From: a virus
Strand: one strand, 5' to 3'
Length of the DNA: 64,000 nt
IMG/VR virus record: IMGVR_UViG_3300033388_006651
Location: 82,770 to 146,769 of that record
In this document: positions 1 through 64,000 of the stretch, in pieces
Position numbering within the stretch: the stretch's first letter is position 1
Layout of the letters: each line of letters opens with the position of its first letter
Position numbers and translations under genes: made by a program
Notes under the pieces: model-generated
The model's input: the letters and a program-made list of their open reading frames with translations, nothing else
The model's database searches: none
What the model was told of the DNA's origin: nothing

Positions 1-525
1 GGCATCATGAACGGCGGCATCGATCAGGCGTACACAGATCGTTTCGGCATCATCGTACAGGAGCGTATCCAGAAGATCCTCCGTGACAAGTATTGGGGCG
101 AGCTCCCCGTTGGCTGTGCCGTCATCGTGCCCACCGACGACCCCGAGTTCCCTTGGTGTGCCAGTGCTCCGACCATGCGTGTGCCCGAATCCGTCAGCAA
201 CACGCTCAATGCCTACCACGCGTTTCGAGCAGTCCGGTTGGCGGTCGAGCGTCACAACAAGGACCCGCGTGCCGCCGAGCACCCGAACTGGACCATCAAA
301 AGCATTTTGTGTCCCGGTCTCGGAACCGCCACCGGCAAACTCGACTACGACCTGTGTGCTCGTCAAATGCTGTGTGCCTACCGGGCGCCGGACTGGCCCG
401 GTGACTGCTCCGAGAATTTCACGACGCCCTGGGCGATGGGACGGTTCATGCGGGGAGAGGCCGACATGGCCGGGGTCTCAACGATTCACCAGACGCCCCA
501 GTTTAAGGTCATTCAGGCGGATTAG
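1..525 (+). CDS. Macrodomain (ADP-ribose binding/hydrolase) protein, 5'-truncated by window edge
   Basis: GIMNGGID, GELPVG, APTMRVP and CPGLGTATG are macrodomain motifs; the frame is open from base 1. Confidence 0.85.
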   Translation, partial: GIMNGGIDQAYTDRFGIIVQERIQKILRDKYWGELPVGCAVIVPTDDPEFPWCASAPTMRVPESVSNTLNAYHAFRAVRLAVERHNKDPRAAEHPNWTIKSILCPGLGTATGKLDYDLCARQMLCAYRAPDWPGDCSENFTTPWAMGRFMRGEADMAGVSTIHQTPQFKVIQAD

Positions 526-549
526 CTACTGGCGCATCTCCGGGGGTTG

Positions 550-575
550 TGTAAATTCTTCCTCTTCCCCGTGCA
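550..575 (+). promoter_or_regulatory. Class-A motif TGTAAA-N14-CGTGCA (putative phage promoter)
   Basis: One of five copies with an identical 14-nt spacer; ends 6 nt before ATG 582. Confidence 0.7.
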
Positions 576-581
576 TGTGTT

Positions 582-1154
582 ATGGCCGCCCAATTCGACA
601 AGCTGCTGGTGCTGGACTTGGATGAGACTCTCATCCACACCACCGGTTTTGGGTTCCCTGGAGACCCTCCGGAGAACACCGCGGACTTTTTCGTGGACGA
701 CGGATTCTTCGCCGTCCACAAGCGCCCCGGAGTGGGGGCGTTCCTGGCCTGGTGCCTGGAGAATTTCCGAGGGGTGGGCGTCTGGACTGCGGGGACTCGG
801 GGCTATGCTCTGGAGATCCTCCCGCACCTGTGCGACCCCAACGATTTCATGTTCGTCTGGGGCCGAGAGCGTTGTGGGTCCCGGCGCGACATGGAGGCCC
901 AGGAGACGCACTGGGTGAAGGACATCGCCAAGCTACACAACCTCGGCTTCTCCAAATCCCAAATTTTGTGTGTGGATGACATCCCGCAGAATTTCGCGCG
1001 TAGCTATGGGAACTATATCCAAGTGCGGCCGTTCCAGGGGGACCGCTCCGACAACGAGCTTGAGTACCTGCGTCGCTACCTCGAGACACTCGGCTCGGTG
1101 CCCAACGTGCGTACCATCGAGAAGCGAGGATGGCGCCCTACGAGTCCGGCATGA
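582..1154 (+). CDS. HAD-superfamily NIF/FCP1-like phosphatase
   Basis: LVLDLDETL, KRPG, VWTAG, KDI and VDD motifs. Confidence 0.9.
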   Translation: MAAQFDKLLVLDLDETLIHTTGFGFPGDPPENTADFFVDDGFFAVHKRPGVGAFLAWCLENFRGVGVWTAGTRGYALEILPHLCDPNDFMFVWGRERCGSRRDMEAQETHWVKDIAKLHNLGFSKSQILCVDDIPQNFARSYGNYIQVRPFQGDRSDNELEYLRRYLETLGSVPNVRTIEKRGWRPTSPA

Positions 1155-2754
1155 TCGTGATCAGGGTTCCGTCGAACTTCCGAAGGTCGAACCCTGTGAT
1201 CGTCTCGTTGTAGGTGGCCAGCACGTTTTTGAGGTACTGGATGGCGACCTTTTCACCAAGCAGGATGCCCTCGTCACCGTCGCTGCGGTAGTGGACGCCG
1301 GCCATGTTGCGGGCCGTGGAGAGGTTGCTGGCGAGTTTTCCGAGTTCGGAGCTGACCGTGATCACATCGACCACGGCAGGGGTGGTGATGGCGGCAGCAT
1401 CAAGCTCGGCCATCGTCTCGTCTCCGGTGATGGATTCCACGATTTTGAAGGTCCCGCTGTCCAGGTCCTTCATCAGGGTGTCGCCGTCGAAGAACGCCTT
1501 GAGGAGCGTCGCACAGGCCCCAGAAAGGACGGCATGGCCTGCCGGGTAACTCGGGTGCGTAGGACTACCCTCCGGGTACATGAGCGGCAGGAGGTACGTG
1601 GCGCTTCCGTTGAGGGTGTTGGCTGCCAGCATGTTGGCTGTGGTCGTTGCACCCAAGACGGAGGCATCCAACAAGTAGTCCTGGGCATCGTCGAGGGTGA
1701 AGTGGACGCGACCGGCGTAGACCTCTGGACGTAGACGCATGTGGGCCACCCACTTCTGCCGCCACGCTGCTTTGAGTGCCAGCTCTGAGACGTGAAAAAC
1801 GCGGTCGAGAATCTCGCCGGCTCCGAGAGTGACGAAGCCGTCCTCGTTTGCCAGGACGGGGATGTTCGGGTCCAGGGGCGCACCGTTCTGGAGCAGGATC
1901 TGCGCTGCGTTGAAGAACGCCAGGCCAGGAGGGTCGTTGTGAACGTAGCTTCCGAGTACTCGAGGAGAGAACGCGCGTTTGCGGGTGCCCGTCAGGTTGG
2001 CGCCGTTTGGCGTGATGCCATTTTGGATGTCGAGCCACCCTGCGGTGGTGATCGATGGAGCCGCATCGCTCTCGGTTTCGATCTCCTGGGCGACGGCGAT
2101 GTTCCCCATGTTGAAATCGTGCAGGAGAAATTGGCTGACGTACGGTCCCACCGTTTCGTCGTACCCAGTTCCACGAAAGAGCGTCCCGCGCGTGACGACG
2201 CCACCGTCTTTGGGCCCCATGAACGATCCAGCCAGGGCGTTTAGATCGGTGAGGAGGGAGGTGACGACGGGTTCTTGAGATGTGGTGCCGTTCTGGATTG
2301 CGTTGAACGATTCGTCACGAAGGAGGGCCATGCCGTAGACCTCGATCATCTCGCCACCGGCCTCGGTAGAGGTCATGGACGGGGCTGCTGGCATCGAGAC
2401 CGAGTAGGCATCTGCGCCGCTGAGGCTGAACGCCAGAGCGGCCTGGGGATTCGTCAATTTACGAACCGCACCGGTGGCACGCACGATGCGATCGAAGTAG
2501 CTCTGGTCCCCGCTGCGGAGGGCCACCTCCATATTCACGAAGTTCTGATCGGTGACTTCGCCGTAGCTGTTGTGCGGCAGTGTTTTCGAGTAGAGCGCCG
2601 TGCGGTAGAGAGTGCCGGCGCGATCGATGACGAGGGCCCGATCGTTGTTGAGCGGTTGGACGACATCTGCCTCTGACCGTTGGAAATTTGCCCGGTCGAT
2701 ACGGAAGTCGTATGGGAGCCCGGTGGGGTCGGAGGGATCTTGGCGCTTCGGCAT
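1138..2754 (-). CDS. Vanadium-dependent haloperoxidase (algal/cyanobacterial VBPO type, PAP2 superfamily)
   Basis: KAAWRQKW..HMRLRPE, HPSYPAGHA and RNMAGVHYRSD vanadate motifs; SKTLPHN and GPYVSQF. Confidence 0.92.
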   Translation of the reverse strand: MPKRQDPSDPTGLPYDFRIDRANFQRSEADVVQPLNNDRALVIDRAGTLYRTALYSKTLPHNSYGEVTDQNFVNMEVALRSGDQSYFDRIVRATGAVRKLTNPQAALAFSLSGADAYSVSMPAAPSMTSTEAGGEMIEVYGMALLRDESFNAIQNGTTSQEPVVTSLLTDLNALAGSFMGPKDGGVVTRGTLFRGTGYDETVGPYVSQFLLHDFNMGNIAVAQEIETESDAAPSITTAGWLDIQNGITPNGANLTGTRKRAFSPRVLGSYVHNDPPGLAFFNAAQILLQNGAPLDPNIPVLANEDGFVTLGAGEILDRVFHVSELALKAAWRQKWVAHMRLRPEVYAGRVHFTLDDAQDYLLDASVLGATTTANMLAANTLNGSATYLLPLMYPEGSPTHPSYPAGHAVLSGACATLLKAFFDGDTLMKDLDSGTFKIVESITGDETMAELDAAAITTPAVVDVITVSSELGKLASNLSTARNMAGVHYRSDGDEGILLGEKVAIQYLKNVLATYNETITGFDLRKFDGTLITIMPDS

Positions 2755-2805
2755 CTCACTTGAGTCCCGGCTATAGGAGGGTCAGTGGTTTTCTGAACAA
2801 AACCC

Positions 2806-2833
2806 TTGACTCTGCGTCTGAGGCGAGTACATT
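2806..2833 (+). promoter_or_regulatory. sigma70-like promoter for the tRNA cluster
   Basis: TTGACT-N16-TACATT about 80 nt upstream of tRNA-His. Confidence 0.55.
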
Positions 2834-2911
2834 CGGTTTCAAGGTAACTCTCATGTTGACGCAAGCACATACCCAGCTCCCCGATGCGGGAGCCGACTAC
2901 AACACCATCAT

Positions 2912-2988
2912 GGTGTCCGTAGCTCAGTTGGTAGAGCGTTCGCTTGTGACGCGAGAGGCCGCGGGTTCAAACCCCGTCGGACACCCCA
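2912..2988 (+). tRNA. trnH: tRNA-His(GTG) with encoded G-1 and CCA
   Basis: G-GTGTCCG/CGGACAC-C-CCA acceptor; anticodon loop TTGTGAC; GGTTCAAA T-loop. Confidence 0.93.
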
Positions 2989-3073
2989 AAAACCGCACTT
3001 CCGTGCAGTTTAGCTAGCCGAGGCTTCCCTTCGTCTTTGGGACGAAGTGGAGCTTCGGCACGCCGCATTTTAT

Positions 3074-3148
3074 GCCGCGGAAGCTGACTTGGTACGCAAG
3101 CGCTGGACTGAAAATCCGGAGGTGACAGTTCGATTCTGTCCCGCGGCA
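3074..3148 (+). tRNA. trnF: tRNA-Phe(GAA), no encoded CCA
   Basis: GCCGCGG/CCGCGGC acceptor; CTGGA-CTGAAAA-TCCGG anticodon arm; GTTCGATTC. Confidence 0.85.
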
Positions 3149-3170
3149 CAACCTAGAAGGAAACAAGACA

Positions 3171-3365
3171 ATGTCACTCATGTTCACTAATTACGATCGC
3201 CACACCATGTGCACGCATGCTGGCCTCCTTGGTCAAAAGGCCAAGGACGGAACCCAGACGTGTGTTCGTTGCGGCAAGACGGTTCTCCCTGCAGATGTGG
3301 AGCGCTTTACGAGGCCGGCTGGACGCAAGTCCGGTCGGCAGACTCAAGGCACTACCCCTTTGTAG
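3171..3365 (+). CDS. Small hypothetical protein (CxH...CxxC, possible Zn ribbon)
   Basis: AGAAGGA RBS upstream; 64 aa; 3' end overlaps the next tRNA. Confidence 0.45.
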   Translation: MSLMFTNYDRHTMCTHAGLLGQKAKDGTQTCVRCGKTVLPADVERFTRPAGRKSGRQTQGTTPL

Positions 3366-3432
3366 CTGAGATAGATTCAAGCGCGCGGTTGAAGCCCGCG
3401 AGACTCGGGTGCGAGCACCGACTGAGGGACCA
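3356..3432 (+). tRNA. Atypical tRNA-Phe(GAA) with CCA
   Basis: CCCTTTG/CTGAGGG-A-CCA acceptor with a mismatch; CGCGG-TTGAAGC-CCGCG anticodon arm; non-canonical TGCGAGC T-loop. Confidence 0.65.
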
Positions 3433-3450
3433 CAACGGTAGGATAGCAAC

Positions 3451-3966
3451 ATGATTCTCTGCACAGACGTGGACTACAACGACGACGGAACAGCCGTCGC
3501 CGCAGGCGTGACTCTCGAGAACTGGTCGGACGACCACGCGCTCGAGGAGCTCGTGGTGCACGTCGATGCCGTCGAACCTTACGTGCCCGGTCAGTTCTAC
3601 AAGCGAGAACTTCCGTGCATCCAAGCCATCATGGCGAAGCTGACTGGTGTCAGCCTCGTCATCGTGGACGGGTACACGTGGCTCTCGCCAGGACGCCCAG
3701 GTTTGGGAGCCCACCTGTGGGGTGATCTTGGGGGCTCGATCCCAGTGGTCGGTGTCGCCAAGGCGTACTTCAAAGATACGACGGCCACCGAAGTGTTCCG
3801 AGGTACCAGCAAGCGCCCGCTGTATGTGTCAGCCCAAGGGATGGACGACAGCGACGCGAGCATCCTGGTGCGCAACATGGCCGGGCGCAATCGGTTCCCG
3901 GAGATGCTCAAGCGCGTGGATCACCTGTGCCGGGGCCATGTTCTCCCGAAAGCGACGGCGTCATGA
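3451..3966 (+). CDS. nfi: Endonuclease V
   Basis: DVDY, PYVPGQFYKRELP, IVDGY, GLGAHL, IGVAK-like VGVAK and RGTSKRPLYVS motifs. Confidence 0.92.
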   Translation: MILCTDVDYNDDGTAVAAGVTLENWSDDHALEELVVHVDAVEPYVPGQFYKRELPCIQAIMAKLTGVSLVIVDGYTWLSPGRPGLGAHLWGDLGGSIPVVGVAKAYFKDTTATEVFRGTSKRPLYVSAQGMDDSDASILVRNMAGRNRFPEMLKRVDHLCRGHVLPKATAS

Positions 3967-4168
3967 TCTCGGGATTCGGCGGGTTCGGCGGTGCCGCGCC
4001 TGCAGCCACCCTCGTCACGGGGGATCACTGTGGTGCCGTGAGCACCGCATAGAGGTTTTCTGGAACTACAAGCGTGGAAGCCTCTCCTGGGAGGATTTCG
4101 TGCAGTACTACGGAGTTGACCCGGAAAGAGGCTCGATCGTTTGTCGGGAACCCGGGTATAAGGACTGA
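3938..4168 (+). CDS. Hypothetical protein (CxxC...CxxH)
   Basis: Fills the gap between nfi and the tRNA-like gene; start uncertain. Confidence 0.35.
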   Translation: MFSRKRRRHDLGIRRVRRCRACSHPRHGGSLWCREHRIEVFWNYKRGSLSWEDFVQYYGVDPERGSIVCREPGYKD

Positions 4169-4172
4169 CCAC

Positions 4173-4278
4173 GCCCAAGTAGCTCAGTGCAAGTCTGCGG
4201 TCACACGTTTCTTGCTTGGTAGAGCGGTCGGCTTAAACTCCGATGCGTCGAAGGTTCAAATCCTCTCCTTGGGCACCG
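4173..4278 (+). tRNA. tRNA-like gene with a 27-nt D-loop insertion and 8-nt anticodon loop (TAA at positions 34-36)
   Basis: GCCCAAG/CTTGGGC acceptor; GCTC/GAGC D-stem; GTCGG/CCGAT anticodon stem; GGTTCAAATCC T-arm; ends ACCG. Confidence 0.7.
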
Positions 4279-4284
4279 AAATTA

Positions 4285-4310
4285 TGTAAATTCTTCCCCC
4301 GCTCCGTGTA
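4285..4310 (+). promoter_or_regulatory. Class-A motif TGTAAA-N14-CGTGTA
   Basis: Ends 8 nt before ATG 4319. Confidence 0.7.
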
Positions 4311-4318
4311 CCTCTCAG

Positions 4319-4543
4319 ATGATTAAGATCGACCATACACAGCCGAATGCTGAGAAACTGGTAGGGCGTCTCGCGAACTGGAAGTTCAAGTCAGCCCTCC
4401 AGCACCTGGAGGGTCAATCGGACGAAGTCGTGGAGACGGTGAAGACACTCTCCACCATGTTCAGCAACTCGGGATGGTTTGAGGGCAACATGGGGCATCT
4501 AGTTAGTGTGGTCGTTCAGACCCTCGTGGAGTCCCACGAATGA
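4319..4543 (+). CDS. Hypothetical protein
   Basis: ORF directly behind the class-A motif, followed by RNase Z. Confidence 0.65.
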   Translation: MIKIDHTQPNAEKLVGRLANWKFKSALQHLEGQSDEVVETVKTLSTMFSNSGWFEGNMGHLVSVVVQTLVESHE

Positions 4544-4552
4544 GACAACATC

Positions 4553-5398
4553 ATGGAGAAATTAACTGTAGCAGGCGTGACCCTCGAAGGGTTCGCGCAA
4601 GGAGGGTGGCAGACTTCGATCTACTGCCCCGAAGTGAGAGCGGTTTTTGACGCGGGCTACGCCTTGCGTGCAAACGTAGAGAACTACTTCATCACGCACA
4701 GCCATCCCGACCACATCATGGCGCTCCCCTACATTGTGGGGCGCCGGGCGGTGTCGGCTGAGCGCAAGAAGATGATCATCCACGTCCCCGAGCAGATTCG
4801 GGAACTGACCGCTACGGTGATCCTCGGAAGCTGTCGCCTCTTCGGCGATCGGTGTCCCGAGGACTTCGTCGAAATCGTCGGGGTCAAGCCCGGCGACTCG
4901 ATCACGCTCAGCAAGCAGCACAGCGTCCAGGTGCTGCCTACGGTTCACCGTGGGCCCACCGTGGGTTACGTGGTCATGCAGCACACCCAGAAGCTCAAGC
5001 CCGAGTACGAGGGCATTGAGGGGCGTGAGCTGGGCCGTCTCCGTGGGGAGGGGGTCGAGATCACCGCAGCCCGTGTGTCGCCGATGCTGGCGATCCCTGG
5101 TGACACCCAGATCGAGTTCCTGCTCAACAACGAGCTGGCTCGAAAGGCCAAGGTCCTCGTTCACGAGGTCACGGTCTGGGACGAGGGGTTCAACAACGTC
5201 GAAGGCTGCCGTCGCTACGGCCACACGCACATCGCGGAGATGGTCGAGCACGCGCACAAGTTCGAGGGAGAGGCTCTCGTGCTTTGCCACCGCTCTATGC
5301 GGTGGACCCGGAAAGAGATCGAGGCGATCGCTCGTCGTCGGTTCCCAGAAGAGGTGCTCAAGAAGCTCCACTTCTTCGACGGTGGCGATCGCCTGTGA
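4553..5398 (+). CDS. rnz: tRNase Z short form, TM-type (metallo-beta-lactamase fold)
   Basis: THSHPDH, KLKPEYEGIEGRE...GVEIT exosite, PGDT, HEVT, GHTH and LCHRS motifs. Confidence 0.85.
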   Translation: MEKLTVAGVTLEGFAQGGWQTSIYCPEVRAVFDAGYALRANVENYFITHSHPDHIMALPYIVGRRAVSAERKKMIIHVPEQIRELTATVILGSCRLFGDRCPEDFVEIVGVKPGDSITLSKQHSVQVLPTVHRGPTVGYVVMQHTQKLKPEYEGIEGRELGRLRGEGVEITAARVSPMLAIPGDTQIEFLLNNELARKAKVLVHEVTVWDEGFNNVEGCRRYGHTHIAEMVEHAHKFEGEALVLCHRSMRWTRKEIEAIARRRFPEEVLKKLHFFDGGDRL

Positions 5399-5404
5399 TA
5401 CCTT

Positions 5405-5510
5405 GGCGATGATGGCAGGCGCGCTCTGGTTCCTGTCCATCGCCCCTCTCCCTGACCAAGCTGCGTATCCCTGGCCCGGGGAACGCTAGCCGGGAGAGGG
5501 GCCAGGGCGC
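5405..5510 (+). ncRNA. Candidate structured RNA (pseudoknot or alternative conformers) between convergent genes
   Basis: Helices 5405-5419/5432-5444, 5445-5452/5492-5499 and 5421-5431/5500-5510, with G-U pairs on the + strand. Confidence 0.45.
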
Positions 5511-6041
5511 TTACGGGTTGAATTTACCGCCGGGGAAATCGTAGATCGTCACCGGGATTCCGTGAGTCACGAAATGCTCGTCGATGAGCACTTCGATCCG
5601 AGCCCAGGAGCCGCCTGCGAGCCAGCAGCCCAGCCTGGGCATGTGAATTGAAACATTGCGTTCAGGGTTCTTGAGAGCGTACGCAGCCAGGTATTTGAAT
5701 CCCTGGCTGATGGCCTTGTAGCGGATGGGGGGCTCACCGCCTTTGGCGGTACGGATGCCCTGTTGTCCGATGATGTTGGCGACCGCGATGTTCTCTTCAA
5801 CAGGGACGAGCTGCATCGCCCCGAGGGGAAGTTTGTTGTCCCATTTCGATGCCCATAGCCGGTACATCTCTTCGGGGCGAGCCCATTGCTTGGAGAGCGA
5901 CATTACGAATCCGGCGCCCCATGCCCCGATACTGTTTGAACAATGTGCGATGATCTTGAGACCGTCACCCTCTGGCGCAGTGGCGTCGCCCTCGACATAC
6001 ATGACGAGGGGGGAGGGGGTCTGCTTTTTCGCGGCTGCCAT
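5511..6041 (-). CDS. Macrodomain protein, Poa1/TARG1/DarG-like
   Basis: YVEGDAT, IIAHCSN.IGAWGAGF, VANIIGQ and IHMPRLGC.LAGGSW motifs. Confidence 0.88.
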   Translation of the reverse strand: MAAAKKQTPSPLVMYVEGDATAPEGDGLKIIAHCSNSIGAWGAGFVMSLSKQWARPEEMYRLWASKWDNKLPLGAMQLVPVEENIAVANIIGQQGIRTAKGGEPPIRYKAISQGFKYLAAYALKNPERNVSIHMPRLGCWLAGGSWARIEVLIDEHFVTHGIPVTIYDFPGGKFNP

Positions 6042-6056
6042 CACCCATTATACGCG

Positions 6057-7049
6057 TCAGCTCAGGGCGAGTTCCCGTTTCTGGGCGTTCTCCGGGATGG
6101 AGGCCATTGCACGAAGATCGGCCATTGATCCCCGGAAGTAGTTGGCGTCCATCTCACCGCTCGTACCGGGCGGTCTTCCGTCTGGACGAGGCTCGTTGTT
6201 GGCGTGCTGGTGGATCACCCAGTCCCAGCCGGGGATCTCCCCAGTGGGTTCCTCGTAGATCCCTTTGTAGCCAGAGACGATCCACAGCGGGCACTGCGAC
6301 AGCGACATCGTCTTGGCCAGCCTGTATTTCCAGAAGTTCGGCCCGGTGTAAACGATGGGCCAGACCCCAAGTTCGTCCTTGATGTACTGGATGAACGCCT
6401 CACAGAAGACGACCACGTCGTTGGCTTTCACGCCGGCCTTGGTCGCGCGATCGTCCCACTCGATGTCCAACACGGGCGGCAGCATCCCGGGCAGGATCTC
6501 TCGGCCGTAGTGATCCAGGAACCATTCGGCTTCGTTGCGGCCATCCTCGGCGAACCCTTTTTCGCCGTCGCTGTTCTTGAGGGAGACTCGAGCGAAGTGG
6601 TAGGCGCTCCAGATCTTGCCGGCCGCGATCGCCTTCTCCTTGTTCTCAGCGAAACGGGGATCGGCGTAGCCTTCGCCTTTCTTGTCCTTGCCGCCTTCCG
6701 TGGCCTTGAGGATGACGAAGGGGAAATCGACCATCCTTTCGTGATCGACGGGCCCTTGATGTTTGGCGACATCGTAACCAAGCACGTCGTCGCGCTCGGT
6801 GAAGGCCGTCTCCCAGAGTTTGTGCGCTAGACGGAGGACCTCTGGCTCAGGGGCTTTGGGTTCTGGGAGTTCGGCGCCCTCGTTCGTCCACTTCGTGTTC
6901 TCAATGTGGAGTTCCTCGGTGGGTTTCCCTTTGGGAGCACCGTCCCGTGGAGGGTTCGAGAAGAACCCCAGGATACGCGCAATGAGGTCCGCGAAAGAGA
7001 ACACGGGGACTTTGTCACCGTGCATCTGGTCCCTGATTTCAACTTCCAC
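6057..7049 (-). CDS. GH25 lysozyme (muramidase) with N-terminal extension
   Basis: GYDVAKHQG, KATEG, AYHF, PPVLDIE, IVYTG and DAN motifs. Confidence 0.9.
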   Translation of the reverse strand: MEVEIRDQMHGDKVPVFSFADLIARILGFFSNPPRDGAPKGKPTEELHIENTKWTNEGAELPEPKAPEPEVLRLAHKLWETAFTERDDVLGYDVAKHQGPVDHERMVDFPFVILKATEGGKDKKGEGYADPRFAENKEKAIAAGKIWSAYHFARVSLKNSDGEKGFAEDGRNEAEWFLDHYGREILPGMLPPVLDIEWDDRATKAGVKANDVVVFCEAFIQYIKDELGVWPIVYTGPNFWKYRLAKTMSLSQCPLWIVSGYKGIYEEPTGEIPGWDWVIHQHANNEPRPDGRPPGTSGEMDANYFRGSMADLRAMASIPENAQKRELALS

Positions 7050-7062
7050 ATAAAGGGGCCAT

Positions 7063-7079
7063 CGATAGGGAGGCTATCG
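7063..7079. promoter_or_regulatory. Palindromic double class-B (putative late) promoter CGATAG-N5-CTATCG
   Basis: Reads as the GATAG-N5-CTATCG motif on both strands, 13-14 nt from each GH25 start. Confidence 0.6.
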
Positions 7080-7093
7080 CGACCCCCTCGGTG

Positions 7094-8128
7094 ATGGCTG
7101 AGATGATCCAGGGACTCGATGTAGCTCACCACCAGGGCAACGTAGATTTCGCGGAAGTCGCCGGTGATGGTTTCCGCTTCTGTGTGTGCAAGGCGACGGA
7201 GGGGGCCGACTACGAGGACCCGAAGTTTCGTGAAAACATGCGGAAGATCGCGGAGCTGCGTGTGGTCGATCCGTCCTTTTTCGGGGGCGCGTACCACTTC
7301 GCTCGACCGGACAACCGCACCGGCCGTGCTGGCGGTGAAACCGAAGGTCGCTGGTTCTCCCAGATTCTCAACGAGGTGTCGGCCGAGTACGGGTTCTCCA
7401 TCGAGCATGATTTTCTCGAACCCGCACTCGACTTCGAGAAGTACAGCGACTCAAGCGGCACCGACAACATCCCGTGGATCGAAGGGTTCCTCGATGTCCT
7501 CAAGAGTGAGACGGGTCGCGACGGGATGATCTACACGGGACCGAACGTGTGGATGTATGAGGTCAGCAACACGACCCAGTTCAACGACTACCCACTCTGG
7601 GAAGTCACTTACAGTTCGCAGGGATCGAACCCCGATGCCCAACCTCCCCGGATGCCGAAGAACGAACCCGACGAGCCGTACTGGGAGTGGACGTTCTGGC
7701 AGTGGAGCGGTGGAGGAGACTATGCCTACTACCACCGACAGTTCGGGGACATCGCCGGCATCCCCAGCGGCATCGCGGATGTGAACCGTCTCAACGGAGG
7801 TGAAGAGCGGTTGCTGGAGCTCGCCAACGCTGGCCATTTGCCACCTCCCCCGGTGAACGTGACGTGGCCTCGACCTCCTGAGCAGATCGATCTGAACGAT
7901 TTGCGTGGTGCGTACTCCGAGTACGTGTCCCGCGTGCAGGGTCTCCTGCTGGCGCACAAGTACGGACCCAGCGGACTCACCGGTTCCAACGGTTTGCCCG
8001 ACGGGTTGATGGGCAACAAGACCGAGACCTATCTCGAGGACTTCAAAGCGAAGCGTGCCCTGCCAGCCGATACGGTCGTGGACTGGGACACCTGGTGGGC
8101 CCTGGCCTACGACAACCTGCGGGCTTAG
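7094..8128 (+). CDS. GH25 lysozyme with C-terminal peptidoglycan-binding domain
   Basis: GLDVAHHQG, KATEG, GAYHF, ALDFE and WTFWQWS; C-terminal VQGLL..DGLMG..T...L..D.VV. Confidence 0.92.
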   Translation: MAEMIQGLDVAHHQGNVDFAEVAGDGFRFCVCKATEGADYEDPKFRENMRKIAELRVVDPSFFGGAYHFARPDNRTGRAGGETEGRWFSQILNEVSAEYGFSIEHDFLEPALDFEKYSDSSGTDNIPWIEGFLDVLKSETGRDGMIYTGPNVWMYEVSNTTQFNDYPLWEVTYSSQGSNPDAQPPRMPKNEPDEPYWEWTFWQWSGGGDYAYYHRQFGDIAGIPSGIADVNRLNGGEERLLELANAGHLPPPPVNVTWPRPPEQIDLNDLRGAYSEYVSRVQGLLLAHKYGPSGLTGSNGLPDGLMGNKTETYLEDFKAKRALPADTVVDWDTWWALAYDNLRA

Positions 8129-8550
8129 GCGCCCATCGCTTCACGGACGGCCGCGAGGGCATCCGTGTACGACTTCGTCGTGCCACGTTGCCGCATCTTG
8201 GGGTCGGCGGTGTAGTGCCAGGTCGAACCGTCCCACGCGATGTTCTGACCATGGCGCACGGCGACGGTGCCATCGGTGATCATTTCGCCGTAGACCGTGA
8301 CGGTCTTGAGGCAGCGGCAGGCGGCTTCCTGGATCTGGTCTTCGTCGAGTACATCGAGCACTTCACCGAGCTTGGTGTAAACGCGCATCAGTCCTTGGAT
8401 GGCGTCGTAGTGCGTCAGGTGGAGGGCGTCTTTGAACGTCAGTCCGGTGATGGCCATCCAGGGTCGGAGTACATCGATGATGGGGACGTTGGTGTCCTCG
8501 CGGAGGTTGCCGATTTCGACGATGGCGTCTTTGAGCGTGATTTGTGACAT
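8125..8550 (-). CDS. Hypothetical protein
   Basis: Good codon usage; AGGA RBS and a TTGACT element upstream. Confidence 0.7.
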   Translation of the reverse strand: MSQITLKDAIVEIGNLREDTNVPIIDVLRPWMAITGLTFKDALHLTHYDAIQGLMRVYTKLGEVLDVLDEDQIQEAACRCLKTVTVYGEMITDGTVAVRHGQNIAWDGSTWHYTADPKMRQRGTTKSYTDALAAVREAMGA

Positions 8551-8799
8551 GTGGTTTTGTGTCCTGTGTGGGTGAGGTCGAACCCCAAAGCCATGTTACC
8601 CACCGAAAAGTGCAGTCAAGTTGCTTTCGCCTGCATTTCGGGGCTCTCAGGGGCCCTCAGACGCCTCAAGAACCCCGAGGGCGCGTAGGAGGTCCCCGAG
8701 GCCCCGCCAACGCCCTCCGGGCCCCTGGTGGCGACCCTACGGCCGGGGTCTGGGCCTACCGCGCACCGGTAGTCGTCCTATCAGGAGCCCTTTCGTGAG

Positions 8800-9540
8800 A
8801 TGCGCATGAAGACTTCGACCTCGCCGGGTGGCCGCGAAGTGGGTTCTCCGAGTTTCACGAAACGGGAGACGAGCCCCATGGTGTCTGGTTCGATCAGCAC
8901 GGCGCTTTCGGCCCGGATCATTCGGCTCGCACATTCGCGCCCGGAACTGCGCGATGCGCTCCAGCCGCTGCTCTACGTGATCGCGGCCAAGCAGGACTCG
9001 GCCAGTTCGGAGCTCCGGCGGAAAGAGCAGAGGGAGTTCTCCGAACTCTTGAGCTTCGGTCCTCGGTTCGGCGTCATTTCGGCTCACGACGGGAAAGACA
9101 GCACCCAGAACCGGATCCGTCGAGCGAAGCTCATCACGGACCTTTCTCGACTGGGCTACCGGAAAGTGTCACCGATGCGAGGAAACTGGGAGCTGCTCCC
9201 GGAAGACTCGTTGATGATCCAGAACATCCGCCCGCAGGACCTGTTCCAGCTTGGCCGCAAGTACGGCCAGGAGTTTGTGGTGTTCTCTGACGAGCCTGGT
9301 CTCGTTGGTTTCTACTACCTGACCGGCGACCCGAAGACGCGCATCATCGTGGACCCCAAGGGTGACACGACGTTCCGTTCGTTGACGGACATGACGCCTT
9401 ACTCTCGAGCCCGTGGTCTCGATGTGGAGTTCGGTTTGCTGTGGTCCCAGGAGTTTCCGTGGGACGGCGGTGATCATCTCGATCGTCGTCGCGTCCGTAC
9501 CGAGCTCAAGAACCAGGGCCTCCAGAACGTGACGCCGTAA
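8800..9540 (+). CDS. Phage protein, DUF3293-like
   Basis: FGVISA...N....L..DL..LGY...G.W...E.S......LGRKYGQE pattern; class-B motif at 8778. Confidence 0.65.
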   Translation: MRMKTSTSPGGREVGSPSFTKRETSPMVSGSISTALSARIIRLAHSRPELRDALQPLLYVIAAKQDSASSELRRKEQREFSELLSFGPRFGVISAHDGKDSTQNRIRRAKLITDLSRLGYRKVSPMRGNWELLPEDSLMIQNIRPQDLFQLGRKYGQEFVVFSDEPGLVGFYYLTGDPKTRIIVDPKGDTTFRSLTDMTPYSRARGLDVEFGLLWSQEFPWDGGDHLDRRRVRTELKNQGLQNVTP

Positions 9541-9703
9541 CCGGTTCGTCAAGTTCTTTGGCGATCAGCTCTTCGAGCTTGTCGAGATCGATCTGGTGAA
9601 CGTGCAAAGGCACTTGCGAGGAAAGCCATTCTCGCTTTCGCCAGAAATCCACGATTGCCTTCGCTCGGGAGCGAGGGTTAGAGACAAGGGCGGCGGCAGC
9701 CAT
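9506..9703 (-). CDS. Small hypothetical protein
   Basis: TACGGT-N6-ATG leaderless-type start. Confidence 0.5.
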   Translation of the reverse strand: MAAAALVSNPRSRAKAIVDFWRKREWLSSQVPLHVHQIDLDKLEELIAKELDEPVTASRSGGPGS

Positions 9704-9809
9704 GGCTCAACCGTACCGATGAGAAGGGGGCGCGACGGCCGCGAAAAAGTCCAAAGTCTACGAAAACGGGGACTTTGGGAAATTTGTCGGAGCGGCGTCG
9801 GGAGATCTC

Positions 9810-9950
9810 TTACTCCTGTGGATCGGGCACAGCCTGTTCGTGAAGTTCTGCGACCCGGCTACTGCGCGCCGCTTCTTTGGCTTTGGCCTTGGCGTCTTTT
9901 GCCTTCGCCCCATTTTTGCGGGTGATTACGGGTGGTTCGCTAGCCATCAT
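9810..9950 (-). CDS. 46-aa Lys/Ala-rich small protein (not in ORF track)
   Basis: MMASEPPVITRKNGAKAKDAKAKAKEAA...; class-B motif GATAA-N5-CTATCA at 9962-9977 directly upstream. Confidence 0.5.
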   Translation of the reverse strand: MMASEPPVITRKNGAKAKDAKAKAKEAARSSRVAELHEQAVPDPQE

Positions 9951-9978
9951 TCAGGGGAAGCTGATAGGCCCGTTATCG

Positions 9979-10756
9979 TCAGAGTTTCCCTTTTCGGGAT
10001 CGAGCGACTTCCATCATCGGACTCACGTCCACCCACCCGGGCCAGGTGATGATGTCCACGCTCACGAACTCTTTCCACCGTTCGTGCTTGGTGAGATCGT
10101 TCCACACCGTCCGGCGCCACGCCCACTTCTGTGTGCTCACCTCATCGGGCTTGTCGGTGTTGTTCCAGTAGGCGAAGTCCTCGAGCCGTTTGTCGTCGGC
10201 CATGAAGTCGAGGAGCCCGCCGAGGTGGCACCGACGATCGCAGTAGGGGATGAGGTAGTACTTGCTTCGGTAGACCCGCATGGTGATCGAGGCATCGAGG
10301 GCCCACAGGTCCCAGGTGTGTTCGGCCAAGGTTTTCCCGTACTCCTTGTGCATCCACGAGTCGATATCGAAGGCCCCGGGTTTGTCTCCTTCGACGTGGG
10401 TGCGCTTCGACGCTTTGAGTATCTCTTCATCGCTCACGGCCATCAGATCTTCGAGGCGTTTGAGCTCGGGAGGACAGTGCTCGATGATCCACTCTCGGTA
10501 GAGGCTGACCCATTTGGTGGGCACGTCGGTGTCGGGGTGGTGCTCCTTGAGCCATGCGGCGAAGAGGCGGTTTTCTTCTTCGACCTTGAGCCATGCGTCG
10601 CTTGAGCGGCCGTCGAGAATGTCGTGGAAGGTCTTGGAAGGTCTTGGCGAGGCGCTCTTTGGCAGCGTCCTGACCCTGCCGTTTGAGATCCCAGAGCAGC
10701 TCGTAGGGATCAACCCCCTTGGCGACCCGATATGCCTCGTAGATCTTGATACTCAC
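9979..10756 (-). pseudogene. Hypothetical phage gene frameshifted by a 10-bp tandem duplication
   Basis: MSIKIYEAY...RLAKTF joins HDILDG... when one GGAAGGTCTT copy (10626-10645) is removed, giving 255 aa. Confidence 0.75.
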
Positions 10757-10795
10757 ACCCCTTGTACGCTTTCGTGAAAAGTTGGGATCCGTTTG

Positions 10796-10821
10796 TGTAA
10801 AAAGTTCGCCCCCTCCGTGCA
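10796..10821 (+). promoter_or_regulatory. Class-A motif TGTAAA-N14-CGTGCA
   Basis: Exact spacing; lies at the head of a + strand gene run. Confidence 0.65.
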
Positions 10822-10919
10822 CAGGGTGAGACCAAGATGGCCACCACGTATCCGCGAATCGCGCACATCCTTTGGAGTCCGGGTGAGTCACATGATCCCC
10901 AGGTCTTTTTGGAGCACCT

Positions 10920-11696
10920 ATGAACCGCATCACCAACGGCACCGACCTCATGAACCTTCTGGAGAGCATCAAGATGGTCGGCACCCGCTTGGCCGAGTGG
11001 GACTTCCGATGGGCGATGCAGGAACTCAAGACCGGCGATGTTGACGGCTGGCTCGTGCAGTGTTCGTTCGAGCGCCCGGATGTCAACGGAGAGTTTACCG
11101 AGCAGGGGCTCGGCTATGGCCGCGAGTGGTTCATCGCCAACGGGGCGCCGGACACCGGCGTGGTGTTCACGGCCTGGGAGGCGATGAAATTCATCGTCTT
11201 CCATGAGCTCCACGAGGCGTTTACTGTGGTGATCGATGGGAAGCGCGTGCGCCTCCTGGACCCCCACAAAGAGCTGACCGACTTGGCTGTTGGGAGCCGT
11301 TATGTCGGGGGGGAGATCGAAGGACGGTTTCCGGCAAAGATCGAAGGACAGTTTCTGGCAGCCCGTGAAGACAAACCGTTCTCTCCTGAGAACTGGGTCC
11401 TCAAGTCCGAAGACAAGAAAGAGACCTCTTGGAGTCTCTGTGGCTCCAGCGACGGCGGCTTCCTCATGATCTTCGGGCTGAACCGCGAGGCCGGGGACTG
11501 GCTCCTCAACCTCGACGGCCCACAGCCCAAAGGCCCGTGGCGGATCGAAGGCAACATGGGCAACTACCTGTTGATCGGAACCGACGACGAGAAACTTGGT
11601 TGGGGTGTTCAGCCGGATCTCGCCCGCTGGATGGTCCGCCACAAGCTGGCCACGAGCACGGACTCTTACCTGACCCGAGAAAAAACTACATCATGA
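10920..11696 (+). CDS. Hypothetical phage protein
   Basis: GGAG RBS; GREWFI...HELHEAF...DPH motif typical of phage hypotheticals. Confidence 0.75.
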   Translation: MNRITNGTDLMNLLESIKMVGTRLAEWDFRWAMQELKTGDVDGWLVQCSFERPDVNGEFTEQGLGYGREWFIANGAPDTGVVFTAWEAMKFIVFHELHEAFTVVIDGKRVRLLDPHKELTDLAVGSRYVGGEIEGRFPAKIEGQFLAAREDKPFSPENWVLKSEDKKETSWSLCGSSDGGFLMIFGLNREAGDWLLNLDGPQPKGPWRIEGNMGNYLLIGTDDEKLGWGVQPDLARWMVRHKLATSTDSYLTREKTTS

Positions 11697-11878
11697 AGAT
11701 CAAATACATAGATTTTGAAGGCGTCGAGCGCGAGGTGGAAGCGAAAGTATCCGTGGACCTCGAGAGCGGCCACATCAACAGCAAACTCGACTGGGAAGAG
11801 CAGAAGCTGGTCCTTCGCGTCGGCGGCAGTGTCATTGGACGCAAGAGCCTCTGCTACCGGGAAGTAGAACGAAAATGA
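11693..11878 (+). CDS. Small hypothetical protein
   Basis: ATGA overlaps at both ends. Confidence 0.6.
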   Translation: MKIKYIDFEGVEREVEAKVSVDLESGHINSKLDWEEQKLVLRVGGSVIGRKSLCYREVERK

Positions 11879-12954
11879 GTGATCGAAAACGAGAAGCCAT
11901 CGCCGCCCTAGCCCTCGAACATTCCCGCGAGATGCAGGAACTCACCGGGGACAGCAAGACCGAAGCCAGGGCTGCGTTCCTCGAACTCTACACCTGGACT
12001 CCCGAGTGGATGGACAACGAGCCCCTAGCGAAGCGTTTGAAAAAGGCGTACCACGCCAACGGAGCTGAGAAAGGCGAACTGCCGCCGTTCCTTTGCAACC
12101 TCGCGGTGTTCGAGATGCTCGGCAAGGATCAGTCGCGGACGTTCGGTGCCATGCTGCGGATTCTCGCTGAGGCCATCGGTATTACCAGCGACGACATGCG
12201 CAAGGCCATGCGTGACAGTGACCGGAGCGAAGAGGAAGTCGCGGAGAGGGAGATCACCAAAGAGACCCCTCTGTCCGCCGAGGATTTTGACGCCATCGAG
12301 TTGACCCTCCGGAAAGATGGCAGTTACCTATTCGACGGTAACGACGGCCGACAGAAGATGCAGCGCGTCTTCCGAGCCCTCAACGCGACGCGAGCCATCT
12401 ATGATGCTCCGCACGATCCAGACTGGGAGTATTTCAGTGTCAAGCCCAAGGACCTGCGCATCGGTGACGAGATCGTTCGCCGTGGCCAGTGGAACCAAGT
12501 GCTCGGATTCTTCCTGCACGAGGAGGACAAGCGTTGGACCGACAAGGGCATGACCTTCTCGGAGGTCCCTGTGGGGTCCGAGGAACTCGACTGGAATGAT
12601 GAGCCCAAGGAGTACTTCGTGAAGACCGCATGGGGCAGCGACTCCGGCGAGAATTTCAAGGGCCAAGAGAAAATTGCTATCCGTCGCCGCAAAAGTGTGG
12701 GGGCCCCTCCGGCTAAGTCAGAAGCACCCAAAAAGACGCGGGCCAAGAAGTACCATGAGAAGCGTGGGCCAAACGGAAGACCGGAGGCCACCAAGAAGAA
12801 GACCACCAAGAAGAAGACCACCAAGAAGAAGACCACCAAGAAGAAGGGCGCCAGTAAGAAGACCACCAAGAAGAAGGGCGCCCGTAAGAAGAAAAGCGCC
12901 CGCAAGAAGACCTCCAAAAAGAAGGCCACCAAGAACCGAAGGAGCGCAGCATGA
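11875..12954 (+). CDS. Hypothetical protein with histone-H1-like Lys-rich tail
   Basis: C-terminal TKKKT repeats. Confidence 0.8.
   Translation: MSDRKREAIAALALEHSREMQELTGDSKTEARAAFLELYTWTPEWMDNEPLAKRLKKAYHANGAEKGELPPFLCNLAVFEMLGKDQSRTFGAMLRILAEAIGITSDDMRKAMRDSDRSEEEVAEREITKETPLSAEDFDAIELTLRKDGSYLFDGNDGRQKMQRVFRALNATRAIYDAPHDPDWEYFSVKPKDLRIGDEIVRRGQWNQVLGFFLHEEDKRWTDKGMTFSEVPVGSEELDWNDEPKEYFVKTAWGSDSGENFKGQEKIAIRRRKSVGAPPAKSEAPKKTRAKKYHEKRGPNGRPEATKKKTTKKKTTKKKTTKKKGASKKTTKKKGARKKKSARKKTSKKKATKNRRSAA
12788..12846 (+). repeat. 15-bp tandem repeat x4 (CCACCAAGAAGAAGA)
   Basis: Read directly; encodes TKKKT. Confidence 0.9.
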
Positions 12955-13331
12955 ACGAGAGCATCAAAGTTGAAGACCACACCAAGCACCCCCCCATCCT
13001 TGACGTTCGTCTGGATGGGGAGAAGACGGTTGTCATCGTCGATGTGCAGCAGATGTTCCGGAACATTTTTCCGGACGGCAGCACGAACGGGGACCCTGGT
13101 GTCTGGGGCGTCATCCTGGCGGACACGGTGCGGCACCTTGCACGAGCGCACCGTCAGGCTCTGGTGCGGCTTTCGGAGGGCGGCGGTGGCCCGATACCCC
13201 CTCCCGAGGAAGCCATCCTCGACCGGATCATGCAGATCCTGGTGGACGAGATGTCAAGCGAAGATCTCCCCAAGATCGAGTCCCACACCGTCGTCACCGG
13301 AGACGGGCCCAAGGGCCCCAAGGTGAGTTGA
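12951..13331 (+). CDS. DUF5076-like protein
   Basis: PGVWGVILADTVRHLARAH motif. Confidence 0.65.
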   Translation: MNESIKVEDHTKHPPILDVRLDGEKTVVIVDVQQMFRNIFPDGSTNGDPGVWGVILADTVRHLARAHRQALVRLSEGGGGPIPPPEEAILDRIMQILVDEMSSEDLPKIESHTVVTGDGPKGPKVS

Positions 13332-13789
13332 TGCCAGGCAAGCACGTCAAAGTCTCGGTCCCCATCCACATCGGAGGGACCCGCAACGAGAATCTGTTTG
13401 CGCTTCCCACCGACAAGCCGGATCATTTCAAGATCAACTCGATCCCATTCCACGCCTACGGCCTCAACGATGGGGACATCGTCCGCTGCGACAGTTCGCG
13501 CAAGGTTTTGGAGGTCGTCGAGGCCAGTGGGTTCCGGACGTTCCGTGTCGTGTTCGCACCTGGAACCGACATGGAGGCCATGAACGCGGTGGCCAAGCGT
13601 TTTCATGAACTCGAGGCCGGTTTGAACCTCGGATACCCTGGGTTCATGTCCCTCGACATCGGCCCCGACAAGGACCACGAGGCCCTGGTCGCGTACCTGG
13701 ACGAGCTTGAGGGCCAGGAGAGGATTCAGTACGAGAGTGCAGAGCAACGGGCCGAAGGGAGTTTCAGTGACCCAGAGCAGGAAGGGTAG
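13331..13789 (+). CDS. DUF4265-like protein
   Basis: ENLFA....FKINSIPFHAYGLNDGDIV...VVEASG..TFRV. Confidence 0.75.
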   Translation: MPGKHVKVSVPIHIGGTRNENLFALPTDKPDHFKINSIPFHAYGLNDGDIVRCDSSRKVLEVVEASGFRTFRVVFAPGTDMEAMNAVAKRFHELEAGLNLGYPGFMSLDIGPDKDHEALVAYLDELEGQERIQYESAEQRAEGSFSDPEQEG

Positions 13790-13797
13790 AGTGCCCC

Positions 13798-14004
13798 ATG
13801 TCCCGGGAGCCCGTGGAGGTCGAAGTCCTGGACAAGGACGGGACTCCTGCGATTCCGGAGAAACGGGTCACGGGGCCTCTAAGCCCGATCATCAACACGC
13901 TTGCGGCCGTGTTCGCTGTCCTGACCGCTCTCATGATTTTACTCATCGCCCTCGCAGCCACTTTGGCGAAGCAGGACGATGAGTCACCGCCGGACCCGGA
14001 ATAG
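13798..14004 (+). CDS. Small single-pass membrane protein
   Basis: Hydrophobic helix LAAVFAVLTALMILLIALAA; TAGAGT-N5-ATG start. Confidence 0.6.
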   Translation: MSREPVEVEVLDKDGTPAIPEKRVTGPLSPIINTLAAVFAVLTALMILLIALAATLAKQDDESPPDPE

Positions 14005-14042
14005 GTCCACGATTTTCACGGTACACCCCCCTGGAGGACTAC

Positions 14043-14801
14043 ATGGAACTAGGAAACATCCACGATCACGAACAACATCACCAATCTTTTCACCCAGACG
14101 CCAACTCTCGTCCCGCTCCTGATCCCAGTGCTGGCATCGGTGCCTTCATGGGCACCGTCTATGCCTGGATGACCGCTGGCCTCGCGCTGTCGGCCGGCAC
14201 CGCCTACTGGCTCAGCACGCAACCCGAACTCCTGGTGAGCCTCTTTTCCGGCGTCATGGGTTGGGTGCTCCTGCTCACCCCGTTCGTCCTGATTTTCGTG
14301 CTCGGGTTCCGTATCGAGAAGGCGTCTCTTGTCGAGAACGGGTTCTGGTATCTGCTGATGACCGGCATCATGGGAACCTGGCTGACCGGCATCGCCGTGC
14401 AAGCCGGTGAGGACCCGGCCTTCGCCACCTCGGTGTTTCAGACGCTTGGAGTGACCGTTGCCATGTTCGGTGGCATGTCGCTGACTGGATGGATCACCCG
14501 CAAGGACCTGTCCGCGATGGGCAGTTTCTTCGCCGCAGCCCTGTGGGGTCTGATCGCCATGATGCTCATGAACAGTTTCATGTTCCAGAGCCAAGCGATG
14601 GGCCTGGGTATTTCCGCCATTGCCATCGTGATTTTCGCGGGCCTCACCGCCTACGACACGCAGAAGATCAAGGAGTACTACTACTCCCACGGTGCCCATC
14701 ACGGGCTCGCCATCTGGGGTGCGCTGACGCTGTACCTCGACTTCGTCAACCTCTTCATCCACCTGCTCCGGTTCTTCGGCGCTGGCGGCAGCGACGACTA
14801 G
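14043..14801 (+). CDS. yccA: Bax inhibitor-1/YccA family membrane protein
   Basis: VYAWMTAGL, TRKDLS.MG, FAGLTAYDTQKIK and GALTLYLDFVNLF motifs. Confidence 0.93.
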   Translation: MELGNIHDHEQHHQSFHPDANSRPAPDPSAGIGAFMGTVYAWMTAGLALSAGTAYWLSTQPELLVSLFSGVMGWVLLLTPFVLIFVLGFRIEKASLVENGFWYLLMTGIMGTWLTGIAVQAGEDPAFATSVFQTLGVTVAMFGGMSLTGWITRKDLSAMGSFFAAALWGLIAMMLMNSFMFQSQAMGLGISAIAIVIFAGLTAYDTQKIKEYYYSHGAHHGLAIWGALTLYLDFVNLFIHLLRFFGAGGSDD

Positions 14802-14846
14802 GAGTGCGGGTGAAATAACCTGGGCTCGCTCGGGTTAGGAACTACG

Positions 14847-15110
14847 ATGGAACAAACGAACACAGACACGTCCTGGACTCCGTTCTACTACGAGAGCAAC
14901 CAGTACTTCGGTTGGATCGAAAGCCCCACCGACTGGGAAAAGGTCAAGACGGCCTACTCGCAGCGGGGCGGAATCCTGACCACGGACGAGTTGCTCGACA
15001 AATCCCACGTGGCGCCCGGTGCACCGCACATCAAGTACGGGCTGCGCAGTGAGTGTGACGGGGACAAGACGCTACGAGAGTTTTTCACTGAGCAGGGCAT
15101 GGCGCCCTGA
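14847..15110 (+). CDS. Hypothetical protein
   Basis: AGGA RBS; 87 aa. Confidence 0.6.
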   Translation: MEQTNTDTSWTPFYYESNQYFGWIESPTDWEKVKTAYSQRGGILTTDELLDKSHVAPGAPHIKYGLRSECDGDKTLREFFTEQGMAP

Positions 15111-15168
15111 TCAGGGATCAGTTGGCCTAGACGGGGATTTGTCCTCCATCGGCCCTGTCTAAGCTCCC

Positions 15169-15205
15169 AGAGGGCACCAGAACGGTTCTGGTGCCCTCTC
15201 TTTTT
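15169..15205 (+). terminator. Intrinsic terminator
   Basis: AGAGGGCACCAGAA-CGG-TTCTGGTGCCCTCT followed by CTTTTT. Confidence 0.85.
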
Positions 15206-15226
15206 GGTGAGGGGTACAAAGAGAGC

Positions 15227-15544
15227 ATGACGCCAACGATCTCCCAGGTGGTTGTGATGGCGCTGGCCATCGGCACCGTGTCCATGACCATCACGAAGGC
15301 CAGTTTCTTCGAGTGGTTCCGTAACTGGCTCGAGGATCACACCGACTTCCTGGCGGACCTGTTCTCGTGCCCCTACTGCATGAGTCACTGGGTCGCCCTG
15401 GGAGTCATGTTCCTGTACCAGCCGCTCATCCTCGACACGGGGAATAAGTGGCCCGATCTAATGATGTCCTGGTTTGCGCTGGTCGCCTTGGGTTCGCTGG
15501 TCGCCGGAGCGATTTCCCGGATTTTCGGAGGCGTTCACGAGTAA
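15227..15544 (+). CDS. DUF1360-like membrane protein
   Basis: IT...FFEWFR...LADLFSCPYCMSHW. Confidence 0.75.
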   Translation: MTPTISQVVVMALAIGTVSMTITKASFFEWFRNWLEDHTDFLADLFSCPYCMSHWVALGVMFLYQPLILDTGNKWPDLMMSWFALVALGSLVAGAISRIFGGVHE

Positions 15545-15716
15545 GGGTCTTGCGCTTCCCTCGGGGAGTGCCCAGCTCCATTTGACAAGTTACGTTGTTG
15601 CGCCCACTATGACATTGACGATCAGCCAAAGACCAAGTCGGTCACCGGATCTGATAGCCGAGGCATGTCGCCTCTTCGTCTTGCCCAGCTTTTGCTGGAA
15701 AGGAGAAGAAGAAGCG

Positions 15717-16490
15717 ATGTCCCAAAAATACTACGTCTACGTCTATCTGGATCCCCGGCACTATCCTCCTGAGCCCGTCTACGTTGGTAAAGGTCATGGG
15801 AAGCGGGCATGGGCCCATCTGTCCTGGACCCATAACGCGTGGCTGCGTCGGAAACTTCAGCGTATTCGCCGTGCAGGTTTGGAACCTGTCGTCGAGATTC
15901 TCCAAAAGGGGCTCACTGCTGGAGAAGCGAATGAACAGGAACGGCTGCTCATTGCACAGCATGGAAGAGCCGACCAAGGAAAGGGCACCCTCTGCAATTT
16001 CACTGACGGAGGGGAGGGCACGCCCGGCCGGGTCCCGACCCCTGAGACCCGAGCACTTTGGTCGCAACAACGCTCCCGACCTCAGACCCCTGCGCAGTAT
16101 GCAGCCAACTGTGCCAGGACTCAGACGGCGCAGTCTCGATCTCGTATTTCGGAAGCGACGAAAGGTCACCAGTGGCATACGCCAGGGCAGATCGAAGCTA
16201 TCCAACGATCAAATGCTACGCGAAAGGTAAGTGAAGAGACACGTACGAAGATGAGCGTGACGCGAAAAGCCAAAGGTCTGTCGGGGTCTCGACAGGAGAA
16301 GATGCGAACCGCCAAAAAACGCGCTCAGGAATCACGCACCCCCGAAGAACAAGCCGCTATCGTAGAGAAGACTGCCAGTAAAAATCGTGGCAAAAAACGT
16401 TCGGAAGAGACTAAACGCAAGCTGAAAGAGGCATGGGCGAGAAGACGGGAAAAATGGGGTCCTTCCGGGCAACCCCCGAGGGAACAGTGA
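15717..16490 (+). mobile_element. Free-standing GIY-YIG homing endonuclease with NUMOD3-like repeats
   Basis: YYVYVYLDP..YVGKG..RA..H, LCNFTDGGEG and SEETRTKMS/SEETKRKL repeats. Confidence 0.88.
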
Positions 16491-16999
16491 CTTGGAGATG
16501 GCCACTCTGGGGCGCTCCGCCCCGGCTCCCTGATGAGCCGGGACAGTTCGGCGCCGTGCGCAAGCACGACATCCACACGGGAGTCGACCTCTACACCTAT
16601 CCCGGCTCCTGTGTCCTCGCGGTCGAGGATGGTGTGGTGGTCGCCATCGAGGATTTCACCGGTGCCGTGGCGGGATCACCTTGGTGGGCCGATACCCAGG
16701 CAATCCTCGTTGAGGGGAAATCGGGCGTAGTGTGCTACGGGGAGCTGATAGCGCCCAGAAGGCTCGCTGTGGGGGACCGGATTCAGGCGGATGGATTCCT
16801 CGGGTGCGTAAAAACAGTGCTGCGGCAGGACAAGGGCCGACCCATGACCATGCTCCACTTTGAACTGTACACGCACGGGACGCGTGAGACCGTCTGGTGG
16901 CGCCTGGGAGAGCCCCGCCCTGCCAATCTCTTGGACCCCACCGAGCAGCTTACCGAAGCTCTGGAGACCACACAGGCGCTCACGGAGGTGCGTCCATGA
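16487..16999 (+). CDS. M23 family peptidase
   Basis: HTGVDL, V.AVEDG.VV, YGE and MLHFE motifs. Confidence 0.88.
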   Translation: MTWRWPLWGAPPRLPDEPGQFGAVRKHDIHTGVDLYTYPGSCVLAVEDGVVVAIEDFTGAVAGSPWWADTQAILVEGKSGVVCYGELIAPRRLAVGDRIQADGFLGCVKTVLRQDKGRPMTMLHFELYTHGTRETVWWRLGEPRPANLLDPTEQLTEALETTQALTEVRP

Positions 17000-17370
17000 A
17001 GTGTCAGCGATCCGGCCAGTGCTGCATCACGATGGCCGTCGTCGTCCCGGTATGGACGCAAGATGGTGTCCGTGCACGCTACAAGCCCGGAGATATGCCG
17101 TGCCCTCACCTGTCCTACGAAGGTCCGATAGCTTCATGCGCCGTGCGTGACAAACCCGAGTACATCGGCTCCCCGTGCTGGACCTACGGGAACTCTGATG
17201 TGGATCCCGACTTCGTATCCAAACGTGGCCGACCGTGCCCCGTGGGCAAACTGATCCAAAACCGAGGGGGTGTCCCCCTCGTGTTTCCTGACCGGCTCAA
17301 GCGTCGCGTTGTCGATGTCATGCTGGAGGACCTGGGGCCGTGGCCTGAAGAAAATGAGCGTCCCTCATGA
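16996..17370 (+). CDS. YkgJ-like Cys-cluster protein
   Basis: CQRSGQCC...CPHL...C.V...P...C. Confidence 0.65.
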   Translation: MKCQRSGQCCITMAVVVPVWTQDGVRARYKPGDMPCPHLSYEGPIASCAVRDKPEYIGSPCWTYGNSDVDPDFVSKRGRPCPVGKLIQNRGGVPLVFPDRLKRRVVDVMLEDLGPWPEENERPS

Positions 17371-17440
17371 TCTCGCCGCCCATTTGCCAGTTCTGCTACA
17401 GCGCGGGACTCCTCGATTGGCGCCGGGACCAGGAAATGCC

Positions 17441-17929
17441 ATGTCCCAAAGGTCGCCTCAAGGGGGCCGCGTGTTGACCACCCTCTACTGCGATGCTTCG
17501 TTCTGTCCTGACAAGAAAGTGGGAGGCTGGGCCATCTGGCTCCGGAGCGAGCACGGACGCATCGTCGAGGACGGCCCGACGCCAGAGTATTGCCAGAATT
17601 CCTACGAGGCTGAGCTGGCTGCGATTTACGCGGGCATCTACCGGACCTCAAGACGCTGGCCGATGACGGCCGCGATCCTGGTGCGCTCAGACTGCCAGAC
17701 CGCACTCGATCTCATGGAGAACCGTTACGAAGCTCGGTCGGGCGGTGGGCGCCGTTTGGCGACCAAGATCCAGGAGCTCAAAGCTCGTCACGACCTCCGA
17801 CTCATCCCTCGATGGGTCAAGGGGCATCAGCGCGGGTCCAAGACGGATGCGTGGCTCAACAACAAGGTGGACGAGCTGGCCCGCAAAGTCATGGAAGCCG
17901 AGCGCCTGAAAGCAGGAACAACACAATGA
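17441..17929 (+). CDS. Ribonuclease H-like protein
   Basis: YCDASF, GGWA, AELAA, SDCQ and WVKGH...N..VD.LA motifs. Confidence 0.88.
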   Translation: MSQRSPQGGRVLTTLYCDASFCPDKKVGGWAIWLRSEHGRIVEDGPTPEYCQNSYEAELAAIYAGIYRTSRRWPMTAAILVRSDCQTALDLMENRYEARSGGGRRLATKIQELKARHDLRLIPRWVKGHQRGSKTDAWLNNKVDELARKVMEAERLKAGTTQ

Positions 17930-18369
17930 TGGACCTCTGTTACTTCTGTTCTAACACCGGGTTCGTCGACTGGGCCGAGGCCCAAAAGGAGCCGTGCCGT
18001 AACGGGTGCGAGCCTCCGGTACCGATGACCTCCAAACAGCGAACGGCTTACCTGCGCCGTCTCGAGCTGAGCGGAGTACGGGCCCGCAGGAAAGGGTCCC
18101 AGGACCACACACGGCAGTTCACGAAGATGCTGTTTTGCGGTGCAGGAGACCAGACGCGATACGACGTTGCGTGTCTTCACGAGCGTATCGAGAACGCTCT
18201 CAACCATCTCAGTGGGCGGCAGCAGGGTCCGCACTGGCAGCAGCAACCGAGCCAGGAAATGCTCGACCGCGAGAAACAGCTCAACGACGAAGCCGAACTT
18301 GTGTGCGAGCAAGTGGCCAGGGACGTTGCCATGGCCCTCACGGGCAAGAGCATTACCTTCGTGGAATAA
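17926..18369 (+). CDS. Hypothetical protein with N-terminal CxxC..CxxxC
   Basis: ATGA coupling to RNase H; AGGA RBS. Confidence 0.7.
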   Translation: MMDLCYFCSNTGFVDWAEAQKEPCRNGCEPPVPMTSKQRTAYLRRLELSGVRARRKGSQDHTRQFTKMLFCGAGDQTRYDVACLHERIENALNHLSGRQQGPHWQQQPSQEMLDREKQLNDEAELVCEQVARDVAMALTGKSITFVE

Positions 18370-18408
18370 CCTCACGCTGACCTAGGTAACGAGAGGGAAG
18401 GAGAAAAT

Positions 18409-18750
18409 ATGGCATACGGAGATGAAGGAGCCGTTTGGCTCAAGATCATGGTGTTCGGAGCGCTCGCTATGGGTGCGTTAGTTCTTGGAGCGGGCAACTG
18501 CGAGGCCGACGGGACCGCCAACACGCACGTCAAGGAGATGCTTCACAAGAAGGGCTACACCGACGTGAAGATCACCCACTCGGAGAACCACTGGGGTGCG
18601 CCGATCGGATGGGCGTGCGGTGAGAACGACTACCACTTGGTCGAGTTCAAGGCGACGAACGTGGCCGGCAACGAAGAGGAAGGCTTCGTGTGTTGTGGCC
18701 GGATGGAACCCATCATCGGGTACTCCAAGGGCTGCACGATCAGGAACTGA
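18409..18750 (+). CDS. Secreted/membrane Cys-containing phage protein
   Basis: AAGGAG RBS; N-terminal TM helix; G.VCCG....KGCTIR. Confidence 0.75.
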   Translation: MAYGDEGAVWLKIMVFGALAMGALVLGAGNCEADGTANTHVKEMLHKKGYTDVKITHSENHWGAPIGWACGENDYHLVEFKATNVAGNEEEGFVCCGRMEPIIGYSKGCTIRN

Positions 18751-19073
18751 TGCGGTTCGTCAAGAACGGTACGCACCTCATCGCAGTGGATCGCATCGAG
18801 TGGGCGAACTACGACCGCATCGAGGAGCTCATTCTGATCGTTGGGTTCCAGGATCAGACGATCCAGATCACGGGCATCGATGCGCTCGAATCGGCGATGG
18901 CTTTGCGCCCGTCCATTCTCGAAAGCAAGCGCCTGGACTGGCCGAAGTTCATGTGGGCCGTGCACAACCTGATCGGTCATCCGGTGATGCAGATCCTCGC
19001 GTTGTTCAAGTTTTACGATGCGGCTTTTTGGGTTCACGATGTGACGGTCCCGAAGCCGAGCGGCGCCAAGTAG
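18750..19073 (+). CDS. Hypothetical protein
   Basis: TGATG coupling; WAVHNLIGHP...WVHD.T.P. Confidence 0.7.
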   Translation: MRFVKNGTHLIAVDRIEWANYDRIEELILIVGFQDQTIQITGIDALESAMALRPSILESKRLDWPKFMWAVHNLIGHPVMQILALFKFYDAAFWVHDVTVPKPSGAK

Positions 19074-19136
19074 TTCCACGAAAGGGATCGCAAGGGTAGC
19101 TAGCCTATAGCTCTCCCTCTTATGGAGGACCTCCTC

Positions 19137-19340
19137 ATGGCAGTACGATCCACAACATCTCAGCACCAGCCCATCCCACCCAACTACACGACGAATGCCA
19201 ACGCGTTCCACAACATTGGCCGCTACAAGGCCATCAACAGCGATCCCGCGACCCGTCGTCCCGTCGGCGCCAACATGAGCACCGCTCCGACGACCGCGAA
19301 CAAGACGCAGTACTTTTACGTGCCCGGTTTGAACGGCTAG
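19137..19340 (+). CDS. Small protein, possibly virion-associated
   Basis: GGAGG RBS; class-B motif at 19105; terminator downstream. Confidence 0.7.
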   Translation: MAVRSTTSQHQPIPPNYTTNANAFHNIGRYKAINSDPATRRPVGANMSTAPTTANKTQYFYVPGLNG

Positions 19341-19367
19341 GGGAGTTAAAACCTCCGTTCGTAGGCG

Positions 19368-19405
19368 GTCCCTCGCGCGTATAGTCAGTGCGAGGGACTT
19401 TTTTT
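19368..19405 (+). terminator. Intrinsic terminator
   Basis: GTCCCTCGC...GCGAGGGAC followed by a T run. Confidence 0.7.
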
Positions 19406-20018
19406 GTCCGTAGGACTCTCAAAAACTGTTGAAACCGGGTTTCTAAGGGACTTTCACTTCTCCACTTTGGCGGACGTGGTCCTGACCGAAGTGTTTGGGG
19501 AGCTTCCCCAACCAGGCTGGGTGAAATTCGAGATCGTGAACCACCTGGACATACCCCGGGACGCGTTTCTTTTCACGATCGTTGTCCACATCACCCCACA
19601 TAGCCGCTCTGTTGTGGTCGATGGCCGCGTGATCCAGTCCCGGTTCAACCGGAACAAACATTTCAAGTTCGAGTTCCCGCTCCCACGCAGTGTCGTCGAG
19701 CAGTTCCGCAGCGAAGTGCCCAAGCTCTTCGTCAAATGGATGAAGGAGACGCTGCTCAAGAACGCGTACCGCATCTACGAGTTCGACCCACGCATCGGGT
19801 TCACCTGGGAGGGCGGTGACGGGCTCCCTGCGTGCCCTCTATTCGATCCTCCCGAGGATTTCTCAAGGACGGGCCTTTCCATGGAGGGGAAGGATGGATC
19901 GTTTCTGGAGCCTTCCTGCGCCTTCTGCGGGGAAGACCATACCGACGACGAGGCACCGGTCTGGGGCGGCGCCAACATGATGTGGCTGCACCGGGGATGT
20001 TGGAGGACGCCTTCGTGA
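19404..20018 (+). CDS. Hypothetical protein, C-terminal CxxC...HxxC
   Basis: Long ORF; start uncertain. Confidence 0.6.
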   Translation: MSVGLSKTVETGFLRDFHFSTLADVVLTEVFGELPQPGWVKFEIVNHLDIPRDAFLFTIVVHITPHSRSVVVDGRVIQSRFNRNKHFKFEFPLPRSVVEQFRSEVPKLFVKWMKETLLKNAYRIYEFDPRIGFTWEGGDGLPACPLFDPPEDFSRTGLSMEGKDGSFLEPSCAFCGEDHTDDEAPVWGGANMMWLHRGCWRTPS

Positions 20019-20506
20019 AAAGGGATGTCCTGGAACATGACCGCGTAGAAGCCTGGAAGGTCAACTCTCCCAGGCAATGGTGGGCATTTGTACAACTAGA
20101 CGAAGGGGACACGCTGCACGACCGCGTGCTGGCTGCGGTTCTCGGGGGTCGTGGCGACGACGAAGCCATCGACGAATTGATCCGTTTTGCGGAAGCACTG
20201 GAAGCCCATCGCCGAGCGTCCAAGGCGGGTACGGTGAAGGCTCCTCCGGCGGTGGGGGAGCGGCGTTCGTTTGCCATCACCGTCAGCAGGATGACGCGCA
20301 TGGTTAATCCTGCTGGCCCTTTCTTTCGTGTGGATTTCGTTTGCTCTGACGGGTGGGGCGGTCATTTCGACACAACCAGTCCTGATGTCGTTGAGACGAT
20401 TTCGAGGTTGAGAAATCGTGCAAAACCGCTAACCATCGTCGGCGAAATTTCCCGGCGTCCCTACGAGTTCTACGTCGAGCTCCAAAACAGCGTCAGAATC
20501 GTGTGA
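20015..20506 (+). CDS. Hypothetical protein
   Basis: GTGA overlap; GGAGG RBS. Confidence 0.6.
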   Translation: MKRDVLEHDRVEAWKVNSPRQWWAFVQLDEGDTLHDRVLAAVLGGRGDDEAIDELIRFAEALEAHRRASKAGTVKAPPAVGERRSFAITVSRMTRMVNPAGPFFRVDFVCSDGWGGHFDTTSPDVVETISRLRNRAKPLTIVGEISRRPYEFYVELQNSVRIV

Positions 20507-20513
20507 GGAACAA

Positions 20514-21350
20514 ATGCCCAAGGCCAAGCCCTACTCAGGTCCAGTAGAAAAAAGCGTCGCACGACAACTCCTGAACAGCACAGGACACTCGGTCGAGATC
20601 AACGGGCAGCCTCTGTTGTTGGGGGACGCTCTGTTGGCCGCGGCCGAGCAGCTCGAAGAACTGGTTGCCGAAGCGAACTCGCAGCTCGAAGACAACGAGT
20701 TCGCCAAGATCATCGCAGAGCATTTGGCCATCGAGCTGAACCGACGCGGCGGGGCCGAGATCGCGGTCACCGACAGCGGCACCGTTCAGCTCTACGTCAA
20801 CTACAAGAATCATCCTCGAAGTCGGAAGCCGCAACGCAAACGCAAGTTGCCGTTGATGGAGGAGCTCAAGGTTCGAGCCGAAGAGCTTGGGGTGGGGATT
20901 CCCTCGGAGCTGGGCATCAAGCGCTCCCAGATCGTTGCGTGGCTAGATCAGGTGGAGAAGGGTGAGACCCCGGTTATCAAGAAGGCCAAGCCCAAGAAGA
21001 CCAAGCCGAAGAAGGCGATAGTTCAGACCGCCGACGATCCACCAGAGGCGGACGACGGCCCCATGTCCGCGGGCCCTGACGAGACCAAGGTGTCGCGTCC
21101 GTTGGACGATGTGGTCCCTCCTCCGAAGAAGCGGGGGATCGTGAAAACATCGGAGCCGGCTCCAGGTCCGGTCGTTGTGGGCGCCGAAGCGGTGGCAGAT
21201 TCTCCGGCCCCGAGCCCGAAGGAGATCAAAACCCCGAAATCCGGGGCCGATGGTGCTTCTAAGGCCAAAGGACGGAACATGCGGCAGCTTGTTGAGGACA
21301 GCAAGGACGTGAGCATCGCGGACCTTTTGGCCTCCGATCCGCCTAAATAG
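20514..21350 (+). CDS. Hypothetical protein with Lys/Pro-rich C-terminus
   Basis: GAGGA RBS; 278 aa. Confidence 0.75.
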   Translation: MPKAKPYSGPVEKSVARQLLNSTGHSVEINGQPLLLGDALLAAAEQLEELVAEANSQLEDNEFAKIIAEHLAIELNRRGGAEIAVTDSGTVQLYVNYKNHPRSRKPQRKRKLPLMEELKVRAEELGVGIPSELGIKRSQIVAWLDQVEKGETPVIKKAKPKKTKPKKAIVQTADDPPEADDGPMSAGPDETKVSRPLDDVVPPPKKRGIVKTSEPAPGPVVVGAEAVADSPAPSPKEIKTPKSGADGASKAKGRNMRQLVEDSKDVSIADLLASDPPK

Positions 21351-21382
21351 CGCGAATCCTCCTATGGACTTCTACTCTGTAG

Positions 21383-21829
21383 ATGTCCCTGAATCATTGT
21401 CGGGTCTGCGCACAATGTACGCAGCATCCATGCACCTGCATTTCCAACTTCTGGATTCTCCCGGAGTCGGGAAAGAACACCCTCAAAGGGTGTGAGTGCG
21501 ACCCCGAGAATCCGATTCGGCTCCAGGACTGTTTCGTGATGCACGCGATCCAGCACTCGCAGAAGGCTCGAAACGATTTTTGCGATCTCTACCCCTCCTT
21601 GTTCCCCTGCGAGAAGGAACGTTTCGATCTCCTGTTCGGCGACAATCAGTACATCTCGCAGCTCGTGGTTGATCAGACGACTGATCAAGACACGTTCCAG
21701 CGACGGATGAACAACATCCCCGTCCATACGGCCGGGCGCGATGGTGGTCTGCGGCTTCCCGTGGGGTCTGTGACGGTGAACTTGCCGCCCCATTTGCAGC
21801 CGACCCGACAACCAACAAAATGTGGCTGA
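21383..21829 (+). CDS. Cys-rich hypothetical protein
   Basis: Class-B motif 15 nt upstream of a leaderless-type ATG. Confidence 0.65.
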   Translation: MSLNHCRVCAQCTQHPCTCISNFWILPESGKNTLKGCECDPENPIRLQDCFVMHAIQHSQKARNDFCDLYPSLFPCEKERFDLLFGDNQYISQLVVDQTTDQDTFQRRMNNIPVHTAGRDGGLRLPVGSVTVNLPPHLQPTRQPTKCG

Positions 21830-21831
21830 GC

Positions 21832-22197
21832 ATGGCTGAAAACTCTGGAAGCAACCCAACTCTCGACAAGCTCGTCGAACCTGCTGATCACCATCACGAA
21901 AAAGCGTGGTGGCAGTCCAAGAAGTTCATCGCCTTCCTGCTTTGTGAGCTTGGGTTTTTCCTCCTGATGGGAGCAATGCTTTACCTACAGGAGATGGATA
22001 AGCTCGGGGAAAACATCGCGTTCATGGTCCTCGCCGTCACGGCTGGCTTTGGCATGGTGGGATATTGCCTTGGCCAGAGTTATATCGATCGCTACATTCG
22101 CGTGGCTGCGATCATGGTTGGAAAACCGATGGGCGGCGAAGAGGAGCCGGCAAAAATTCCTGAGCTGGATGAGGAGAAGGATGGGCCGACTGATTGA
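21832..22197 (+). CDS. Two-TM membrane protein, holin-like
   Basis: WWQSKKF followed by two hydrophobic helices and a charged tail. Confidence 0.55.
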   Translation: MAENSGSNPTLDKLVEPADHHHEKAWWQSKKFIAFLLCELGFFLLMGAMLYLQEMDKLGENIAFMVLAVTAGFGMVGYCLGQSYIDRYIRVAAIMVGKPMGGEEEPAKIPELDEEKDGPTD

Positions 22198-22951
22198 CCT
22201 GACCGGCCAGAAGTTCGGTTCCCGATTGGTTCTTGGACCCGCATGCACGGGTCGGTGGGGACGTAGGTGGAGGGTGCGCTGTGTTTGCGGTCGGGAGGAC
22301 GATGTGTACGGGACGAATCTCCGAAACGGTAAGAGTCTACGGTGCCGCTCCTGTCGTGATCAGCCTCGGTGCAAAATTCCACTGGACCTGACCAATCCAG
22401 ATTGGTGCTGGCTTCTTGGTGTATTTCACGGTGACGGGCACGCACGAATTGGAACGAAGGGCGGCGGGGAAGTGTTTTTTGCGTGCAAACCGGAACCGGA
22501 CCAGGACAAACTGGTAGAGGCGATGCGACGCCTTGGGGTGTGCTCTACGGCGTCGAAGGGTGGCGTAGGAGTATATTCGGTCCACTTAGCTCGACAGCTT
22601 TTCAAGTTCAAAGTCTGCGGAGTAGACCAAGAAGCATGGATGCTGCCGGAGGCCCCTTGTCATGTGGGGGAGTGGTTGGCTGGTGGTTTTGATGCAGATG
22701 GGCACGTGAGCCTGGAAGGGACGGAGATCACCTTCTCCCAGAAATCTCATGGAGGAATGACGCTGATTGGGCAGGCGTTGGCCGGTTTTGGCATCAAGTT
22801 CTCGACGTACCATGAGGACGCTCGCGGGACTTCTCGTGCTCGAGATCGATTACGCATTCGCGCGGCCTCCCGTGAACTTTTCCGAAACAACGTCCATCCC
22901 CGTTACCCCAGAAAACAGTCTCGCCTGACGCAGGCACTCTCTTCAAACTGA
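22181..22951 (+). mobile_element. Free-standing LAGLIDADG endonuclease with N-terminal Cys-rich DLTGxKFG domain
   Basis: WLLGVFHGDGH and WLAGGFDADGHV; LIDLTGQKFG...CVCG...CRSC. Confidence 0.82.
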
Positions 22952-22961
22952 AAGGAATCAA

Positions 22962-23423
22962 ATGTCAAGACACGCTCCGCCGATGTATCGCAAAGTCCGC
23001 AGGAAAGTCCCGCCTCGCCCCACTCGTCCGATCACCGGACCCGTTCCGGCTGCTGTCCCTGAGACCGTAGCGGCGCCCGAAGCACCGAAGAAGAGGGTGG
23101 CGAAGAAAACGGCCAAAAAGAAAGCCGTGGCGAAGAAGGCTCCGGCCAAGAAGAAGGCGGCCAAGAAAAAAACCGTGGCGAAGAAGGCTCCTGCCAAAAA
23201 AGCTGCTCCCAAGAAGAAGGCTGCGGCAAAGAAAGCCGCTCCCAAGAAGGCAGCCAAGAAGGCCACCAAGAAAAAGGTGAAGGCCATCAAGTGGGACGAG
23301 ACGATGACCCAGAAGGCCCTCTACAAGAAGGCCAAGACTGCGGGACTCGACGTGAAGGCGCGGGACTGGAAGTCCGAGATCATCGCCGAGATCAAGAAGC
23401 ACAACAAGAAAGCTGCCAAGTAA
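22962..23423 (+). CDS. Histone H1-like Lys/Ala-rich protein
   Basis: AKKAPAKK repeats over about 70 aa; AAGGA RBS. Confidence 0.8.
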   Translation: MSRHAPPMYRKVRRKVPPRPTRPITGPVPAAVPETVAAPEAPKKRVAKKTAKKKAVAKKAPAKKKAAKKKTVAKKAPAKKAAPKKKAAAKKAAPKKAAKKATKKKVKAIKWDETMTQKALYKKAKTAGLDVKARDWKSEIIAEIKKHNKKAAK

Positions 23424-23433
23424 GGAATGCGCC

Positions 23434-23808
23434 ATGCAGAAGTGGGTGAAGTACACGATTCTCGGACTCGTCGCAGCGACAACGCTGGGCGCCTGCAAAA
23501 AGGGGGTCGTTCTACGTGACCCGGAGACCTATAAGAATGAGGTCTACCTGCTGCAGATGGCCATCGAGCAGGACACAGAACTGCTGGCCGAACACATCAA
23601 TGACGGTTCGTGCTCCTGTGACGAGGACGGCGCATGGAACAATGACGTTTGTGAGGCGTCTGCGTTCAACGTCGTCGTGATGCGCAAGCGCCTGGACTGG
23701 CACATCGCGGTGATGCTGTACCTCGGGGGCATCGAAGAAGAGAAGCCTGGCGACGAGCCTCCCGTTTCGGAAGATGAAGTCGCGGAGCTCTGTCCTGACA
23801 ACGGGTAG
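23434..23808 (+). CDS. Lipoprotein
   Basis: Signal peptide with lipobox LGA|C. Confidence 0.75.
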   Translation: MQKWVKYTILGLVAATTLGACKKGVVLRDPETYKNEVYLLQMAIEQDTELLAEHINDGSCSCDEDGAWNNDVCEASAFNVVVMRKRLDWHIAVMLYLGGIEEEKPGDEPPVSEDEVAELCPDNG

Positions 23809-23816
23809 CGTAGTTC

Positions 23817-23984
23817 ATGGCCATCAAAACTGATCAGCAGTATTTCATCGACGAGGATGGTCAGCTTCTCCTCGGGGACCTGAGCTGGATAAATTGTTCT
23901 GACGATGATCCTGACCGGTCACCTGGAACTGAGGGACAGCGCTTCGTCGTGATCGAGAAAAGTCCTCTAACCGAGAAGGGATAA
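23817..23984 (+). CDS. 55-aa hypothetical protein (not in ORF track)
   Basis: MAIKTDQQYFIDEDG...; fills the gap exactly. Confidence 0.45.
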   Translation: MAIKTDQQYFIDEDGQLLLGDLSWINCSDDDPDRSPGTEGQRFVVIEKSPLTEKG

Positions 23985-23986
23985 CG

Positions 23987-24367
23987 ATGAGCTACAAGAA
24001 GAAACTCAAGAGCCTTGCGTCAAAAGTTGGCGAAGAAGGTGTCGATAAGCTGGCTGCCGTCCTCGACGACGAAGCCGCCAAAGCCGATGAGCCCTGGAAG
24101 CGCACCCTCCTGGACCTCCTGGCTGATGGCGCCCGTCGCCATGGCCCAGAGGGCTTCAAGATGGCCCAGGACGCCGCTGAGCGGTTCCTGGACGGTAGCG
24201 ATGTCGATATCCGGAAGGTGACCAAGAACTTACTGATCGCCAGCAACATGGTCGCCCAACTTCAAAAGGCAGAAATGGAGCGCAAAGAGCGGGCGCGAAA
24301 GTGGCTCCGTGCGGTTGGCGAAACTCTGGGTACGATCCTCAAGGCGGCACTCGGGACAGTCCTGTAA
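23987..24367 (+). CDS. Helical hypothetical protein
   Basis: Good codon usage; amphipathic C-terminus. Confidence 0.75.
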   Translation: MSYKKKLKSLASKVGEEGVDKLAAVLDDEAAKADEPWKRTLLDLLADGARRHGPEGFKMAQDAAERFLDGSDVDIRKVTKNLLIASNMVAQLQKAEMERKERARKWLRAVGETLGTILKAALGTVL

Positions 24368-24394
24368 TCCGCCGGGAATCCCGGACCTTGCGCT

Positions 24395-24844
24395 GTGGGA
24401 AATTTCGTCCGCAAACGAATGCGGGTCCTCAAGTACCTGCCAAAGAAACTGTTCGGCTTCGTCGTGGATGACGAGGGCCAACAGGTGTTCTTCCACATCC
24501 GTGCCTTCAAGTGGGGAGATTTCCCCACGAACCCCCCACCGATCATCGGTGAGGAGGTCGATGTCGAGTACGACGAAGGTGGTCCCTCCAACGGGAAGGC
24601 GCCGAAGGCTCGGACCGTCTACAGGCTCTCGGAGCCCAGACCCGCCTTCGGGATCGTTGACGATTTCAACGAAAAACGTGGGTACGGGTTCATCAAATCC
24701 GAGGATGGGCGTTCCCACTATCTCCACCGTTCAGAGATGAAAGATGGCCGCCTTCCCATGCCGGGAATGGTGGTCACGTTTTTTGAGGGGTTCAAGCAAG
24801 GTCGCCCTCGAGCTTGCTACGTGAGTTTGACGGAAGGAAGCTAG
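24395..24844 (+). CDS. Tandem cold-shock domain protein
   Basis: KLFGFV...VFFHI and KRGYGFI...YLH RNP motifs; start uncertain. Confidence 0.85.
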   Translation: MGNFVRKRMRVLKYLPKKLFGFVVDDEGQQVFFHIRAFKWGDFPTNPPPIIGEEVDVEYDEGGPSNGKAPKARTVYRLSEPRPAFGIVDDFNEKRGYGFIKSEDGRSHYLHRSEMKDGRLPMPGMVVTFFEGFKQGRPRACYVSLTEGS

Positions 24845-24846
24845 AG

Positions 24847-25479
24847 ATGAGCGACAAACGCAATCCATTTGGAGGCAAGAACCCGCACGGCATGTACGTG
24901 CCCATGACCGACGAGGAGATCGAAGTCCTCCACCGGATTGCCGAGGCCGGTGAGTTCAAGGTCGTCATCAAAGGGGAGGGTCAGAAAGGTGTATCGATCG
25001 ACTGGGGCTACGTCACCGGGTTCAAGATCGGCGCCTACCCAGGTCCGGGCCGATACCAGGGAGAGCCCATCGTCACGATCGGTGACAAGCGCCTCACCTT
25101 TTTCCTTCGGATGAACTTCAACGCGCCTGTTCTCCCGCAGCCCAACTGGTTCTTCGACATGGAGGTCCACGCGATGGGGCGCCTGTTTTTCTCGCAGCGG
25201 TTTCCGACGGCCAACGGAGGCAACCCGATCCAGATCTGCGCCGGCATGTTCCACGACTTCGCCCTGGACGTGGCCATCGACCAGATCGATCCTGCTCTCG
25301 TCAAAGAGGTGAAGCCCAAAACCCTCGGTCTCACCACGAGGCATGGCAACATGCGGCTCGATTCTTTCACCCAGCGTCTTTTGCATAAAACGCAGCAGGG
25401 GGAGCAGGCGGTTCGTAAAATCACGGCCGACGAGGCCCGTAAAGCCACTGCGGACAAGAAGAAGGCAACGGGTCAGTAA
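24847..25479 (+). CDS. Hypothetical phage protein
   Basis: NPFGGKNPHGMYVPMTDEE; good codon usage. Confidence 0.75.
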   Translation: MSDKRNPFGGKNPHGMYVPMTDEEIEVLHRIAEAGEFKVVIKGEGQKGVSIDWGYVTGFKIGAYPGPGRYQGEPIVTIGDKRLTFFLRMNFNAPVLPQPNWFFDMEVHAMGRLFFSQRFPTANGGNPIQICAGMFHDFALDVAIDQIDPALVKEVKPKTLGLTTRHGNMRLDSFTQRLLHKTQQGEQAVRKITADEARKATADKKKATGQ

Positions 25480-25509
25480 CGGTCCTATAGGGGCCCCTCT
25501 GCTAGAAGG

Positions 25510-25677
25510 ATGCTCCTCCCCAACGGCAAAAAGCCCAAGGTCATCGTGAGCCAAGGGCGCAAGAACTCCCGGATCGTGGTCTCTCCCAGAGATCCACGAA
25601 ACCGGTACAAATTGCACACCACGATGCCAGCCCCAGGAGGAGTGGGGAGTATATGTCTGACCATCGGGGGATGTTGA
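25510..25677 (+). CDS. 55-aa basic small protein (not in ORF track)
   Basis: Class-B motif at 25485 and AAGG upstream. Confidence 0.4.
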   Translation: MLLPNGKKPKVIVSQGRKNSRIVVSPRDPRNRYKLHTTMPAPGGVGSICLTIGGC

Positions 25678-26450
25678 TCCTGAAAAGGCACTTTGTCCGC
25701 AAGGCGATGGGTCTCGAGCTTGAGCTTGAGATCACGTCCGAGGAACTTGGGCAGCTCTGGAGCGCTCACCAGGAGCTGCACATCACCCAGCTCGTGATGG
25801 GTGCGGACCAGAAGGACAAGCCCCAAGAGGCTGACATGGAGGTCGATGGCGAGTCCATGGACACCGACTGGGACGAGCCGGCTGATGATGCTTGGACGAG
25901 CGCCAAGAAGACCGCGGTCCGCAAGGTCGTGGCGTGTCTCATGAACGACGCGGCCAACCTGCCGCAGATCGGTCGCCGGGTTGATCGTATCGTCCGTCAG
26001 GTTGGGACTGCGGACATCTACTTCGACGATGGCTCTTTCGTTTCGGCTACGGTCAGCGATCCACAGCCTCGTACGAGTGAGGAGGCGGCCATCATCGAGT
26101 CCGTGTACGGGCATCCGGCTCCGGCCAAATCCTGCGGATGCAAGCAGGCGTGCACCCACAAACAAGCGGTGCCGGTCATCGACATGGTGGCGGCTGTTTA
26201 CAAAAACCAGCTCCTGGGTGCGATGGACGTGCGCAAGCATGGAGCCCGGGACCCTCGGTTCTGGGGCTACAAAGTGGACGGCCCTTTCGAGCTTCACAAG
26301 CTCACTGACGTGCCGATGGACCTGGCTCGAGCCCTCACGGATTTCCCCACGCGGAAGGGTCGGTTGAGGGATCCCAGGCACGCCTGGAGGACGGTGCTGG
26401 AGCTCGCAGCGGGACGACCTTTCAAACGGGTACAACGCCGCGCTTCGTGA
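25653..26450 (+). CDS. Hypothetical protein
   Basis: GGAGG RBS; 265 aa. Confidence 0.75.
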   Translation: MSDHRGMLILKRHFVRKAMGLELELEITSEELGQLWSAHQELHITQLVMGADQKDKPQEADMEVDGESMDTDWDEPADDAWTSAKKTAVRKVVACLMNDAANLPQIGRRVDRIVRQVGTADIYFDDGSFVSATVSDPQPRTSEEAAIIESVYGHPAPAKSCGCKQACTHKQAVPVIDMVAAVYKNQLLGAMDVRKHGARDPRFWGYKVDGPFELHKLTDVPMDLARALTDFPTRKGRLRDPRHAWRTVLELAAGRPFKRVQRRAS

Positions 26451-26577
26451 AAAGAGCCTCTCGTTTTTCGAGATAGGCGCGCTTTTTTCGCTATGCGCGA
26501 TTTGAGCGCATTTTGGAGGTCCACGGGTCTCGGTTTTCGGTTGATAGGCGCCCCTCTACCAGAGAGGCAATCAACCG

Positions 26578-27291
26578 GTGGCACAATTCTCGAACTTTGC
26601 AGCCCTACTGAACTTGGGGGGAGGCGGCGGTGGCGGTGGCGACCTGGCCAGCGTCCTTGTTACTGGGAACACCACTGGTGTTGACGATATCGAGTTCAGC
26701 TCGGGAACTGGGATCGTCACAACGGGCAATGCTGTTGGCCCTGGTTTCGATCTGGGCATCACCGCAGGAGACTCCACCGCAGGAGCCTTTGACGGCGGCG
26801 ATCTCATCCTCAGTGGAGGGGCCGGCTCTGGCGGCAACCCCGATGGTGAAGTTCGCGTTGATGGCGATCTGACCGTCACGGGAACGCTGACCATGAGCAA
26901 TCTGCTCGTCGGAACAGGGACGCCCGAAGGAGCGGTAGCCGCTCCGCCTTCGACGTTGTTTCAACGAACGGACGGCGACAGTTCCACCAACGCAAACCTC
27001 TACGTCAAAATGTTGGGCGTTGGAGTGACCGGGTGGGCGCCTTTGGTGCCCCCGGTCTTCGAGACATTCGTCGCGGTCGGCGTCACCACCTTCGTGACGA
27101 GTCGAGCCGTGTTCCCTGACGCCGCTGGGGTGGGCATGGAGAACATCGCTGTCTTTTGGAACGGCGTCTACCAAAGGCTGGGTGCGTTGGACGACTACAC
27201 CATCGTGTTCGCCGGGGCCTTCGCCACCATCACTTTCACTTCGCTGCCACCGAACGGTGACTTCATCACCATCCGGTACTTGCCGGCCTAA
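26578..27291 (+). CDS. Gly-rich fibre-like structural protein
   Basis: LASVLVTGNTTG and GTPEGAVAAPPSTLFQRTDG...LYVK...TGW tail-fibre motifs. Confidence 0.75.
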   Translation: MAQFSNFAALLNLGGGGGGGGDLASVLVTGNTTGVDDIEFSSGTGIVTTGNAVGPGFDLGITAGDSTAGAFDGGDLILSGGAGSGGNPDGEVRVDGDLTVTGTLTMSNLLVGTGTPEGAVAAPPSTLFQRTDGDSSTNANLYVKMLGVGVTGWAPLVPPVFETFVAVGVTTFVTSRAVFPDAAGVGMENIAVFWNGVYQRLGALDDYTIVFAGAFATITFTSLPPNGDFITIRYLPA

Positions 27292-27339
27292 TCCACTGGC
27301 AATCGTAGCCGCACTCGTAGCCGCTGCAAGAAACACACC

Positions 27340-30300
27340 ATGGCACTCGCACCCACGAATCTTGATCCCGATGGCCAAATCCGGAACATGCTCGTCTACG
27401 ACGACGAGGTGCTCCCCGGCTCCGGACTCGAAGTCACTGGCGGTACGATCGAGGACAACCTCCACGGCATCATCTCGCAGATCAACCGCATCCTGAATGC
27501 GACGGCGGTTGGCAACGAATGGTGGGTCGATATCAACACGCCCTCCTCGTTCGAGAATGGTGCGAAGCGTGGTGTTCTTGATCTCAACACCGACCTGCAC
27601 GACCTCCAGCGTAAGCGCATCCTCAAGAGGGTCAGTGCGATCGCTCTGGATGTTCCGGTCACGACTGCCGCGACCTCGACGCTGACGGGTACTGCCAACT
27701 TCGCGAACACCGAGACGGTTACGATCGACGCCAAGGTTTACACGTTCCAGACCGTTCTGACGGACGTAGACGGCAACGTGGCGATCGGTGTTGACCTTGC
27801 CACGAGTCTTTCGAACCTGGCGGGCGCCATCAACCTCACGGGTGTCGCTGGTACCGATTACGCCACGTTGATGACGCTCCACCCGACGGTGTTTTCGTCG
27901 GCGATCACGGCCACCACGATGGTGGTTACGGCCAAGACACAGGGTGCCGCTGCTGACTCCATCGTTACGACCGAGACAGGCGCCAACGCTTCATGGCCTG
28001 GCGGCACGCTTGGAGCGGGAACCGGTGGTGGTAGCACGACCGATTTCATCGTTCTGGCCAACAGCCAGCTTCCGTCCACGACCACCGCGGCCATTGGATC
28101 CGTGACGACCCTGGGTCTTGTTGTTGCGACGGCGGGATCTTTCGGGACTGCTGGTAGCCTCGACGAGGTCACTGGTGCCAATGCCCTGCAACCGAAGAAC
28201 CTGTGGATCCTTGTGGATTCCGCTACCGGTGATCCTCTGACCCGTACGGGCGGAGTTGCCGATGACACCCAGGTCTACGGACTTGCACAAAGTCAGAGTG
28301 CCATTGATGGCTCGACCATCACGGGTGGTTCCGGCAACGGTTTGCAGATCAGTTTGGTGGTCCGCGACGGTGCGGGTGCTGATCTCGAACTGATCACCGC
28401 TGGTGATGTTCCAAGCTCGGTGACGATCGACTACGCATACGTGCGTCGTGACGCTTTCGAGGACTGCCCGGAAGAGGCATGGCTCGGTGGTGGGTTCGTC
28501 GATTCCGGTGTGTCCACCGCAACTCGTCAGGCGGCCTACGACAACCAGGGTGTTGGGGTCGTTACGACGGGTACGAACGCAACTCTCGACGTGGGTCTTG
28601 GGTTCATTTGGGAGATCGGCGATGGGGCCAGTGCGCCCGTGTTCACGGTCACCGAAGACTCGGGTGGTAGCGCGACTTCCGTAGTCATTGGAACTGCGGC
28701 GGACACGTACACGAACAATGCGCTCGATGTTGATTTCACGCAGGGTATCCAGGTCGATACCGACGCCACGATCAATCTCGGCATCACGGCGAACCAGATC
28801 GATTTCACGGCTGCCGGTAAGGTGACGGGAACCGGCACGATGCTGTTCACGGCCGACTCGGCCAACGTCACGGTGAGCACGACGACAGGCGGCAACGTGC
28901 TCCTGAGTTCGGCGGCAGCTATTGATGCGCAAGCTGTCGGAGCGGTCACGATCGACTCTTCCGGTGGTGCGATCGGTATCGGTACGGACGCGGACACCGG
29001 AGCCGTCAATGTCGGCACCGCAGGGGCCCGTGCGGTCACGGTTGGCAGCGTCACAGCAGGCACAACGCTTCTACTCAACTCCGGTTCGGCCGGTGTTGAT
29101 CTCAGTGCCCCTTCAAATCTTGGCGAACTATTCACGCTGACCAACACGGATGGCACCAACGGCCACGCTGTTGAGATGTTCGTCAACGACGTGACCACGA
29201 ACCCCGACACAGTGGGTGTTGCGGCTCCTGTTGGTTCTGTCATGTGGAAGGACTCTTCCGGTGGCGGCGTTGGTGTGGGTGAAGCGTGGCTCAAAACTGG
29301 CCCGAACGACGACGATTGGGAGCAAATCCAAACAGGCGCTGACACCTCCAACTCGCTCCAGCAAGCTTACGTGGCTGGCAACACCATTACGGTGGACTCG
29401 ACCGAAGGTGCTCTGGAGTTCATCGGCACGGTTGATGATGCGACTACGGTTCTGACTCTTACTGGTGGAAACCACACGGGTGCGACCGCTGGAAACATCC
29501 TTAACATCAGCAATGATGCCTCGGCGCTTGGCGATGCTGTCTTCATCAATAACCTTGGTGGCGGTTCCGCTATCGAGGTTCAGGATGGCGGCGTCGCGGT
29601 TATGGACATCGCAAGCACAGGTGCCGTTACGTTCACCCCGACTTCGGGAACGGATTTCACGGTTACGACGGCGGTTGCAGGCAATGTGGACATCAACGCG
29701 GGTACGGCGGTTACGATTGATGCAACGCTTGGTGGGATTTCTCTCGATGCAACGGGTGCTTCGAACTTCACGACCACTTCGGGCAGTTTGACCCTCAGCA
29801 CAGCGGATTCGACGGCTGGGCAGAACGTGGTCGTCTCCGCGGGTGATTCCTCGGTGGCAGCGACAGTCGGTGGTGCTATTTCGGTCACGGCCGGTGACGG
29901 CGCAACAACCGCAGCGGGCGGCGCTCTTGACTTGGATGCAGGTGCAGGTGGTGCAACCGGAACTGGTGGTGCTGTCACTTTTGACTCTGGTGCTGGTGGT
30001 GCAACATCCGGTGCTGGTGGTGCAATGACCTTCACCGCGGGTGCTGCGGCCACTTCGGGTGCCGGTGGTGTTTTCACCGCCACAGCAGGAGCCGGTGCTG
30101 GGAACGGCAGCGGCGGTGATATGGCCCTCGCTGCCGGCACGAACGGTGGAACTTTCCCAGGAATTGCGGGCATTGCAACCCTTACAGGTGGTGTCGGTGT
30201 AGCAGCCAGCGGAGGCGACGCGCGGTTGACAGGCGGTTCTGCGACAGTGGGCTCGGGTGGTCGTGCGCAGGTTACGGGAGGTGCTGGGGGTACTACTAAC

Positions 30301-32133
30301 GGCGACGGAGGTGATGTTCTTGTCACAGGTGGTGCCGGTGGTGTGACCAACGGCCAAGGTGGCGACATCATTATTGCCAGTGGTGTCGGGGCAGGTTCTG
30401 GTGGTGACGGCACCATCGACATCGGTATCACGGGTACTCCTCAGATCACGATCGGTGGCGCCACGATGGCGGACGGAATCAGTTTCGTTAGCGGGAGTGG
30501 CGAAGTGGACGCTTTCCTGTCTTACGACAACTCGGCAGGCACCCTTGGCGATGCCGCCTCAATTTACATTGGCGATTCGGATCCCACGGCTGCCACTTGG
30601 GGTGCGAATAACGCTTCGGAAAGCTCTCTGTTCCACCGTGGAACGGCAACGGCCGGTGAGCTTTGGCTGAAAACGGGGGCCGCGGCAACGGCGTGGACTC
30701 GGATCGCAACGACTGCCGATACCGGCTCCACATTGGAAGCTGCATGGACAGCCGCAACGGGTGCGGGTGCGACTCTGGGCACTTCTGGGTTCACGGGTCG
30801 AATCACCGACACGGACATTTATCTCATCGAGACGCTGACCACGAATGACCGGTTGCTGTCTTTGGCGGCGGTTGCAGGTGCAGATGTGGTGGGCATCGGA
30901 AACTCCATCGGGGCCTCCGTTCTTGACCTGGACTCGGGTACAGGCGGCACGGCCATCGACTCGACGGGTTCAATCGACATCACCAGTTCTCTTGCTGGGG
31001 TTTCGATTGATGCGACGGGGGGTGGTAACTTCACCACCGTTGGTGGCGACCTGACTCTGAGCACAGGGAACACAGGTGTCGCTGCTGACGTTGTGGTCTC
31101 TGCGGGCGATTCGTCCACGGCAACCACGATTGGTGGTGGGGTCTCAGTCACAACAGGAGACGGCAACACCACAGGCGCAGGCGGTGTCCTTGCACTCACA
31201 GGTGGCCTTGGTGGAGCAACTGACGCCAGCGCTGGCGGTGCCATCAACATCACGAGTGGCTCCAGCGCAGCGGCCAACGGAAACAGCGGTGCCATCAACA
31301 TCGAAGCTGGTGCCGAAACAGGCACGGGTTCCGAAGGTGCCATCAGCATCGGTGCAGTGAACGCAGGTGCGATGCTCATCGGCATCAACGGTGGCGGGGT
31401 GCGAATCGCAGATTCTTTGAGCCTTGGTTCCACGGCGGGCATAAGCGCTACCGCGGACACCACCATCACGTTGACCACTTCGGACATCGCGGATGCTTCG
31501 GGCAGCGACATTTCGGTCAATGCGGCCACCTCTTCTGGTGCGGGCAACGACGGTGCTTCCATCCGACTCCTTCCTGGTGATGGTGGAACCACGGGTGCTC
31601 ACGGTTCCGTGGATATCGACGGTGCTTTCGATGCGGACGAAGCCTTCCTTACGCTGACGGGTAGCGGTGCTTCGGGCAACTCTGATCTCTATGCTGGTTC
31701 GACACTGCCTGCTCACACGGCGGCTGCCGGCTCGTTATACTTCCGCAACGTCGGGTCGGGCCTCACCGGAGGCTCTGTCTACGTTCAGGTTGATGCTTCT
31801 ACGGCGGGTGAGGGTTCGGATTGGGAGCAACTCGCGAGCAGTGGTGCTGCCCTCACCCGTCAGCACTTCCAAACGACGATGTTTGCGGACGTGTCGGCGG
31901 GCAGCCCCATCAACACCGCGGCCATCAACGGAACGATGCCGTCCAAGCCGGCTTCGGGTTTCACGTTCAACGACGACACGGACATGTACCTCAACGGGAT
32001 CATCCTCTTCAACGGGACGGAGGTTGAGGACGGTACGGGTGATGACATCGATGTGACCGCCATCACGGGTCCCACGTTCCGCGTCGATGACGTGATCACC
32101 ATCATCTACTACACGAACTCCACTGCCGGGTAA
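27340..32133 (+). CDS. Giant (1597 aa) Gly/Thr/Ala-rich fibre-like virion protein
   Basis: Repeated GG.(V/I).(I/L).AG units; three GS(L/V)-type W-ending knob motifs. Confidence 0.8.
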   Translation: MALAPTNLDPDGQIRNMLVYDDEVLPGSGLEVTGGTIEDNLHGIISQINRILNATAVGNEWWVDINTPSSFENGAKRGVLDLNTDLHDLQRKRILKRVSAIALDVPVTTAATSTLTGTANFANTETVTIDAKVYTFQTVLTDVDGNVAIGVDLATSLSNLAGAINLTGVAGTDYATLMTLHPTVFSSAITATTMVVTAKTQGAAADSIVTTETGANASWPGGTLGAGTGGGSTTDFIVLANSQLPSTTTAAIGSVTTLGLVVATAGSFGTAGSLDEVTGANALQPKNLWILVDSATGDPLTRTGGVADDTQVYGLAQSQSAIDGSTITGGSGNGLQISLVVRDGAGADLELITAGDVPSSVTIDYAYVRRDAFEDCPEEAWLGGGFVDSGVSTATRQAAYDNQGVGVVTTGTNATLDVGLGFIWEIGDGASAPVFTVTEDSGGSATSVVIGTAADTYTNNALDVDFTQGIQVDTDATINLGITANQIDFTAAGKVTGTGTMLFTADSANVTVSTTTGGNVLLSSAAAIDAQAVGAVTIDSSGGAIGIGTDADTGAVNVGTAGARAVTVGSVTAGTTLLLNSGSAGVDLSAPSNLGELFTLTNTDGTNGHAVEMFVNDVTTNPDTVGVAAPVGSVMWKDSSGGGVGVGEAWLKTGPNDDDWEQIQTGADTSNSLQQAYVAGNTITVDSTEGALEFIGTVDDATTVLTLTGGNHTGATAGNILNISNDASALGDAVFINNLGGGSAIEVQDGGVAVMDIASTGAVTFTPTSGTDFTVTTAVAGNVDINAGTAVTIDATLGGISLDATGASNFTTTSGSLTLSTADSTAGQNVVVSAGDSSVAATVGGAISVTAGDGATTAAGGALDLDAGAGGATGTGGAVTFDSGAGGATSGAGGAMTFTAGAAATSGAGGVFTATAGAGAGNGSGGDMALAAGTNGGTFPGIAGIATLTGGVGVAASGGDARLTGGSATVGSGGRAQVTGGAGGTTNGDGGDVLVTGGAGGVTNGQGGDIIIASGVGAGSGGDGTIDIGITGTPQITIGGATMADGISFVSGSGEVDAFLSYDNSAGTLGDAASIYIGDSDPTAATWGANNASESSLFHRGTATAGELWLKTGAAATAWTRIATTADTGSTLEAAWTAATGAGATLGTSGFTGRITDTDIYLIETLTTNDRLLSLAAVAGADVVGIGNSIGASVLDLDSGTGGTAIDSTGSIDITSSLAGVSIDATGGGNFTTVGGDLTLSTGNTGVAADVVVSAGDSSTATTIGGGVSVTTGDGNTTGAGGVLALTGGLGGATDASAGGAINITSGSSAAANGNSGAINIEAGAETGTGSEGAISIGAVNAGAMLIGINGGGVRIADSLSLGSTAGISATADTTITLTTSDIADASGSDISVNAATSSGAGNDGASIRLLPGDGGTTGAHGSVDIDGAFDADEAFLTLTGSGASGNSDLYAGSTLPAHTAAAGSLYFRNVGSGLTGGSVYVQVDASTAGEGSDWEQLASSGAALTRQHFQTTMFADVSAGSPINTAAINGTMPSKPASGFTFNDDTDMYLNGIILFNGTEVEDGTGDDIDVTAITGPTFRVDDVITIIYYTNSTAG

Positions 32134-32147
32134 CCGGTGAACTAGGG

Positions 32148-32173
32148 GCCCCCGGTCAGTGACCGGGGGTTTT
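32148..32173 (+). terminator. Intrinsic terminator
   Basis: GCCCCCGGTC-AGT-GACCGGGGGT followed by TTT. Confidence 0.7.
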
Positions 32174-32206
32174 CAGGGCTGTGCAAAACAAATGGGAGAA
32201 AACAAA

Positions 32207-32770
32207 ATGCCGGACGGAAACCGACTTCGAGAGCAAGTCGATGACATGACCATGCGGGCCGAAGTGAGCGCTGCCGTGGCCAAGGATCATCAAAAGATCA
32301 CAATCGATCGCCAAAACCTAGCGAATCGAGAGCTCCAAAAACTGCGTCTTTTGGCGGGGGTTTTTGCGATGGGGGAACAGGTCCTTCGGCAAAAGCAGAA
32401 GAGTCTTCTCGAAGGCGACGAAACGCCCAACGAAATCGCACTCGGTGGGCTCGAGGACGCGATCGTCAACGTGCTGGGACTTGCCAAGCAGGCCGACCGC
32501 CACATTTCACATAACGAAGGGGCTGTGGCTGCACTTCAAGCCATGGAAGAGACCTTTCGACAAAAGGCCCAGGACGCAACGTCCAGAGCCCGTGGGATGG
32601 GCGTGGTGGGGAAACGAGCCATCGGGGTCGCGGAGTCCCGGAACCCTCCCCAAACCGCTCAGGGAGCGCCTCAGAGCCTTGACCAGACACCCCTGGCCTC
32701 TTCGGCTCAGGGGGTCAGTCCCCTGTCGGGTTTTTTCGACGCGACGCCCACCGTCCGCACGTCGGACTGA
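32207..32770 (+). CDS. Coiled-coil hypothetical protein (possible fibre chaperone)
   Basis: GGAG RBS; helical; sits between fibre genes. Confidence 0.65.
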   Translation: MPDGNRLREQVDDMTMRAEVSAAVAKDHQKITIDRQNLANRELQKLRLLAGVFAMGEQVLRQKQKSLLEGDETPNEIALGGLEDAIVNVLGLAKQADRHISHNEGAVAALQAMEETFRQKAQDATSRARGMGVVGKRAIGVAESRNPPQTAQGAPQSLDQTPLASSAQGVSPLSGFFDATPTVRTSD

Positions 32771-32850
32771 TTCCGCGAAAGAGCCTATGAGCCGCCCCTA
32801 AGCAGGGGTGGCCTCTAGGCGGTCACCCCGCGAACGGAGCCTAAGTAACC

Positions 32851-35800
32851 ATGGCAAACCCTCCCGCCAATCGACGCCCAGGTGTAGACGCCGACATTTT
32901 TCAAGGAACGTGGCTCCGCGGATTCGACGTGCCGGCGGGCAACAACGATCCCGCTGCGAATCCTTGCGATCTGATCATCTCGAACGGCAAAAGTCAGATC
33001 GACGAGACCGTCTCCGATCTGTACATCTGGAACAGGACGCTAGATCGGGAACAGCCCATGTTCATCTTCGCGGTGGGGAACGACTTTACGTCCCTCGTTG
33101 CAAAGTTTGGCGTTTACGCGGGAGTTCTGCCTGATCCTAACGGGATCCTCACGGATGAGATCGGGTCGCTTTACCTTTCCAACAATCCGGCTGCTCTTTG
33201 GCAGAACCAAAACGGCGGCGACACTTGGGAAAAGATCTCCGACGACCTCGGTGGGGAGAGCCTCCAGGAGACGTTGGCCATCGGCAACGTCACCGGCGGT
33301 TTCAACCTCCAAGTCACCAACGGTGACTTCATCATTGGTGTAGAGAACAGCACCGGTGGTACTGGCGCTGATGTCCAGGTCTTTGGTGGTCCCGCTACTG
33401 GGATAACTGGAGACGGTGGCCAAGCCGTCATCGTCGGAGGCACTTCGGTTGGCGGCAACACGGGTGCTGTTGGGGTGTTCTCTCGAGACACCACCAACGC
33501 TGGAGTTTCAGGCAACGTTAATGTCCGTACCGGTACTTCCCTGTTGGGTGGCAACAGCGGTAGCATCGACATGCGGACTGGCAACACGGGAGCTCCTGGA
33601 ATTCTCGGCGTCAGCGGTGTTTTCGGGTTCATCGGTGGTGATTCGCTCACGACAGGTGCGCTTGGAGTAGGTGGCCAGCTCTTTGCTCGAGGTGGTAGCG
33701 CAACCGAGGACGGTCAGGGCGGCAACATGCTGCTCTACGCTGGCCATGCGGTTACCGTACCGCCAGCTCCGTTCATTCCGGTCAACGCTGCGGGACAGGG
33801 CGGCAACGTCCTTCTCCAGAGTGGCAACTCGTCCGGCACTCGGGCCGGTGGCCTTGTTGTTCTGACGGGTGGCACGGGAGGGTCGAGCGGAGGAGTCGGT
33901 GGCACCATCATTCTCGACCCCGGTGCGGGAGGTGGTGGCGCCGGTGACGGTGAGGTCGTCGCCACAAAAGTTCTGCGTGCCGACAACATCAAGCGCGGGG
34001 ATTCGGATCCCAACTCAGTCGTCTCCGGCAACGAAGGTGATGTCTACCAGCGCACGCAGGGTGGGATTGGTCAGGTGTGGGTCAACACCAACGGTTCGAT
34101 CACGGGTTGGAAACAGCTCGCGTTCGCTGGTGATCTGGTTGAAGCCCTCCAGCAAATGCAGAACGGCTATGTGTCGCCGTCCATGATGGGGTTCGGAGGC
34201 ACAGACGAAGAACTCTACAGTGACGTAGGACTCTACAAGGGCCTTCGCACTGACGAAAGTCTGGGAGGCACGGTCGATGGCTCTTTCGTTGACAGTGGTC
34301 CTGTTCTCCGTTTTGCGGTCTCTGAATCAATTGGCGCTCTAAACCAACGTGCCGGTTTGGACATGATCACATCCGGGGTCATGGGACCTGGTGTGCGTCT
34401 TGAAAATCGGTTCTTCGCTACCTTTGCGTTCAATACCCGTTCCCTGGACTCGAACACTTGCCGGTTTTTCCTTGGATTGACCGGCAACACGTTGGCGGCC
34501 CAACTGGGCACGGATCTACCTGGCGGTGATTACATCGGGTTCATGCGCAGCAACTTGAACGCCAACTGGTTGGTGGTTCATCGTGGCGGAGGTGCCGCGA
34601 ATTTTGCCAACACGGGCATCGCAAAAACCACGACGGACGTTGATACGGACGTTTACTATTTCATCGTTGACGCCACGGATGGTTTAACTCCGCTCGTTCG
34701 GTTCTTCATTCTTGATCCGGACCTGAACGTCATCAGTAGCATCACGGTCAATTCGGATCTTCCTGATGTCACGGCGACTGAGTTGTGGCCCGCAGTGGGT
34801 GTTCAAAACGTCAATGGTGCGGGTGGCGGAACCTCTTTCCTCAAAATGTCCCATGCGGGCATCACCACCAAAGCGGCGACTGTTGCCCAAGGTGGGGGAA
34901 CTGGCACCGGTGGCCTCACGCTTGGTCAAGTTCTCCTCAACGGGAACCAAACCGACGCCATACTCATCGAGGTCAACCAAGGTAGCGGCCTGTTGGGCGT
35001 CGTGGACGACAACGCTGGAGACGGTGCCGATGTCCTTGTCTTCGGTGGTGCGACGACCCTGGTCGGCAACGACACTGGCGGCGTCATTGTTGCGTCCGGT
35101 AGTGCTTTCGGAGGCGGGGCCGAAGGGGCCGGAGCCACGACGGGCGCTCTCGTTCTGACATCCGGATTCCAGCTTGTTGTCACGACTCTTGGCGACACCG
35201 GCATCGTCGATATTCAGAGCGGTGACCATGCCGGCACTGATGGCACGACGGGTGACTTTTTTCTTCGTACCGGTGGTTTCACCAACGGCGCTGCGGGTAC
35301 TCGGGTTCAGGGCGACATTCTGATCGCCGCTGGATCGTTCATTCCGAACACGGCAACGACCACCGGTGAGATCATCATCAAGGGTGGTAGCTCGAGCCTC
35401 ACGGGCGTGGATGGTGGCGATGTCACCATCATGTCGGGTGAGAACAATTCGGCGATCGGCGACACGGGTGACATCGACATCGAGACCTTCGATGCGAACC
35501 TGGATGGTGACTCCGGTGTCCTGGAGTTGGCCACTGGTACGGGCGGCTCGAACGCTGGTGACTCGGGTTTCCTTACACTCGCAACTGGGGCCGCGATTGC
35601 CGGCAGTTCTGGCGCCATCGGATTCGGTACGGGTGCTGCGGGTAACGGCGCAGCCGGCGGCATCCTGATGCTTATCGGTGACAGCACCGTGGGGAATGGT
35701 AGCGCAATCGCTCTGTTCTCCGGCACCACCACGGACGCGGCTGGTTTTGGTGGAGACATCGAATTTACTCCGGGCACCGGTCCTCTTGGGGACGGTGCGG

Positions 35801-38800
35801 TCATCATCAACGGCAAGTTGACGGTCACGGGTGCGATCGATCCGACCGCGCTTCTCCTGGACGGACAGGCCGTCATCCCGCCAGAAGTCGTACCCACTGC
35901 TTCGCAGGGAACCCTGTGGGTCGATAACACCGGGGCCACCGGTCAACTGATTTACACGAACTCGGACGGCGACAACAACATCAGCACCGGCGGCGGCGTG
36001 ACCACCCTCGATGCTCTGACCGATGTGACGGTTACGGGGCCGGCTGCTGGCGAAGTCCTCATGTTGGATGGGGCGCTCCAGTGGGTGAACGCGGCTGGGG
36101 CCGGTGGTTCTCCGCTCGCTACTATTTTGGCAATCGGCAACACGACGGGAGCCATTCCCATCGTGATCGAAGATTCGCTGGGAGCTCGTCTCACTTCGGA
36201 CGGTGATTTGGTACTGGACCCGTCGGTGACACCCGGTGATGCGGTCGTCATCGATGGTCTTCGTTGGCCCGAGGCTGATGGCGCTGGGGGCTTCGTGCTC
36301 ACGACCAATGGCATCGGGCAGCTCAGTTTCCAGGCCCCTGGTGGGTCGAGTGGTCTTTCGTTCGCTGAGTCCTTCACCCGTATGCAGTGGGGCTCCATCC
36401 AGCCTTCTCTGGGTGTCGTGAACTCGACGGGCATTTTTGCTCCGGCCTTTGAGATCGGCTCTGTACTGACCACCAGCGATACGGTTGAGGGCGTACGTCG
36501 GAACTTCTCGACGGCTGCGATTGCGGCGGATGAAGCTGGTGTGCAGGGTGTCGGTAGTGGCATCACGATCGGCTCGCTCCCATTCGTCACCATCAAGTTC
36601 GATGGTGTGACACCTGATACGGGGGTCCGCTTTTTCGCGGGTTTGACGAACGACCTGACTCCGCTGAACACACCTACGGTTCAGTTGAATAGTGCGTTGC
36701 CGGCTCGGCGTTACATCGGTGTTCAGATTTACACGGACGTTCCCCAGACAACGCTTCAGTTCGTCACGGATGACTCCACGGGAGCGCCGCTGACCTTCAA
36801 CACGACGATCTCCCCAGCCGGCTTGGTTGGGTTGACGTTGACCATTGATGGCACGACGGCTGGCCAAGTCACGTTGACCTTGTACGACAGCACGGGGGCT
36901 CAGCTTTCCACGACTACGTTCGCTGCGAATCTGCCAACAGCCACGGCGGCACTTTACCCGTTCTGTGCTGCGCACACGATCGACGGAATCGTCAAATCGT
37001 CGGCGATGTATGTGATGCAGGGGGTGACTCGAGCCGACCTGCTTAACGCGGCCGGCGGAGGCGGTGGAAACCAAGATCTCACGTCTGTCCTTGGCTTCGG
37101 AGCCAATACTGGCGGCATCCCGATTCAGGGAGACGACAACGCTGGCGGTGGTGGCGGAGGTCTCGACCTCATCGCCGGCAGTTCCACGGGCGGTGGCGGC
37201 AGCGGTGGCGATGTCACTGTGCTGGGTGGTTCTCCTGATCCGGCTGGCAACGGCAGCGGTGGGAGTACGTTCTTCACGGCGGCTGACGGTGCGGGTACTG
37301 GCATCGGTGGTGAGCTCATTTTCAATGCTGGTGAGGGCGGCGTTCTAGGAGGCAACGGTGGTAACATCGCCTTCACTCCGGGTGCTGGTCCCGGTGCGGC
37401 ATCGGCAGATGGCGGCTCCTTCTTCGTCTTCGGAGCGCCTGGTGGTGGCACCGGTGGTGACGGTGGTCGGGTGGGAATCGTGGCCGGCGATGCTCTTGCG
37501 GGTAACTTCGACGGAGGCCCTATCGAGTTCTCGGCCGGTGACGCTTCTGGCACCGGTATCGGTGGTGAATTCATCTTCAATGCTGGTGACGGCGGCGCCG
37601 GTGGTGGTGATGGTGGTTCCCTCACCCTCACGGCGGGTGCCGGATTGGGCGGCGGCTCCGATGGTGTCATTACGCTTGATGGGGAAGTCTTCATCACCGG
37701 CAAGTTGAACGTCACTGGGATGATCGATCCGCCTGGGCTCCTTATGTCGAGCTCGGGAGTCATCCCGTTCACGCCTGTTGGTACCGAGGGCGGCATCTGG
37801 GTCAACAACGCAGGTGAGCTGATTTTCTCGAACCTCGGCGGCGACCTGAACCTGTCCACGGCCATCGGCGGTGGCATGACGTTCCTGGACGCCCTCCTGA
37901 CGGCCCAGTACGGTTTCCTGGGACCGGGCAACACCTTCGGGGGACCACAGAGCTACGGAGTCTTCGGAAGCTCTGTGAACACCGCTGTGAGCCCTGGACC
38001 GCCTCCCGCTTCGGCGACGATCGGCCAGGACAGCGATGGGCCGTTCCTCAACCTGGCGGTGGCCGCCGATGCTGGTGGATCCGAGGTGTTCCTCGGGACG
38101 CTCGATCTGCAAATCCAGCGGGATTCGCAGTTCAAGGCTCGGTTCAAGTTCCAAGTCACGTCGCCTGCACACACGGACGAGCGCATCTTTATCGGTTACA
38201 CCGACGATGCGACATCCACGACCCCGAGCCCGCAGCTTGCATTGGATCACCCGGTTCCGGGCCTCCAGTACATGGCTCTTGCTCAGAGTCTTGCCGGGTT
38301 CAACCTCGAGTTCGTGGCCCAAGGCTCCGGTGGTGCGATGGGGGCGGTGTTCGCCATCCCGACCGACGCACTGGTCCACTACTTCGAGATCGATGCCAGC
38401 GCTGCTAGCGGAGATGTGACGTTCAGGGTGTACGCGGCTGATGGGGTTACCATCGAAGCCGCCCACACGGAGCTGGCGTCATTCCTGCTTCCTGATCTGT
38501 CTCTTCCCACACGTCCGTTCATCGGCATCACCAACAGCACGACGACCACGACGCCACGTTCGCTCGATTTCTACGATGCGACCGTCGTCACTCGGGCCGA
38601 CGTTGTGGATGCGGTCACGGGTGGTGGTTCCGGCGGAACCTCAACGCTCAGCGCAGTGCTCGCATCCGGCAACACGACGGGTGCCAATGGCATCGAGTTC
38701 TCGTTGTTGAACACGGGGATTACGACTGAGACCAACGCGGGCGGCAACGGCCAAGACCTTCTCATCGCAGCCGGTGACGCCGGTGCTGCCACGAGTTCGG

Positions 38801-40149
38801 GCGGTGTTCTCGAACTTCGTGGTGGTTTGGACACGGGCGCACCGGGTAAGCCGGGTTCTGTTTCGATTAAGGCAGATTCCACGGCCAGTTCTGGTGGGAC
38901 CGGGGCTGTCGACCTGCTTGGTGGCAACATTGCCAGTGCAGGCGGCGCCCTACTTACTGTAGCTTCGGGAGATCCGAGCGGTCCTCGAGGCGGTGGTATT
39001 GCCCTCCAAGCCGGCTCGGGCACCGGGGTCAACGTCCCGGGCGGCACTATTTCCCTGAACGCAGGTCAGAGTCAAGGCACCGAAGCCGGCGGGGATGTCT
39101 CCTTGAGTGCGGCCACCGGCGGTGTGGGTGCAGGCACCGGCGACGGTGGACGTGTCGTGTTGGCCAGCGGTATCGCAGCCGGTACCGGGGGCACGGGCAA
39201 CATCGACCTGGTTGTCGGAAGTGGAACGGTACCGCCGGTTCAGTTAGGCAACCTGAACTTCATCTCGCAGCCCGAGGGCGGCGACGATCTCACCTCGAGC
39301 GTCTTCACGATCTCCGGGGCGAGTTCGGCATCGGGTGGTGGTTATTTCATGCGAGCAGGTCGTGCCGATGTCGGCAGTACCGGCGACGGTGGTGACATCA
39401 GGCTGCTGACCCAAGATGGGGATGCGGGCGGAGACCCGGGCGCGATCCATCTTCTTGCGGACGGCGCTACTCCGGCGGTAGTCGGGGGTGGCGACATCCA
39501 AGCGGTTGCCAAGTTTACGGCCACTACTGGTGAAGGCGGTAAGCTGCGTTTGACTGCGGCTGCGGGCGGTGGGGTTGGTTCAGCTTTCCTCAGTGGTGGC
39601 GATGCCGATGCGGCGTCGGCCCTCCCTGGGGGCAGCGCGTCGGTATTGGGTGGCGCTGGTGACACTACAGGACCCGGTGCGCCAGTCCTCCTCATGGGTG
39701 GGACAGGAGGCGCAACCGGAGACGGTGGCAACGCGAGAGTGGCTGGCGGCACTGCTACTGGTGGTGCCAATGTCGGTGGTGATGTTATCCTCTCCCCGGG
39801 CGCAGGTCCTGGTGGGTCCGGTGTGGTGGACGTGGACGGTCCGATCAATCCGGCTGGCGCAGGGCTCCAGTTCAGCTTCGGAGGTTCCGTTGGCGTCTCC
39901 GCCGTTCCAGGAATCATTGACCCGACTCTGTTGGTTGCCGGGGCACCACCGATCTCGTTCGTGGTGCCATTCAACGCAGCGTTCCTGGCCGCACCCCAAA
40001 ACGTGCAGGTCACGTTGGCCCTGTTCGTTCCTGGGCCGTTGGCATCGATCTCCTACGCCATCACGTCGATCACAGCTACGGATTTCACGATCGTGTTCGA
40101 TGGCGCTCCGCCCGCGGGATTCGGGTTTACCTGGGACGCGAAGCTGTAG
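32851..40149 (+). CDS. Giant (2432 aa) modular fibre/adhesin-like virion protein
   Basis: Gly-rich shaft repeats, three internal ~230-aa globular repeats, and a fibre-type C-terminus (PFNAAF...VQVT...ITATDFTI). Confidence 0.82.
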   Translation: MANPPANRRPGVDADIFQGTWLRGFDVPAGNNDPAANPCDLIISNGKSQIDETVSDLYIWNRTLDREQPMFIFAVGNDFTSLVAKFGVYAGVLPDPNGILTDEIGSLYLSNNPAALWQNQNGGDTWEKISDDLGGESLQETLAIGNVTGGFNLQVTNGDFIIGVENSTGGTGADVQVFGGPATGITGDGGQAVIVGGTSVGGNTGAVGVFSRDTTNAGVSGNVNVRTGTSLLGGNSGSIDMRTGNTGAPGILGVSGVFGFIGGDSLTTGALGVGGQLFARGGSATEDGQGGNMLLYAGHAVTVPPAPFIPVNAAGQGGNVLLQSGNSSGTRAGGLVVLTGGTGGSSGGVGGTIILDPGAGGGGAGDGEVVATKVLRADNIKRGDSDPNSVVSGNEGDVYQRTQGGIGQVWVNTNGSITGWKQLAFAGDLVEALQQMQNGYVSPSMMGFGGTDEELYSDVGLYKGLRTDESLGGTVDGSFVDSGPVLRFAVSESIGALNQRAGLDMITSGVMGPGVRLENRFFATFAFNTRSLDSNTCRFFLGLTGNTLAAQLGTDLPGGDYIGFMRSNLNANWLVVHRGGGAANFANTGIAKTTTDVDTDVYYFIVDATDGLTPLVRFFILDPDLNVISSITVNSDLPDVTATELWPAVGVQNVNGAGGGTSFLKMSHAGITTKAATVAQGGGTGTGGLTLGQVLLNGNQTDAILIEVNQGSGLLGVVDDNAGDGADVLVFGGATTLVGNDTGGVIVASGSAFGGGAEGAGATTGALVLTSGFQLVVTTLGDTGIVDIQSGDHAGTDGTTGDFFLRTGGFTNGAAGTRVQGDILIAAGSFIPNTATTTGEIIIKGGSSSLTGVDGGDVTIMSGENNSAIGDTGDIDIETFDANLDGDSGVLELATGTGGSNAGDSGFLTLATGAAIAGSSGAIGFGTGAAGNGAAGGILMLIGDSTVGNGSAIALFSGTTTDAAGFGGDIEFTPGTGPLGDGAVIINGKLTVTGAIDPTALLLDGQAVIPPEVVPTASQGTLWVDNTGATGQLIYTNSDGDNNISTGGGVTTLDALTDVTVTGPAAGEVLMLDGALQWVNAAGAGGSPLATILAIGNTTGAIPIVIEDSLGARLTSDGDLVLDPSVTPGDAVVIDGLRWPEADGAGGFVLTTNGIGQLSFQAPGGSSGLSFAESFTRMQWGSIQPSLGVVNSTGIFAPAFEIGSVLTTSDTVEGVRRNFSTAAIAADEAGVQGVGSGITIGSLPFVTIKFDGVTPDTGVRFFAGLTNDLTPLNTPTVQLNSALPARRYIGVQIYTDVPQTTLQFVTDDSTGAPLTFNTTISPAGLVGLTLTIDGTTAGQVTLTLYDSTGAQLSTTTFAANLPTATAALYPFCAAHTIDGIVKSSAMYVMQGVTRADLLNAAGGGGGNQDLTSVLGFGANTGGIPIQGDDNAGGGGGGLDLIAGSSTGGGGSGGDVTVLGGSPDPAGNGSGGSTFFTAADGAGTGIGGELIFNAGEGGVLGGNGGNIAFTPGAGPGAASADGGSFFVFGAPGGGTGGDGGRVGIVAGDALAGNFDGGPIEFSAGDASGTGIGGEFIFNAGDGGAGGGDGGSLTLTAGAGLGGGSDGVITLDGEVFITGKLNVTGMIDPPGLLMSSSGVIPFTPVGTEGGIWVNNAGELIFSNLGGDLNLSTAIGGGMTFLDALLTAQYGFLGPGNTFGGPQSYGVFGSSVNTAVSPGPPPASATIGQDSDGPFLNLAVAADAGGSEVFLGTLDLQIQRDSQFKARFKFQVTSPAHTDERIFIGYTDDATSTTPSPQLALDHPVPGLQYMALAQSLAGFNLEFVAQGSGGAMGAVFAIPTDALVHYFEIDASAASGDVTFRVYAADGVTIEAAHTELASFLLPDLSLPTRPFIGITNSTTTTTPRSLDFYDATVVTRADVVDAVTGGGSGGTSTLSAVLASGNTTGANGIEFSLLNTGITTETNAGGNGQDLLIAAGDAGAATSSGGVLELRGGLDTGAPGKPGSVSIKADSTASSGGTGAVDLLGGNIASAGGALLTVASGDPSGPRGGGIALQAGSGTGVNVPGGTISLNAGQSQGTEAGGDVSLSAATGGVGAGTGDGGRVVLASGIAAGTGGTGNIDLVVGSGTVPPVQLGNLNFISQPEGGDDLTSSVFTISGASSASGGGYFMRAGRADVGSTGDGGDIRLLTQDGDAGGDPGAIHLLADGATPAVVGGGDIQAVAKFTATTGEGGKLRLTAAAGGGVGSAFLSGGDADAASALPGGSASVLGGAGDTTGPGAPVLLMGGTGGATGDGGNARVAGGTATGGANVGGDVILSPGAGPGGSGVVDVDGPINPAGAGLQFSFGGSVGVSAVPGIIDPTLLVAGAPPISFVVPFNAAFLAAPQNVQVTLALFVPGPLASISYAITSITATDFTIVFDGAPPAGFGFTWDAKL

Positions 40150-40171
40150 CGGCGTAGGAATCTAGACGCAG

Positions 40172-40205
40172 AAAAGCCCGTGGAGCTGGAGCCCTACGGG
40201 CTTTT
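40172..40205. terminator. Bidirectional terminator
   Basis: AAAAGCCCGTGG...CTACGGGCTTTT between convergent genes. Confidence 0.8.
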
Positions 40206-40214
40206 CGCTGTGGT

Positions 40215-40937
40215 TTAGTCCTTTTTCACGCACACCTTGATTGATCCGGTCCAAGTATCGCACTTCATTGTTCCATCGAGGCAATCATCGTCGGTTTCAC
40301 AGAAACGAGTGCAGCAGAAGTCATCCCAGGATTCGCTCGGCCACTGGTTATCGGCTGCGGGGTCAATCTCGCACCAGTCCATGGCAAAGAGGTCCGACTC
40401 GACGCAGGCCAAATGGAGGCAGCCCGTGTAGGTCGTGTTGAACCCGCCGCCACTCCACTGATCGCAACCGCTCTTGTGCGAAGTGCCGTCCCCTTCGCTG
40501 TCGCGAAGGGGGAGGCAGTACATGCCCGTGACCTCTTGTTGACCCGGTCCAGGTGAGACGAAGCCGAGGACACAGGTGTGGGGAACGATTTGGCTGTCAG
40601 GGTTGTAGAGAACCATCGGACCATCGGCGCATTGGCCGATGCCCTCGTGCATCTCAATTGGGTTGCAAGGGTAGTAGGGCGCGATGGGTTCCTGGGCCGT
40701 GCCGGTTTCACCATCGCCGTCGCCGTCGCCGTCGCCATCGCCCGTGGAACCATCATCAGTTTCACCTTCGGCATCGCCCGTTTCGGATCCATCGGTGCCT
40801 TCGGCCGTGCCTGCTTCTGAGGCGTCGGATCCTGTCAAGGTGCCGTCTGTGGCTCCCTCGAGGTTAGGGGAGAACTCTGTGGCGCAAGCAGTCAGGAGGC
40901 TCGCGGCCAGCAACATCGTGAAAAAAGTTCGGTTCAT
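40215..40937 (-). CDS. Myxobacterial-type Cys-rich lipoprotein with GDGDGDG linker
   Basis: Lipobox LTA|C; acidic T/G/D linker; Cys-rich C-terminal domain; GGAGG RBS. Confidence 0.85.
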   Translation of the reverse strand: MNRTFFTMLLAASLLTACATEFSPNLEGATDGTLTGSDASEAGTAEGTDGSETGDAEGETDDGSTGDGDGDGDGDGETGTAQEPIAPYYPCNPIEMHEGIGQCADGPMVLYNPDSQIVPHTCVLGFVSPGPGQQEVTGMYCLPLRDSEGDGTSHKSGCDQWSGGGFNTTYTGCLHLACVESDLFAMDWCEIDPAADNQWPSESWDDFCCTRFCETDDDCLDGTMKCDTWTGSIKVCVKKD

Positions 40938-40958
40938 CGGGAAACTACCTCCACAACA

Positions 40959-40984
40959 TACACGGAGCCCCGGAAGATTTTACA
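40959..40984 (-). promoter_or_regulatory. Class-A motif TGTAAA-N14-CGTGTA
   Basis: Exact spacing, upstream of the lipoprotein RBS. Confidence 0.7.
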
Positions 40985-41359
40985 TCAAACTCTTGATCCG
41001 CCTGGGATAACGCTTCGCAAAAAGCCCTCGGAGCCCTACTAGGGGCCCCCTATAGGGGAAAACATGTTTTTGGCGCTAGGAACGCATTGCGATCCCGCGA
41101 AAGGAGCCTTCTGGAGCCCTTGGGCGGAGTGCGCAGCGAATTCTCCTATGGGCGCCCCTCAGATGAGAAGGCCGGATGAACACCACACCCAGCATTTTTT
41201 CGTCGATCTCGTTGGCGCGCAAAGCGGCCTTTTCCTTTTCCACGAATGCGTGGAGTTCGAGGGGCGTGGCCGAAACGTGCGTCCTGGTTTCGCAAACTTC
41301 GCGTCAACGCACGCGGTTTTAATCCCTCTATGGGCCTCCCTTCATAGGAACGCACGTAG

Positions 41360-44300
41360 ATGTCTACTCCTTTTGCAACCCGAGGGACCGGGGATCTCAT
41401 CATCAGAGACGGGGACACCGTCTCTGGTGACAGTGCTACGGGTGGCGCAGGCGGCAACGTCACCGTGGAGGGTGGCAACGCCACCGCAGCATCAGCCACC
41501 GATGGCGGCGATGTTATTTTGCAACCCGGTCTCGAGGACGGCGCTGGATCGATTGGTGAAGTTTCGGTCACGAACCGAACCGGCACCGAAGACGACCCGA
41601 TCATCGCGTTCAGTTCGGCTTCGGGAAATTCACATACGATCCGTTGGCGCGTCGGCACCATCGAGCCGAACTCCGACCTCGTGCCGGCTTCGGCCGGTGG
41701 CGATCTTTACGTTCGCAGCGATGGCACGATGTGGATCGCGACGACTTCGGGAACGGGAAACTGGTCCCAGGTCGGGAGCGGTGGAGGCACCACTCGGATT
41801 GCGCAGTCGGGTGTCATCACTGAGGCGCTTCAGTTTTTCGTTGATTTCAACAATCAGAGTTCTTGGACGCCCAACCAACTAACGACGTGGACCGATACCA
41901 TCGCGGCTGTAGCAGGCACAGCCTCAAATACTTCGATTGTAGACGGCCATCTGAATTTCAATGGCACCACCTCTTTAGTGAACTTTGGGGTTCTCCCGAC
42001 CGCTTTGGTGGACCTCTTCGCGGGAGGAGGAACTCTCGCTGCGTGGGTTCGTCCTGAATCTGCGGGTGAAAGTTCCATTGGGCGTATTTTTGACACCACC
42101 GATGGGAGTAACTCAGACGGGTACTATTTTCGCGTCAACAGTTTATCTGGCGGGATGATCGGGCTGCGTCTCGATATGGCCTTTAGCACGGGGTCTGTTC
42201 AGTGGGATACCACCAACCGAGATTTGACGATCGACGAGTGGAACCACGTGGTCGTGGTGTTCGACTCAGACGCGGCGAACACCACTCCTCCGGTGTTCTA
42301 TGTGAACGGTGTCCTGGTTACGTCTGGTGCGGCGACTACAGCGGGAACATTAGATACGGATTCCGGTCGTCAACTGATCCTCGGCAATCGTTCGACCGGA
42401 GTGGCGACTTTCGATGGGGACATCGAAATCGCCATGATGTACGACGGTATCAAATCGGCGGAAGAGGTTTCGGATATCTATAAGACTCAATCACCTCGAT
42501 TTTTCGGGGGGTGGGGGCCGGATCTTGTAATCAGTAACACTTCCGACGGGACCGATGTCGTTATGACCGACGGCGACACCTTCCGGGGCGTTGATGCCAC
42601 GTCAGGGTCAGCTTTCGATCTAGCTATTCGGGGCGGTACCACGACCGACACTGCTGTCAGTGTCGATGGCGGCGACCTTCTCCTCACGGGTGGCTCCACG
42701 GGCAGTACGAGTTTTGTTGGTAGCGCGAACGGTGGGCACGTCCGTATCACTGGTGGTGGAACCGCGGGTACAGGGTCGGCGTCGGGCGGTGGCGTTTTCA
42801 TCACGGGTGCGACGCCGACAAGTGGATCCGGAACCGGTGGTTCGGTCACGATCGCTTCCGGTGACGGGGCGACCGGTGGTGGAAACGCGAATGCCGGTGA
42901 TGTGTCCATCACCACGGGTGATGGAGCGAACGCCTCGGCCAGTGGCGGAAGTTTCTCAGTAATCTTGGGAGCGTCGGCGCCAGGCAGTGGTGCAGCCGGC
43001 AGCATCACCATGACGGCCGGCGCCAACCCGGGCACCACGCTGGGTACCCCGGGTGGTGATGTCACCATCACATCGGGTACTTCACTTGGCCGTACAGGAA
43101 GCGTCTTCATCCGGAGCGGGGACAACCTCGACACCGCTGTTCCCGGGTTAACCAACACAATCGGCAATATCACGATCGAGACGGGAACCGTCACTGGTGG
43201 TTCCGAGGATTTCACTGGTGGTTCGATTTCGATTACGTCGCAGGGAGACACCAGCGGCGGCGCCGATAGCGTAATCGGTGGCAGCGTTTCCATTTCTGCG
43301 GGCAACACAGGGTTCTCCAACCAAAACGGCGGTGACATCAGTCTCACGGCTGGCGACACCAACGGGTCCAACCAACGGTTCGGTGGCAACATCAGCCTGA
43401 CGGCTGGCAACCAACTTCTCGGGGGTGCTTCGTCTACTTCTGAAGGTGGCTCCATTGTGATGACGCCCGGTACGTCTGCGGCCGGCACCGCTGGGCGTGC
43501 CAAGATCGCCGGCACCGGCACCTTGGAGATGATCGAACGCACCACCGCGCTCGATTTCATCGCCGGGTCTGGATACTTCTGGGTTCGGGATGACGGACCC
43601 AACGTCCCGATGTTCACCGATGATGCGGGCATGGACTGGCAGCTTGCGGGTTCGGGAACAGGTCTTCAAAGCGCATACGAATCTGACAACAGCATTATCA
43701 CAGACGCGGGAAACGGAAATTTCGATGTCAGTGGCACGGAGGCCATTAGCCTCGACGCTTCTGCTGCCTCGAATTTCACGGTCGCAGGTGCGAACCTAGT
43801 TCTTGCCACTACGACATCAGGAACCATTGATATCGACGGCGCGTCAAACGTCACGATTGACAGTATATTTGGCGGCATCGCCCTCGCCTGTACCGGGGCC
43901 GGAAGTTTCACAACTTCAACTGGTGATTTGACCCTCAGCACCTCCAACGCAACGACGGCCGCGGATATCTTCGTTACAGCAGGCAACTCTTCAGGTGCCG
44001 CGACGGCAGGTGGTGCCCTTACGCTAGATGCGGGTGATGGCAACACGGCCGGAGCAGGCGGTGCCCTCACCGGAACGGCCGGAGCAGGTGGCACAACAGG
44101 TACAGGCGGTGCTGTCAGTTTTACAGGAGGCGACGGTGGCCTGGCTGGCGGTTCGATCAACCTCACATCGGGTGAGAGCACCGACGTAAACAACACGAGT
44201 GGTGACATTCGCCTTACCGCGGCGAAGGGGGTTGGTATTGCAGGAGCGATTCTCCTTACCACGGAAAGCGATGATCTCACCTCAGCCCCGGTGACGATCG

Positions 44301-44722
44301 ATACCCAAAGTGGTTTTGCAGACCAGGGTGAAAACAAACGGACGTTTGGACGTTCGGAAGCGATTGCGCTTTCAACGAGCAACCAAGCAGTCGTCGCTCT
44401 TGGAGCGATTAGTTCCAACGGCGATCAGATGCGCATTGAGGTCAAATTGACCGCGGTGGATACCCTCGTTCCTACGAACGTGATCTCGTATCGTTTTGAT
44501 GGGGATTTTTACCGCGACACCGGCACCGTCACCGCGATCACACCCCACACAGACACAAACGTGTTGGTTGGGGTGGCTGCGTTCACGGATAATCTCAGTT
44601 TCAGCATAGGCATCAGCGGAGGCACCCTCCAGTTGGAGTTGACTAACGACGACGGGTCCAACGCGTACACTCTCAAGATTTCGGCAACTTTCATCACCCA
44701 GCTCGGCGGTGCCTCCTCGTAG
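41360..44722 (+). CDS. Large (1120 aa) fibre-like protein with a LamG/ConA-like domain
   Basis: LNFNGT...TLAAWVRP...EWNHVVVVFD...FYVNG...FDGDI plus a Gly-rich shaft. Confidence 0.85.
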   Translation: MSTPFATRGTGDLIIRDGDTVSGDSATGGAGGNVTVEGGNATAASATDGGDVILQPGLEDGAGSIGEVSVTNRTGTEDDPIIAFSSASGNSHTIRWRVGTIEPNSDLVPASAGGDLYVRSDGTMWIATTSGTGNWSQVGSGGGTTRIAQSGVITEALQFFVDFNNQSSWTPNQLTTWTDTIAAVAGTASNTSIVDGHLNFNGTTSLVNFGVLPTALVDLFAGGGTLAAWVRPESAGESSIGRIFDTTDGSNSDGYYFRVNSLSGGMIGLRLDMAFSTGSVQWDTTNRDLTIDEWNHVVVVFDSDAANTTPPVFYVNGVLVTSGAATTAGTLDTDSGRQLILGNRSTGVATFDGDIEIAMMYDGIKSAEEVSDIYKTQSPRFFGGWGPDLVISNTSDGTDVVMTDGDTFRGVDATSGSAFDLAIRGGTTTDTAVSVDGGDLLLTGGSTGSTSFVGSANGGHVRITGGGTAGTGSASGGGVFITGATPTSGSGTGGSVTIASGDGATGGGNANAGDVSITTGDGANASASGGSFSVILGASAPGSGAAGSITMTAGANPGTTLGTPGGDVTITSGTSLGRTGSVFIRSGDNLDTAVPGLTNTIGNITIETGTVTGGSEDFTGGSISITSQGDTSGGADSVIGGSVSISAGNTGFSNQNGGDISLTAGDTNGSNQRFGGNISLTAGNQLLGGASSTSEGGSIVMTPGTSAAGTAGRAKIAGTGTLEMIERTTALDFIAGSGYFWVRDDGPNVPMFTDDAGMDWQLAGSGTGLQSAYESDNSIITDAGNGNFDVSGTEAISLDASAASNFTVAGANLVLATTTSGTIDIDGASNVTIDSIFGGIALACTGAGSFTTSTGDLTLSTSNATTAADIFVTAGNSSGAATAGGALTLDAGDGNTAGAGGALTGTAGAGGTTGTGGAVSFTGGDGGLAGGSINLTSGESTDVNNTSGDIRLTAAKGVGIAGAILLTTESDDLTSAPVTIDTQSGFADQGENKRTFGRSEAIALSTSNQAVVALGAISSNGDQMRIEVKLTAVDTLVPTNVISYRFDGDFYRDTGTVTAITPHTDTNVLVGVAAFTDNLSFSIGISGGTLQLELTNDDGSNAYTLKISATFITQLGGASS

Positions 44723-44730
44723 GTGTAGCT

Positions 44731-45063
44731 ATGGTTGTCATCAAACAAAATGGAATTCCAGGGGGAGCTATAAAGTTCACGTCCGTTAAGATCGCGGCCT
44801 ACGACATTTTGGCTGACGAACACATCCAGTACGACCCGACTGCGGGGGGCTTCACTTTGAAGTTGCCCCCTACGGCGGCAACGAACACCCAGGTTGGTTT
44901 CAAAAACTGCTCCACAAGCACTAACAGCGTCACCATCGACGGGAACGGGCACAACGTCGAAAACCCTTCAACTCCGGGAGCGACGGTCGCATCTTTTGTG
45001 ACAACGACTGCGGGTCTATCAATCATTTGCCAGTTCAACGGAACCGAATGGTGGATCATTTAG
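44731..45063 (+). CDS. Short tail-fibre-type domain protein
   Basis: TLKLP...VGFKN...VTIDGNG...FNGTEWWI. Confidence 0.7.
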   Translation: MVVIKQNGIPGGAIKFTSVKIAAYDILADEHIQYDPTAGGFTLKLPPTAATNTQVGFKNCSTSTNSVTIDGNGHNVENPSTPGATVASFVTTTAGLSIICQFNGTEWWII

Positions 45064-45073
45064 GAGAAATGTT

Positions 45074-45460
45074 TTGACCTACATCCCCGCCACCCCTGTA
45101 TTTGCGTGCTGTCCTTTTGGAGCCAAAAGTGACGACACGGGAAAGTTTCTACTCGCCAATGGCAGAGCAACCGATGCGGATACTGCCTCCAAAGCGAAAA
45201 CCCAACAGCCGATCGGGCTCACCGGGACGCTGACTCATTTGGTCTACAAGACCAAAGAAGGCACAAGCAGCACCCAAATGAAGGTCCACGTCAATGGGAT
45301 TGTTGCGGCCACCGTAGTTCTCTCAAATATCGACGCAGACTTTGGCGGCGTCGAATCGATCAGCGTCTCCGTATCGGCGGGGGATTACGTGGAAATTGAA
45401 TACGACGCCAGTAATCAGCCGGGAGAATGCACAATGTATTTCATCACGGAGATAACATGA
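45074..45460 (+). CDS. Beta-rich fibre-associated protein
   Basis: AGGAG RBS with TTG start; SVSAGDYVEIEY. Confidence 0.65.
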   Translation: MTYIPATPVFACCPFGAKSDDTGKFLLANGRATDADTASKAKTQQPIGLTGTLTHLVYKTKEGTSSTQMKVHVNGIVAATVVLSNIDADFGGVESISVSVSAGDYVEIEYDASNQPGECTMYFITEIT

Positions 45461-46077
45461 TCGTTGCAATCTACCCTACAGGCGCGGGGCTCGTGCCTTA
45501 CACTGAATTTCGCGTTGCGGTCGATGTGGCTACGGCGCTCGCAGAGTTCGTTGCAGAGTACACACCACCGGCTACTGGATACGCCGGGCTGGATACCGGA
45601 TGGGCAGCAGTTCAGGATGCAGGATTTCACATGGTGTGGAACGTGGACCGTGATGCGGATCCCGATCCTGTTCTGCTCGCGGTCGCGGAAGTCCCCGATC
45701 TGATCTTCGTCGCTGCGATCTCTCTGTCCGAGGCCACCGTTTTGTCAACAGCATGGGAGACAATCGACGGCGTAGTGAGCCGGATCGGTGGTTTCGTTGA
45801 TGTTGCGAATGACGCGGTGGGAGGTATCAGCGGGTACGTGAAGGTCGATGGTGGGAGCTTCAAGATGAGGTTGTGCAAAGGTGAGCCGTCTGTCCCGATA
45901 TCTGCCGAGTATGTCCATGTGGACACAGGCGGAGTTTGGGAGTTTTTCCAGTTCAATTCTAACGCTGACCCAGATCTTGTGCGCCAGGTCTACACGGTCG
46001 AAGGCGCCCTGGTCGGAGTGGCTACGTCAGCTTCGGTTCGTTTCGGATCTTTGAGCATTTTGAAAAAAGATTGGTAA
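45457..46077 (+). CDS. Fibre-associated hypothetical protein
   Basis: ATGA coupling; GGAG RBS. Confidence 0.7.
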   Translation: MIVAIYPTGAGLVPYTEFRVAVDVATALAEFVAEYTPPATGYAGLDTGWAAVQDAGFHMVWNVDRDADPDPVLLAVAEVPDLIFVAAISLSEATVLSTAWETIDGVVSRIGGFVDVANDAVGGISGYVKVDGGSFKMRLCKGEPSVPISAEYVHVDTGGVWEFFQFNSNADPDLVRQVYTVEGALVGVATSASVRFGSLSILKKDW

Positions 46078-46081
46078 CAAC

Positions 46082-46579
46082 TTGATCATCGCCGTACACA
46101 CACGCGCATATCAGGAGGCCAAAGCTAGCGAGGCCAAGAATCACTCTGCGTCGCTGGTCAATGTCTTTGCTAACACGCTGAACGCGAACACGACGCCCAC
46201 CGAGATCGGGTTCTGGGATTCGGAGTCACTGTCTCAGTGTCACCCAGAAAAGGGCTACTCCGCATCGGCCTCTGGCCTCGTTGTCCCAGAGTCTGGCGTC
46301 TACTCCGTAAGTGGTCTCATCTACTACGAGGCCACGGATGCGTTCGTCTGTATCGCAATCGAACCGGCATTGGACGGGGAGCCTATGGGCGCTCGTGTTG
46401 TCGGTCAGTTCATCCGAAACCGTAAAGGCCTCAACGAAGCAAGCTGCTCGTTCGGCGGATACAGAGTCGCAATAGAAGAGGGGTCGCGTGTGAGCGTAAA
46501 CCGGATGAGGTTAGCTAAGCCTGGGACAGTGAAAGCGCTAGCCGCTAAAAGTTACTTGAACGTAGCGAGGCTGAAGTGA
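46082..46579 (+). CDS. C1q/TNF-like beta-sandwich protein
   Basis: GLVVPESGVYSVSGLIYY pattern; start uncertain. Confidence 0.5.
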   Translation: MIIAVHTRAYQEAKASEAKNHSASLVNVFANTLNANTTPTEIGFWDSESLSQCHPEKGYSASASGLVVPESGVYSVSGLIYYEATDAFVCIAIEPALDGEPMGARVVGQFIRNRKGLNEASCSFGGYRVAIEEGSRVSVNRMRLAKPGTVKALAAKSYLNVARLK

Positions 46580-47442
46580 GCGTTTACATCATCCCCACAA
46601 AGGATGCGGAAGCGCTCAACAGCTATGTCGCGTCGGGCGGTCCAATGTTGTTCGCTTACGAGAGCGATCACGGATGGATTTTCGATAGCGGTTCGTTTCC
46701 GACAGACTTCGATTTCGACGCGGCGCTCGTTGCGTGCTCTCTAGGCTCCGACCTTGACGGCTATCTTGCCGACAAGCCTTTGCTGTCATCGAGGCATTGC
46801 AAGATCTACCGCTACCTACCCGATGGTGACCTGGACCTGCTCTCGCCGCCGATGTCGGTGAACTATCGCACCGGTCTCGACCGCAGGCTCGAACGCAAGA
46901 CGACGCGCCTGCTTGGAGATGTGGTTAGCGTGGAGTACTTCGACGCGGCGACGTTTGAAGCGAATGGGTCTAAGAGCTTCACTGATCGCGTAATCGTCGA
47001 GGAGTACAAGTGGATCCGAGACCCACCGGGAACGCTTAGGCGTGACATCATTATTCGCTGGGATCTTGAGGACGGGACCACGCACACCGAGACCAAGCCT
47101 ATGACTCGGATGTATTCGCCGGACGAGCGCATGCTAGCGGGCGAGTGTCGTCGCAAGTCGATCATCACTGACCTCAAGGTGTACGTGAGCGGCGTGCTAC
47201 TTGCGACACAAGGAGTCGATTCTACAGATAGCGCGCAGATCGAAGCTGTTCTAGATTTGGGGCGTGCCTTCTTGCGAGACTACGCAGTCGAAATCGCCAG
47301 CTACGAGATGGGTGCAGATCAGGCGCTGTTCGACGCCATCAAGAATGATACGCTCCACGCATGGCTAGACACTCCTGTCGGTCCTGGGAAGACAATGCGG
47401 GCTGAGGTGCTTGCTGCGATCAACATTTGGAGGATCGTGTAA
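46576..47442 (+). CDS. Hypothetical protein, possibly for fibre assembly
   Basis: GTGA coupling; 288 aa; atypical codon usage. Confidence 0.7.
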   Translation: MSVYIIPTKDAEALNSYVASGGPMLFAYESDHGWIFDSGSFPTDFDFDAALVACSLGSDLDGYLADKPLLSSRHCKIYRYLPDGDLDLLSPPMSVNYRTGLDRRLERKTTRLLGDVVSVEYFDAATFEANGSKSFTDRVIVEEYKWIRDPPGTLRRDIIIRWDLEDGTTHTETKPMTRMYSPDERMLAGECRRKSIITDLKVYVSGVLLATQGVDSTDSAQIEAVLDLGRAFLRDYAVEIASYEMGADQALFDAIKNDTLHAWLDTPVGPGKTMRAEVLAAINIWRIV

Positions 47443-47998
47443 TGCTCCGCACAACCCTGCTAGCTACTCTCACCGCGCTCAGCGTCGCGTGCGACGCCGG
47501 AACTATTGGAGCGGGTGGGGGGATGATGTCTGAGCCCAGAGACGGAGGACCATGCGACGGTTAATCTTTTACGTCCTGCTGGTCATCCTCGCTCGTGCTG
47601 GTCTCCTGTGGGCCCGAGGGGGGGGGGAAATGAGCCGACGCGCTTCAGACCCAAGAGACCGACCTTCAAGCCTACGTGGCCTGATCGACCCTGGGAATAG
47701 AGCACCGAGAAGCCCGGTAGTTGAGCGTGTCCCGGGCTCGAGGAGTCCTTCTCAGGAGCCGTCAGATGCGCCTTGAGCAACGATAATGTTGCTCGCCCTT
47801 TCGGGGGCCGTGATCCGCGGAACGCCTCAGTGGCGCTCCTATGGCGTTGGGCTGGGGATCAGCGTATGATGGGGAGTCGTTGTCGCTAAAACACATCAGA
47901 CGGCTCTCTAGACGGTCACAACGGCCAAAGCCCCCAAGATCCCAGGCGGGATTATTTGCGGGGAGTACAAAACACAGAGCCCGCACGGAAGGGCCCAC

Positions 47999-49756
47999 AT
48001 GCTCAACATGGCTGAAAAACTGAGTGAGGCTGGGCTCGTCCCACCCCGTCCTGCAAAGACCACGTTCCCAGATGGCCGCATGGCCACCAAGGAAGCGTGG
48101 AACTACTGCGTTGAAATTTGTAAAAAGAGGAAGGCCGGCGCCCCGACGCTCCAGACCTTCAAGTGGCATCTCAAGCACGGCAATTTGATTGAAGCCGGCC
48201 GGGTGCCCAACCCTTTTGGAGGAGCGGGCCCCGCCAAGGTCTACGCGATCACCTGTGAGGCTGTTGTCGCGTTCGTTGATGAATTGGAAAAGCGGCCAGG
48301 TGAGCTGGAGGCGGGGGACAAACCCTCCAAAAAAGGGACGAAGCGTCGAAGGGCCAAGGGGGCCGCGCCGCCCACACCAGCAGCCACGCCGAAAAGAAAA
48401 ACTGCCGTAGACCAAAACCGAGAATTGAAAACCAAAGACGCCTTCGCTTACCTTCATCGAAACATTCCAGTTCGCAGTGACCTCAACACCACGACGTTCG
48501 GATTCTATCTCGCCTACGACGTAATTTCGTCACGGCTCGAGAAGACCGAACGGTTCGTCAAAGTCGGGGATCTCGATGCGTTCCTTGAGCTCGCACCCGA
48601 CGGCGTCTACGCCAACCACATTAACTACCTCGTGGCACCGTCTCGGGGCCCCAGCGACCTATCCTTGAAAGATGCCTACGACTATTACCGGGAGATCGAT
48701 CCGGTACCCATCTCGATCACCAGTTTCCGATCCGTTGTCGCTGCCGGCATCATCTCGGCCATACGCACAGCGAACAACCCCAAGGCGATGGTGGTGGGGT
48801 TCCGGCGACAGGACATCAACGGGTTTCTAGCCACGCGGCAAAGACTCCAGGAGATGGCTGAGGCCACGCGTAAAGAACAAAAGGAAAAGGAACAAAGGAC
48901 CACGCTCGTCGCCGCGGTGATGACAGAGGCGCTGGCCAAGGCGAACCTGGGACCGCCGCCGCCAGTACCTACCGTGGTGGATACGCGCGAGGCGCCGGAG
49001 CCCAAGAAGACCGTCAAGGCCAAGACCCCCAAGGTCGTGGTCAAGGCCAAGCCGAAGACGAAAGCCAAGCCCAAGGTGGTGGCCAAGACCAAGGCTGTGG
49101 TCAAGGCTGTGGTCAAAGCTGCGGTTGAGGCCAAGCCCAAGTCCAAGACCCAGAAGTCGTGGCCGATCGAGAAGGCGTACTACAAGTTCGGGCACCTGAT
49201 CCCCCCGGGGATTTCGATGCTCCAGTTCAAACAGCTCGTCAACACGGGGATCATTCGGTCCATCACTCGCGCAAGTGTGGTGCACATTCGGTTTGCGGCT
49301 GTGGAGGCGTACTTCGAGGGTCTCGTCGAGAAGGACCCCGAGACGGTTCTCCTGATGGGACCGGCCTACAGCTACTACTGCTCTCAGTGCGAGGACCCGG
49401 TGCAGAAGGCCCGGTTTTCTCGGTGGCTCACCGGTGGCGACATCGAAGGTGCTGTGCACGACGAAGAGGACGACCTGTGGGCGATTACCGTGGGTCTCCT
49501 CGATGAATTCCTGGAGAAATATCCGACAGGCCGCATGCGTCCCTCGAAACCGAAAAAGAAGGCTAAGAAAGAGGGGCTGTCGAAGGCCGCAGCCCCATTG
49601 CCCGAGGTTCCCGAAGACAAGGCTGGAGAGGCCGCACCCGCGAGTTCTCTGGGCACCGTGTCGGTGTCTCTGGGGGACTACCCATCCGGGGCCGACATGA
49701 AGATAGCCATCGAGCTATTGAAGAGCCAAGGATTCGACGTTCAAGTCAAACCGTAG
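47999..49756 (+). CDS. Multi-HTH (Xis/MerR-like) DNA-binding protein with Lys-rich linkers
   Basis: Five repeats of (K/E)xA(Y/F/W)x(Y/K)...F......G.I...F(L/V/F). Confidence 0.65.
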   Translation: MLNMAEKLSEAGLVPPRPAKTTFPDGRMATKEAWNYCVEICKKRKAGAPTLQTFKWHLKHGNLIEAGRVPNPFGGAGPAKVYAITCEAVVAFVDELEKRPGELEAGDKPSKKGTKRRRAKGAAPPTPAATPKRKTAVDQNRELKTKDAFAYLHRNIPVRSDLNTTTFGFYLAYDVISSRLEKTERFVKVGDLDAFLELAPDGVYANHINYLVAPSRGPSDLSLKDAYDYYREIDPVPISITSFRSVVAAGIISAIRTANNPKAMVVGFRRQDINGFLATRQRLQEMAEATRKEQKEKEQRTTLVAAVMTEALAKANLGPPPPVPTVVDTREAPEPKKTVKAKTPKVVVKAKPKTKAKPKVVAKTKAVVKAVVKAAVEAKPKSKTQKSWPIEKAYYKFGHLIPPGISMLQFKQLVNTGIIRSITRASVVHIRFAAVEAYFEGLVEKDPETVLLMGPAYSYYCSQCEDPVQKARFSRWLTGGDIEGAVHDEEDDLWAITVGLLDEFLEKYPTGRMRPSKPKKKAKKEGLSKAAAPLPEVPEDKAGEAAPASSLGTVSVSLGDYPSGADMKIAIELLKSQGFDVQVKP

Positions 49757-49766
49757 GACGACCAAG

Positions 49767-51668
49767 ATGACAACACAATACACCCGAGATCTACTGGAGC
49801 GCCTTGGCTATGCCTTCGTCATTAAAGAAGGTGACTGGGTTCGTTGTGCAGTATCTGGACACGGAGAACAGTGGCTAGGGAAAGGGCTCGATGAGGACAC
49901 CGCTTTCCAGGATGCCTGCAACCAAATGTTCCCGTCTCGAGCGGCCCGATTGCTCATGCAGGAAGAACTAGAAGCGGCCGAGATGCGGGGCAAATTCATC
50001 GCTCAGGTTGAGGCCAAGGTCGAAGCCGAGATTGAAGCAGCCGAGCCCGAACCGGAGCCCGAGCCCGTTGTCGAAAAAATCATACCGGAGCCCGTTGTCG
50101 TCGAGCCCAAGCCCGTCGTCATCGAGCCCAAACCCGAGCCTCCAGCCAGAGTCTATATCTCTCCCGAGGAGCCCGAGGAAGAGGAGCCGGCGTACACCAA
50201 AGAGGAGGCGCTTGAGCTCATCCAGACCTTGCAAGACGAGATGGACGACAACTACGACGAGGTGGCCATCATGTCGTCGCAGTACCAGAGACTCCATCTA
50301 TCGTCGTGGATCTTCCGGGGTCGAGCAGTGCAGGAGAACTTCCCTCGTGATCAGGATATCGAGGAGGCCGTCCATCGAGTGGCTCGGCGCCTCACCGATT
50401 GGTGCAAGCTCTTCTGGCCTGGTTCCATCCGGGCTCTCCAGGTCTACACGCAACCCACCCAATCTCTCGATGGCTTGATGTGCTACACAGAGCGACCCCA
50501 GACCTGGGGCGATGCTGCGGAGATGGTCGAGAGGCACATAGAAGAGCTGCTCCAAGGCTCAACCCGTGACGACTACGGGTGGGCTGACCGAAGACACCTT
50601 AGCCCAGAACCTCCGAACCCGGCTGCCCTTTTGGCGGAGGTCCACAAAAAGATCGTCCCCGTGCTCGGTGTTCTGGGAGGTCCTTTGGACGACAAGCGCA
50701 ACGGCATCTCTGGGCCCACCATCGAGTCCTACGCAGAGGATTTTGTGATGGCGGCCCATCTCCTGCGGTGGTGTCGGAAAACCACAGACCCGGTGCAGTG
50801 GGGCATCACCATGGGGGCCATGCGTTGGGCCTCACGCCAGTCTCGTACCGGCCTCGACACGTTCAAGAAGCTGTTGGAGGACGATTACTCTCCCGCGGAT
50901 AGCTGGGCACTGCTACTGGGTCGTGACCCAGAGATCAACCGCCAGAATAACCTGCGCAAGAAAGTGATGTCCAAGATGCCCACGAAAGAGATGCTCCAGG
51001 AGGATCTCCTGGTGTGGTTGGGGGACGCGTTCGAGGTTTTCGCCAACCCGCAAATCGCCAAGCTCGGGGCAGCAGTCAGTGCGGAGATCATGGACCTCAC
51101 CAACGCCGACTTCGCCGACGGCAAACGCAAAGCACGGTCCCGTCTACGCAAGCTCCAATCGATTTTCCGTGGCCGTAGCATTGACCTCGACAAAGTGGAC
51201 CTGCCTACCGAGGCCGAACTCAAAGGGGGGGAGGATCTCACGGCCGACGAGGATCCGCCGAAGAAGATTGTCGATCCTTCTCAGGCGATCCTCCAGAGGG
51301 TTCAGAAGATCACCGAGGGCAAGAGCATCCTGTTCGTGACGAACCGACCGGAGCAAAAATTGCACAGGGATCTCGAACGCGATCTCAAGGCCAAGGTCCA
51401 TTACAAGGTGGGCGATACGGCGCGCACGATGAAGCCCATCGTCAAGGGCGTCAGTGCAGATCGCTACGACATGGTGTTGATGGCTACGGGTTTCAACAAC
51501 CACAGCGCAGACGCTGCGTTGTGTCGTGCAACGAAGGTCGAAGGGCTCCCATATATCCGAGTGCAAAAGGGTCGTCTCGCATCCACAATTCGTGCCATCG
51601 GTCGAGCGTTCAACGTGTCCGGCCAAGGTAAGGACGCTGACGAAGCGACTGTTGCGCACGCGGGGTGA
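49767..51668 (+). CDS. Large hypothetical protein with a DUF2325-like C-terminal Rossmannoid domain
   Basis: ILFVTNR...YDMVLMATGFNNH....L.......PYIRV.KGR. Confidence 0.7.
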   Translation: MTTQYTRDLLERLGYAFVIKEGDWVRCAVSGHGEQWLGKGLDEDTAFQDACNQMFPSRAARLLMQEELEAAEMRGKFIAQVEAKVEAEIEAAEPEPEPEPVVEKIIPEPVVVEPKPVVIEPKPEPPARVYISPEEPEEEEPAYTKEEALELIQTLQDEMDDNYDEVAIMSSQYQRLHLSSWIFRGRAVQENFPRDQDIEEAVHRVARRLTDWCKLFWPGSIRALQVYTQPTQSLDGLMCYTERPQTWGDAAEMVERHIEELLQGSTRDDYGWADRRHLSPEPPNPAALLAEVHKKIVPVLGVLGGPLDDKRNGISGPTIESYAEDFVMAAHLLRWCRKTTDPVQWGITMGAMRWASRQSRTGLDTFKKLLEDDYSPADSWALLLGRDPEINRQNNLRKKVMSKMPTKEMLQEDLLVWLGDAFEVFANPQIAKLGAAVSAEIMDLTNADFADGKRKARSRLRKLQSIFRGRSIDLDKVDLPTEAELKGGEDLTADEDPPKKIVDPSQAILQRVQKITEGKSILFVTNRPEQKLHRDLERDLKAKVHYKVGDTARTMKPIVKGVSADRYDMVLMATGFNNHSADAALCRATKVEGLPYIRVQKGRLASTIRAIGRAFNVSGQGKDADEATVAHAG

Positions 51669-51993
51669 ACCTTAAAAGCGGAACTCGGTAGGATCTCTTT
51701 TCGGGAGATCTCTCAGTGCAATTTCGCCGAATTCCGGGGCAACCTCACGAAGATCGCAGGGTAACAGGCTTCAAACAGAGCCTGGGATGCGTAGAAGGAG
51801 GGAGAGCCCGAGGCGGCTTCGTTATTCAGCGAATGAGTTTCCTTTCTGTGCCCCACGTAGTTGGAGAGATGACAAACGGAATTTACACCGGGGAGGTGCT
51901 TTGCACTGGCCCTCTTTGGAATGCTGCGCTCACCGGTCGATCGGCTGCGAGGCGCACAGGCATTTCACGAACGTGACCCCAATCAGGAGCCAC

Positions 51994-53415
51994 ATGATGA
52001 ACGATAAGAAAAAATGGTTTCCCTTGTTCGTGCTAGCGAACTTGGCGATGGTGATCTTTCTCGGAGCTGCATCGGGCAGCGACCAGTCTCACGCCGCAGG
52101 ACCTCTGCTCGGTGCGACGCCTTCTGCGGAGACCACACTCGACGAAGCAACGAGGATCGAGCCTATCGATCTTCGTATCCCTTCTCGTGACACGGCACCT
52201 GCCGTGCCCGCGCCACCTTCTAACCCCTGGGTGAACTACCCGAACGTCTGCGAGACGTTCAATATCATCCAGAGCACAACACGGGTGAGGGGCAAGAAAA
52301 AGAAGTGGCATTACCCGGTGCGGTACAAGCGTAACCGGTACAAGCGGGCCTACTCAGAACGTAGGCGTACGCGAAAACTCGTGGAGTTCGTTGCGGAAGA
52401 GATGGGGGTGACACGCCCCGAGTTTTTCGCTGCGTTTGCCATGCACGAATCGACATGGAATCCAGAAGCGATTCACATCCTCAATCCTGACCTCCAAGCA
52501 AATCAACGTGCGTGGACACGCCATACCTACACGCGTGCCGAAGAGTTTGAGCTTGAGGAGAAACTCGCCAAAGCCGATGCTCAGAAGCGAGAGTACTGGC
52601 GCATCAAATCCCAATTGGCCGACATCCGGCTCTACAAGGGGAACACGCACTGGCACGATCGTCTGGCCTACGACTACATCATCCCCGAGCACACCATCGC
52701 CCAGCACACCATGAAGGTGGACGGCGAAAAGCAGATCATTCCAGAGCAGATCATTCCAGAGCAGATCATTCCAGAGCAGATCATTCCAGAGCAGATCATG
52801 GTGCAGTCCCAGAATGTTTGGGGTTTCGGCTACGGGCTCTACGGACACTACTCCGTGGGTTACGTGAAAAACTGGGACTCCAAAGCGCCCCCTTGGATCC
52901 TTTGCGCAGAAGAGGGGATCCTTGCCACGATCGTTCAGGTATGGGCGGCTCGAGCTAACACTGCCGAGTGCGATGCCCTGACTGCCAAGAACCCCGAAAA
53001 ATGGGGGACCGACGGCGGTAGCTACCGTGGGGTTCTTCGGCGTCTCGCCAAAGGGCGCTGCAGCAACAAACGTCTGGGCAAAGTCTGGCGTGGACTCATC
53101 CAAGAGCACTCCACCATTCCTTGGGAGGAGCACGCTGAGTTCGGGCTCGAGAAATGGTCCCAGTGGGAGATGAAAAAGAAGCGTGGGAAGTGGGTCTACA
53201 AGCTGGACAAGGATCGCAAAAAGATCCCCACCGACCGTCAGGTCATCCTGGCCCACATGGTCAAGAAAGCTCGTGCGAAAGGGCTGATGCGGCCTGCTCC
53301 GTTGGAGCTTCACCATCCTGAGCGGACGCCTCACATTGTCCCGGGTACACCAGAAGTGCTTGAGCCTGAGCCGACAGCGGTCGGTGGTGCGCCACCGGTT
53401 GTCGCCGCGCCATAA
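51994..53415 (+). CDS. Membrane-anchored lysozyme-like/SLT protein
   Basis: N-terminal TM helix; AMHESTWNPEAI catalytic-type motif and a GYGLYG motif; AGGAG RBS. Confidence 0.6.
   Translation: MMNDKKKWFPLFVLANLAMVIFLGAASGSDQSHAAGPLLGATPSAETTLDEATRIEPIDLRIPSRDTAPAVPAPPSNPWVNYPNVCETFNIIQSTTRVRGKKKKWHYPVRYKRNRYKRAYSERRRTRKLVEFVAEEMGVTRPEFFAAFAMHESTWNPEAIHILNPDLQANQRAWTRHTYTRAEEFELEEKLAKADAQKREYWRIKSQLADIRLYKGNTHWHDRLAYDYIIPEHTIAQHTMKVDGEKQIIPEQIIPEQIIPEQIIPEQIMVQSQNVWGFGYGLYGHYSVGYVKNWDSKAPPWILCAEEGILATIVQVWAARANTAECDALTAKNPEKWGTDGGSYRGVLRRLAKGRCSNKRLGKVWRGLIQEHSTIPWEEHAEFGLEKWSQWEMKKKRGKWVYKLDKDRKKIPTDRQVILAHMVKKARAKGLMRPAPLELHHPERTPHIVPGTPEVLEPEPTAVGGAPPVVAAP
52731..52799 (+). repeat. Perfect 15-bp tandem repeat x4.6 (GCAGATCATTCCAGA)
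   Basis: Read directly; encodes (QIIPE)4. Confidence 0.95.
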
Positions 53416-53471
53416 CCAAGGCTCGGTACAATGAGGGGACGGCTCGAAAGGGTCGTCCCCTTTGAGGTTTC

Positions 53472-54071
53472 ATGTTCACAGCTCGCAACGGACGCCAGTG
53501 TTTCCTCCTCGCCATCGAAGGCCCTGACCGGGTCGGTAAAGCCACGCAGGCTCAGCTTCTCGCAGAGCGGCTCATGCCCCACAAGGCAACCGTCGAAGAG
53601 ATCCCGTACGACGAGGGTGTCACGTACCCGGAGATCTACGCGATGCTCCGTTCAGGAGCGGTGGACAAGCACCCGGTCATCTTCCAGACCTTGCAGGGGA
53701 CGAATCGTCGCTTCTTCCAAAAGAACTTCCTGCCGACCCTGGCTTCGCACTACGACGTGCTGATCCTGGACCGGTGGAACCTTTCGACCCGTGTGTACGG
53801 CAGGGCCAGCGGAGTCTCCGAGGGCGCCACCAACACGATCTTGGAAGGCATCGTCGAGCCCGATGTGACGCTCGTGTTTGACGGCAAACCGTTCCCCAAA
53901 GAGGGCCTCGATGTGTGGGAGGCCAACCTCCCGTTCCAGAAGCGAGTGCGGGAGCTGTACCTGGAGTACTGCGCAAAGTCGCCGGAGCACTTCGTGAAAA
54001 TCGATGCCGAGCGGCCAGTGGAGGTGATTCAGGAAGAGGTCCTGGCCATCGTTCGCAGCCGGTTACGTTAA
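53472..54071 (+). CDS. tmk: Thymidylate kinase
   Basis: IEGPDRVGKATQ P-loop, ILDRW.LST.VY, PD and FQKRVRE.Y motifs. Confidence 0.92.
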   Translation: MFTARNGRQCFLLAIEGPDRVGKATQAQLLAERLMPHKATVEEIPYDEGVTYPEIYAMLRSGAVDKHPVIFQTLQGTNRRFFQKNFLPTLASHYDVLILDRWNLSTRVYGRASGVSEGATNTILEGIVEPDVTLVFDGKPFPKEGLDVWEANLPFQKRVRELYLEYCAKSPEHFVKIDAERPVEVIQEEVLAIVRSRLR

Positions 54072-54103
54072 TTTCTCTATGGGTCTGCCCATGCAGAGGC
54101 CCC

Positions 54104-55420
54104 ATGCAGAAACTCATCGAGCTGTTCCTGAACATTCTCAAGTCCATCTTCGGACGTGGGGGAGGTTCTTCCAAAGCCGTAGAGGCCCCCAAGACATGGG
54201 AGAACGGCAAGAAGGACGCTGAGGTCAAGAAGACCCAGAAGAAGCTGCTCCAGCTCGGCCACGAGTTCTCAGGGGGCAGTGACGGTGAGCTTGGGGACCA
54301 CACTCGGACGGGTATCGAGGATTTCAAGAACGAGCACGACATCGAAGAGGAGGGGATCGGTGAGAAGACCCTGGCCAAGCTCGAAGAGGAGCATGTCAAA
54401 CTCGCGATCCCAGCGGACCTGGAAATCGAAGTCGGTGACGACAACGACGACTTCGACGGTACGAAGGTCACCGACTACCAGAAGAAGCTCATCGCCCTCG
54501 GCCACGACATGCCTCGGTTCGGGGCCGACGGTTCTTTCGGTGACGAGTCTCTGGTCTCCACCAAGGAGTTCCAGAACGAGAACGCAGACAAGATCGCAGA
54601 CGAAGATGCTTTCGACGCTCAGGGTGTGGGTCCCAAGACCTATGCCACGGTCATGGCCGCAGAGATTCCCAAGCCTTCCAACAAGCCAGCCGTCTCGGCG
54701 CCTCCGACAAGGGGTCTTACCGGCAAGCCTCCCGCCGGGATGATCGTCACGAAGGATGACCATCCGCTCAAGAAGGGTCGCGGCACTCGGAAGCTCAAAG
54801 ACATCGAAGGCGTGACGCTGCATCAGACCGCCTGTGTCCTCGGCGAGAAGGAGCACCGTTGGTACAACGTCGCCTGCCACATTGCGATCACGCGTGAAGG
54901 CAAGATCATCTACAACAACGACTTCATCAAGAAGATCTGGCACGGCAACGGGTTCAACACCAAGACCATCGGCATCGAGATCGACGGTCACTTCGCCGGG
55001 CTCGAGGAGCAGAACGACGCCGGTGAGTGGGTCCCCGACATGAGGTCCTATTGGCGCCCGAAGAACTCGAAGCGCACACCGGTGTCCGTCACGGACGCCC
55101 AGATCGAAGCCTGCAAGGAAGCCATCCGTTGGGTGAAGCGTGTGGTCGATGCGGCTGGTGGTGACTTCAAGTACATCCTGGCCCACCGCCAATCGAGCCC
55201 GTCCCGCGTCAGCGACCCGGGCCAAAAGACGTGGCGTCTCATCGCCATGCCGCTCATGGAGGAGCTGGGCATGGAGGACGGTGGGGACGACTACTACGTC
55301 CTGGACAGCAAGAAACGCGCTGGAAAGCCCATTCCAGAGGCGTGGGATCCACAGCGCCATGCTGGTGTTTCGTACAGGGCCAAGACCTCGACTAAGGGTC
55401 GCAAATCCTACGGCCCATAA
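54104..55420 (+). CDS. N-acetylmuramoyl-L-alanine amidase with two peptidoglycan-binding domains (endolysin)
   Basis: Two QKKL..LG...DG.(L/F)G repeats; TLHQTA, CH, WHGNGFN, IGIEIDG and AHRQ...SDPG. Confidence 0.9.
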   Translation: MQKLIELFLNILKSIFGRGGGSSKAVEAPKTWENGKKDAEVKKTQKKLLQLGHEFSGGSDGELGDHTRTGIEDFKNEHDIEEEGIGEKTLAKLEEEHVKLAIPADLEIEVGDDNDDFDGTKVTDYQKKLIALGHDMPRFGADGSFGDESLVSTKEFQNENADKIADEDAFDAQGVGPKTYATVMAAEIPKPSNKPAVSAPPTRGLTGKPPAGMIVTKDDHPLKKGRGTRKLKDIEGVTLHQTACVLGEKEHRWYNVACHIAITREGKIIYNNDFIKKIWHGNGFNTKTIGIEIDGHFAGLEEQNDAGEWVPDMRSYWRPKNSKRTPVSVTDAQIEACKEAIRWVKRVVDAAGGDFKYILAHRQSSPSRVSDPGQKTWRLIAMPLMEELGMEDGGDDYYVLDSKKRAGKPIPEAWDPQRHAGVSYRAKTSTKGRKSYGP

Positions 55421-55437
55421 CAGGTATCGTGCCGGCC

Positions 55438-55710
55438 ATGACTGCCAAGCGAACCCCTGAGAACAACTGGAACCAGACAGAGAAGCAGATCGAGACGTTG
55501 ATCCACCACTACGTCGATCTTCAAAAACCGGTCCAGCGAGCGGCATTCAACGCCGACATGAGCCCCACTTTGGGTGGCATCATCCTCAAGCACAAGGGTC
55601 TCACCCGGTCCCCTTTCGACCGCAAAGTGCACCCTTGGAAAAAAGAAATCGGGGCTGCGATTTCGAAACGAGATGCGAAACAAGGTGAGGTTGTGGAGCC
55701 CATTCGTTAA
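55438..55710 (+). CDS. Hypothetical protein
   Basis: TATCGT-N7-ATG start. Confidence 0.55.
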   Translation: MTAKRTPENNWNQTEKQIETLIHHYVDLQKPVQRAAFNADMSPTLGGIILKHKGLTRSPFDRKVHPWKKEIGAAISKRDAKQGEVVEPIR

Positions 55711-55748
55711 TCGTGAAAAGATATCGGAGTTGACGCGTAGAATCCCCG

Positions 55749-56198
55749 ATGGATTTTGTCGTTGTCGAGAGTCCTTTCGCTACGAGCACTATCTTTCTGC
55801 CAGAGGGGACCGATCACATCCTTACGGCAGAAGGGGGTTTCGTCATTACGCAGCACTGGAACGTGCAGTACGCCAGGGCCTGCCTCCACGATTGCCTTGT
55901 GCGCCACCAGGAGGCTCCCTACGCCTCGCACCTGCTCTACACCCAGGAAGGCATCCTGAACGACAACGTGCCCGCTGAGAGGGACCTGGGCATCCGAGCG
56001 GGGCTCGAGATCGGGAGGGCCGCCAAACGCCGCATCTTCTACGTGGACCGGGGCTTCTCCAGGGGGATGGACTGGGGGCTCAACTTCGCGCTGGAGATCG
56101 GGCAGCCTTGTGAAGGACGCCGTTTGGGCGGTTCGTGGGACCTCGGCTGGGAGCCAGATTTCGATCTGGACGCCATGACGCGAATCTTGCGCGGCTGA
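55749..56198 (+). CDS. Conserved phage protein (nucleoside-deoxyribosyltransferase-like fold)
   Basis: VVESPFA...NVQYARAC...EAPYASHLLYTQ...ER.LGI.AG...YVDRG.S.GM. Confidence 0.75.
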   Translation: MDFVVVESPFATSTIFLPEGTDHILTAEGGFVITQHWNVQYARACLHDCLVRHQEAPYASHLLYTQEGILNDNVPAERDLGIRAGLEIGRAAKRRIFYVDRGFSRGMDWGLNFALEIGQPCEGRRLGGSWDLGWEPDFDLDAMTRILRG

Positions 56199-56234
56199 CG
56201 CCCGGTTATGGGTCTATCGAGACCCTTCAAGTAG

Positions 56235-56855
56235 ATGGGCGTGCCAATCGTCAAAACCGCTGTGGTGTTCAGGCCAAAGCGGAACTGGAAGCCCAAGCGC
56301 CGGGATCGCAACATCACGCGCCGGAAGAAGCGCAAGGGCTGGTGGCGTCGCAACAAGCACCGGATCAAGTTACGTCGAAATAAGCGTCAGCGGATGCTCA
56401 AGCACAACTCCATGTTCAAGGCGTGGAGGAAGAAGCGGACGAAGGAGAAGAGCAAGCGTCGTATGCGATTCGGCGCCGATGGCAGCCCCGACTTCCCGCA
56501 GAGCTGGTTCGTGTTCCGCGAAGACGTGGAAGAGGGCAAGCAGCTCGACCTCGACATGGGTTACATCGTCGATTACGACCCCGATGCCGAGGACCTGCTG
56601 ATCTTCGACGTGGATGAGAACAAGGAGAAGACCGTTGATCTCGACGAGTTCCTCACCCACAGTGAATTCCTCGAGGAGGCCGACCTCGACAACTTCGAGC
56701 TCATCATGGACCAGTACTACGGTGGTCCCGAAGACGACCTGGACATTGTGCCGGACGAAGACCAAGCGCCTCGCACGGAGTTCGAGGTGGACATGTCCGA
56801 GTTCAGTCAGAAGATCGCGAACACCTGGCTTCGCCAGATGGTGCGGAAGGGATAG
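56235..56855 (+). CDS. Bipolar protein: very basic N-half, very acidic C-half
   Basis: Composition read directly; class-B motif at 56214. Confidence 0.8.
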   Translation: MGVPIVKTAVVFRPKRNWKPKRRDRNITRRKKRKGWWRRNKHRIKLRRNKRQRMLKHNSMFKAWRKKRTKEKSKRRMRFGADGSPDFPQSWFVFREDVEEGKQLDLDMGYIVDYDPDAEDLLIFDVDENKEKTVDLDEFLTHSEFLEEADLDNFELIMDQYYGGPEDDLDIVPDEDQAPRTEFEVDMSEFSQKIANTWLRQMVRKG

Positions 56856-56861
56856 CTCAAG

Positions 56862-57164
56862 ATGACTGGCCTCTCTACCGCTGCTGACAACGTCGCTCGG
56901 ACCACGCTCTGCCTGGGCAGTGCGGAGCAAAATACCGTCTTCAACCGGCAGTTCACCACCTACTCGGGAGCGCCAACGACTCCGGTGCTCAAGCAAACGA
57001 TCTCTTGTGACGAGCCGACGCCCTTCGATGTTTCGGTGGTGTTCGGAGACGACAACGTTTTCGTCACGGTCGAGTACAACAACCTCGAGTTTGGGTTCAC
57101 CGGTACCAATATTAATGGGTTACGGTGTGAGAATCACGCTCGACAGTGCCCCTTTTTCGTCTGA
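56862..57164 (+). CDS. Hypothetical protein
   Basis: Fills the gap; 100 aa. Confidence 0.55.
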   Translation: MTGLSTAADNVARTTLCLGSAEQNTVFNRQFTTYSGAPTTPVLKQTISCDEPTPFDVSVVFGDDNVFVTVEYNNLEFGFTGTNINGLRCENHARQCPFFV

Positions 57165-57169
57165 CCGCC

Positions 57170-57439
57170 ATGCCAACTCCAGACCCAAAGAAAGTAGCCA
57201 AGCAGTTCCTCGCTCAACGCGGGGACTCCTGGAAGGACCTGTACCTGGCGCCTTACCCTCGCGGGCTTACTCGGCATCTTCCGAGCGAACTCGACGTAGT
57301 GTGGTGGCGTGCCGGTGAACTCCACGAAGGCGATCTCCATGACTTCATCGCGGCTGACGATGACGAAACCATCAACGACGATGCGGCCTACAAGGTTGAC
57401 AACAAACGCGTGCGTGCGGACAAGGTGTATCTCCGATGA
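57170..57439 (+). CDS. Hypothetical protein
   Basis: ATGA coupling to the next gene. Confidence 0.65.
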   Translation: MPTPDPKKVAKQFLAQRGDSWKDLYLAPYPRGLTRHLPSELDVVWWRAGELHEGDLHDFIAADDDETINDDAAYKVDNKRVRADKVYLR

Positions 57440-59460
57440 GCGCCCGTAAACAGATGCGCCTCCAGGTGCTCAACAAGCCCTGGTACGAGAAGGTCTCCCT
57501 TCAAGACGCCAACACCGTCCACATGGAGAACGTCGAGACCATCACCGAGATGCTCGAACGGCGCAAGGACAAGAAGCGACCGATCCACATCGTGGGCATC
57601 GCGGGATCGAACCGGCACCCGAACAACCCGTCGCACGAGACGAGCAACTCGTGGCTGATGATCCGCAAGGCGATGGAGCACCTGTCCCACATGGACAACG
57701 TGACCACCCACGCCTTCAACCTGCCGACGATGGAGATCGAGCACTGCAACGGGTGCCGTTCCAGCACGAGTTCCCTGTGCCGGTTCCCCTGTATTGCCGC
57801 AGGAGAGCGCGTCCAGGGTGCGGGAATGAAGCGTATCGAAGAATTACGCGCAGGAGACGAGATTTCCACGGGAGTGGTCACGAAAGCGTGGCAATCGGGA
57901 ATCAAGTCTACTTTTTGGCTCACGTTATCTGATGGGCGTCGTCTCCGGCTCACGGACAACCACCCTGTCAAAGTGATCACGAGCAAAACGCGTACGAAGG
58001 AGACTGGATGGAAATGGGCGCCTGTTACAGAGTGGGTTGAGGTCAAGGACCTTGAAGTGGGAGACAAAATTCCTTTCGTGGTCGGAGGGGATTTCGGTCT
58101 CGGTATCGACCAGGCCCCGCATGATTTTCTTCTTGCCGGCGCGGTGTTCGGGGATGGATCTTTCTTCGGCACGAATCACGACGATGTTTGCGTGTACTAC
58201 GACGAACGATCGGCGGGCCTCGCCACGGCGCTAAAAACGGAAGTTCCTTACGAGGTGAAAGACCGGAAGCATGCGGTTAAGGCTGAGGTATGCGAGAAAC
58301 ATGGTTGGCCTTCTTCAGCGTGTGACCACATGAGGAAGGTTGTCTATCATCCTCGCATTGGTCGAATGCTAAAACACAGGATCGGCCTGGACAAAAGCGT
58401 GTCGGTGTCGCAACGGCGCCTCCCGGACGCTGTGATGGAAGGATCGCGCGAACAGGTGGCAGCGTTTCTTCGCGGATGGTTTTCCGCAGATGGCTCTGTC
58501 AATATGCACGGAGACGGCTACGGCCGTGTGTCGCTTAGCAGCTCCAGCGTACAGGCCCTTCGTGACGCCCAGATGTTGTTTGCCAAGCTCGGAATTCGTT
58601 CGTGCATGTACGATCTTTCCCACATCAAAGTGGTGGAGGAAAACCGGAGTTTCACTCGAGCGAGTGAGCTTCAAATTACGGACGCTACCCACATCAAACT
58701 TTTTGCCGAAATCGTCGGATTCGCAGAAAATAACAAAACGGCCAAGATTCAGGAGTTTCCCGAACGGCGCCCATGTTCTCGGCCATACGGTAAAGTTGTT
58801 TCTATTGAGGCCACGGGAGTTGACGAACCGGTTTACGACATCACCGTGGAAGGGACGCATGAATTCGTCGCTGGCGGTATTCCTGTACATAACTGTGATT
58901 GCTGGCCCTACGACGACATGCAGGATGTCTACGCCCAGCTCACCCTGGCCGACGGCATCCTGTTCGGAACTCCGGTTGCGTCTCTACAAGTCGGGTCACG
59001 TCTCAAGGCCCTGATTGATCGCCTCATCTCGATGGACGGTGGCCGGTTCGCTCCCATGTACAACGTGGACGGGGCGACCTGGAAGAACCCAGAGTCCAAG
59101 AACGCTGAGCAGCGAGTTGGGATGCGTGGGGACTTCCGGTACGTCCAACGACTGGCCGGGAAGGTCTGTGCCGCGTTCGCCACCGGTAAGGATTCTGGTT
59201 CCTACGACGTGGCCATGAAGGTCTTGTCGGCCATGAACCAGCGTGGGTGTTTCATCCCTCCCAACGCGGTGGTGAACTGGAACAGCCCACGAGTCCACAA
59301 GGACACGGCTTACGACAAGCACGATTTCCTCAAGGCGCTCGAGCCAGGGGGATACCTTGGTGACTTGATCGATCAGACGTGCGAGACCGTGGTTGAAGCT
59401 GCGACGCTTATCCGAGGCAACGAAGATCTCTGGATGAAGACGCTGGCGGGTCGCACCTGA
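57436..59460 (+). CDS. Flavodoxin-fold iron-sulfur flavoprotein / NADPH-dependent FMN reductase family protein, intein-containing
   Basis: IVGIAGSNR, CNGC...C...CDC, DDMQ..Y..L..ADGILFGTPV and LKALIDRL motifs. Confidence 0.88.
   Translation: MSARKQMRLQVLNKPWYEKVSLQDANTVHMENVETITEMLERRKDKKRPIHIVGIAGSNRHPNNPSHETSNSWLMIRKAMEHLSHMDNVTTHAFNLPTMEIEHCNGCRSSTSSLCRFPCIAAGERVQGAGMKRIEELRAGDEISTGVVTKAWQSGIKSTFWLTLSDGRRLRLTDNHPVKVITSKTRTKETGWKWAPVTEWVEVKDLEVGDKIPFVVGGDFGLGIDQAPHDFLLAGAVFGDGSFFGTNHDDVCVYYDERSAGLATALKTEVPYEVKDRKHAVKAEVCEKHGWPSSACDHMRKVVYHPRIGRMLKHRIGLDKSVSVSQRRLPDAVMEGSREQVAAFLRGWFSADGSVNMHGDGYGRVSLSSSSVQALRDAQMLFAKLGIRSCMYDLSHIKVVEENRSFTRASELQITDATHIKLFAEIVGFAENNKTAKIQEFPERRPCSRPYGKVVSIEATGVDEPVYDITVEGTHEFVAGGIPVHNCDCWPYDDMQDVYAQLTLADGILFGTPVASLQVGSRLKALIDRLISMDGGRFAPMYNVDGATWKNPESKNAEQRVGMRGDFRYVQRLAGKVCAAFATGKDSGSYDVAMKVLSAMNQRGCFIPPNAVVNWNSPRVHKDTAYDKHDFLKALEPGGYLGDLIDQTCETVVEAATLIRGNEDLWMKTLAGRT
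57790..58893 (+). mobile_element. Intein (368 aa) with LAGLIDADG homing endonuclease
   Basis: Begins CIAAG; block B LTDNHP; LAGAVFGDGS and FLRGWFSADGSV; ends VYDITVEGTHEFVAGGIPVHN|C. Confidence 0.95.
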
Positions 59461-59503
59461 CCTCGGTAGTTAGCCCATAGCATCTCCTTTGTTGGAGGCG
59501 CTC

Positions 59504-59980
59504 ATGGTTCTGTTGGCTGAAAGCATCACGTTGGACTACGGGACCATCCTCACCGTTGCGGGGATTGTATTCGGTGCAGGTGGTGTCATCGGCGGTTTGA
59601 AGCTCAAGGCGATTTTGGCTGAGGCCAAGACCAAGGACGTTGGCGAGCAATCCGAGAAGGCGAAGGAAAAGCTCGAACGTGTTGATGAAAAGATCTTCGA
59701 CGAGATCAAGAACATCAATAAGACGATGCAGCGTCGTTTCAACTCCCAGGACGACAAGGCGGCCAGCGCCGAGAAGTCGATGATCGGCAAACTGGAGAAC
59801 TTCCAGTCCAAGGTGTTCACCCGTCTCGATGGCGTGCAAGAGAAGTTGTCCGACCAGGACAAGCGCATTACGGTGGCCGAAACGGAAGCCAAGCACACTC
59901 GTGAAAAGGTCACCAAACACGCCCAGAAGATCACGATGTACGGCAAAGAGGCGTTCAAAATGCCGGAACGTGATTCGTAG
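59504..59980 (+). CDS. Single-TM coiled-coil protein (possibly lysis-related)
   Basis: N-terminal TM helix then a long coiled coil; GGAGG RBS; class-B variant at 59475. Confidence 0.7.
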   Translation: MVLLAESITLDYGTILTVAGIVFGAGGVIGGLKLKAILAEAKTKDVGEQSEKAKEKLERVDEKIFDEIKNINKTMQRRFNSQDDKAASAEKSMIGKLENFQSKVFTRLDGVQEKLSDQDKRITVAETEAKHTREKVTKHAQKITMYGKEAFKMPERDS

Positions 59981-60068
59981 AGATCAGTCGTCGATCTGAT
60001 CCAGCTCGAAAGGGCTCGAGCGCCGTTTCCCGGTTCAGACCCTTGGATCGTGATCCAAGGGTCTGAGA

Positions 60069-60545
60069 TCAGGGTTGCTCCTCGGAACCTTGGTTTTGGT
60101 AGAGCCACAGGAGCTCGAACGCCTCCTGGCTCAGCGTGTCTTCGAGTTCGGCCCCGACACGTAGAACGAGGGACTGCCCTTCATCACCACGGCAGTAGCA
60201 AACGAAGCCCACGTCGCCGTCGCCGTACTCGAAATGATCGAAGCCCGGATGGGTTGCATGTTGCCACAGGAACGAGAGGAGGTCCGTCTCCTGTTGGCAG
60301 CTCATCACGATCGGCCGAAGTTCTTTTCCGAAGATGTTCCAACGAACGGAGTGCGCACGTTTGATGTACTCACCGTCGTTGTCTTGCCATGTGCTGACGC
60401 AGTAGTAGCCACCCTGTCCCGCGAGCGGCACTTTTTCCGGATAGACCTCCCACCCTTTGGCTTTGAGTGTGTCAGCGATACGCTCGGCCTCCGCACGCGA
60501 ACTTTTCAAGGTGGCGGTGTGATCTTCGTAGTCGGTGTCGGACAT
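60069..60545 (-). CDS. Hypothetical protein
   Basis: CTATGG-N16-ATG start; good codon usage. Confidence 0.65.
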   Translation of the reverse strand: MSDTDYEDHTATLKSSRAEAERIADTLKAKGWEVYPEKVPLAGQGGYYCVSTWQDNDGEYIKRAHSVRWNIFGKELRPIVMSCQQETDLLSFLWQHATHPGFDHFEYGDGDVGFVCYCRGDEGQSLVLRVGAELEDTLSQEAFELLWLYQNQGSEEQP

Positions 60546-60697
60546 CCTGTTAACGCACATCCCATAGCCGCGCCCGTGACGCAGAGGTAGGTCCTAGTCG
60601 TACCTGTATGGGATCAGGACACCAGTTTCCGAAATGCGTGTATTTCGTGAAAAGGCGCCTGAGATCAATGCTTTTCAAGATGCGCCTCTCACGCAAG

Positions 60698-60723
60698 TGT
60701 AAAAAGGTCGGCAGCTCCGTGCA
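60698..60723 (+). promoter_or_regulatory. Class-A motif TGTAAA-N14-CGTGCA
   Basis: Exact spacing; followed by GAGGAG RBS and NADAR. Confidence 0.7.
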
Positions 60724-60733
60724 CGAGGAGACG

Positions 60734-61237
60734 ATGGAAGACCTTAGAAGCAAAACAGCCGTGATCCGAAAGGTGCGAGAGCCCTTCGGCATCCTCGGCA
60801 ACATGAGCAAGCACGCGGTCACATACGAGGGTCTCGTGTGGCCCAGGACTGAGGGCTTGTTCCAAGCGCTTCGATTTGCCAAGGACGATCCGGTCCGGGA
60901 AGAGATCCGCGCGCACAAGAATCCGATGCGTGCCAAGTTCGCTGCCAAGGGCAACGCGGACAAGATGGTCATCCCTCAGATGGGCGAGCAGGACCTCGCC
61001 AACATGCGCGTGTGCCTCCTGCTCAAGTACGAGGCTCACGAAGACGTGCGGGAGTGTCTGGCATCCACGGTGGGCAAGCCCATCGTCGAAGACTGCACCA
61101 GCCGTCAGCGCGGCTCGGGTCTCTTTTGGGGCGCGGCGCTGATCGACGAAAAGTGGGTTGGCGACAACTGGCTCGGCGTCCTTTGGATGGAACTACGAGA
61201 CACGGTAGGAGAAAACCGAGGACTCCTGACGAAATAG
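60734..61237 (+). CDS. NADAR family protein (YbiA-like)
   Basis: WPRTEGLFQALRF, M...L..KY..H, IVED, FWG and GDNWLG.LWMELR motifs. Confidence 0.88.
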   Translation: MEDLRSKTAVIRKVREPFGILGNMSKHAVTYEGLVWPRTEGLFQALRFAKDDPVREEIRAHKNPMRAKFAAKGNADKMVIPQMGEQDLANMRVCLLLKYEAHEDVRECLASTVGKPIVEDCTSRQRGSGLFWGAALIDEKWVGDNWLGVLWMELRDTVGENRGLLTK

Positions 61238-61449
61238 TGGTTTGGATTCAAGAGAAGGTCGATGCCATCCAGGCGTGGTGGAGCGGCAACGGTTTTGATC
61301 CGAACGGCGACTGTTGGGGCTCCCCCGAAGCCGGCGAAATGTGGAACTCGGGAAACGGCCAGCATGAACTGCTTAGGTCTCTCGCGGACCGCTTGGGAGT
61401 CGTTGACAAGATTCGATGGATAGCAGTTTGCGACACGGAGGAAACCTGA
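61237..61449 (+). CDS. Hypothetical protein
   Basis: TAGTG/TGATG couplings. Confidence 0.5.
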   Translation: MVWIQEKVDAIQAWWSGNGFDPNGDCWGSPEAGEMWNSGNGQHELLRSLADRLGVVDKIRWIAVCDTEET

Positions 61450-61700
61450 TGAGTGACGACGAACTGAAATTCGACGGGCTTGTGATTCTCTTCGGGGTGG
61501 TCCTCAGTTTCGTTTTCGGCTGGGCGTTTCTTTCCGTGATGGTTTGGTACGCGGAGGGAGTGATGAGCGGCGCTCCTCTGCCCTGCGGAATCGCGGGGTT
61601 TCAGGCAGCCCTCCACATCCTTCTCTACGACAGGCGGAAAGAAGCGCGGTGGGCGTGGGCCTTCTCCGAACACGACATGGCCAAGGAGATGCAACGCTGA
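61449..61700 (+). CDS. Small membrane protein
   Basis: GGAGG RBS; hydrophobic helices. Confidence 0.65.
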   Translation: MSDDELKFDGLVILFGVVLSFVFGWAFLSVMVWYAEGVMSGAPLPCGIAGFQAALHILLYDRRKEARWAWAFSEHDMAKEMQR

Positions 61701-62173
61701 TGATCGCCTACATCACCATGAGCTACGAGTACGAGGGCGGTCAGTCCGGCTTCATCGACTTCGAGGATCTGAGCAACGAGGTCATCGGAATCATCCTCGG
61801 GATCTGCAACTTCCACAAGGAACGCGCCTCTTCCGATTGGGAGATCGAAGCGACGTTTCCGGAAGGGCACGTCCCTAACCTCGGCCATTGGGTCGGGCTC
61901 CTCGAACCTGAGCACTTCTTCACGTATCTCCGTTACGGCCGGAAGCGTCCCGACCTGCCGGGCGCCTCGATGAAGACGGACGGGAGCCTTCCCAAGTACA
62001 CAGAGATTGTTCCGATCTCCACTGCCTTCGAGCGGTTGCCGCTCAAGTTGTTGGAGCGGTTGGCTGTGGCCTTCCGAGAGTATCTGGACGATGACGAGTA
62101 CGATCACTTGGAGGATGACTCCGAGGTAACTTTCACCCCTCTGTTCGAGAAGGAAGTGGAGGCTCGACGATGA
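61700..62173 (+). CDS. Hypothetical protein, paralogue A
   Basis: C-terminus LEDDSEVTFTPLFEKEVEARR is shared with the next gene. Confidence 0.7.
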   Translation: MIAYITMSYEYEGGQSGFIDFEDLSNEVIGIILGICNFHKERASSDWEIEATFPEGHVPNLGHWVGLLEPEHFFTYLRYGRKRPDLPGASMKTDGSLPKYTEIVPISTAFERLPLKLLERLAVAFREYLDDDEYDHLEDDSEVTFTPLFEKEVEARR

Positions 62174-62634
62174 TCTGCATCATCAGACACGAGTGGCAAA
62201 CCCAGGAGCCCGACTGGCATTTTCTCGACGTGGGGCGCCACGGGGAAGAGCTTGGTCGGACGCTCGTCACGTTCGTCAACGACGATGACGGGGAAGCTCC
62301 TTTCGCTGTGTTCGTGGGTTCCATGCCAAAAATCTCTCTGGTGGACGGCGCCCCAACCCCCTGGACGGAGATCGTGGGCGCGAAGGCGTTCTTCGATTTC
62401 TGGAAGCGCGGCGGGGAACGGCTTACCCCTTTCAGCAATGACCGGAAGCCTCGTACCTACAACGAGATCGAGCCTCTCGATCACCGGTTCGATATGTTCA
62501 CCCAGGAGCAACTCGAAGAACTACTGGCTGTTTTCCAACATGACTTGGCCAGCCAGGACCTGACTTTCCTTGAAGACGACGAAGAGGTTGTCTTTGGTCC
62601 CCTTTTTGAAACGGAAGTGGCGGCAAGACGATGA
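62170..62634 (+). CDS. Hypothetical protein, paralogue B
   Basis: C-terminus LEDDEEVVFGPLFETEVAARR. Confidence 0.7.
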   Translation: MICIIRHEWQTQEPDWHFLDVGRHGEELGRTLVTFVNDDDGEAPFAVFVGSMPKISLVDGAPTPWTEIVGAKAFFDFWKRGGERLTPFSNDRKPRTYNEIEPLDHRFDMFTQEQLEELLAVFQHDLASQDLTFLEDDEEVVFGPLFETEVAARR

Positions 62635-63476
62635 TGAACCCTTTACTCCTCACCTTTGTGCTCGCGTTTGCGGGCCCTTCCCCACAGCAACTAGAAGAGG
62701 CGCAGGTCCTATTTCGCGACGGCACCGTCAAGTACGAGAGCGCCGACTACAACGGTGCCATCAAGAGTTTCACAGAGGCTCTCGGCATCATGACGGAGGC
62801 CGACGGTGATGAGAGCACGCGCCTGACGTTGCTCTACAACATCGCCAAGGCGCACGAGAAGGCGTTCAAGATCGATCAGGACGTGCAGCATTTGCGGCAG
62901 GCCCAGATGCTGTACGAGCGCTATTTTGAGTTCGCCCAGAAGACGGGCAACCTGGGGGACGAACTCGACATCGAGTCGAAGCTCGCGCACCTCAACACGC
63001 AGCTCAAGATCCACTCCGAGATCCAGGAGAACAGGGACAAGGCCGAAGGGCCCCCGCCACCACCCCCGGTAACGACCCTCGGTGCCGATGTGGACACGGA
63101 TTGGGAAAAGCCTCGCAAGACCGGCATCGGGTTCGCGGTCGGCGGTGGTGTGTTCACCATCGGTGGCGTTGTCCTGGCCGTGCTCGGGAGCCAGTTTGAA
63201 GGGAAGGCCCAGACCCAGGTGAACGGCCTCACGGACCAGGGTGTCCCGATGGACCACCCGGCATGGGCCGAAGGCAATGAGTTCGTCGCCAGTGAGAAGC
63301 GCCGCGGTACTATTTTCATGGCCACCGGAGCCACTGTGGCCGTCGTAGGTGTTGCGGGCCTCGGGGTGGGCACATACTACCTCGTCAAGTCCAAGCGGCT
63401 CCGTGAGGGCCGTGTGGCCGCTGTGCCTGCTCTTTCCCCTGGATTCGCTGGAGTCCAGATTTCAGGACGATTCTGA
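62631..63476 (+). CDS. Myxobacterial-type secreted TPR protein with C-terminal TM hairpin
   Basis: Signal peptide, TPR (G..KY...DY.GAI..F..A; LLYNIAKAH), Pro linker, two TM helices, C-terminal G.QISGRF. Confidence 0.85.
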   Translation: MMNPLLLTFVLAFAGPSPQQLEEAQVLFRDGTVKYESADYNGAIKSFTEALGIMTEADGDESTRLTLLYNIAKAHEKAFKIDQDVQHLRQAQMLYERYFEFAQKTGNLGDELDIESKLAHLNTQLKIHSEIQENRDKAEGPPPPPPVTTLGADVDTDWEKPRKTGIGFAVGGGVFTIGGVVLAVLGSQFEGKAQTQVNGLTDQGVPMDHPAWAEGNEFVASEKRRGTIFMATGATVAVVGVAGLGVGTYYLVKSKRLREGRVAAVPALSPGFAGVQISGRF

Positions 63477-63754
63477 TGCACCACGCCAACGGCTATCACT
63501 ATCGCAACAAGCTGCACCACTCGTTCCACGAGGTGCTGTGCACCGAAGCGGAGAAGCGGGATCAGCGGGAGGACTGGGTCCTCGCAGAACGAACCGCCAT
63601 GTGGGAGGCTGTCAACCGCCATCGAACGCAGTTGGGCAAAGAGCCGCTGCCCATCGAGGACGTGGAGCGGGTAGAACAAATGGCTGTGGGACACACGGAC
63701 TACGCCACCAAGTACGCCCTGTACTGCACCGAACTGGTAGAGAACACACCATGA
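63476..63754 (+). CDS. Hypothetical phage protein
   Basis: ER.AMW.AVN..R...VE..AVGH.DY..KYALYC.EL. Confidence 0.7.
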   Translation: MHHANGYHYRNKLHHSFHEVLCTEAEKRDQREDWVLAERTAMWEAVNRHRTQLGKEPLPIEDVERVEQMAVGHTDYATKYALYCTELVENTP

Positions 63755-64000
63755 CCGCTGACTACATCGCGTGGGCCCAGTTCTGGTGCCCCACACCTAT
63801 CGCCCCTGAGCCCGTGTCGGTTCAGGCGGCTGCGGTGATCTACGACGACGTGGACGAGCGCCTGGGTGACGATGCCGAGGAAGACGATTTCTTGACGCGG
63901 GTGCTGTGGCTCGAGACGGCCATTCGCCTCGCACAAGCGGGCTGGACGATCCCTCGACTGGAAGACGCACGCTGGCCCGTGTCGAACGCGGCCCATGTAC
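63751..64000 (+). CDS. Hypothetical protein, 3'-truncated
   Basis: ATGA coupling; frame open to the window end. Confidence 0.55.
   Translation, partial: MTADYIAWAQFWCPTPIAPEPVSVQAAAVIYDDVDERLGDDAEEDDFLTRVLWLETAIRLAQAGWTIPRLEDARWPVSNAAHV

Follow-up and report, generated by a model that had tools for sequence, protein, structure and literature searches.

A vanadium haloperoxidase-family protein of bromoperoxidase architecture encoded by a giant uncultured phage and placed in a virus-only branch

Results

The window, the 64,000-nucleotide stretch of DNA analysed here, belongs to a linear IMG/VR viral record (28% complete), a 147-kb piece of a phage genome of roughly 0.5-0.6 Mb. In this phage a gene for a protein of the vanadium haloperoxidase (VHPO) family stands alone, with tRNA genes on one side and a phosphatase gene on the other (Table 1). 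The preliminary description had placed it at 1138-2790. The complete 538-aa ORF that it reported is present, but position 2790 takes in the upstream motif, and the coding sequence ends at 2754. The ORF starts with ATG and its stop-to-stop frame is 547 aa; because the frame above the ATG is just nine codons long, a hidden leader is excluded. The start MPKRQDP or MKRQDP is common to the orthologues in three related phages (L007, L008 and L013). Consistent with the earlier remark that a signal peptide is lacking, the best Kyte-Doolittle 12-mer in residues 1-70 scored 0.42 and the RR motif was absent. The gene is under purifying selection (dN/dS 0.07-0.21 relative to four phage orthologues).

Table 1. 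Positions of features at the VHPO locus, numbered from the first letter of the window
Feature	Position	Strand	Basis or remark
NIF phosphatase gene	582-1154		Near the VHPO gene
VHPO-family CDS (P0001), 538 aa plus stop	1138-2754	minus	ORF list, translation, PDB VBPO matches (E about 1e-60)
R-x5-H-x3-D, codons 482-492: Arg482, predicted vanadate-ligand His488, Asp492	1279-1311	minus	1QI9 alignment
HPSYPAGH, codons 400-407: second-sphere His400, Ala405 for Ser, Gly406, acid-base His407	1534-1557	minus	1QI9 alignment
W-x2-K-x7-RP, codons 331-343: W331, K334, R342, P343 (A. nodosum W338, K341, R349)	1726-1764	minus	1QI9 alignment
Spacer of 16 nt, or short leader, with a weak Shine-Dalgarno-like GTGAG at its end	2755-2770	minus	Read from sequence
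CCTATAG box, candidate phage promoter element	2771-2777	minus	16 nt upstream of the VHPO ATG
Phosphatase gene, phrog_335 member	5511-6044		

A class of late promoter had been proposed from the motif 16 nt before the ATG. The motif itself held up. CCTAT occupies the same position ahead of the ATG in four diverged phages (the window, L007, L008 and L013) without variation, and the relatives carry GTAGG, GTGAG or TAGAG at the Shine-Dalgarno-like place. CCTAT is also enriched in intergenic DNA, where 20 of the 75 sites lie compared to 8.1% expected (p=1.5e-6). The late class, on the other hand, was not established, since the box stands ahead of a mixture of genes, among them those for a vWA protein and a GH25 lysozyme, a methyltransferase-like ORF and a giant ORF. 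A simple enrichment test of 7-mers ahead of the called ORFs returned no motif. CCTCTA was rejected as a motif; just 4 of its 31 matches were near starts, and the VHPO site fits it only with an extra base.

The DNA around the gene is typical of a phage, with three GH25 or amidase lysins, a PolA of phrog_17, GroEL, NAD ligase, inteins and homing endonucleases, and its GC content stays even along the window, at 0.55-0.64 in steps of 2 kb. Among deposited PolA sequences the nearest belongs to a 485-kb 'uncultured phage' (LR745208.1). A 619-kb IMG/VR genome (CheckV 92% complete) is collinear over more than 20 genes and carries the VHPO gene at the same place; the two VHPOs are 79% identical, which puts the gene among the best conserved of the syntenic block. 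Two further IMG/VR contigs of the same lineage also carry it. The Pfam families Terminase_6N, Terminase_6C, Phage_capsid, Phage_portal and Phage_sheath_1 had no match in the contig or in three relatives, the 619-kb genome among them, nor did the 905-aa portal of another VHPO-carrying phage when used as a query. PHROG and Pfam scans of large and small ORFs in the putative structural block returned just Laminin_G_3 and lysins, and two ORFs of that block had no tblastn match among deposited phages. As the 619-kb relative yielded no recognisable Pfam family of capsid, portal, terminase or sheath, the identification as a phage rests on the other evidence.

The protein had been described as carrying all three vanadate-binding motifs in bromoperoxidase style, and it proved to be a genuine and intact member of the VHPO family with bromoperoxidase architecture. 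In phmmer searches of the PDB it matched the Corallina and Ascophyllum bromoperoxidases (VBPOs) with E values from 1.3e-60 (1qhb) to 9.8e-60 (1qi9, residues 9-537 of the query covered). The AF2 model (pLDDT 93.4) was matched by Foldseek to 1qi9 with TM scores of 0.87/0.84 and an rmsd of 2.7 A and to 1up8/1qhb with a TM score of 0.85, and thus the predicted structure has the two-helical-bundle VBPO fold over the whole chain. PDB 3bb0, an entry linked to the phosphatase activity of apo-VHPO, was also among the fold matches.

The motifs are KWVAHMRLRP (aa 334-343), HPSYPAGHA (aa 400-408) and RNMAGVHYRSD (aa 482-492). They align with 1QI9 without gaps, pairing K334 with K341, R342 with R349 at identical spacing, H400 with H411, A405 with S416, G406 with G417, H407 with H418, R482 with R480 and H488 with H486; D274 likewise pairs with D278 and W331 with W338. 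Apart from S416, which is replaced, the predicted vanadate contacts (K334, R342, G406 and R482) are therefore all there, and H488 corresponds to the histidine that binds vanadate covalently (His486 in A. nodosum, His496 in Curvularia); PMC9144378 gives the residue list of the Curvularia enzyme. We take His418 of the A. nodosum enzyme to be the acid-base histidine, Asp278 its partner, and Trp338 and His411 second-sphere residues. D274, W331 and H400 would presumably be second-sphere residues specific to haloperoxidases and dispensable for the hydrolysis of phosphate esters. Among 265 homologues, the K, R and P of the first motif are kept in 264-265 and its W in 260, the R, H and D of the third in 261, 263 and 253 respectively, and D274, W331, H400 and H407 each in at least 260. 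In 31 sequences of the viral clade the first-sphere residues, bar the Ser-to-Ala change, and D274, W331 and H400 were invariant.

Profile libraries were less informative. The sole local Pfam match was PAP2, at 15.4 bits compared to a cut-off of 27.2. VCPO_2nd in its local version (PF22778.2) did not match P0001 and reached 12.6 against 27 bits on an 88%-identical relative (P0002), whereas the precomputed PF22778.4 matches all close homologues. No NCBIfam model matched P0001. A PAP2 acid phosphatase of the PhoN/PhoC type was rejected as an identification, both by fold (Foldseek E 0.17-1.2, TM score to the query about 0.2) and by motif (K-x7-RP and not K-x6-RP, PAGH and not PSGH, AR and not SR). 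The phage VHPO and the acid phosphatases belong to one superfamily and to different families.

The one vanadate-site residue that is missing is the serine of PSGH (Ser416 in A. nodosum, Ser402 in Curvularia), which is Ala405 here. In characterised enzymes this serine hydrogen-bonds vanadate; Ser402 is listed for the Curvularia enzyme in PMC9144378. The Ser-to-Ala change in HPSYPAGHA had been pointed out before as one that may narrow the halide range. The change is real and not peculiar to this protein: alanine is the majority residue in the viral and the cellular branch alike (of 265 homologues, 211 have Ala, 44 Ser and 10 another residue), while Ser is found at the site in three close phage relatives. 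We found no characterised enzyme in the literature that carries Ala at the PSGH serine.

The phylogeny and viral-database search that had been proposed earlier recovered IMG/VR relatives and, in two trees, a virus-only branch. In the FastTree analysis this branch held 81 rows with split support of 100, and none of the 80 cellular genome rows fell inside it, the cellular search for branch members extending to sequences as little as about 39% identical to the query. With IQ-TREE under LG+C20, 27 viral and 25 cellular rows were parted by a single split (SH-aLRT 100). Sequences from giant-virus MAGs fall inside the branch, and all 11 genomic contexts inspected in it look viral (ten phage-like, one giant-virus-like). 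The trees thus place the phage VHPO in a large, diversified branch found in viruses only and spread over many large-phage and giant-virus lineages. The best of more than 583 matches in 185,579 species genomes was 43% identical. A Tat-like motif occurred in 33 of 52 proteins of the cellular branch and in 1 of 108 of the viral branch. Just four positions separate the branches (S269, E304, T371 and D494), none of them catalytic. Across 34 viral VHPO loci no neighbouring gene was conserved beyond close synteny; with no partner gene shared between viral lineages, the context holds no clue to the substrate.

The suggestion that this is not a standard phage gene was borne out: no PHROG family matches it, tblastn found no match in 50,697 deposited phage records, BFVD contained no phage protein with a VHPO fold, and the literature yielded no paper on a viral VHPO. 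Known proteins resemble it to different degrees. A. nodosum VBPO I (1QI9), a brown-alga enzyme that we take to be extracellular and a disulfide-linked dimer, aligns end to end (residues 9-537 with 11-534) and shares the K-x7-RP spacing and the D, W, K, R, H, G, H, R, H set of site residues. Its identity is only about 29%, however, it has Ser416 where the phage protein has Ala, and the phage protein is leaderless and known from sequence and predicted fold. The VBPOs of Corallina officinalis and C. pilulifera (1QHB, 1UP8, 7QWI and 8VH0) are the best PDB sequence matches and nearly identical to it in motifs 2 and 3, yet they carry Arg where the phage protein and A. nodosum carry Trp (W331), and they have extra inserts (596 aa). 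Homologues in Myxococcota, Verrucomicrobiota, Acidobacteriota, Streptomyces and cyanobacteria, labelled 'vanadium-dependent haloperoxidase' at NCBI, are of the same subfamily and mostly have Ala at position 405; they differ in their twin-arginine leaders, are at most 43% identical and form a separate clade (support 100). No biochemical characterisation of these Tat-exported proteins was found in the literature. A Rhodopirellula VHPO tested in 2026 belongs to the iodoperoxidase-like group, outside this subfamily. Proteins of the giant viruses Sylvanvirus (A0A3G5AI90), Hokovirus (A0A1V0SGK0) and Yasminevirus (A0A5K0U6L7), labelled 'PAP2 superfamily protein' or uncharacterised, have the same fold (TM 0.74-0.86) at 25-30% identity, although these are viruses of eukaryotes.

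Discussion

The sequence and the modelled fold suggest that the locus encodes a working VHPO of bromoperoxidase architecture, in the form of a free-standing gene that has a promoter region of its own, in a giant (about 0.5-0.6 Mb) uncultured phage. We put the probability of this reading at about 0.6. We infer that vanadate is bound and that halide oxidation is most likely the chemistry of the protein. Vanadate would be attached covalently to His488 and held by Lys334, Arg342, Gly406 and Arg482; hydrogen peroxide would convert it to peroxo-vanadate, aided by His407 and Asp274, and this would then oxidise bromide or iodide to hypohalous acid close to Trp331 and His400. The virus-only branch appears to have lost the Tat export signal known from its cellular relatives, and because of this loss the enzyme would be made in the infected cytoplasm and could get outside the cell only through lysis or on particles. 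Its role may be to remove peroxide, to supply a halogenating oxidant within the cell, or to carry out such chemistry once released. Fe/Mn-SOD, AhpC-TSA and catalase were absent from four genomes of the lineage, which has no bearing on a peroxide role either way. Several things count against a working VHPO: the PSGH serine is replaced, millimolar cytoplasmic phosphate competes with vanadate, apo-VHPOs act as phosphatases, and the local curated profiles stay below threshold.

If no vanadate were held in so phosphate-rich a cytoplasm, the protein might be a phosphatase, a phosphotransferase or something else that does not halogenate, acting on a phage or host substrate. The catalytic residues of VHPOs are also those of PAP2 acid phosphatases, and a VHPO in its apo form can hydrolyse phosphoesters (PMC9144378). 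The sub-threshold match to PAP2, the predicted cytoplasmic location, the presence of two other phosphatase genes nearby (Table 1) and the Ser-to-Ala change, which would loosen one vanadate contact, all fit such a role. The size and two-bundle fold, however, are those of a VBPO, unlike the 220-aa acid phosphatases (Foldseek E>0.1), and D274, W331 and H400, taken as residues of haloperoxidase chemistry, are nearly invariant. Halogenating cytoplasmic VHPOs do occur in Streptomyces (NapH1 type), and we regard a non-halogenating role as distinctly unlikely. That the gene is cellular, in a chimeric contig or in a mis-called cellular or plasmid-like element, is very improbable. Although the structural families are missing from the contig and the 619-kb relative and the record is linear and far from complete, the even GC, the gene order shared with an independent genome, the recurrence in two more contigs of the lineage, the lysins, PolA, homing endonucleases and inteins, and the lack of a cellular homologue above 43% identity all argue for a phage gene.

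A further possibility, the one put forward in the preliminary description, is about where the enzyme acts and does not conflict with the proposed enzymology. As a late product carried on the virion or freed at lysis, the enzyme might form HOBr or HOI outside the cell, where vanadate would be available and phosphate scarce, and attack matrix, signals or competitors. Phosphate competition would be no problem outside the cell, and a phage product can get there without a signal peptide, which would fit the loss of Tat motifs. In one relative (P0058) the VHPO gene has tail sheath/tube genes on one side and baseplate genes on the other, all on one strand, in another (P0039) it heads a co-directional block running into the portal gene, and a box similar to the one before the VHPO gene of this phage, YCTATGG, precedes a 1120-aa Laminin_G fibre-like gene and a possible inner start of an amidase lysin. 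In this phage, however, the gene stands outside any virion block, CCTAT precedes non-structural genes too, 8 of the 11 inspected contexts are not structural, and among homologues of at least 600 aa the phage branch has no fusion to a virion protein. Extracellular action thus seems to us possible rather than probable.

VHPOs are usually associated with seaweeds, fungi, cyanobacteria and a few bacteria, and they are behind natural bromoform and iodine emissions, the destruction of quorum-sensing signals and halogenated natural products. No description of a virus-only VHPO branch under strong purifying selection was found in the literature. More speculatively, this leaderless branch might have a virus-specific job, either extracellular HOBr or HOI directed at signals, matrix or competitors, or intracellular halogenation of viral DNA or proteins; we hold this to be doubtful. 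If it were true, large phages and giant viruses would be direct and unrecognised catalysts of reactive-halogen and organohalogen chemistry. If the viral VHPOs are active, reactive halogens would have a new source in viral infection, giant phages would own a peroxide-driven chemical tool, and a large set of robust, compact enzymes would be at hand for biocatalysis. The only virus-encoded halogenating enzyme that we found in the literature is VirX1, a flavin-dependent halogenase of a cyanophage (Gkotsi et al. 2019, as cited in PMC11312541 and PMC13519999). VirX1 resembles the phage VHPO in being a viral enzyme of halogenation, as predicted here, but it is unrelated in fold, cofactor and mechanism, using FADH2 and O2 compared to vanadate and H2O2.

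The product of the gene is a predicted vanadium bromoperoxidase

The preliminary description had reported a complete 538-aa ORF, and this was upheld. Only nine further codons are open above the ATG and the orthologues of three other phages begin with the same residues as the product (P0001), so the start is secure. Purifying selection on the vanadium haloperoxidase (VHPO) gene is strong: the dN/dS ratio was 0.07-0.21 among five phage orthologues, with synonymous sites saturated.

A phmmer search of the PDB with P0001 matched vanadium bromoperoxidases only: the enzymes of Corallina officinalis (1QHB, 1.3e-60) and C. pilulifera (7QVW, 5e-60), followed by those of Ascophyllum nodosum (1QI9, 9.8e-60; residues 9-537 of P0001 against 11-534) and Acaryochloris marina. 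An AlphaFold2 model given 31 relatives as input (mean pLDDT 93.4, pTM 0.93) agreed with 1QI9 at TM 0.87/0.84 and an rmsd of 2.7 Å. The 1QI9 alignment ties the residues of P0001 to the A. nodosum numbering: D274 to D278, W331 to W338, K334 to K341, R342 to R349, H400 to H411, G406 to G417, H407 to H418, R482 to R480 and H488 to H486. Each of these residues is conserved in at least 260 of 265 homologues. The active-site residues of the Curvularia enzyme are listed in PMC9144378.

Whereas the A. nodosum enzyme has Ser416, P0001 has Ala405 at this place in the alignment, bearing out the Ser to Ala exchange noted earlier in the PSGH motif. Because Ala is found at this position in 211 of the 265 homologues (Ser in 44, others in 10), Ala405 is a trait of the subfamily that is shared by the cellular branch and the viral one. 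Ser occurs in three close relatives from phages.

Against a local Pfam copy P0001 scored 15.4 bits with PAP2 (cut-off 27.2). VCPO_2nd (PF22778) version.2 in this library did not match P0001, and its best score among the subfamily proteins scanned was 12.6 bits, for the close relative P0002. The newer version.4 has precomputed matches to all close homologues. Since version.2 misses proteins that version.4 covers, a plain Pfam scan can miss this subfamily. Searches of NCBIfam and PHROGs with P0001 gave no match.

A viral branch of the family

In a large protein collection, 34 cluster representatives, all metagenomic, group tightly with P0001 (60-88% identity, about 535-545 aa); beyond them similarity falls to 58% or less. 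A representative library held 2,922 homologues at E≤1e-3, and relatives were present on 30 IMG/VR contigs (up to 619, 284, 261 and 260 kb), six of which are named as giant-virus MAGs. Scanning one genome per species for 185,579 prokaryote species returned more than 583 homologues, of which the best, from Nannocystaceae, other Myxococcota and Verrucomicrobiota, were at most 43% identical.

The phylogeny called for in the preliminary description set these viral homologues apart. A FastTree analysis of 184 sequences separated, with support of 100, 81 rows, none of them from a cellular genome, from 103 rows that included all 80 cellular ones; IQ-TREE with a site-heterogeneous model recovered the same single split from 52 rows (SH-aLRT 100). 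The tree is unrooted. Because the cellular set was made up of the 80 sequences that match the query best, the lack of cellular members in the viral branch holds only for identities above roughly 39%, and the deepest viral subclades may have relatives in cells outside the sample.

Of 11 genomic contexts inspected across the viral branch, ten look phage-like (portal, thymidylate synthase, tail sheath/tube/baseplate, EF-Tu/EF-Ts, release factors, MazG, Ro60-vWA, ThyX/RNR, homing endonucleases) and one resembles a eukaryotic giant virus (HMG box, eukaryotic topoisomerase I, cathepsin). BFVD contains three giant-virus proteins with the VHPO fold (A0A3G5AI90, A0A1V0SGK0, A0A5K0U6L7) and no phage protein with it. 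These three and P0144, a viral-branch member on a contig of a eukaryote giant virus (L129), are labelled 'PAP2 superfamily protein' or uncharacterised. In another phage (L014, the contig of P0047), a gene for Fe/Mn superoxide dismutase, an H2O2-making enzyme, is found some 2.6 kb from the VHPO gene, and EF-Tu and EF-Ts genes are also nearby. In two further lineages (L009 and L013) a fatty-acid-hydroxylase-family gene is no more than 10 kb from the VHPO gene.

Only four alignment positions discriminate the two branches, and the catalytic core is nearly alike. The clear difference is the export signal: a twin-arginine motif was found in 33/52 cellular-branch versus 1/108 viral-branch proteins and a hydrophobic leader in 35/52 versus 3/108. 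P0001 itself has a hydrophilic N-terminus that lacks a twin-arginine motif, in keeping with the earlier remark that no signal peptide was obvious.

Full-text searches of the literature on haloperoxidases or bromoperoxidases with phages, giant viruses or metagenomes turned up no account of a vanadium haloperoxidase encoded by a virus. In the papers found, the flavin enzyme VirX1 is the sole viral halogenase cited.

Gene neighbourhood and the CCTAT box

The VHPO gene is a solitary unit, and no gene neighbour is conserved across viral lineages. Its 3' end overlaps that of the convergent NIF/FCP1-like gene by 17 nt. The latter is syntenic in the 619-kb relative (52% identity). The sigma-70-like promoter faces away from the VHPO 5' end, towards the two tRNA genes. 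Mechanical ORFs at 2967-3149 and 3174-3464 are probably spurious because they overlap the tRNA genes.

Features of the window and of the whole record (G000); positions are those of the window unless marked
Feature	Position	Strand	Remarks
Macro-domain protein, 352 aa	G000 82236-83294 (window -533 to 525)		phrog_2613, 1.9e-48; upstream of NIF gene
NIF/FCP1-like phosphatase	582-1154	+	Pfam NIF, 8.5e-29
VHPO gene	1138-2754	-	538-codon ORF, ATG start
Sigma-70-like promoter	2806-2833	+	TTGACT-16-TACATT; conserved in phage contigs L007 and L008
tRNA-His(GTG)	2913-2988
tRNA-Phe(GAA)	3356-3432
GH25 muramidase	6057-7049	-	divergent pair
GH25 muramidase	7091-8128	+	divergent pair
Very large co-directional ORFs	26578-53415	+	1597, 2432, 1120, 585, 633, 542 aa
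CCTAT palindrome	41047-41058		intergenic, before fibre-like gene
Amidase_2/PG_binding_1 lysin	53915-55420		end of large-ORF block
FMN-reductase-like gene	57436-59460	+	intein-interrupted
SNF2 helicase gene	G000 33517-37650		intein-interrupted
Family A DNA polymerase	on contig		phrog_17, 2e-89

On the VHPO strand, 16 nt separate the end of CCTATAG from the ATG, and CCTAT is invariant at that site in four phages with VHPO proteins of 64-79% identity. In the whole contig 20/75 CCTAT sites are intergenic versus 8.1% expected (p=1.5e-6), and the element is probably a component of a phage promoter. A late promoter had been proposed. Similar boxes do stand ahead of the fibre-like gene (1120 aa) and of what may be an internal start in the amidase lysin gene, as the preliminary description said, but such boxes also precede genes of other classes, and the designation 'late' is not established. 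A perfect 12-bp palindrome, CCCCTATAGGGG, in the intergenic DNA ahead of the fibre-like gene has the CCTAT box on both strands.

Chemistry and site of action

Conservation of D274, H407, W331 and H400 favours real haloperoxidase chemistry for P0001, at a probability of roughly 0.6. From work on the A. nodosum and Curvularia enzymes, we take the D274-H407 pair, W331 and H400 to be required for peroxide activation and halide oxidation and to be dispensable for phosphate ester hydrolysis. A phosphatase-type role seems unlikely; small PAP2 acid phosphatases matched the P0001 model only at E>0.1.

Cytoplasmic phosphate competes with vanadate. A haloperoxidase that is released at lysis or borne on particles, and may thus act outside the cell, would escape this competition, and in two or three of the 11 viral-branch contexts the VHPO gene is part of a virion module or adjoins one. 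For the present phage, by contrast, no tie between the gene and the virion was found, and the virion association put forward earlier is not borne out here. Four genomes of this phage's lineage yielded no Fe/Mn-SOD, AhpC or catalase.

The replicon and its gene content

The parent IMG/VR record is linear (146,769 bp, 28% complete by CheckV), and the window covers its bases 82,770-146,769. GC across the window is even at 0.55-0.64. Over more than 20 genes surrounding the VHPO gene, the contig is collinear with an IMG/VR genome of 618,736 bp (rated 92% complete) in which a VHPO gene (79% identity) occupies the same place. Among deposited sequences, the polymerase is closest (47% identity) to that of LR745208.1, a 485-kb 'uncultured phage', and the contig encodes GroEL, an NAD-dependent ligase, DNA methyltransferases and tRNAs. 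Pfam recognised no capsid, portal, terminase or sheath gene in the genomes of the lineage; phage identity therefore rests on gene content, collinearity and the kin of the polymerase, not on virion hallmarks.

Laminin_G_3 in the 1120-aa protein was the sole domain recognised in the block of very large ORFs; the others match no Pfam or PHROG family, and tblastn of two of the ORFs found no match in deposited phages. The short intergenic region between the two GH25 genes holds the near-palindrome GATAGGGAGGCTATCG, and the plus-strand GH25 gene further matches the C-terminal regions of endolysin PHROGs (phrog_1493, phrog_2649). The inteins in the FMN-reductase-like and SNF2 genes each carry a LAGLIDADG endonuclease, and elsewhere on the contig LAGLIDADG and HNH homing endonucleases also occur as several free-standing genes.

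Follow-up and report, generated by a model that had tools for sequence, protein, structure and literature searches.

Motif sites in the window

The stretch analysed here, referred to as the window, corresponds to the final 64 kb of an IMG/VR contig of 146.8 kb, which covers about 28% of a huge phage. Its genes encode, among others, two divergently oriented lysozymes, an amidase, a haloperoxidase-like enzyme and a fibre-like protein, and a 34-bp motif recurs upstream of them. A megablast search of window positions 40000-62000 against phage records gave no match.

The motif consensus is CGGTAR-N4-C-CTATNG-N4-CCCYT-N4-RRRR, with position 0 set at the C of the core. The upstream box lies at -11..-6, where C, G, T and A of CGGTAR are conserved, and is followed by a nearly invariant core at 0..+5 with G at +5 in 43/55 sites. 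The C block near +10..+14 is loose, and the purine block is fixed at +19..+22 (44-52 of 55 sites). Two gaps of four positions are unconserved, and only about 12 columns carry much information. Conservation stops abruptly at -11 and +22, with zero information content beyond; the flank similarity of an interspersed repeat or mobile element is absent, as orthologous flanks diverge too.

A previous reading based on the sequence only had listed 15 main sites and two variants, all of which are present where it had placed them. On the minus strand it counted from the hexamer's left end, 5 nt below the C of the core. One further candidate has its core at 47839 (+). The same reading gave the upstream box as GGTAG, GATAG, GTTAA or GCGAA and the spacer as C-rich and ending in NAG. 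The box exists but was defined too narrowly, its real form being CGGTAR; likewise, the C block was recognised, but the fourth block, the purine run, was overlooked. The sites are as follows (bits from the search matrix; start codons relative to the core; orthologous sites in the relative G001 where present):

2754..2787 (-): 16.6 bits, ATG at +22; gene 1138-2754 (-), haloperoxidase/PAP2-like (PF22778)
7046..7079 (-): 15.7 bits, GTG at +19; gene 6057-7049 (-), GH25 lysozyme; inverted pair, overlaps 7063..7096
7063..7096 (+): 15.3 bits, GTG at +17 or ATG at +20; gene 7091-8128, GH25 lysozyme with PG-binding domain
8767..8800 (+): 18.5 bits, ATG at +22; gene 8800-9540; G001 site 22277 (-)
9945..9978 (-): 18.5 bits, ATG at +17 and +20; small ORF downstream, about 45 aa
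19094..19127 (+): 17.0 bits, GGAGG at +19, ATG at +32; gene 19137-19340, 67 aa, pI 10.3; G001 orthologue 17738 (-)
21351..21384 (+): 19.8 bits, ATG at +21 within a hairpin; gene 21383-21829; G001 orthologue 15496 (-)
25474..25507 (+): 18.2 bits, ATG at +25; ORF 25510-25677, 55 aa, pI 11.1; G001 orthologue 12768 (-)
26531..26564 (+): variant core starting with TGAT, matrix score only 2.8 bits; the other three blocks are normal; gene 26578-27291; same variant core kept before the G001 orthologue
32774..32807 (+): 14.5 bits, 9-bp hairpin directly after; gene 32851-40149 (2432 aa) starts at +66; G001 orthologue 4181 (-)
Start at 40984 (-): putative promoter of a second class (see below), between the next site and gene 40215-40937 (-)
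41033..41066 (-): 12.9 bits, weak upstream box; 118 nt upstream of gene 40215-40937 (-)
41135..41168 (+): 17.0 bits, purine block at +19, ATG at +17 and +30
41317..41350 (+): 12.7 bits, ATG at +32; gene 41360-44722, 1120 aa, Laminin_G_3 lectin domain, fibre-like
47828..47861 (+): new candidate, 14.9 bits, lacks the C block; weaker case
54066..54099 (+): 17.7 bits, ribosome-binding site at +18, ATG at +27; gene 54104-55420, Amidase_2 with PG-binding domain; G001 orthologue 602586 (-)
56203..56236 (+): 14.7 bits, ATG at +21; gene 56235-56855, basic, pI 9.4; kept before the G001 orthologue with one core change
59464..59497 (+): variant core CCAT, 13.3 bits, GGAGG at +19, ATG at +29; gene approximately 59504-59980
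60545..60578 (-): 12.3 bits, weak upstream box, ATG at +22; gene 60069-60545 (-); G001 orthologue 597731 (+)

The 41-bp gap between the two lysozyme genes contains only the overlapping motifs at 7046-7096, and each core of this pair doubles as the upstream box of the other site. The label "late", proposed previously, would rest on three cell-wall hydrolases and on fibre-like genes; the downstream genes also include those of a haloperoxidase-like enzyme and a CCA-adding enzyme, and many of unknown function. Searches of the relative for capsid (PF05065) and sheath (PF04984) proteins, intended to test this label, returned no match.

Enrichment, orientation and conservation

The relative G001 (618 kb, 92% complete) was used for the motif test and for the polymerase inventory. 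The search matrix was trained on the phage's own contig, leaving out the C block and the purine block. A loose regular expression covering all of the motif matches the own contig 13 times compared with 1.0 +/- 1.0 times in dinucleotide shuffles. At a threshold of >=14 bits, the matrix finds 26 matches in G001 versus 3.9 +/- 2.2 in order-3 Markov simulations. Intergenic matches of the matrix in G001 number 19 versus 1.05 +/- 1.07 when only the intergenic composition is simulated. The region 110-590 kb of G001, which seems to lie beyond the own contig as judged from orthologous sites rather than from an alignment, holds 19 matches. The C and purine blocks recur in the G001 matches even though these columns were untrained. 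In an unbiased count of hexamers in G001 upstream regions, the core in its palindromic form ranks second by enrichment (14 vs 1.1 expected). The comparison with shuffled controls that had been proposed together with the motif thus shows enrichment over composition-matched controls in two genomes.

The sites are oriented towards genes. Among intergenic sites, 47/50 point at the downstream gene, and all 30 sites in gaps between same-strand genes are co-oriented with them. Start codons cluster at +16..+32 from the core. Upstream of the haloperoxidase-like gene, at least 11 of 17 relatives (63-96% identity) retain the core and its distance to the ATG (+21 or +22), whereas their flanks differ; the C block is entirely absent in some of these orthologues. 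Further orthologous pairs show footprints as well.

Start signals and leaders

Two start layouts are found, with either ATG at +21/22 or GGAGG at +19 and ATG at +29-32. The ATG peak at +21/22 lacks a ribosome-binding site, and the N-termini are kept in relatives. The sequence-only reading was right that seven named start codons have no ribosome-binding site. Its leaderless layout applies to about half of the sites, where the ATG stands at the would-be mRNA start, but it overlooked a subset with normal ribosome-binding sites: the cores at 19105, 54077 and 59475 have GGAGG-type sites at +18/+19 with the ATGs further on. Longer leaders follow the cores at 41328, 32785 and 41050. To judge from these distances, about half of the sites likely give rise to leaderless or nearly leaderless mRNAs.

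A general 5' hairpin was considered and rejected. Folding of +4..+31 across 55 sites gave a mean z-score of only -0.84, strong hairpins being confined to a minority, and RNAalifold predicted no pair and no covariation for 12 orthologous leaders. Hairpins of the subset begin at +4..+6, for example after core 32785 at -19 kcal/mol. For core 21362 and its G001 orthologue, the hairpin pairing is kept and the loop differs. An archaeal TATA/BRE reading was also dropped: GGAGG-type ribosome-binding sites are in use, and one gene has its closest cellular homologues in bacteria.

A second, putative promoter class

A second pattern, GTAAAW-N13-CRTGHA, occurs at 23 sites in G001 compared with none for the backwards control. 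In 12/23 of these an ATG follows the proximal hexamer after 6-8 nt; the remaining sites carry ribosome-binding sites there. Both classes have a distal box with GTAA, located about 31-33 nt from the ATG in the second class and 30-31 nt in the motif studied here, and in both the predicted start coincides with an ATG or a ribosome-binding site. The second class differs in that it lacks a core box and has a -10-like hexamer, whose position 2 is A. Owing to this parallel layout, the start of the studied motif is placed at about +20. By this analogy, transcripts of both classes may have the ATG or the ribosome-binding site at their 5' end.

Polymerase and sigma factor inventory

The motif had been attributed to a phage-encoded sigma factor or RNA polymerase. 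A candidate sigma-like gene does exist in the relative, but a phage RNA polymerase was not detected. PF00940 (T7-like polymerase) has no match in G001, its control also being silent, and a phmmer search of every six-frame ORF in G000 and G001 with the T7 gene 1 protein gave no match at E <= 10. PF00562 and PF00623 (beta/beta-prime) do not match G001 either, with controls positive in 14/14 genomes, and a beta-prime-type catalytic (metal-binding) motif in context was not found there. A 1924-aa ORF with a DVDGD motif was examined as a crAss-like polymerase and rejected; the region matches a tail protein of Tunturiibacter phage Tunturi_5 and has no sequence match in PDB. A 3669-aa ORF has no PDB or annotated phage match, its sole match being the unannotated LR745208.1. 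A polymerase too divergent to be recognised could be concealed in the matchless giant ORFs, which reach 3669 aa.

G001 encodes one divergent sigma-like protein of 410 aa with a weak Pfam region 2 match. Its profile finds sigma-H 3MZY in PDB (E 0.0019 over 157 residues), and sigma factors make up nearly all of the top Foldseek matches. Among its 324 homologues, many are named sigma-24 family by JGI. The family profile detects this single gene in G001 and no paralogues, and the gene, whose product might serve the second class just as well as the motif studied here, is absent from the own contig. The strict motif pattern is not enriched in the more distant, sigma-bearing phages G004-G007, nor in LR745208.1. 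Since the motif is confined to a narrow clade, this test is uninformative on a link to the sigma-like protein.

Interpretation of the motif

The motif behaves as the phage-specific, oriented, gene-proximal DNA signal unlike the sigma-70 consensus that had been claimed. TTGACA/TATAAT-like hexamers 16-18 bp apart are absent from its columns, and a sigma-70 consensus scan of window positions 1-20000 found one site, before tRNA-His, compared with 4.0 expected. The motif itself, with its orientation, conservation and fixed geometry, is observed, as is the sigma-like gene in a relative; promoter function, the reading protein, the start site and the timing are inferences. A narrow clade of uncultured phages of about 600 kb probably uses the motif as core promoter for a phage-specific class of transcription. 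This promoter would most likely be read by the host multisubunit RNA polymerase, retargeted by a phage protein, for which the divergent sigma-like protein of the clade or an activator bound over the core are candidates. Transcription would most likely start at about +19..+22, so that the RNA would be leaderless at about half of the sites, with the ATG at its 5' end, or else begin directly with the GGAGG ribosome-binding site. Several features count against this reading. The stretch 7-12 nt upstream of the ATG varies and is rich in C, without the conserved A and T of known -10 elements; the best-conserved block would sit near -20, which fits no described sigma class; and at sites with GGAGG at +19, a start at +19..+22 would leave the ribosome-binding site at the extreme 5' end or truncate it.

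Rather unlikely is an initiator-type promoter used by an unrecognised phage RNA polymerase, with a start at +4/+5 and leaders of 16-27 nt, some with a 5'-terminal hairpin. The core resembles the TATA-G boxes of T7/SP6 and the TATG boxes of phiKZ, a likeness that had been overlooked, and no other block is at once AT-rich and nearly invariant, which is what a site of initial melting should look like. The frequent G at +5, the strong hairpins from +4..+6 in a subset of sites and the presence of giant unannotated ORFs agree with it. However, neither a T7-like nor a multisubunit polymerase was detected in the 92%-complete G001, the degenerate motif with its two unconserved gaps is unlike promoters of single-subunit polymerases, the best-sampled orthologue family shows no consensus RNA structure and the mean folding signal is weak. 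The purine block fixed at +19 and the ATG right behind it would also be left unexplained. An unlikely alternative is that a dimeric phage regulator, activator or repressor, binds the upstream box and the core as the two halves of its operator; the operator would overlap a weak promoter, with polymerase recognition elsewhere. The upstream box is near the reverse complement of the core (3-4/6 mirrored positions agree, 11 bp centre-to-centre), and at 7046-7096 the cores serve reciprocally as upstream boxes. This symmetry is partial, as the invariant T at +3 is unmirrored and +4 is variable, and neither the strict gene-ward orientation nor the oriented downstream blocks would be expected of a symmetric operator. 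Moreover, no other promoter-like element lies beside the sites, and sigma-70-type sites are not enriched.

The fixed distance to start codons could also reflect an RNA-level 5' leader element (processing site, translational operator or stabiliser) transcribed from promoters further upstream, and in some sites the C and purine blocks are complementary and can sequester the ribosome-binding site or ATG. We regard this as very improbable. Consensus structure and covariation were not found, and the upstream half would need to be part of the transcript, but upstream of -11 nothing resembles a promoter. The divergent pair at 7046-7096 leaves such promoters no room outside coding sequence: as the overlapping motifs fill the 41-bp gap, both transcripts must start there, which favours a DNA signal over an RNA element.

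Returning to the core promoter, a broader and more doubtful extension is that two private promoter classes run much of the genome, both with GTAA-type distal boxes and an RNA start exactly at the ATG or ribosome-binding site. The studied class, without a -10-like element and dependent instead on an invariant box some 20 bp ahead of the start, might then represent an undescribed recognition mode of bacterial polymerase with a phage sigma factor or co-factor.

Huge phages are known almost only from metagenomes, and a published description of the motif was not found; a survey of huge phages reports no promoter motifs (PMC7162821). If validated, the promoter model would divide their genomes into transcription units and temporal classes and offer a handle to pair the sigma-like protein of the clade with its DNA target. 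It would also show whether the clade depends on leaderless translation, which bears on the many translation genes carried.

Comparison with known promoter systems

The core is identical or nearly identical to the initiation box of T7/SP6 promoters and is likewise followed by G. Two conserved blocks upstream of a G and the dedication to phage genes are further similarities. T7/SP6 promoters are, in contrast, contiguous (about 17-23 bp) and nearly identical within a genome, whereas the studied motif is split by unconserved gaps; they also need a T7-like polymerase, and none was found here. Late promoters of phiKZ consist of TATG with G as +1 (PMC4666361). They share with the motif a short TAT-G box in a giant phage and weak flanking conservation, but have no conserved upstream or downstream blocks, and phiKZ encodes split beta and beta-prime subunits, which were undetected in G001.

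The spacing between the GG of the upstream box and the core, GG-N8-tetramer, is identical to that of sigma-54 promoters (GG at -24, GC at -12). The invariant GG and GC are, however, lacking: the second G occurs in 26/55 sites and is replaced by other bases in orthologues, and AT is found at -12. Alternative sigma classes with short spacers have spacers of 12-15 nt. Similarities to these are boxes about 14 nt apart, a start 6-8 nt past the proximal box and a phage sigma-70-family protein in the clade. The proximal box of the studied motif differs in being C-rich and loose, with the strongest block inside the would-be spacer near -20. This unusual geometry, a strongest box near -20 combined with a C-rich proximal region, could reveal a new way to direct bacterial polymerase.

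Source DNA and relatives

The IMG/VR virus contig comprises 146,769 bp with a G+C content of 59% (the window being bases 82770-146769), its completeness according to CheckV is 28%, and most of its proteins lack a Pfam or PHROG match. A 618,736-bp relative (IMGVR_UViG_3300022719_000283, G001), 92% complete and with 75-79% protein identity to the contig, was analysed over its full sequence, and two more distant fragments were added, G002 (95.6 kb) and G003 (152 kb). Gene prediction relied on a simple codon-usage model with self-training, which makes the start codons approximate.

Giant ORFs of up to 3669 aa occur in series (G001 118771-129780 (-) and the adjoining block; contig 499-29345). Pfam, PHROG and PDB sequence searches with these ORFs gave no match, and LR745208.1 (485 kb, unannotated) is their only relative among phage records. 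Inteins with LAGLIDADG domains split two genes, encoding an FMN-reductase-like protein and an SNF2-family helicase (window 57436-59460 (+); contig 33517-37650 (+)).

A conserved motif directed at genes

The recurrent motif is a real, conserved and oriented 34-bp signal, which very likely serves as a promoter specific to one narrow clade of huge phages. All sites named in the sequence-only reading were found in the sequence. Alignment on the core gives the consensus CGGTAR-N4-C-CTATNG-N4-CCCYT-N4-RRRR (C of the core at position 0). Information content is zero upstream of -11 and downstream of +22, and the motif is therefore not a dispersed repeat.

A loose motif expression matches the contig 13 times, compared to 1.0 +/- 1.0 in dinucleotide shuffles. 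A 20-column matrix (-14 to +5), trained on 16 contig sites and then run on G001, yields 26 matches of at least 14 bits versus 3.9 +/- 2.2 in order-3 Markov simulations; intergenic DNA makes up 13% of this genome, yet holds 20 of the 26. Against simulations trained on intergenic DNA, 19 matches compare with 1.05 +/- 1.07 (maximum 3 in 40 runs). Nineteen G001 matches fall at 110-590 kb, a range that may lie outside the contig's coverage, as judged from orthologous sites. At 14 bits, G002 and G003 contain 5 (0.2 expected) and 6 (0.6 expected) matches, respectively. The palindromic core also ranks second in an unbiased hexamer count of G001 upstream regions (14 versus 1.1 expected). Conservation extends to columns beyond the matrix: of 55 sites, 33-38 have C at the positions +10 to +12 and 44-52 have purines at +19 to +22.

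Intergenic matches of at least 12 bits are directed at the next gene in 19/19 cases in the contig and 28/31 in G001, as are all 30 sites between genes on the same strand, for which chance predicts one half. Most sites have their first ORF-opening start codon 16-32 nt past the C of the core. ATG peaks occur at +16/17 (9), +19 to +22 (19) and +29 to +32 (13), with a chance level of about 0.7 per position estimated from base composition.

The gene at 1138-2754 (-) encodes a vanadium-haloperoxidase/PAP2-like enzyme (PF22778) with many phage relatives, and its upstream region was compared in 17 of them (63-96% identity; among them G001-G003 and metagenome contigs, L086 being a duplicate of L085). 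At least 11 of the 17 share an invariant core and an ATG at +21 or +22, with a purine-rich word of five bases ahead of the ATG. L093, L094 and L095 retain the upstream CTAT core, with ATG at about +31, +22 and +20, respectively, and without the purine-rich word; L096 and L097 have no clear core before this gene. The gaps between the blocks and everything upstream of -11 have diverged. Further orthologous site pairs show the same pattern of conservation, and the unusual core of the variant site 26542 is retained in G001. The closest named cellular homologues of the haloperoxidase-like protein (about 42-45% identity) belong to Myxococcota, a weak hint at a possible host group.

A sub-family with a T run after the upstream box is found at contig 8383 (+), G001 100720 (-), G002 13558 (+) and G003 72292 (-). 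In all four, the leader is nearly identical and carries a ribosome-binding site at +19 and ATG at +29; the gene downstream encodes a 218-aa protein.

Two kinds of site and the second promoter-like class

Sites of the first kind carry ATG at +21/22 immediately 3' of the purine block, which leaves no space for a ribosome-binding site; the N-termini of these genes are kept in relatives. Sites of the second kind carry GGAGG or a near copy from +18/+19 to +23, followed by ATG at +27 to +32. Examples in the window are:

19105, GGAGG-type site
54077, GGAGG-type site
59475, GGAGG-type site

Since both kinds exist, the purine block is fixed relative to the core and not to the start codon. According to PMC5312081, phage transcripts are often leaderless.

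Another promoter-like motif of the same phages, the second class, occurs in seven copies in the contig (TGTAAA-N14-CGTGYA; window range 550-60723, e.g. 40984 (-) and 60698 (+)). In G001, GTAAAW-N13-CRTGHA is found genome-wide in 23 copies, versus 0 for the backwards control, and its spacer is an invariant 13 nt. The proximal hexamer resembles a -10 element and is followed after 6-8 nt by ATG in 12 of the 23; in the inspected sites without a near ATG, a ribosome-binding site starts 5-8 nt past the hexamer. Both classes hence share the dichotomy of ATG or ribosome-binding site at a like place and a GTAA-type distal box about 30-33 nt before ATG. Based on this similar layout, transcription from the motif would start near +19 to +22, giving an RNA that is either leaderless or opens with a ribosome-binding site.

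At 40937-41066 (-), a motif site 118 nt upstream of the gene 40215-40937 (-) is combined with a second-class site directly before it, resembling the dual-temporal-promoter genes of other giant phages. Window 1-20000 contains a single match to the sigma-70-type consensus (TTGACT, 16 nt, TACATT; 2806-2833 (+)), which lies directly upstream of tRNA-His (2913-2988) and is kept in relatives. TTGACT is enriched in G001 upstream regions (16 versus 3.5 expected).

Promoter or RNA element, downstream genes and candidate reader

At 7046-7096, two opposite-strand motifs overlap such that each core doubles as the upstream box of the other, and the pair fills the 41-bp gap between divergent GH25 lysozyme genes. 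Both transcripts must start within this gap, an argument for a DNA-level promoter rather than an RNA element; some sites have strong hairpins 3' of the core, but these are not general.

The assignment to late genes is plausible, not established, when judged from predicted downstream products. Three cell-wall hydrolases, two fibre-like giants, small basic proteins and a cement-like protein fit late expression, while a haloperoxidase-like enzyme, a CCA-adding enzyme, a zinc-ribbon protein and many unknowns are not obviously late. Searches of G001 located no capsid or sheath genes.

A phage sigma factor or RNA polymerase had been put forward as reader. A family search of G001 for a T7-type polymerase gave no match and its control was also silent, for which reason T7 gene 1 protein was added as phmmer query, finding nothing. 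Beta and beta-prime domains had no match in G001 (controls positive), nor was the beta-prime catalytic motif found. G001 does encode one 410-aa sigma-like protein (481076-482308 (-)), in which a weak match to sigma region 2 is accompanied by a helix-turn-helix at the C-terminus. It has 324 homologues, many labelled sigma-24 family by JGI, and a profile search revealed no paralogue in G001. A profile from 29 homologues matches sigma-H in the PDB (3MZY, E 0.0019, 157 residues), and Foldseek matches of its AlphaFold model (mean pLDDT 67.5) are almost only sigma factors (E 0.002-0.1). The motif is absent from distant phages with a sigma-like homologue. Given the undetected polymerase genes and the sigma-like gene, host polymerase with a phage specificity factor is the most economical reading, with the sigma-like protein a candidate that might serve the second class as readily as the motif.

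Comparison with known systems

A survey of huge phages mentions phage sigma factors and not promoter motifs (PMC7162821). The defining features of the T7/SP6, phiKZ late and sigma-54 families are in no case fully present in the motif. Its core corresponds to the T7/SP6 initiation box. The spacing from GG to the core is the same as in sigma-54 promoters, although the invariant bases of the latter are absent. The core can also be likened to the phiKZ late promoter, TATG, in which G is +1 (PMC4666361).

Follow-up and report, generated by a model that had tools for sequence, protein, structure and literature searches.

The window, that is, the whole 64,000-nt stretch of DNA analyzed here (positions 82,770 to 146,769 of the IMG/VR virus record IMGVR_UViG_3300033388_006651), contains a tRNA-like gene with an extra hairpin in its D-loop, located between a tRNA cluster and a tRNase Z gene. 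The record, of 146 kb, is only some 28% complete. The features of the locus, in window coordinates, are as follows.

2913 to 3432, plus strand: upstream tRNA cluster, with the same gene order in relatives
2913 to 2988, plus strand: tRNA-His of this cluster
3074 to 3148, plus strand: tRNA-Phe(GAA) of this cluster
3356 to 3432, plus strand: aberrant Phe-like tRNA of this cluster
4157 to 4162, plus strand: −10-like box TATAAG, 10 nt 5' of the mature 5' end; putative promoter
4173 to 4278, plus strand: tRNA-like gene with the extra D-loop hairpin
4173 to 4179, plus strand: 5' strand of the acceptor stem, GCCCAAG, forming 7 of 7 Watson-Crick pairs with CTTGGGC at 4268 to 4274
4180 to 4181, plus strand: U8 A9, just 5' of the D stem
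4182 to 4185, plus strand: GCTC of the D stem, pairing with GAGC at 4222 to 4225
4189 to 4215, plus strand: 27-nt D-loop hairpin, inserted between AGU and UUGGUA
4216 to 4225, plus strand: remainder of the D-loop, UUGGUA (with G18 G19), and 3' strand of the D stem, GAGC; GGTAGAGC is invariant in the family
4227 to 4244, plus strand: anticodon arm, 5-bp stem GTCGG/CCGAT, with the 8-nt loop CTTAAACT at 4232 to 4239
4245 to 4249, plus strand: 5-nt variable loop GCGTC, invariant in the 14 members of the family
4250 to 4267, plus strand: T arm, with GAAGG, the loop TTCAAAT and a 6-nt 3' strand, CCTCTC, that has one bulged base
[quoted passage not shown]
4285 to 4314, plus strand: motif TGTAAA...CTTCC...CCGTG, found in most members before the next gene
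4553 to 5398, plus strand: Thermotoga-type tRNase Z gene (PDB 7xgt, RNase ZS1, E = 1.5e-40; Thermotoga maritima 1ww1, E = 2.6e-11)

All the elements listed in the initial annotation of this locus were found by reading the sequence: a perfect 7-bp acceptor stem, intact D and anticodon stems, the 27-nt D-loop insert bounded by GCAAG and CTTGC, an anticodon loop of 8 nt, a short variable loop, a bulge in the T stem, and an end that reads ACCG instead of ACCA. The window sequence forms a cloverleaf with stems of 7, 4, 5, and 5 bp and has the core tertiary nucleotides U8, A14, G18 G19, T54 T55 C56, and A58. Its hairpin is made of an outer stem (GCAAG/CTTGC) and an inner stem (GCG/CGT) closed by the loop GUCACA. 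Folded as a single sequence, the window copy is not significant on its own (z = −1.15). An open reading frame overlaps the element (4074 to 4289), but it is not a gene, since the insert lengths found in relatives disrupt the frame.

The intact element was not called by ARAGORN, and it had no match in Rfam even at E values up to 10. Deletion of positions 4189 to 4215 leaves a normal 9-nt D-loop, and ARAGORN (default settings) then called a 78-nt tRNA-?(Leu|Phe)(taaa).

We found 14 distinct homologues, in uncultured relatives, using contigs that encode homologues of the tRNase Z together with an independent DNA-pattern scan of metagenomes. Loci L191 to L207 come from sediment samples (the Ga0307375-Ga0307380 and Ga0180431-Ga0180436 series). 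The identities of their tRNase Z proteins range from 95% down to 59% across the 14 homologues. Deposited phage genomes had no blastn match to the locus, scans of IMG/VR with single proteins (EndoV-like and tRNase Z) retrieved no relatives, and the DNA pattern of the family had no match in IMG/VR and one in GTDB genomes. Other patterns were discarded: the loop pattern CGGCTTAAACTCCG gave mostly chance matches, TGGTAGAGC-N6-CTTAAACT had a single match (L175), to an unrelated tRNA-like gene, and GGTAGAGCGG-N3-4-CTTAAAC matched only coding sequences.

The D-loop hairpin is found at the same spot in 13 of the 14 homologues, as unrelated sequences of 13 to 31 nt with covarying stems. Its five basal pairs have all changed on both sides, and the folding energies in the 13 homologues have a mean z of −2.9 relative to shuffles. 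What these inserts have in common is that they are stable helices, of any sequence and often capped by UUCG. The stretch from AG to GGUA measures 16, 21, 23, 25, 30, or 34 nt depending on the member, lengths that keep no reading frame; hence, it is not coding. A derivation of the hairpin from the Y-RNA-like CACAAGC module located just upstream of the window had no sequence support.

When the 13 aligned homologues were compared with the proposed five-helix structure, 97.3% of the cells were paired, versus 84.8 ± 1.1% in shuffles (none of 500 reached the observed value) and 31 to 50% in controls with slid partners. The covariation score was 0.402, versus 0.147 in shuffles, and 10 of the 26 pairs showed double changes. 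RNAalifold recovered the acceptor, D, hairpin, and T helices unaided. Changes are spread over the structure: the acceptor pair 6-67 goes from A-U to G-C in 8 of 13 members, the anticodon stem (63 of 64 cells paired in 13 members) has compensatory changes at 28-42, 29-41, and 31-39, and the T-stem pair 51-63 appears as A-U, U-A, and G-C. The apparent invariance of the acceptor 5' strand, the D arm, and G26-G27 is partly due to the metagenome search pattern, which required them. Four features are invariant in all 14 members and were imposed by no search pattern, namely, the one-base bulge of the T stem (a 3' strand of 6 nt), the GCGUC variable loop, A73, and the upstream GTATAA. The bases that follow A73 are CCA in 5 of the 13 hairpin-bearing members and CCG, CCT, CCC, CTG, or CTA elsewhere, including the homologue that has no hairpin.

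That homologue (L329) is the only one that lacks the insert, a situation that the initial annotation had associated with a pseudo-tRNA, but it is otherwise fully conserved. The hairpin therefore counts as a lineage-specific gain in a gene that was unusual to begin with, and not as a sign of decay. A decaying, functionless pseudo-tRNA, one of the four options raised at the outset, would be missed by standard finders and be absent from some relatives, as this gene is. Nevertheless, compensatory changes are seen in four helices across the 14 conserved homologues, none of which has lost the bulge, the variable loop, the discriminator, or the upstream box, so we rejected decay as the least probable of all the explanations considered. 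Judging from this conservation, positions 4173 to 4278 are a functional gene for a small RNA derived from tRNA, kept by a clade of uncultured giant phages.

The tRNA origin is supported by Rfam model RF00005 (gathering score of 29 bits), which is matched by the hairpin-less homologue with 47.7 bits and by another (L190), with 21 nt between AG and GGUA, with 33.2 bits; the window copy falls below the gathering score because of its 27-nt insert. Since homologues match this model, the family descends from tRNA. Without its hairpin, the gene is most similar to the tRNA-Lys(CUU/UUU) and tRNA-Phe(GAA) genes of the phages themselves (77 to 82% identity), which are equally close, and descent from tRNA-Phe specifically could not be shown. 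Standard annotation overlooks genes of this type; hence, the tRNA repertoires of phages are undercounted.

Restoration of a normal D-loop by deletion would also be expected if the gene were an intron-containing tRNA, in which the hairpin is excised and the halves are ligated into a tRNA of 75 to 78 nt, and the cellular D-loop inserts found with the same D-arm sequence are introns of tRNAs from DPANN and other archaea. We consider this highly improbable, only slightly less so than decay. By eye, there is no bulge-helix-bulge at the junctions, where a continuous helix base stands instead of 3-nt bulges separated by 4 bp, and group I introns are far longer than these inserts. The helices maintained by selection are stable and UUCG capped, as expected of a permanent arm, and splicing would leave the bulged T stem and the 8-nt loop unrepaired. 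In addition, the phage looks bacterial, with a sigma-70-like promoter, GH25 muramidase genes in the neighborhood, and one relative that was binned with a Gemmatimonadota MAG.

The anticodon loop is enlarged in 11 of the 14 members: it has 8 nt in 10 of them and 9 nt (with a 4-bp stem) in 1, whereas the remaining 3 have loops of 7 nt. The initial annotation had read TAA after U33. However, the invariant base of the loop is best read, by comparison with yeast mitochondrial tRNA-Thr1, as U33, and therefore the triplet of the window is AAA and not UAA; the UAA register would place a C at position 33 in five members. Read after the invariant U33, the triplet is AAA in nine members, AAG in two, GAA in two, and GAU in one, with A35 also invariant, A34 in 11 of 14, and C at position 37 in 10 of 14. 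The loop changes quickly even on the same stem, as two members with identical anticodon stems (L193 and L197) differ at 4 of 7 loop positions, while the neighboring tRNA-Phe keeps GAA in all eight distinct copies and the tRNA-His was called with GUG in every case. An elongator would be expected to combine a 7-nt loop and U33 with a purine at position 37 and to have the same anticodon in all orthologues, a combination that is not found. Two of the three 7-nt loops are CUGAUAC, with A37 after U36, and CUAAGGA, with G37 after G36.

Several other assignments of the loop were discarded. A class II bacterial tRNA-Leu(UAA) does not fit a variable loop of 5 nt in all members, and UAA needs the C33 register. 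ARAGORN reported the hairpin-less copy as tRNA-Pyl(cta), but this requires a shifted stem with a mismatch and leaves no conserved U33, and a YUA nonsense-suppressor anticodon was rejected on the same grounds; standard-code open reading frames of at least 100 amino acids cover 86% of the phage. Pairing between the anticodon loop and the internal loop of the hairpin could be drawn in one homologue (L192) but not in another (L204), and it is sterically implausible.

Phe, Leu, and Ile tRNAs all use A73, and the main alternative to the mimic proposed below is a specialized decoding tRNA, somewhat doubtful in our view, that is charged with one of these amino acids according to its triplet and serves the ribosome. 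Its AAA would read UUU, in the 8-nt register of yeast mitochondrial tRNA-Thr1, or its UAA would read UUA/UUG, and its extra arm and bulge would protect it from host enzymes that target tRNAs. The full tRNA core, A73, and the partly encoded CCA are conserved, U33 is invariant, the three canonical 7-nt loops have combinations at positions 36 and 37 typical of decoders, the hairpin-deleted copy is called by ARAGORN, and relatives score as tRNA in Rfam. Moreover, TTA is the rarest Leu codon of the phage (1.0 per 1,000 codons), so the phage could benefit from a tRNA that reads UUA. Triplet decoding with an 8-nt loop is possible in nature (PMC3113583), and laboratory suppressors with 8-nt loops shift the reading frame (PMC4238358). 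A tRNA of this type might promote +1 frameshifting in the manner of the SufJ-type suppressors, whose loop has gained a base on its 5' side, and the 8-nt loop expected for this is present in 10 of the 14 members (CTTAAACT in the window).

Against decoding, the triplet changes among orthologues on the same body, so the codon and the amino acid would change with it, and the predominance of A34 and C37 is at odds with bacterial decoders, in which both are rare. The T-stem bulge lies where EF-Tu makes contact, these phages already carry canonical tRNA-Phe(GAA) genes that would make a UUU reader redundant, and reading UAA comes at the cost of the five C33 members mentioned above. A crude scan of the 146-kb record for long ORFs overlapping in frames 0 and +1 at TTT-N found four places, none compelling. 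Thus, of the five-armed tRNA for rare TTA codons suggested initially, the five arms stand, upheld by covariation, but the decoding of TTA is doubtful given the AAA triplet and its drift.

All 14 homologues end a His/Phe tRNA cluster and are located just upstream of a Thermotoga-type tRNase Z gene, which is present downstream in every member whose contig extends that far, at 20 to 60 nt or after one small ORF (as in the window, L192, and L200). The NCBIfam RNase_Z models match the tRNase Z of the window below their cutoffs. A GTATAA box precedes the 5' end by 8 to 13 nt in every member, though the flanks differ, and GGTATAA occurs a single time in the 146-kb record. The motif at 4285 to 4314 probably belongs to the downstream gene, since it also precedes the tRNase Z gene in three contigs without the tRNA-like gene (L328, L330, and L331). 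The latter is also missing from a close relative (L179).

This arrangement could suggest a cis-acting processing or stability element similar to t-elements, in which the tRNA shape recruits RNase P and tRNase Z, the transcript is cut upstream of the tRNase Z gene, possibly with feedback on its expression, and the RNA set free by the cut does nothing by itself. There are well-known examples of ribonuclease autoregulation by way of a leader that resembles the substrate (rnc and rne). The constant proximity to the tRNase Z gene fits this model, as does the lack of an intrinsic terminator in our search between 2700 and 4700, and an unconstrained anticodon loop is what it would predict. Yet the tRNase Z gene appears without the tRNA-like gene in the four contigs just mentioned, it has its own conserved upstream motif, and in three members an ORF intervenes. 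Neither does the model explain the retention of U33, A35, the anticodon stem, the T-stem bulge, and the D-loop arm. It seems to us improbable, clearly more so than a decoding role.

Our best reading, which we hold tentatively, is that the product mimics a tRNA, being processed like one but taking no part in ordinary translation; among the four options initially proposed (a spliced tRNA, a tRNA for TTA codons, a decoy for anticodon nucleases, and a decaying tRNA), the decoy appears to be the best fitting. Transcription would start from the gene's own TATAA box, RNase P and tRNase Z would trim the RNA as they do a tRNA, the CCA-adding enzyme would complete its end, and the product would then act as a mimic instead of an ordinary elongator. 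The affinity of EF-Tu is set by T-stem pairs 49-65, 50-64, and 51-63, and the bulge would sit where EF-Tu grips the T stem, with the extra arm predicted at the elbow and a loop that mostly has A34 and a pyrimidine at position 37. Its most likely job would be to occupy or divert a factor that binds tRNAs. The leading candidate is a defense enzyme of the host that targets tRNAs, in which case the fast-changing anticodon loop may represent the contested surface. Counting against a mimic, the invariant U33 and A35 and the three textbook 7-nt loops look like those of real decoders, and close relatives dispense with the gene (L179) or with the hairpin (L329).

Alternatively, the loop could display a codon, and the RNA would be an "anti-tRNA" kissing the anticodon loops of tRNA-Lys, tRNA-Glu, or tRNA-Asp. 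Read as codons, AAA, AAG, GAA, and GAU correspond to Lys, Lys, Glu, and Asp, and the tRNAs for these amino acids are the classic targets of anticodon nucleases; the phage itself has four tRNA-Lys and two tRNA-Asp genes, and no tRNA-Glu was called. Those tRNAs would be shielded or sequestered by the pairing, and the RNA itself would stay clear of EF-Tu and the ribosome thanks to its bulged T stem and extra arm. The triplets are explained equally well if they drifted in single steps from an ancestral GAA, and for this reason we give the displayed codon a very low probability, well below that of a cis-acting element.

Whatever the role of the RNA, this locus extends the short list of noncanonical tRNAs by a natural and well-supported architecture, in which a fifth arm that behaves like an expansion segment of the D-loop is found alongside an 8-nt anticodon loop and a T stem with a bulge, and which giant sediment phages have kept over a long divergence. 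If it is a mimic, it would represent a move at the RNA level in the conflict between phages and bacterial defenses over tRNAs, and a natural scaffold accepted by the tRNA-processing enzymes yet outside translation. As a decoder, it would be an example from nature of a tRNA with five arms and an expanded anticodon loop, relevant to the engineering of the genetic code.

A parallel architecture was found in a second family, in unrelated AT-rich phages (loci L003 to L057; ca. 25 distinct sequences on contigs of up to 322 kb). Like the tRNase Z-linked family, it has a covarying hairpin after AGU and before UUGG, an 18-nt anticodon arm with an 8-nt loop (NNYGAAAN) enlarged by one base 5' of position 33, and a variable loop of 5 nt; the triplet is GAA, of the Phe type, and A73 is present. 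It differs in that the T stem has no bulge, GAA is nearly fixed, the hairpins measure 15 to 17 nt, and there is no tRNase Z nearby. The folds proposed by ARAGORN for its members, Pro(tgg), Thr(ggt), and ?(ccct), were mismatched and inconsistent from one member to another, and the fold with the D-loop hairpin was preferred.

In the literature searched, we found no description of a tRNA with a D-loop hairpin in phages or bacteria. The family shares with canonical class I elongator tRNAs (RF00005) the stems, U8, A14, G18 G19, the TTC of the T-loop, the 5-nt variable loop, and A73, but it departs from them in the D-loop arm of 13 to 31 nt, the T-stem bulge, the anticodon loop of mostly 8 nt, and a triplet that varies among orthologues. 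A natural counterpart of the loop is that of yeast mitochondrial tRNA-Thr1(UAG), a tRNA duplicated from another tRNA and with the 8-nt loop UUUUAGGU (PMC3113583). In both, the extra base is 5' of U33, the register here being NYU-AAA-CY. Unlike the family, tRNA-Thr1 has an anticodon that is fixed and followed by a purine at position 37, its role in decoding is proven, and a synthetase is dedicated to it; it has neither the D-loop arm nor the T-stem bulge. The +1 suppressors SufJ, sufD, and SufB2 (PMC4238358) also have 8-nt loops, and in SufJ the extra base is likewise on the 5' side; however, they arose by mutation in the laboratory from tRNAs that are normal in other respects, and their four-base target is defined, whereas in the family the triplet varies, position 37 is mostly C, and the crude scan of the 146-kb record found no frameshifted target gene.

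The D-loop introns of DPANN and other archaeal MAGs resemble the hairpin, since they too are 20- to 35-nt interruptions of a tRNA gene that is normal elsewhere. Their removal depends on the archaeal splicing endonuclease, which cuts at bulge-helix-bulge motifs. The gene studied here has no motif of this type and belongs to a phage that looks bacterial, and its insert has been selected as a stable hairpin. For RNAs that are tRNA shaped but do not serve as ordinary decoders, there are several precedents. The staphylococcal cell-wall tRNA-Gly binds EF-Tu weakly, changes in the T stem being a known route of EF-Tu escape, and the t-elements of plant mitochondria are non-decoding tRNA-like RNAs. To our knowledge, the D-loop arm, the bulged T stem, and the 8-nt loop are all missing from these two and from the tRNA-Other of Bacillus cereus, and phages encode none of the three RNAs. 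tRNA-Other is a tRNA-like RNA that does not decode (PMC3399842). With no shared sequence family implied, what the three have to offer as a parallel is a tRNA shape under selection in RNAs that decode poorly or never.

The IMG/VR record to which the window belongs, as its 3' portion, is 146,769 bp long (G+C, 59%). Since CheckV puts the completeness of this record at ~28%, it represents only part of the genome of a very large phage. ARAGORN finds 20 tRNA genes on this record. The tRNA-like gene lies among the following features:

2913-2988, + strand, tRNA-His of the upstream cluster
3074-3148, + strand, tRNA-Phe(GAA), found by Rfam only
3356-3432, + strand, aberrant Phe-like tRNA, found by ARAGORN only
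3451-3966, endonuclease V-like ORF, partial coverage of the EndoV profile
3968-4168, + strand, small ORF in a different frame, directly after the endonuclease V-like ORF
4173-4278, + strand, tRNA-like gene
between the tRNA-like gene and the gene at 4553-5398, 74-aa ORF
4553-5398, + strand, metallo-beta-lactamase-fold gene

The last gene is predicted to be a Thermotoga-type tRNase Z. The closest solved structures are rice RNase ZS1 (7xgt, E 1.5e-40) and the Thermotoga maritima tRNase Z (1ww1, E 2.6e-11), and the NCBIfam RNase Z models match the protein at scores under their cut-off. Many of its homologous proteins (P0001-P0120) are labeled anti-Pycsar Apyc1 (PF23023) by precomputed Pfam and ribonuclease Z by JGI. 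By sequence the protein is nearest to the TM-type tRNase Z and rice RNase ZS1, its activity (tRNase Z versus Apyc1) being putative. The small ORF ends in YGVDPERGSIVCREPGYKD and a stop codon, 4 bases 5' of the tRNA-like gene, and a family search with it gave no match.

On reading the sequence, all the features listed at 4173-4278 by the initial annotation were present. The acceptor stem has 7 bp with no mismatch, GCTC pairs with GAGC in the D stem, and a 27-nt hairpin-forming insert (4189-4215) splits the D-loop (AGT...TTGGTA). The anticodon stem (5 bp) closes the 8-nt loop CTTAAACT, the variable loop is 5 nt long, the 3' strand of the T stem numbers six bases, and CCG follows A73. Neither ARAGORN nor Rfam calls the intact element, but once the 27 nt are deleted, ARAGORN at default thresholds calls a 78-nt tRNA. 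Single-sequence folding of the element is no better than that of its shuffles (z -1.15); the argument is therefore a comparative one, built on its relatives.

Homologues were obtained by two routes. Metagenome contigs fetched through numerous tRNase Z protein relatives carried the element at the corresponding position, and JGI metagenomes scanned independently with a DNA pattern yielded 17 further loci. The set comprises 14 different sequences (the window, L177, L180, L188, L190-L193, L195, L197, L198, L200, L204, and L329), while the gene is absent from the relatives L179, L328, L330, and L331. In 13 of the 14, a hairpin stands between AG-N and NN-GGUA, the AG-to-GGUA stretch spanning 16 to 34 nt. 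The hairpin sequences are unrelated, several have a UUCG cap, and each is more stable than its own shuffles (mean z, -2.9). The long hairpin of the window, with an inner stem and a GUCACA loop, recurs with compensatory changes in L177, L192, and L204. In L329 (tRNase Z identity to the window, 59%), the D-loop is an ordinary AGTTGGTA, but all the other peculiarities are kept. Lack of the insert among homologues, which the initial annotation associated with a pseudo-tRNA, is limited to one otherwise intact member. To judge from a ranking by tRNase Z identity, the hairpin would have been added later to an already unusual tRNA and then evolved like an expansion segment. The body is 77 to 82% identical to the tRNA-Lys and tRNA-Phe of these phages alike, so the ancestor could be either.

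In a MAFFT alignment of the 13 hairpin-bearing members, RNAalifold recovered the acceptor, D, hairpin, and T helices. The five-helix structure, as specified by us, has standard pairs in 97.3% of cells, against 84.8 +/- 1.1% after shuffling (0/500) and 31 to 50% with slid partners. Both sides have changed in 10 of the 26 pairs, and the extra arm covaries at each of its five basal pairs. A structure-guided parse also found 63 of 64 anticodon stem cells paired, with three covarying pairs, an alternation of A-U and G-C at acceptor pair 6-67, and covariation at T-stem pair 51-63. The covariation that the initial annotation proposed to look for thus exists, extra arm and anticodon stem included. Invariance of the acceptor 5' strand, the D arm, and G26-G27 is partly built in, as the JGI scan pattern required them. 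The informative features are those that no pattern imposed: the bulged T stem, GCGUC as the variable loop, A73, the hairpin-type insert, the enlarged loop, and the GTATAA box, each kept by every member or almost every one. This conservation excludes the decaying tRNA considered initially. An overlapping ORF (4074-4289) was also discarded, since the insert lengths break the reading frame.

The first suggestion, a tRNA from which the D-loop hairpin is spliced out, is unlikely. The D-loop inserts with the same D-arm sequence that we found in cellular genomes were archaeal tRNA introns; tRNA genes in Woesearchaeota, Nanoarchaeota, and other archaeal MAGs (L251, L255, and L273) have 21- to 34-nt inserts in the same place, presumably known noncanonical introns. 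Here, however, a continuous helix has its base at the junctions, which form no bulge-helix-bulge, stable hairpins have been favored by selection whatever their sequence, and the phage looks bacterial from its promoter type and its muramidase genes. One relative, the phage-like 72-kb contig L327 (JBDHAB010000014.1), was binned with a Gemmatimonadota MAG; it is the only GTDB contig with the family pattern, and its binning is either a host hint or an artefact.

GTATAA occurs 8 to 13 nt ahead of the 5' end in 14/14 members, with divergent flanks, and GGTATAA is unique to this site in the 146-kb record. In the subclade of the window, the box overlaps the final codons of the small ORF ending at 4168, whose 3' end has codon-like conservation in L177, L191, L192, and L204. 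We infer a putative -10 element and a nearly leaderless transcript; no intrinsic terminator was predicted in 2700-4700. Most members have a second motif, TGTAAA...CCGTG, after the element. Since this motif also stands ahead of the tRNase Z gene in relatives that lack the element, it is probably part of the downstream gene. A role of the element as a cis-acting processing signal for the tRNase Z transcript would fit the synteny but is weakened by the fact that this gene owns an upstream motif and exists without the element.

The anticodon loop has 8 nt in 10 members, 7 nt in three (L193, L195, and L197), and 9 nt in L180, where the stem is 4 bp, and it contains a single invariant U. If this is U33, the extra base would lie on the 5' side and the 7-nt members would fall in the canonical register; the triplets are then AAA in nine members (window included), AAG in two, GAA in two, and GAU in one, with C at position 37 in 10. 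The UAA anticodon (U33 U34 A35 A36) proposed initially keeps A37 but is less likely, as five members would then have C at position 33 and L195 would lack position 32. In neither register is the triplet conserved among these orthologues, whose acceptor stem, discriminator, and core are the same; between L193 and L197, the loops differ at 4/7 positions on identical anticodon stems. The adjoining tRNA-Phe has GAA in 8/8 distinct copies, and all called tRNA-His are GUG. The aberrant tRNA at 3356-3432 (odd D arm GTAGCTGAGAT..., noncanonical T-loop, CCA encoded) represents a second aberrant family, a cluster paralogue whose triplet drifts too (mostly GAA; GAU in L204 and GGA in L329).

EF-Tu reads the T stem exactly where the bulge falls. 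Considering this bulge, the arm at the elbow, the tRNA-Phe genes that the phage already has and that would make it redundant, a triplet that drifts, a loop of variable length, and A34 plus C37 in most members, we tentatively prefer a tRNA mimic to a decoder. The RNA would have to be taken for a tRNA by processing enzymes or by a tRNA-binding factor of some kind, yet not decode. A working decoder is the other remaining reading, somewhat less likely in our view; the main evidence for it is that U33 and A35 are invariant and that two of the 7-nt loops are textbook-like.

A search of IMG/VR with only the common D-arm sequence and a 15- to 45-nt gap found a second family of about 25 distinct genes (89 to 91 nt) on AT-rich phage contigs of up to 322 kb. 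Their hairpin (15 to 17 nt; a 6-bp covarying stem plus tetraloop) occupies the same D-loop position, the acceptor and T stems are perfect and covarying, and the 18-nt anticodon arm has an 8-nt loop, NNYGAAAN, with the extra base again 5' of position 33. This loop was not in the query; hence, the combination of D-loop arm and enlarged loop recurs. Unlike the present family, the AT-rich one lacks the T-stem bulge and has a different gene neighborhood. Beside it are further odd tRNA-like genes (L008:1397-1490, L010:2100-2193, L010:3696-3783, and L018:10581-10674), one type having the acceptor AGTCAGG/CCTGACT and a tandem pair of T-arm-like hairpins. An unrelated phage tRNA-like gene without D-loop insert (L175, minus strand, ~3800-3900) has CTTAAACT in its anticodon arm, which can be read with a 7-nt loop (TTAAACT) on 6 bp or with a 9-nt loop on 5 bp. 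There are also tRNA-chimeric RNAs of ~130 nt, at 81300-82100 of the record (G000:C1; about 700 to 1450 nt before the window start), L188:1197-1325, L190:287-421, and L190:637-764, with acceptor stem, T arm, and ACCA-like end, in which a long conserved insert (...ACTCGGC.AATGTC.ACAAGC...) replaces the D and anticodon arms. L190 also has a weak Rfam match to YrlA (912-1025; 23 bits, under gathering).

Our literature searches found no account of bacterial or phage tRNAs with a helical arm in the D-loop; a 2020 review of noncanonical tRNAs, in which the word "phage" is absent, describes none (PMC7609411). The only well-studied natural 8-nt loop that reads triplets is that of the yeast mitochondrial tRNA-Thr1, UUUUAGGU, which has the same register as the U33 reading here, with the extra base on the 5' side (PMC3113583). 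What the present family adds is a conserved T-stem bulge, a drifting triplet, and synteny with tRNase Z.
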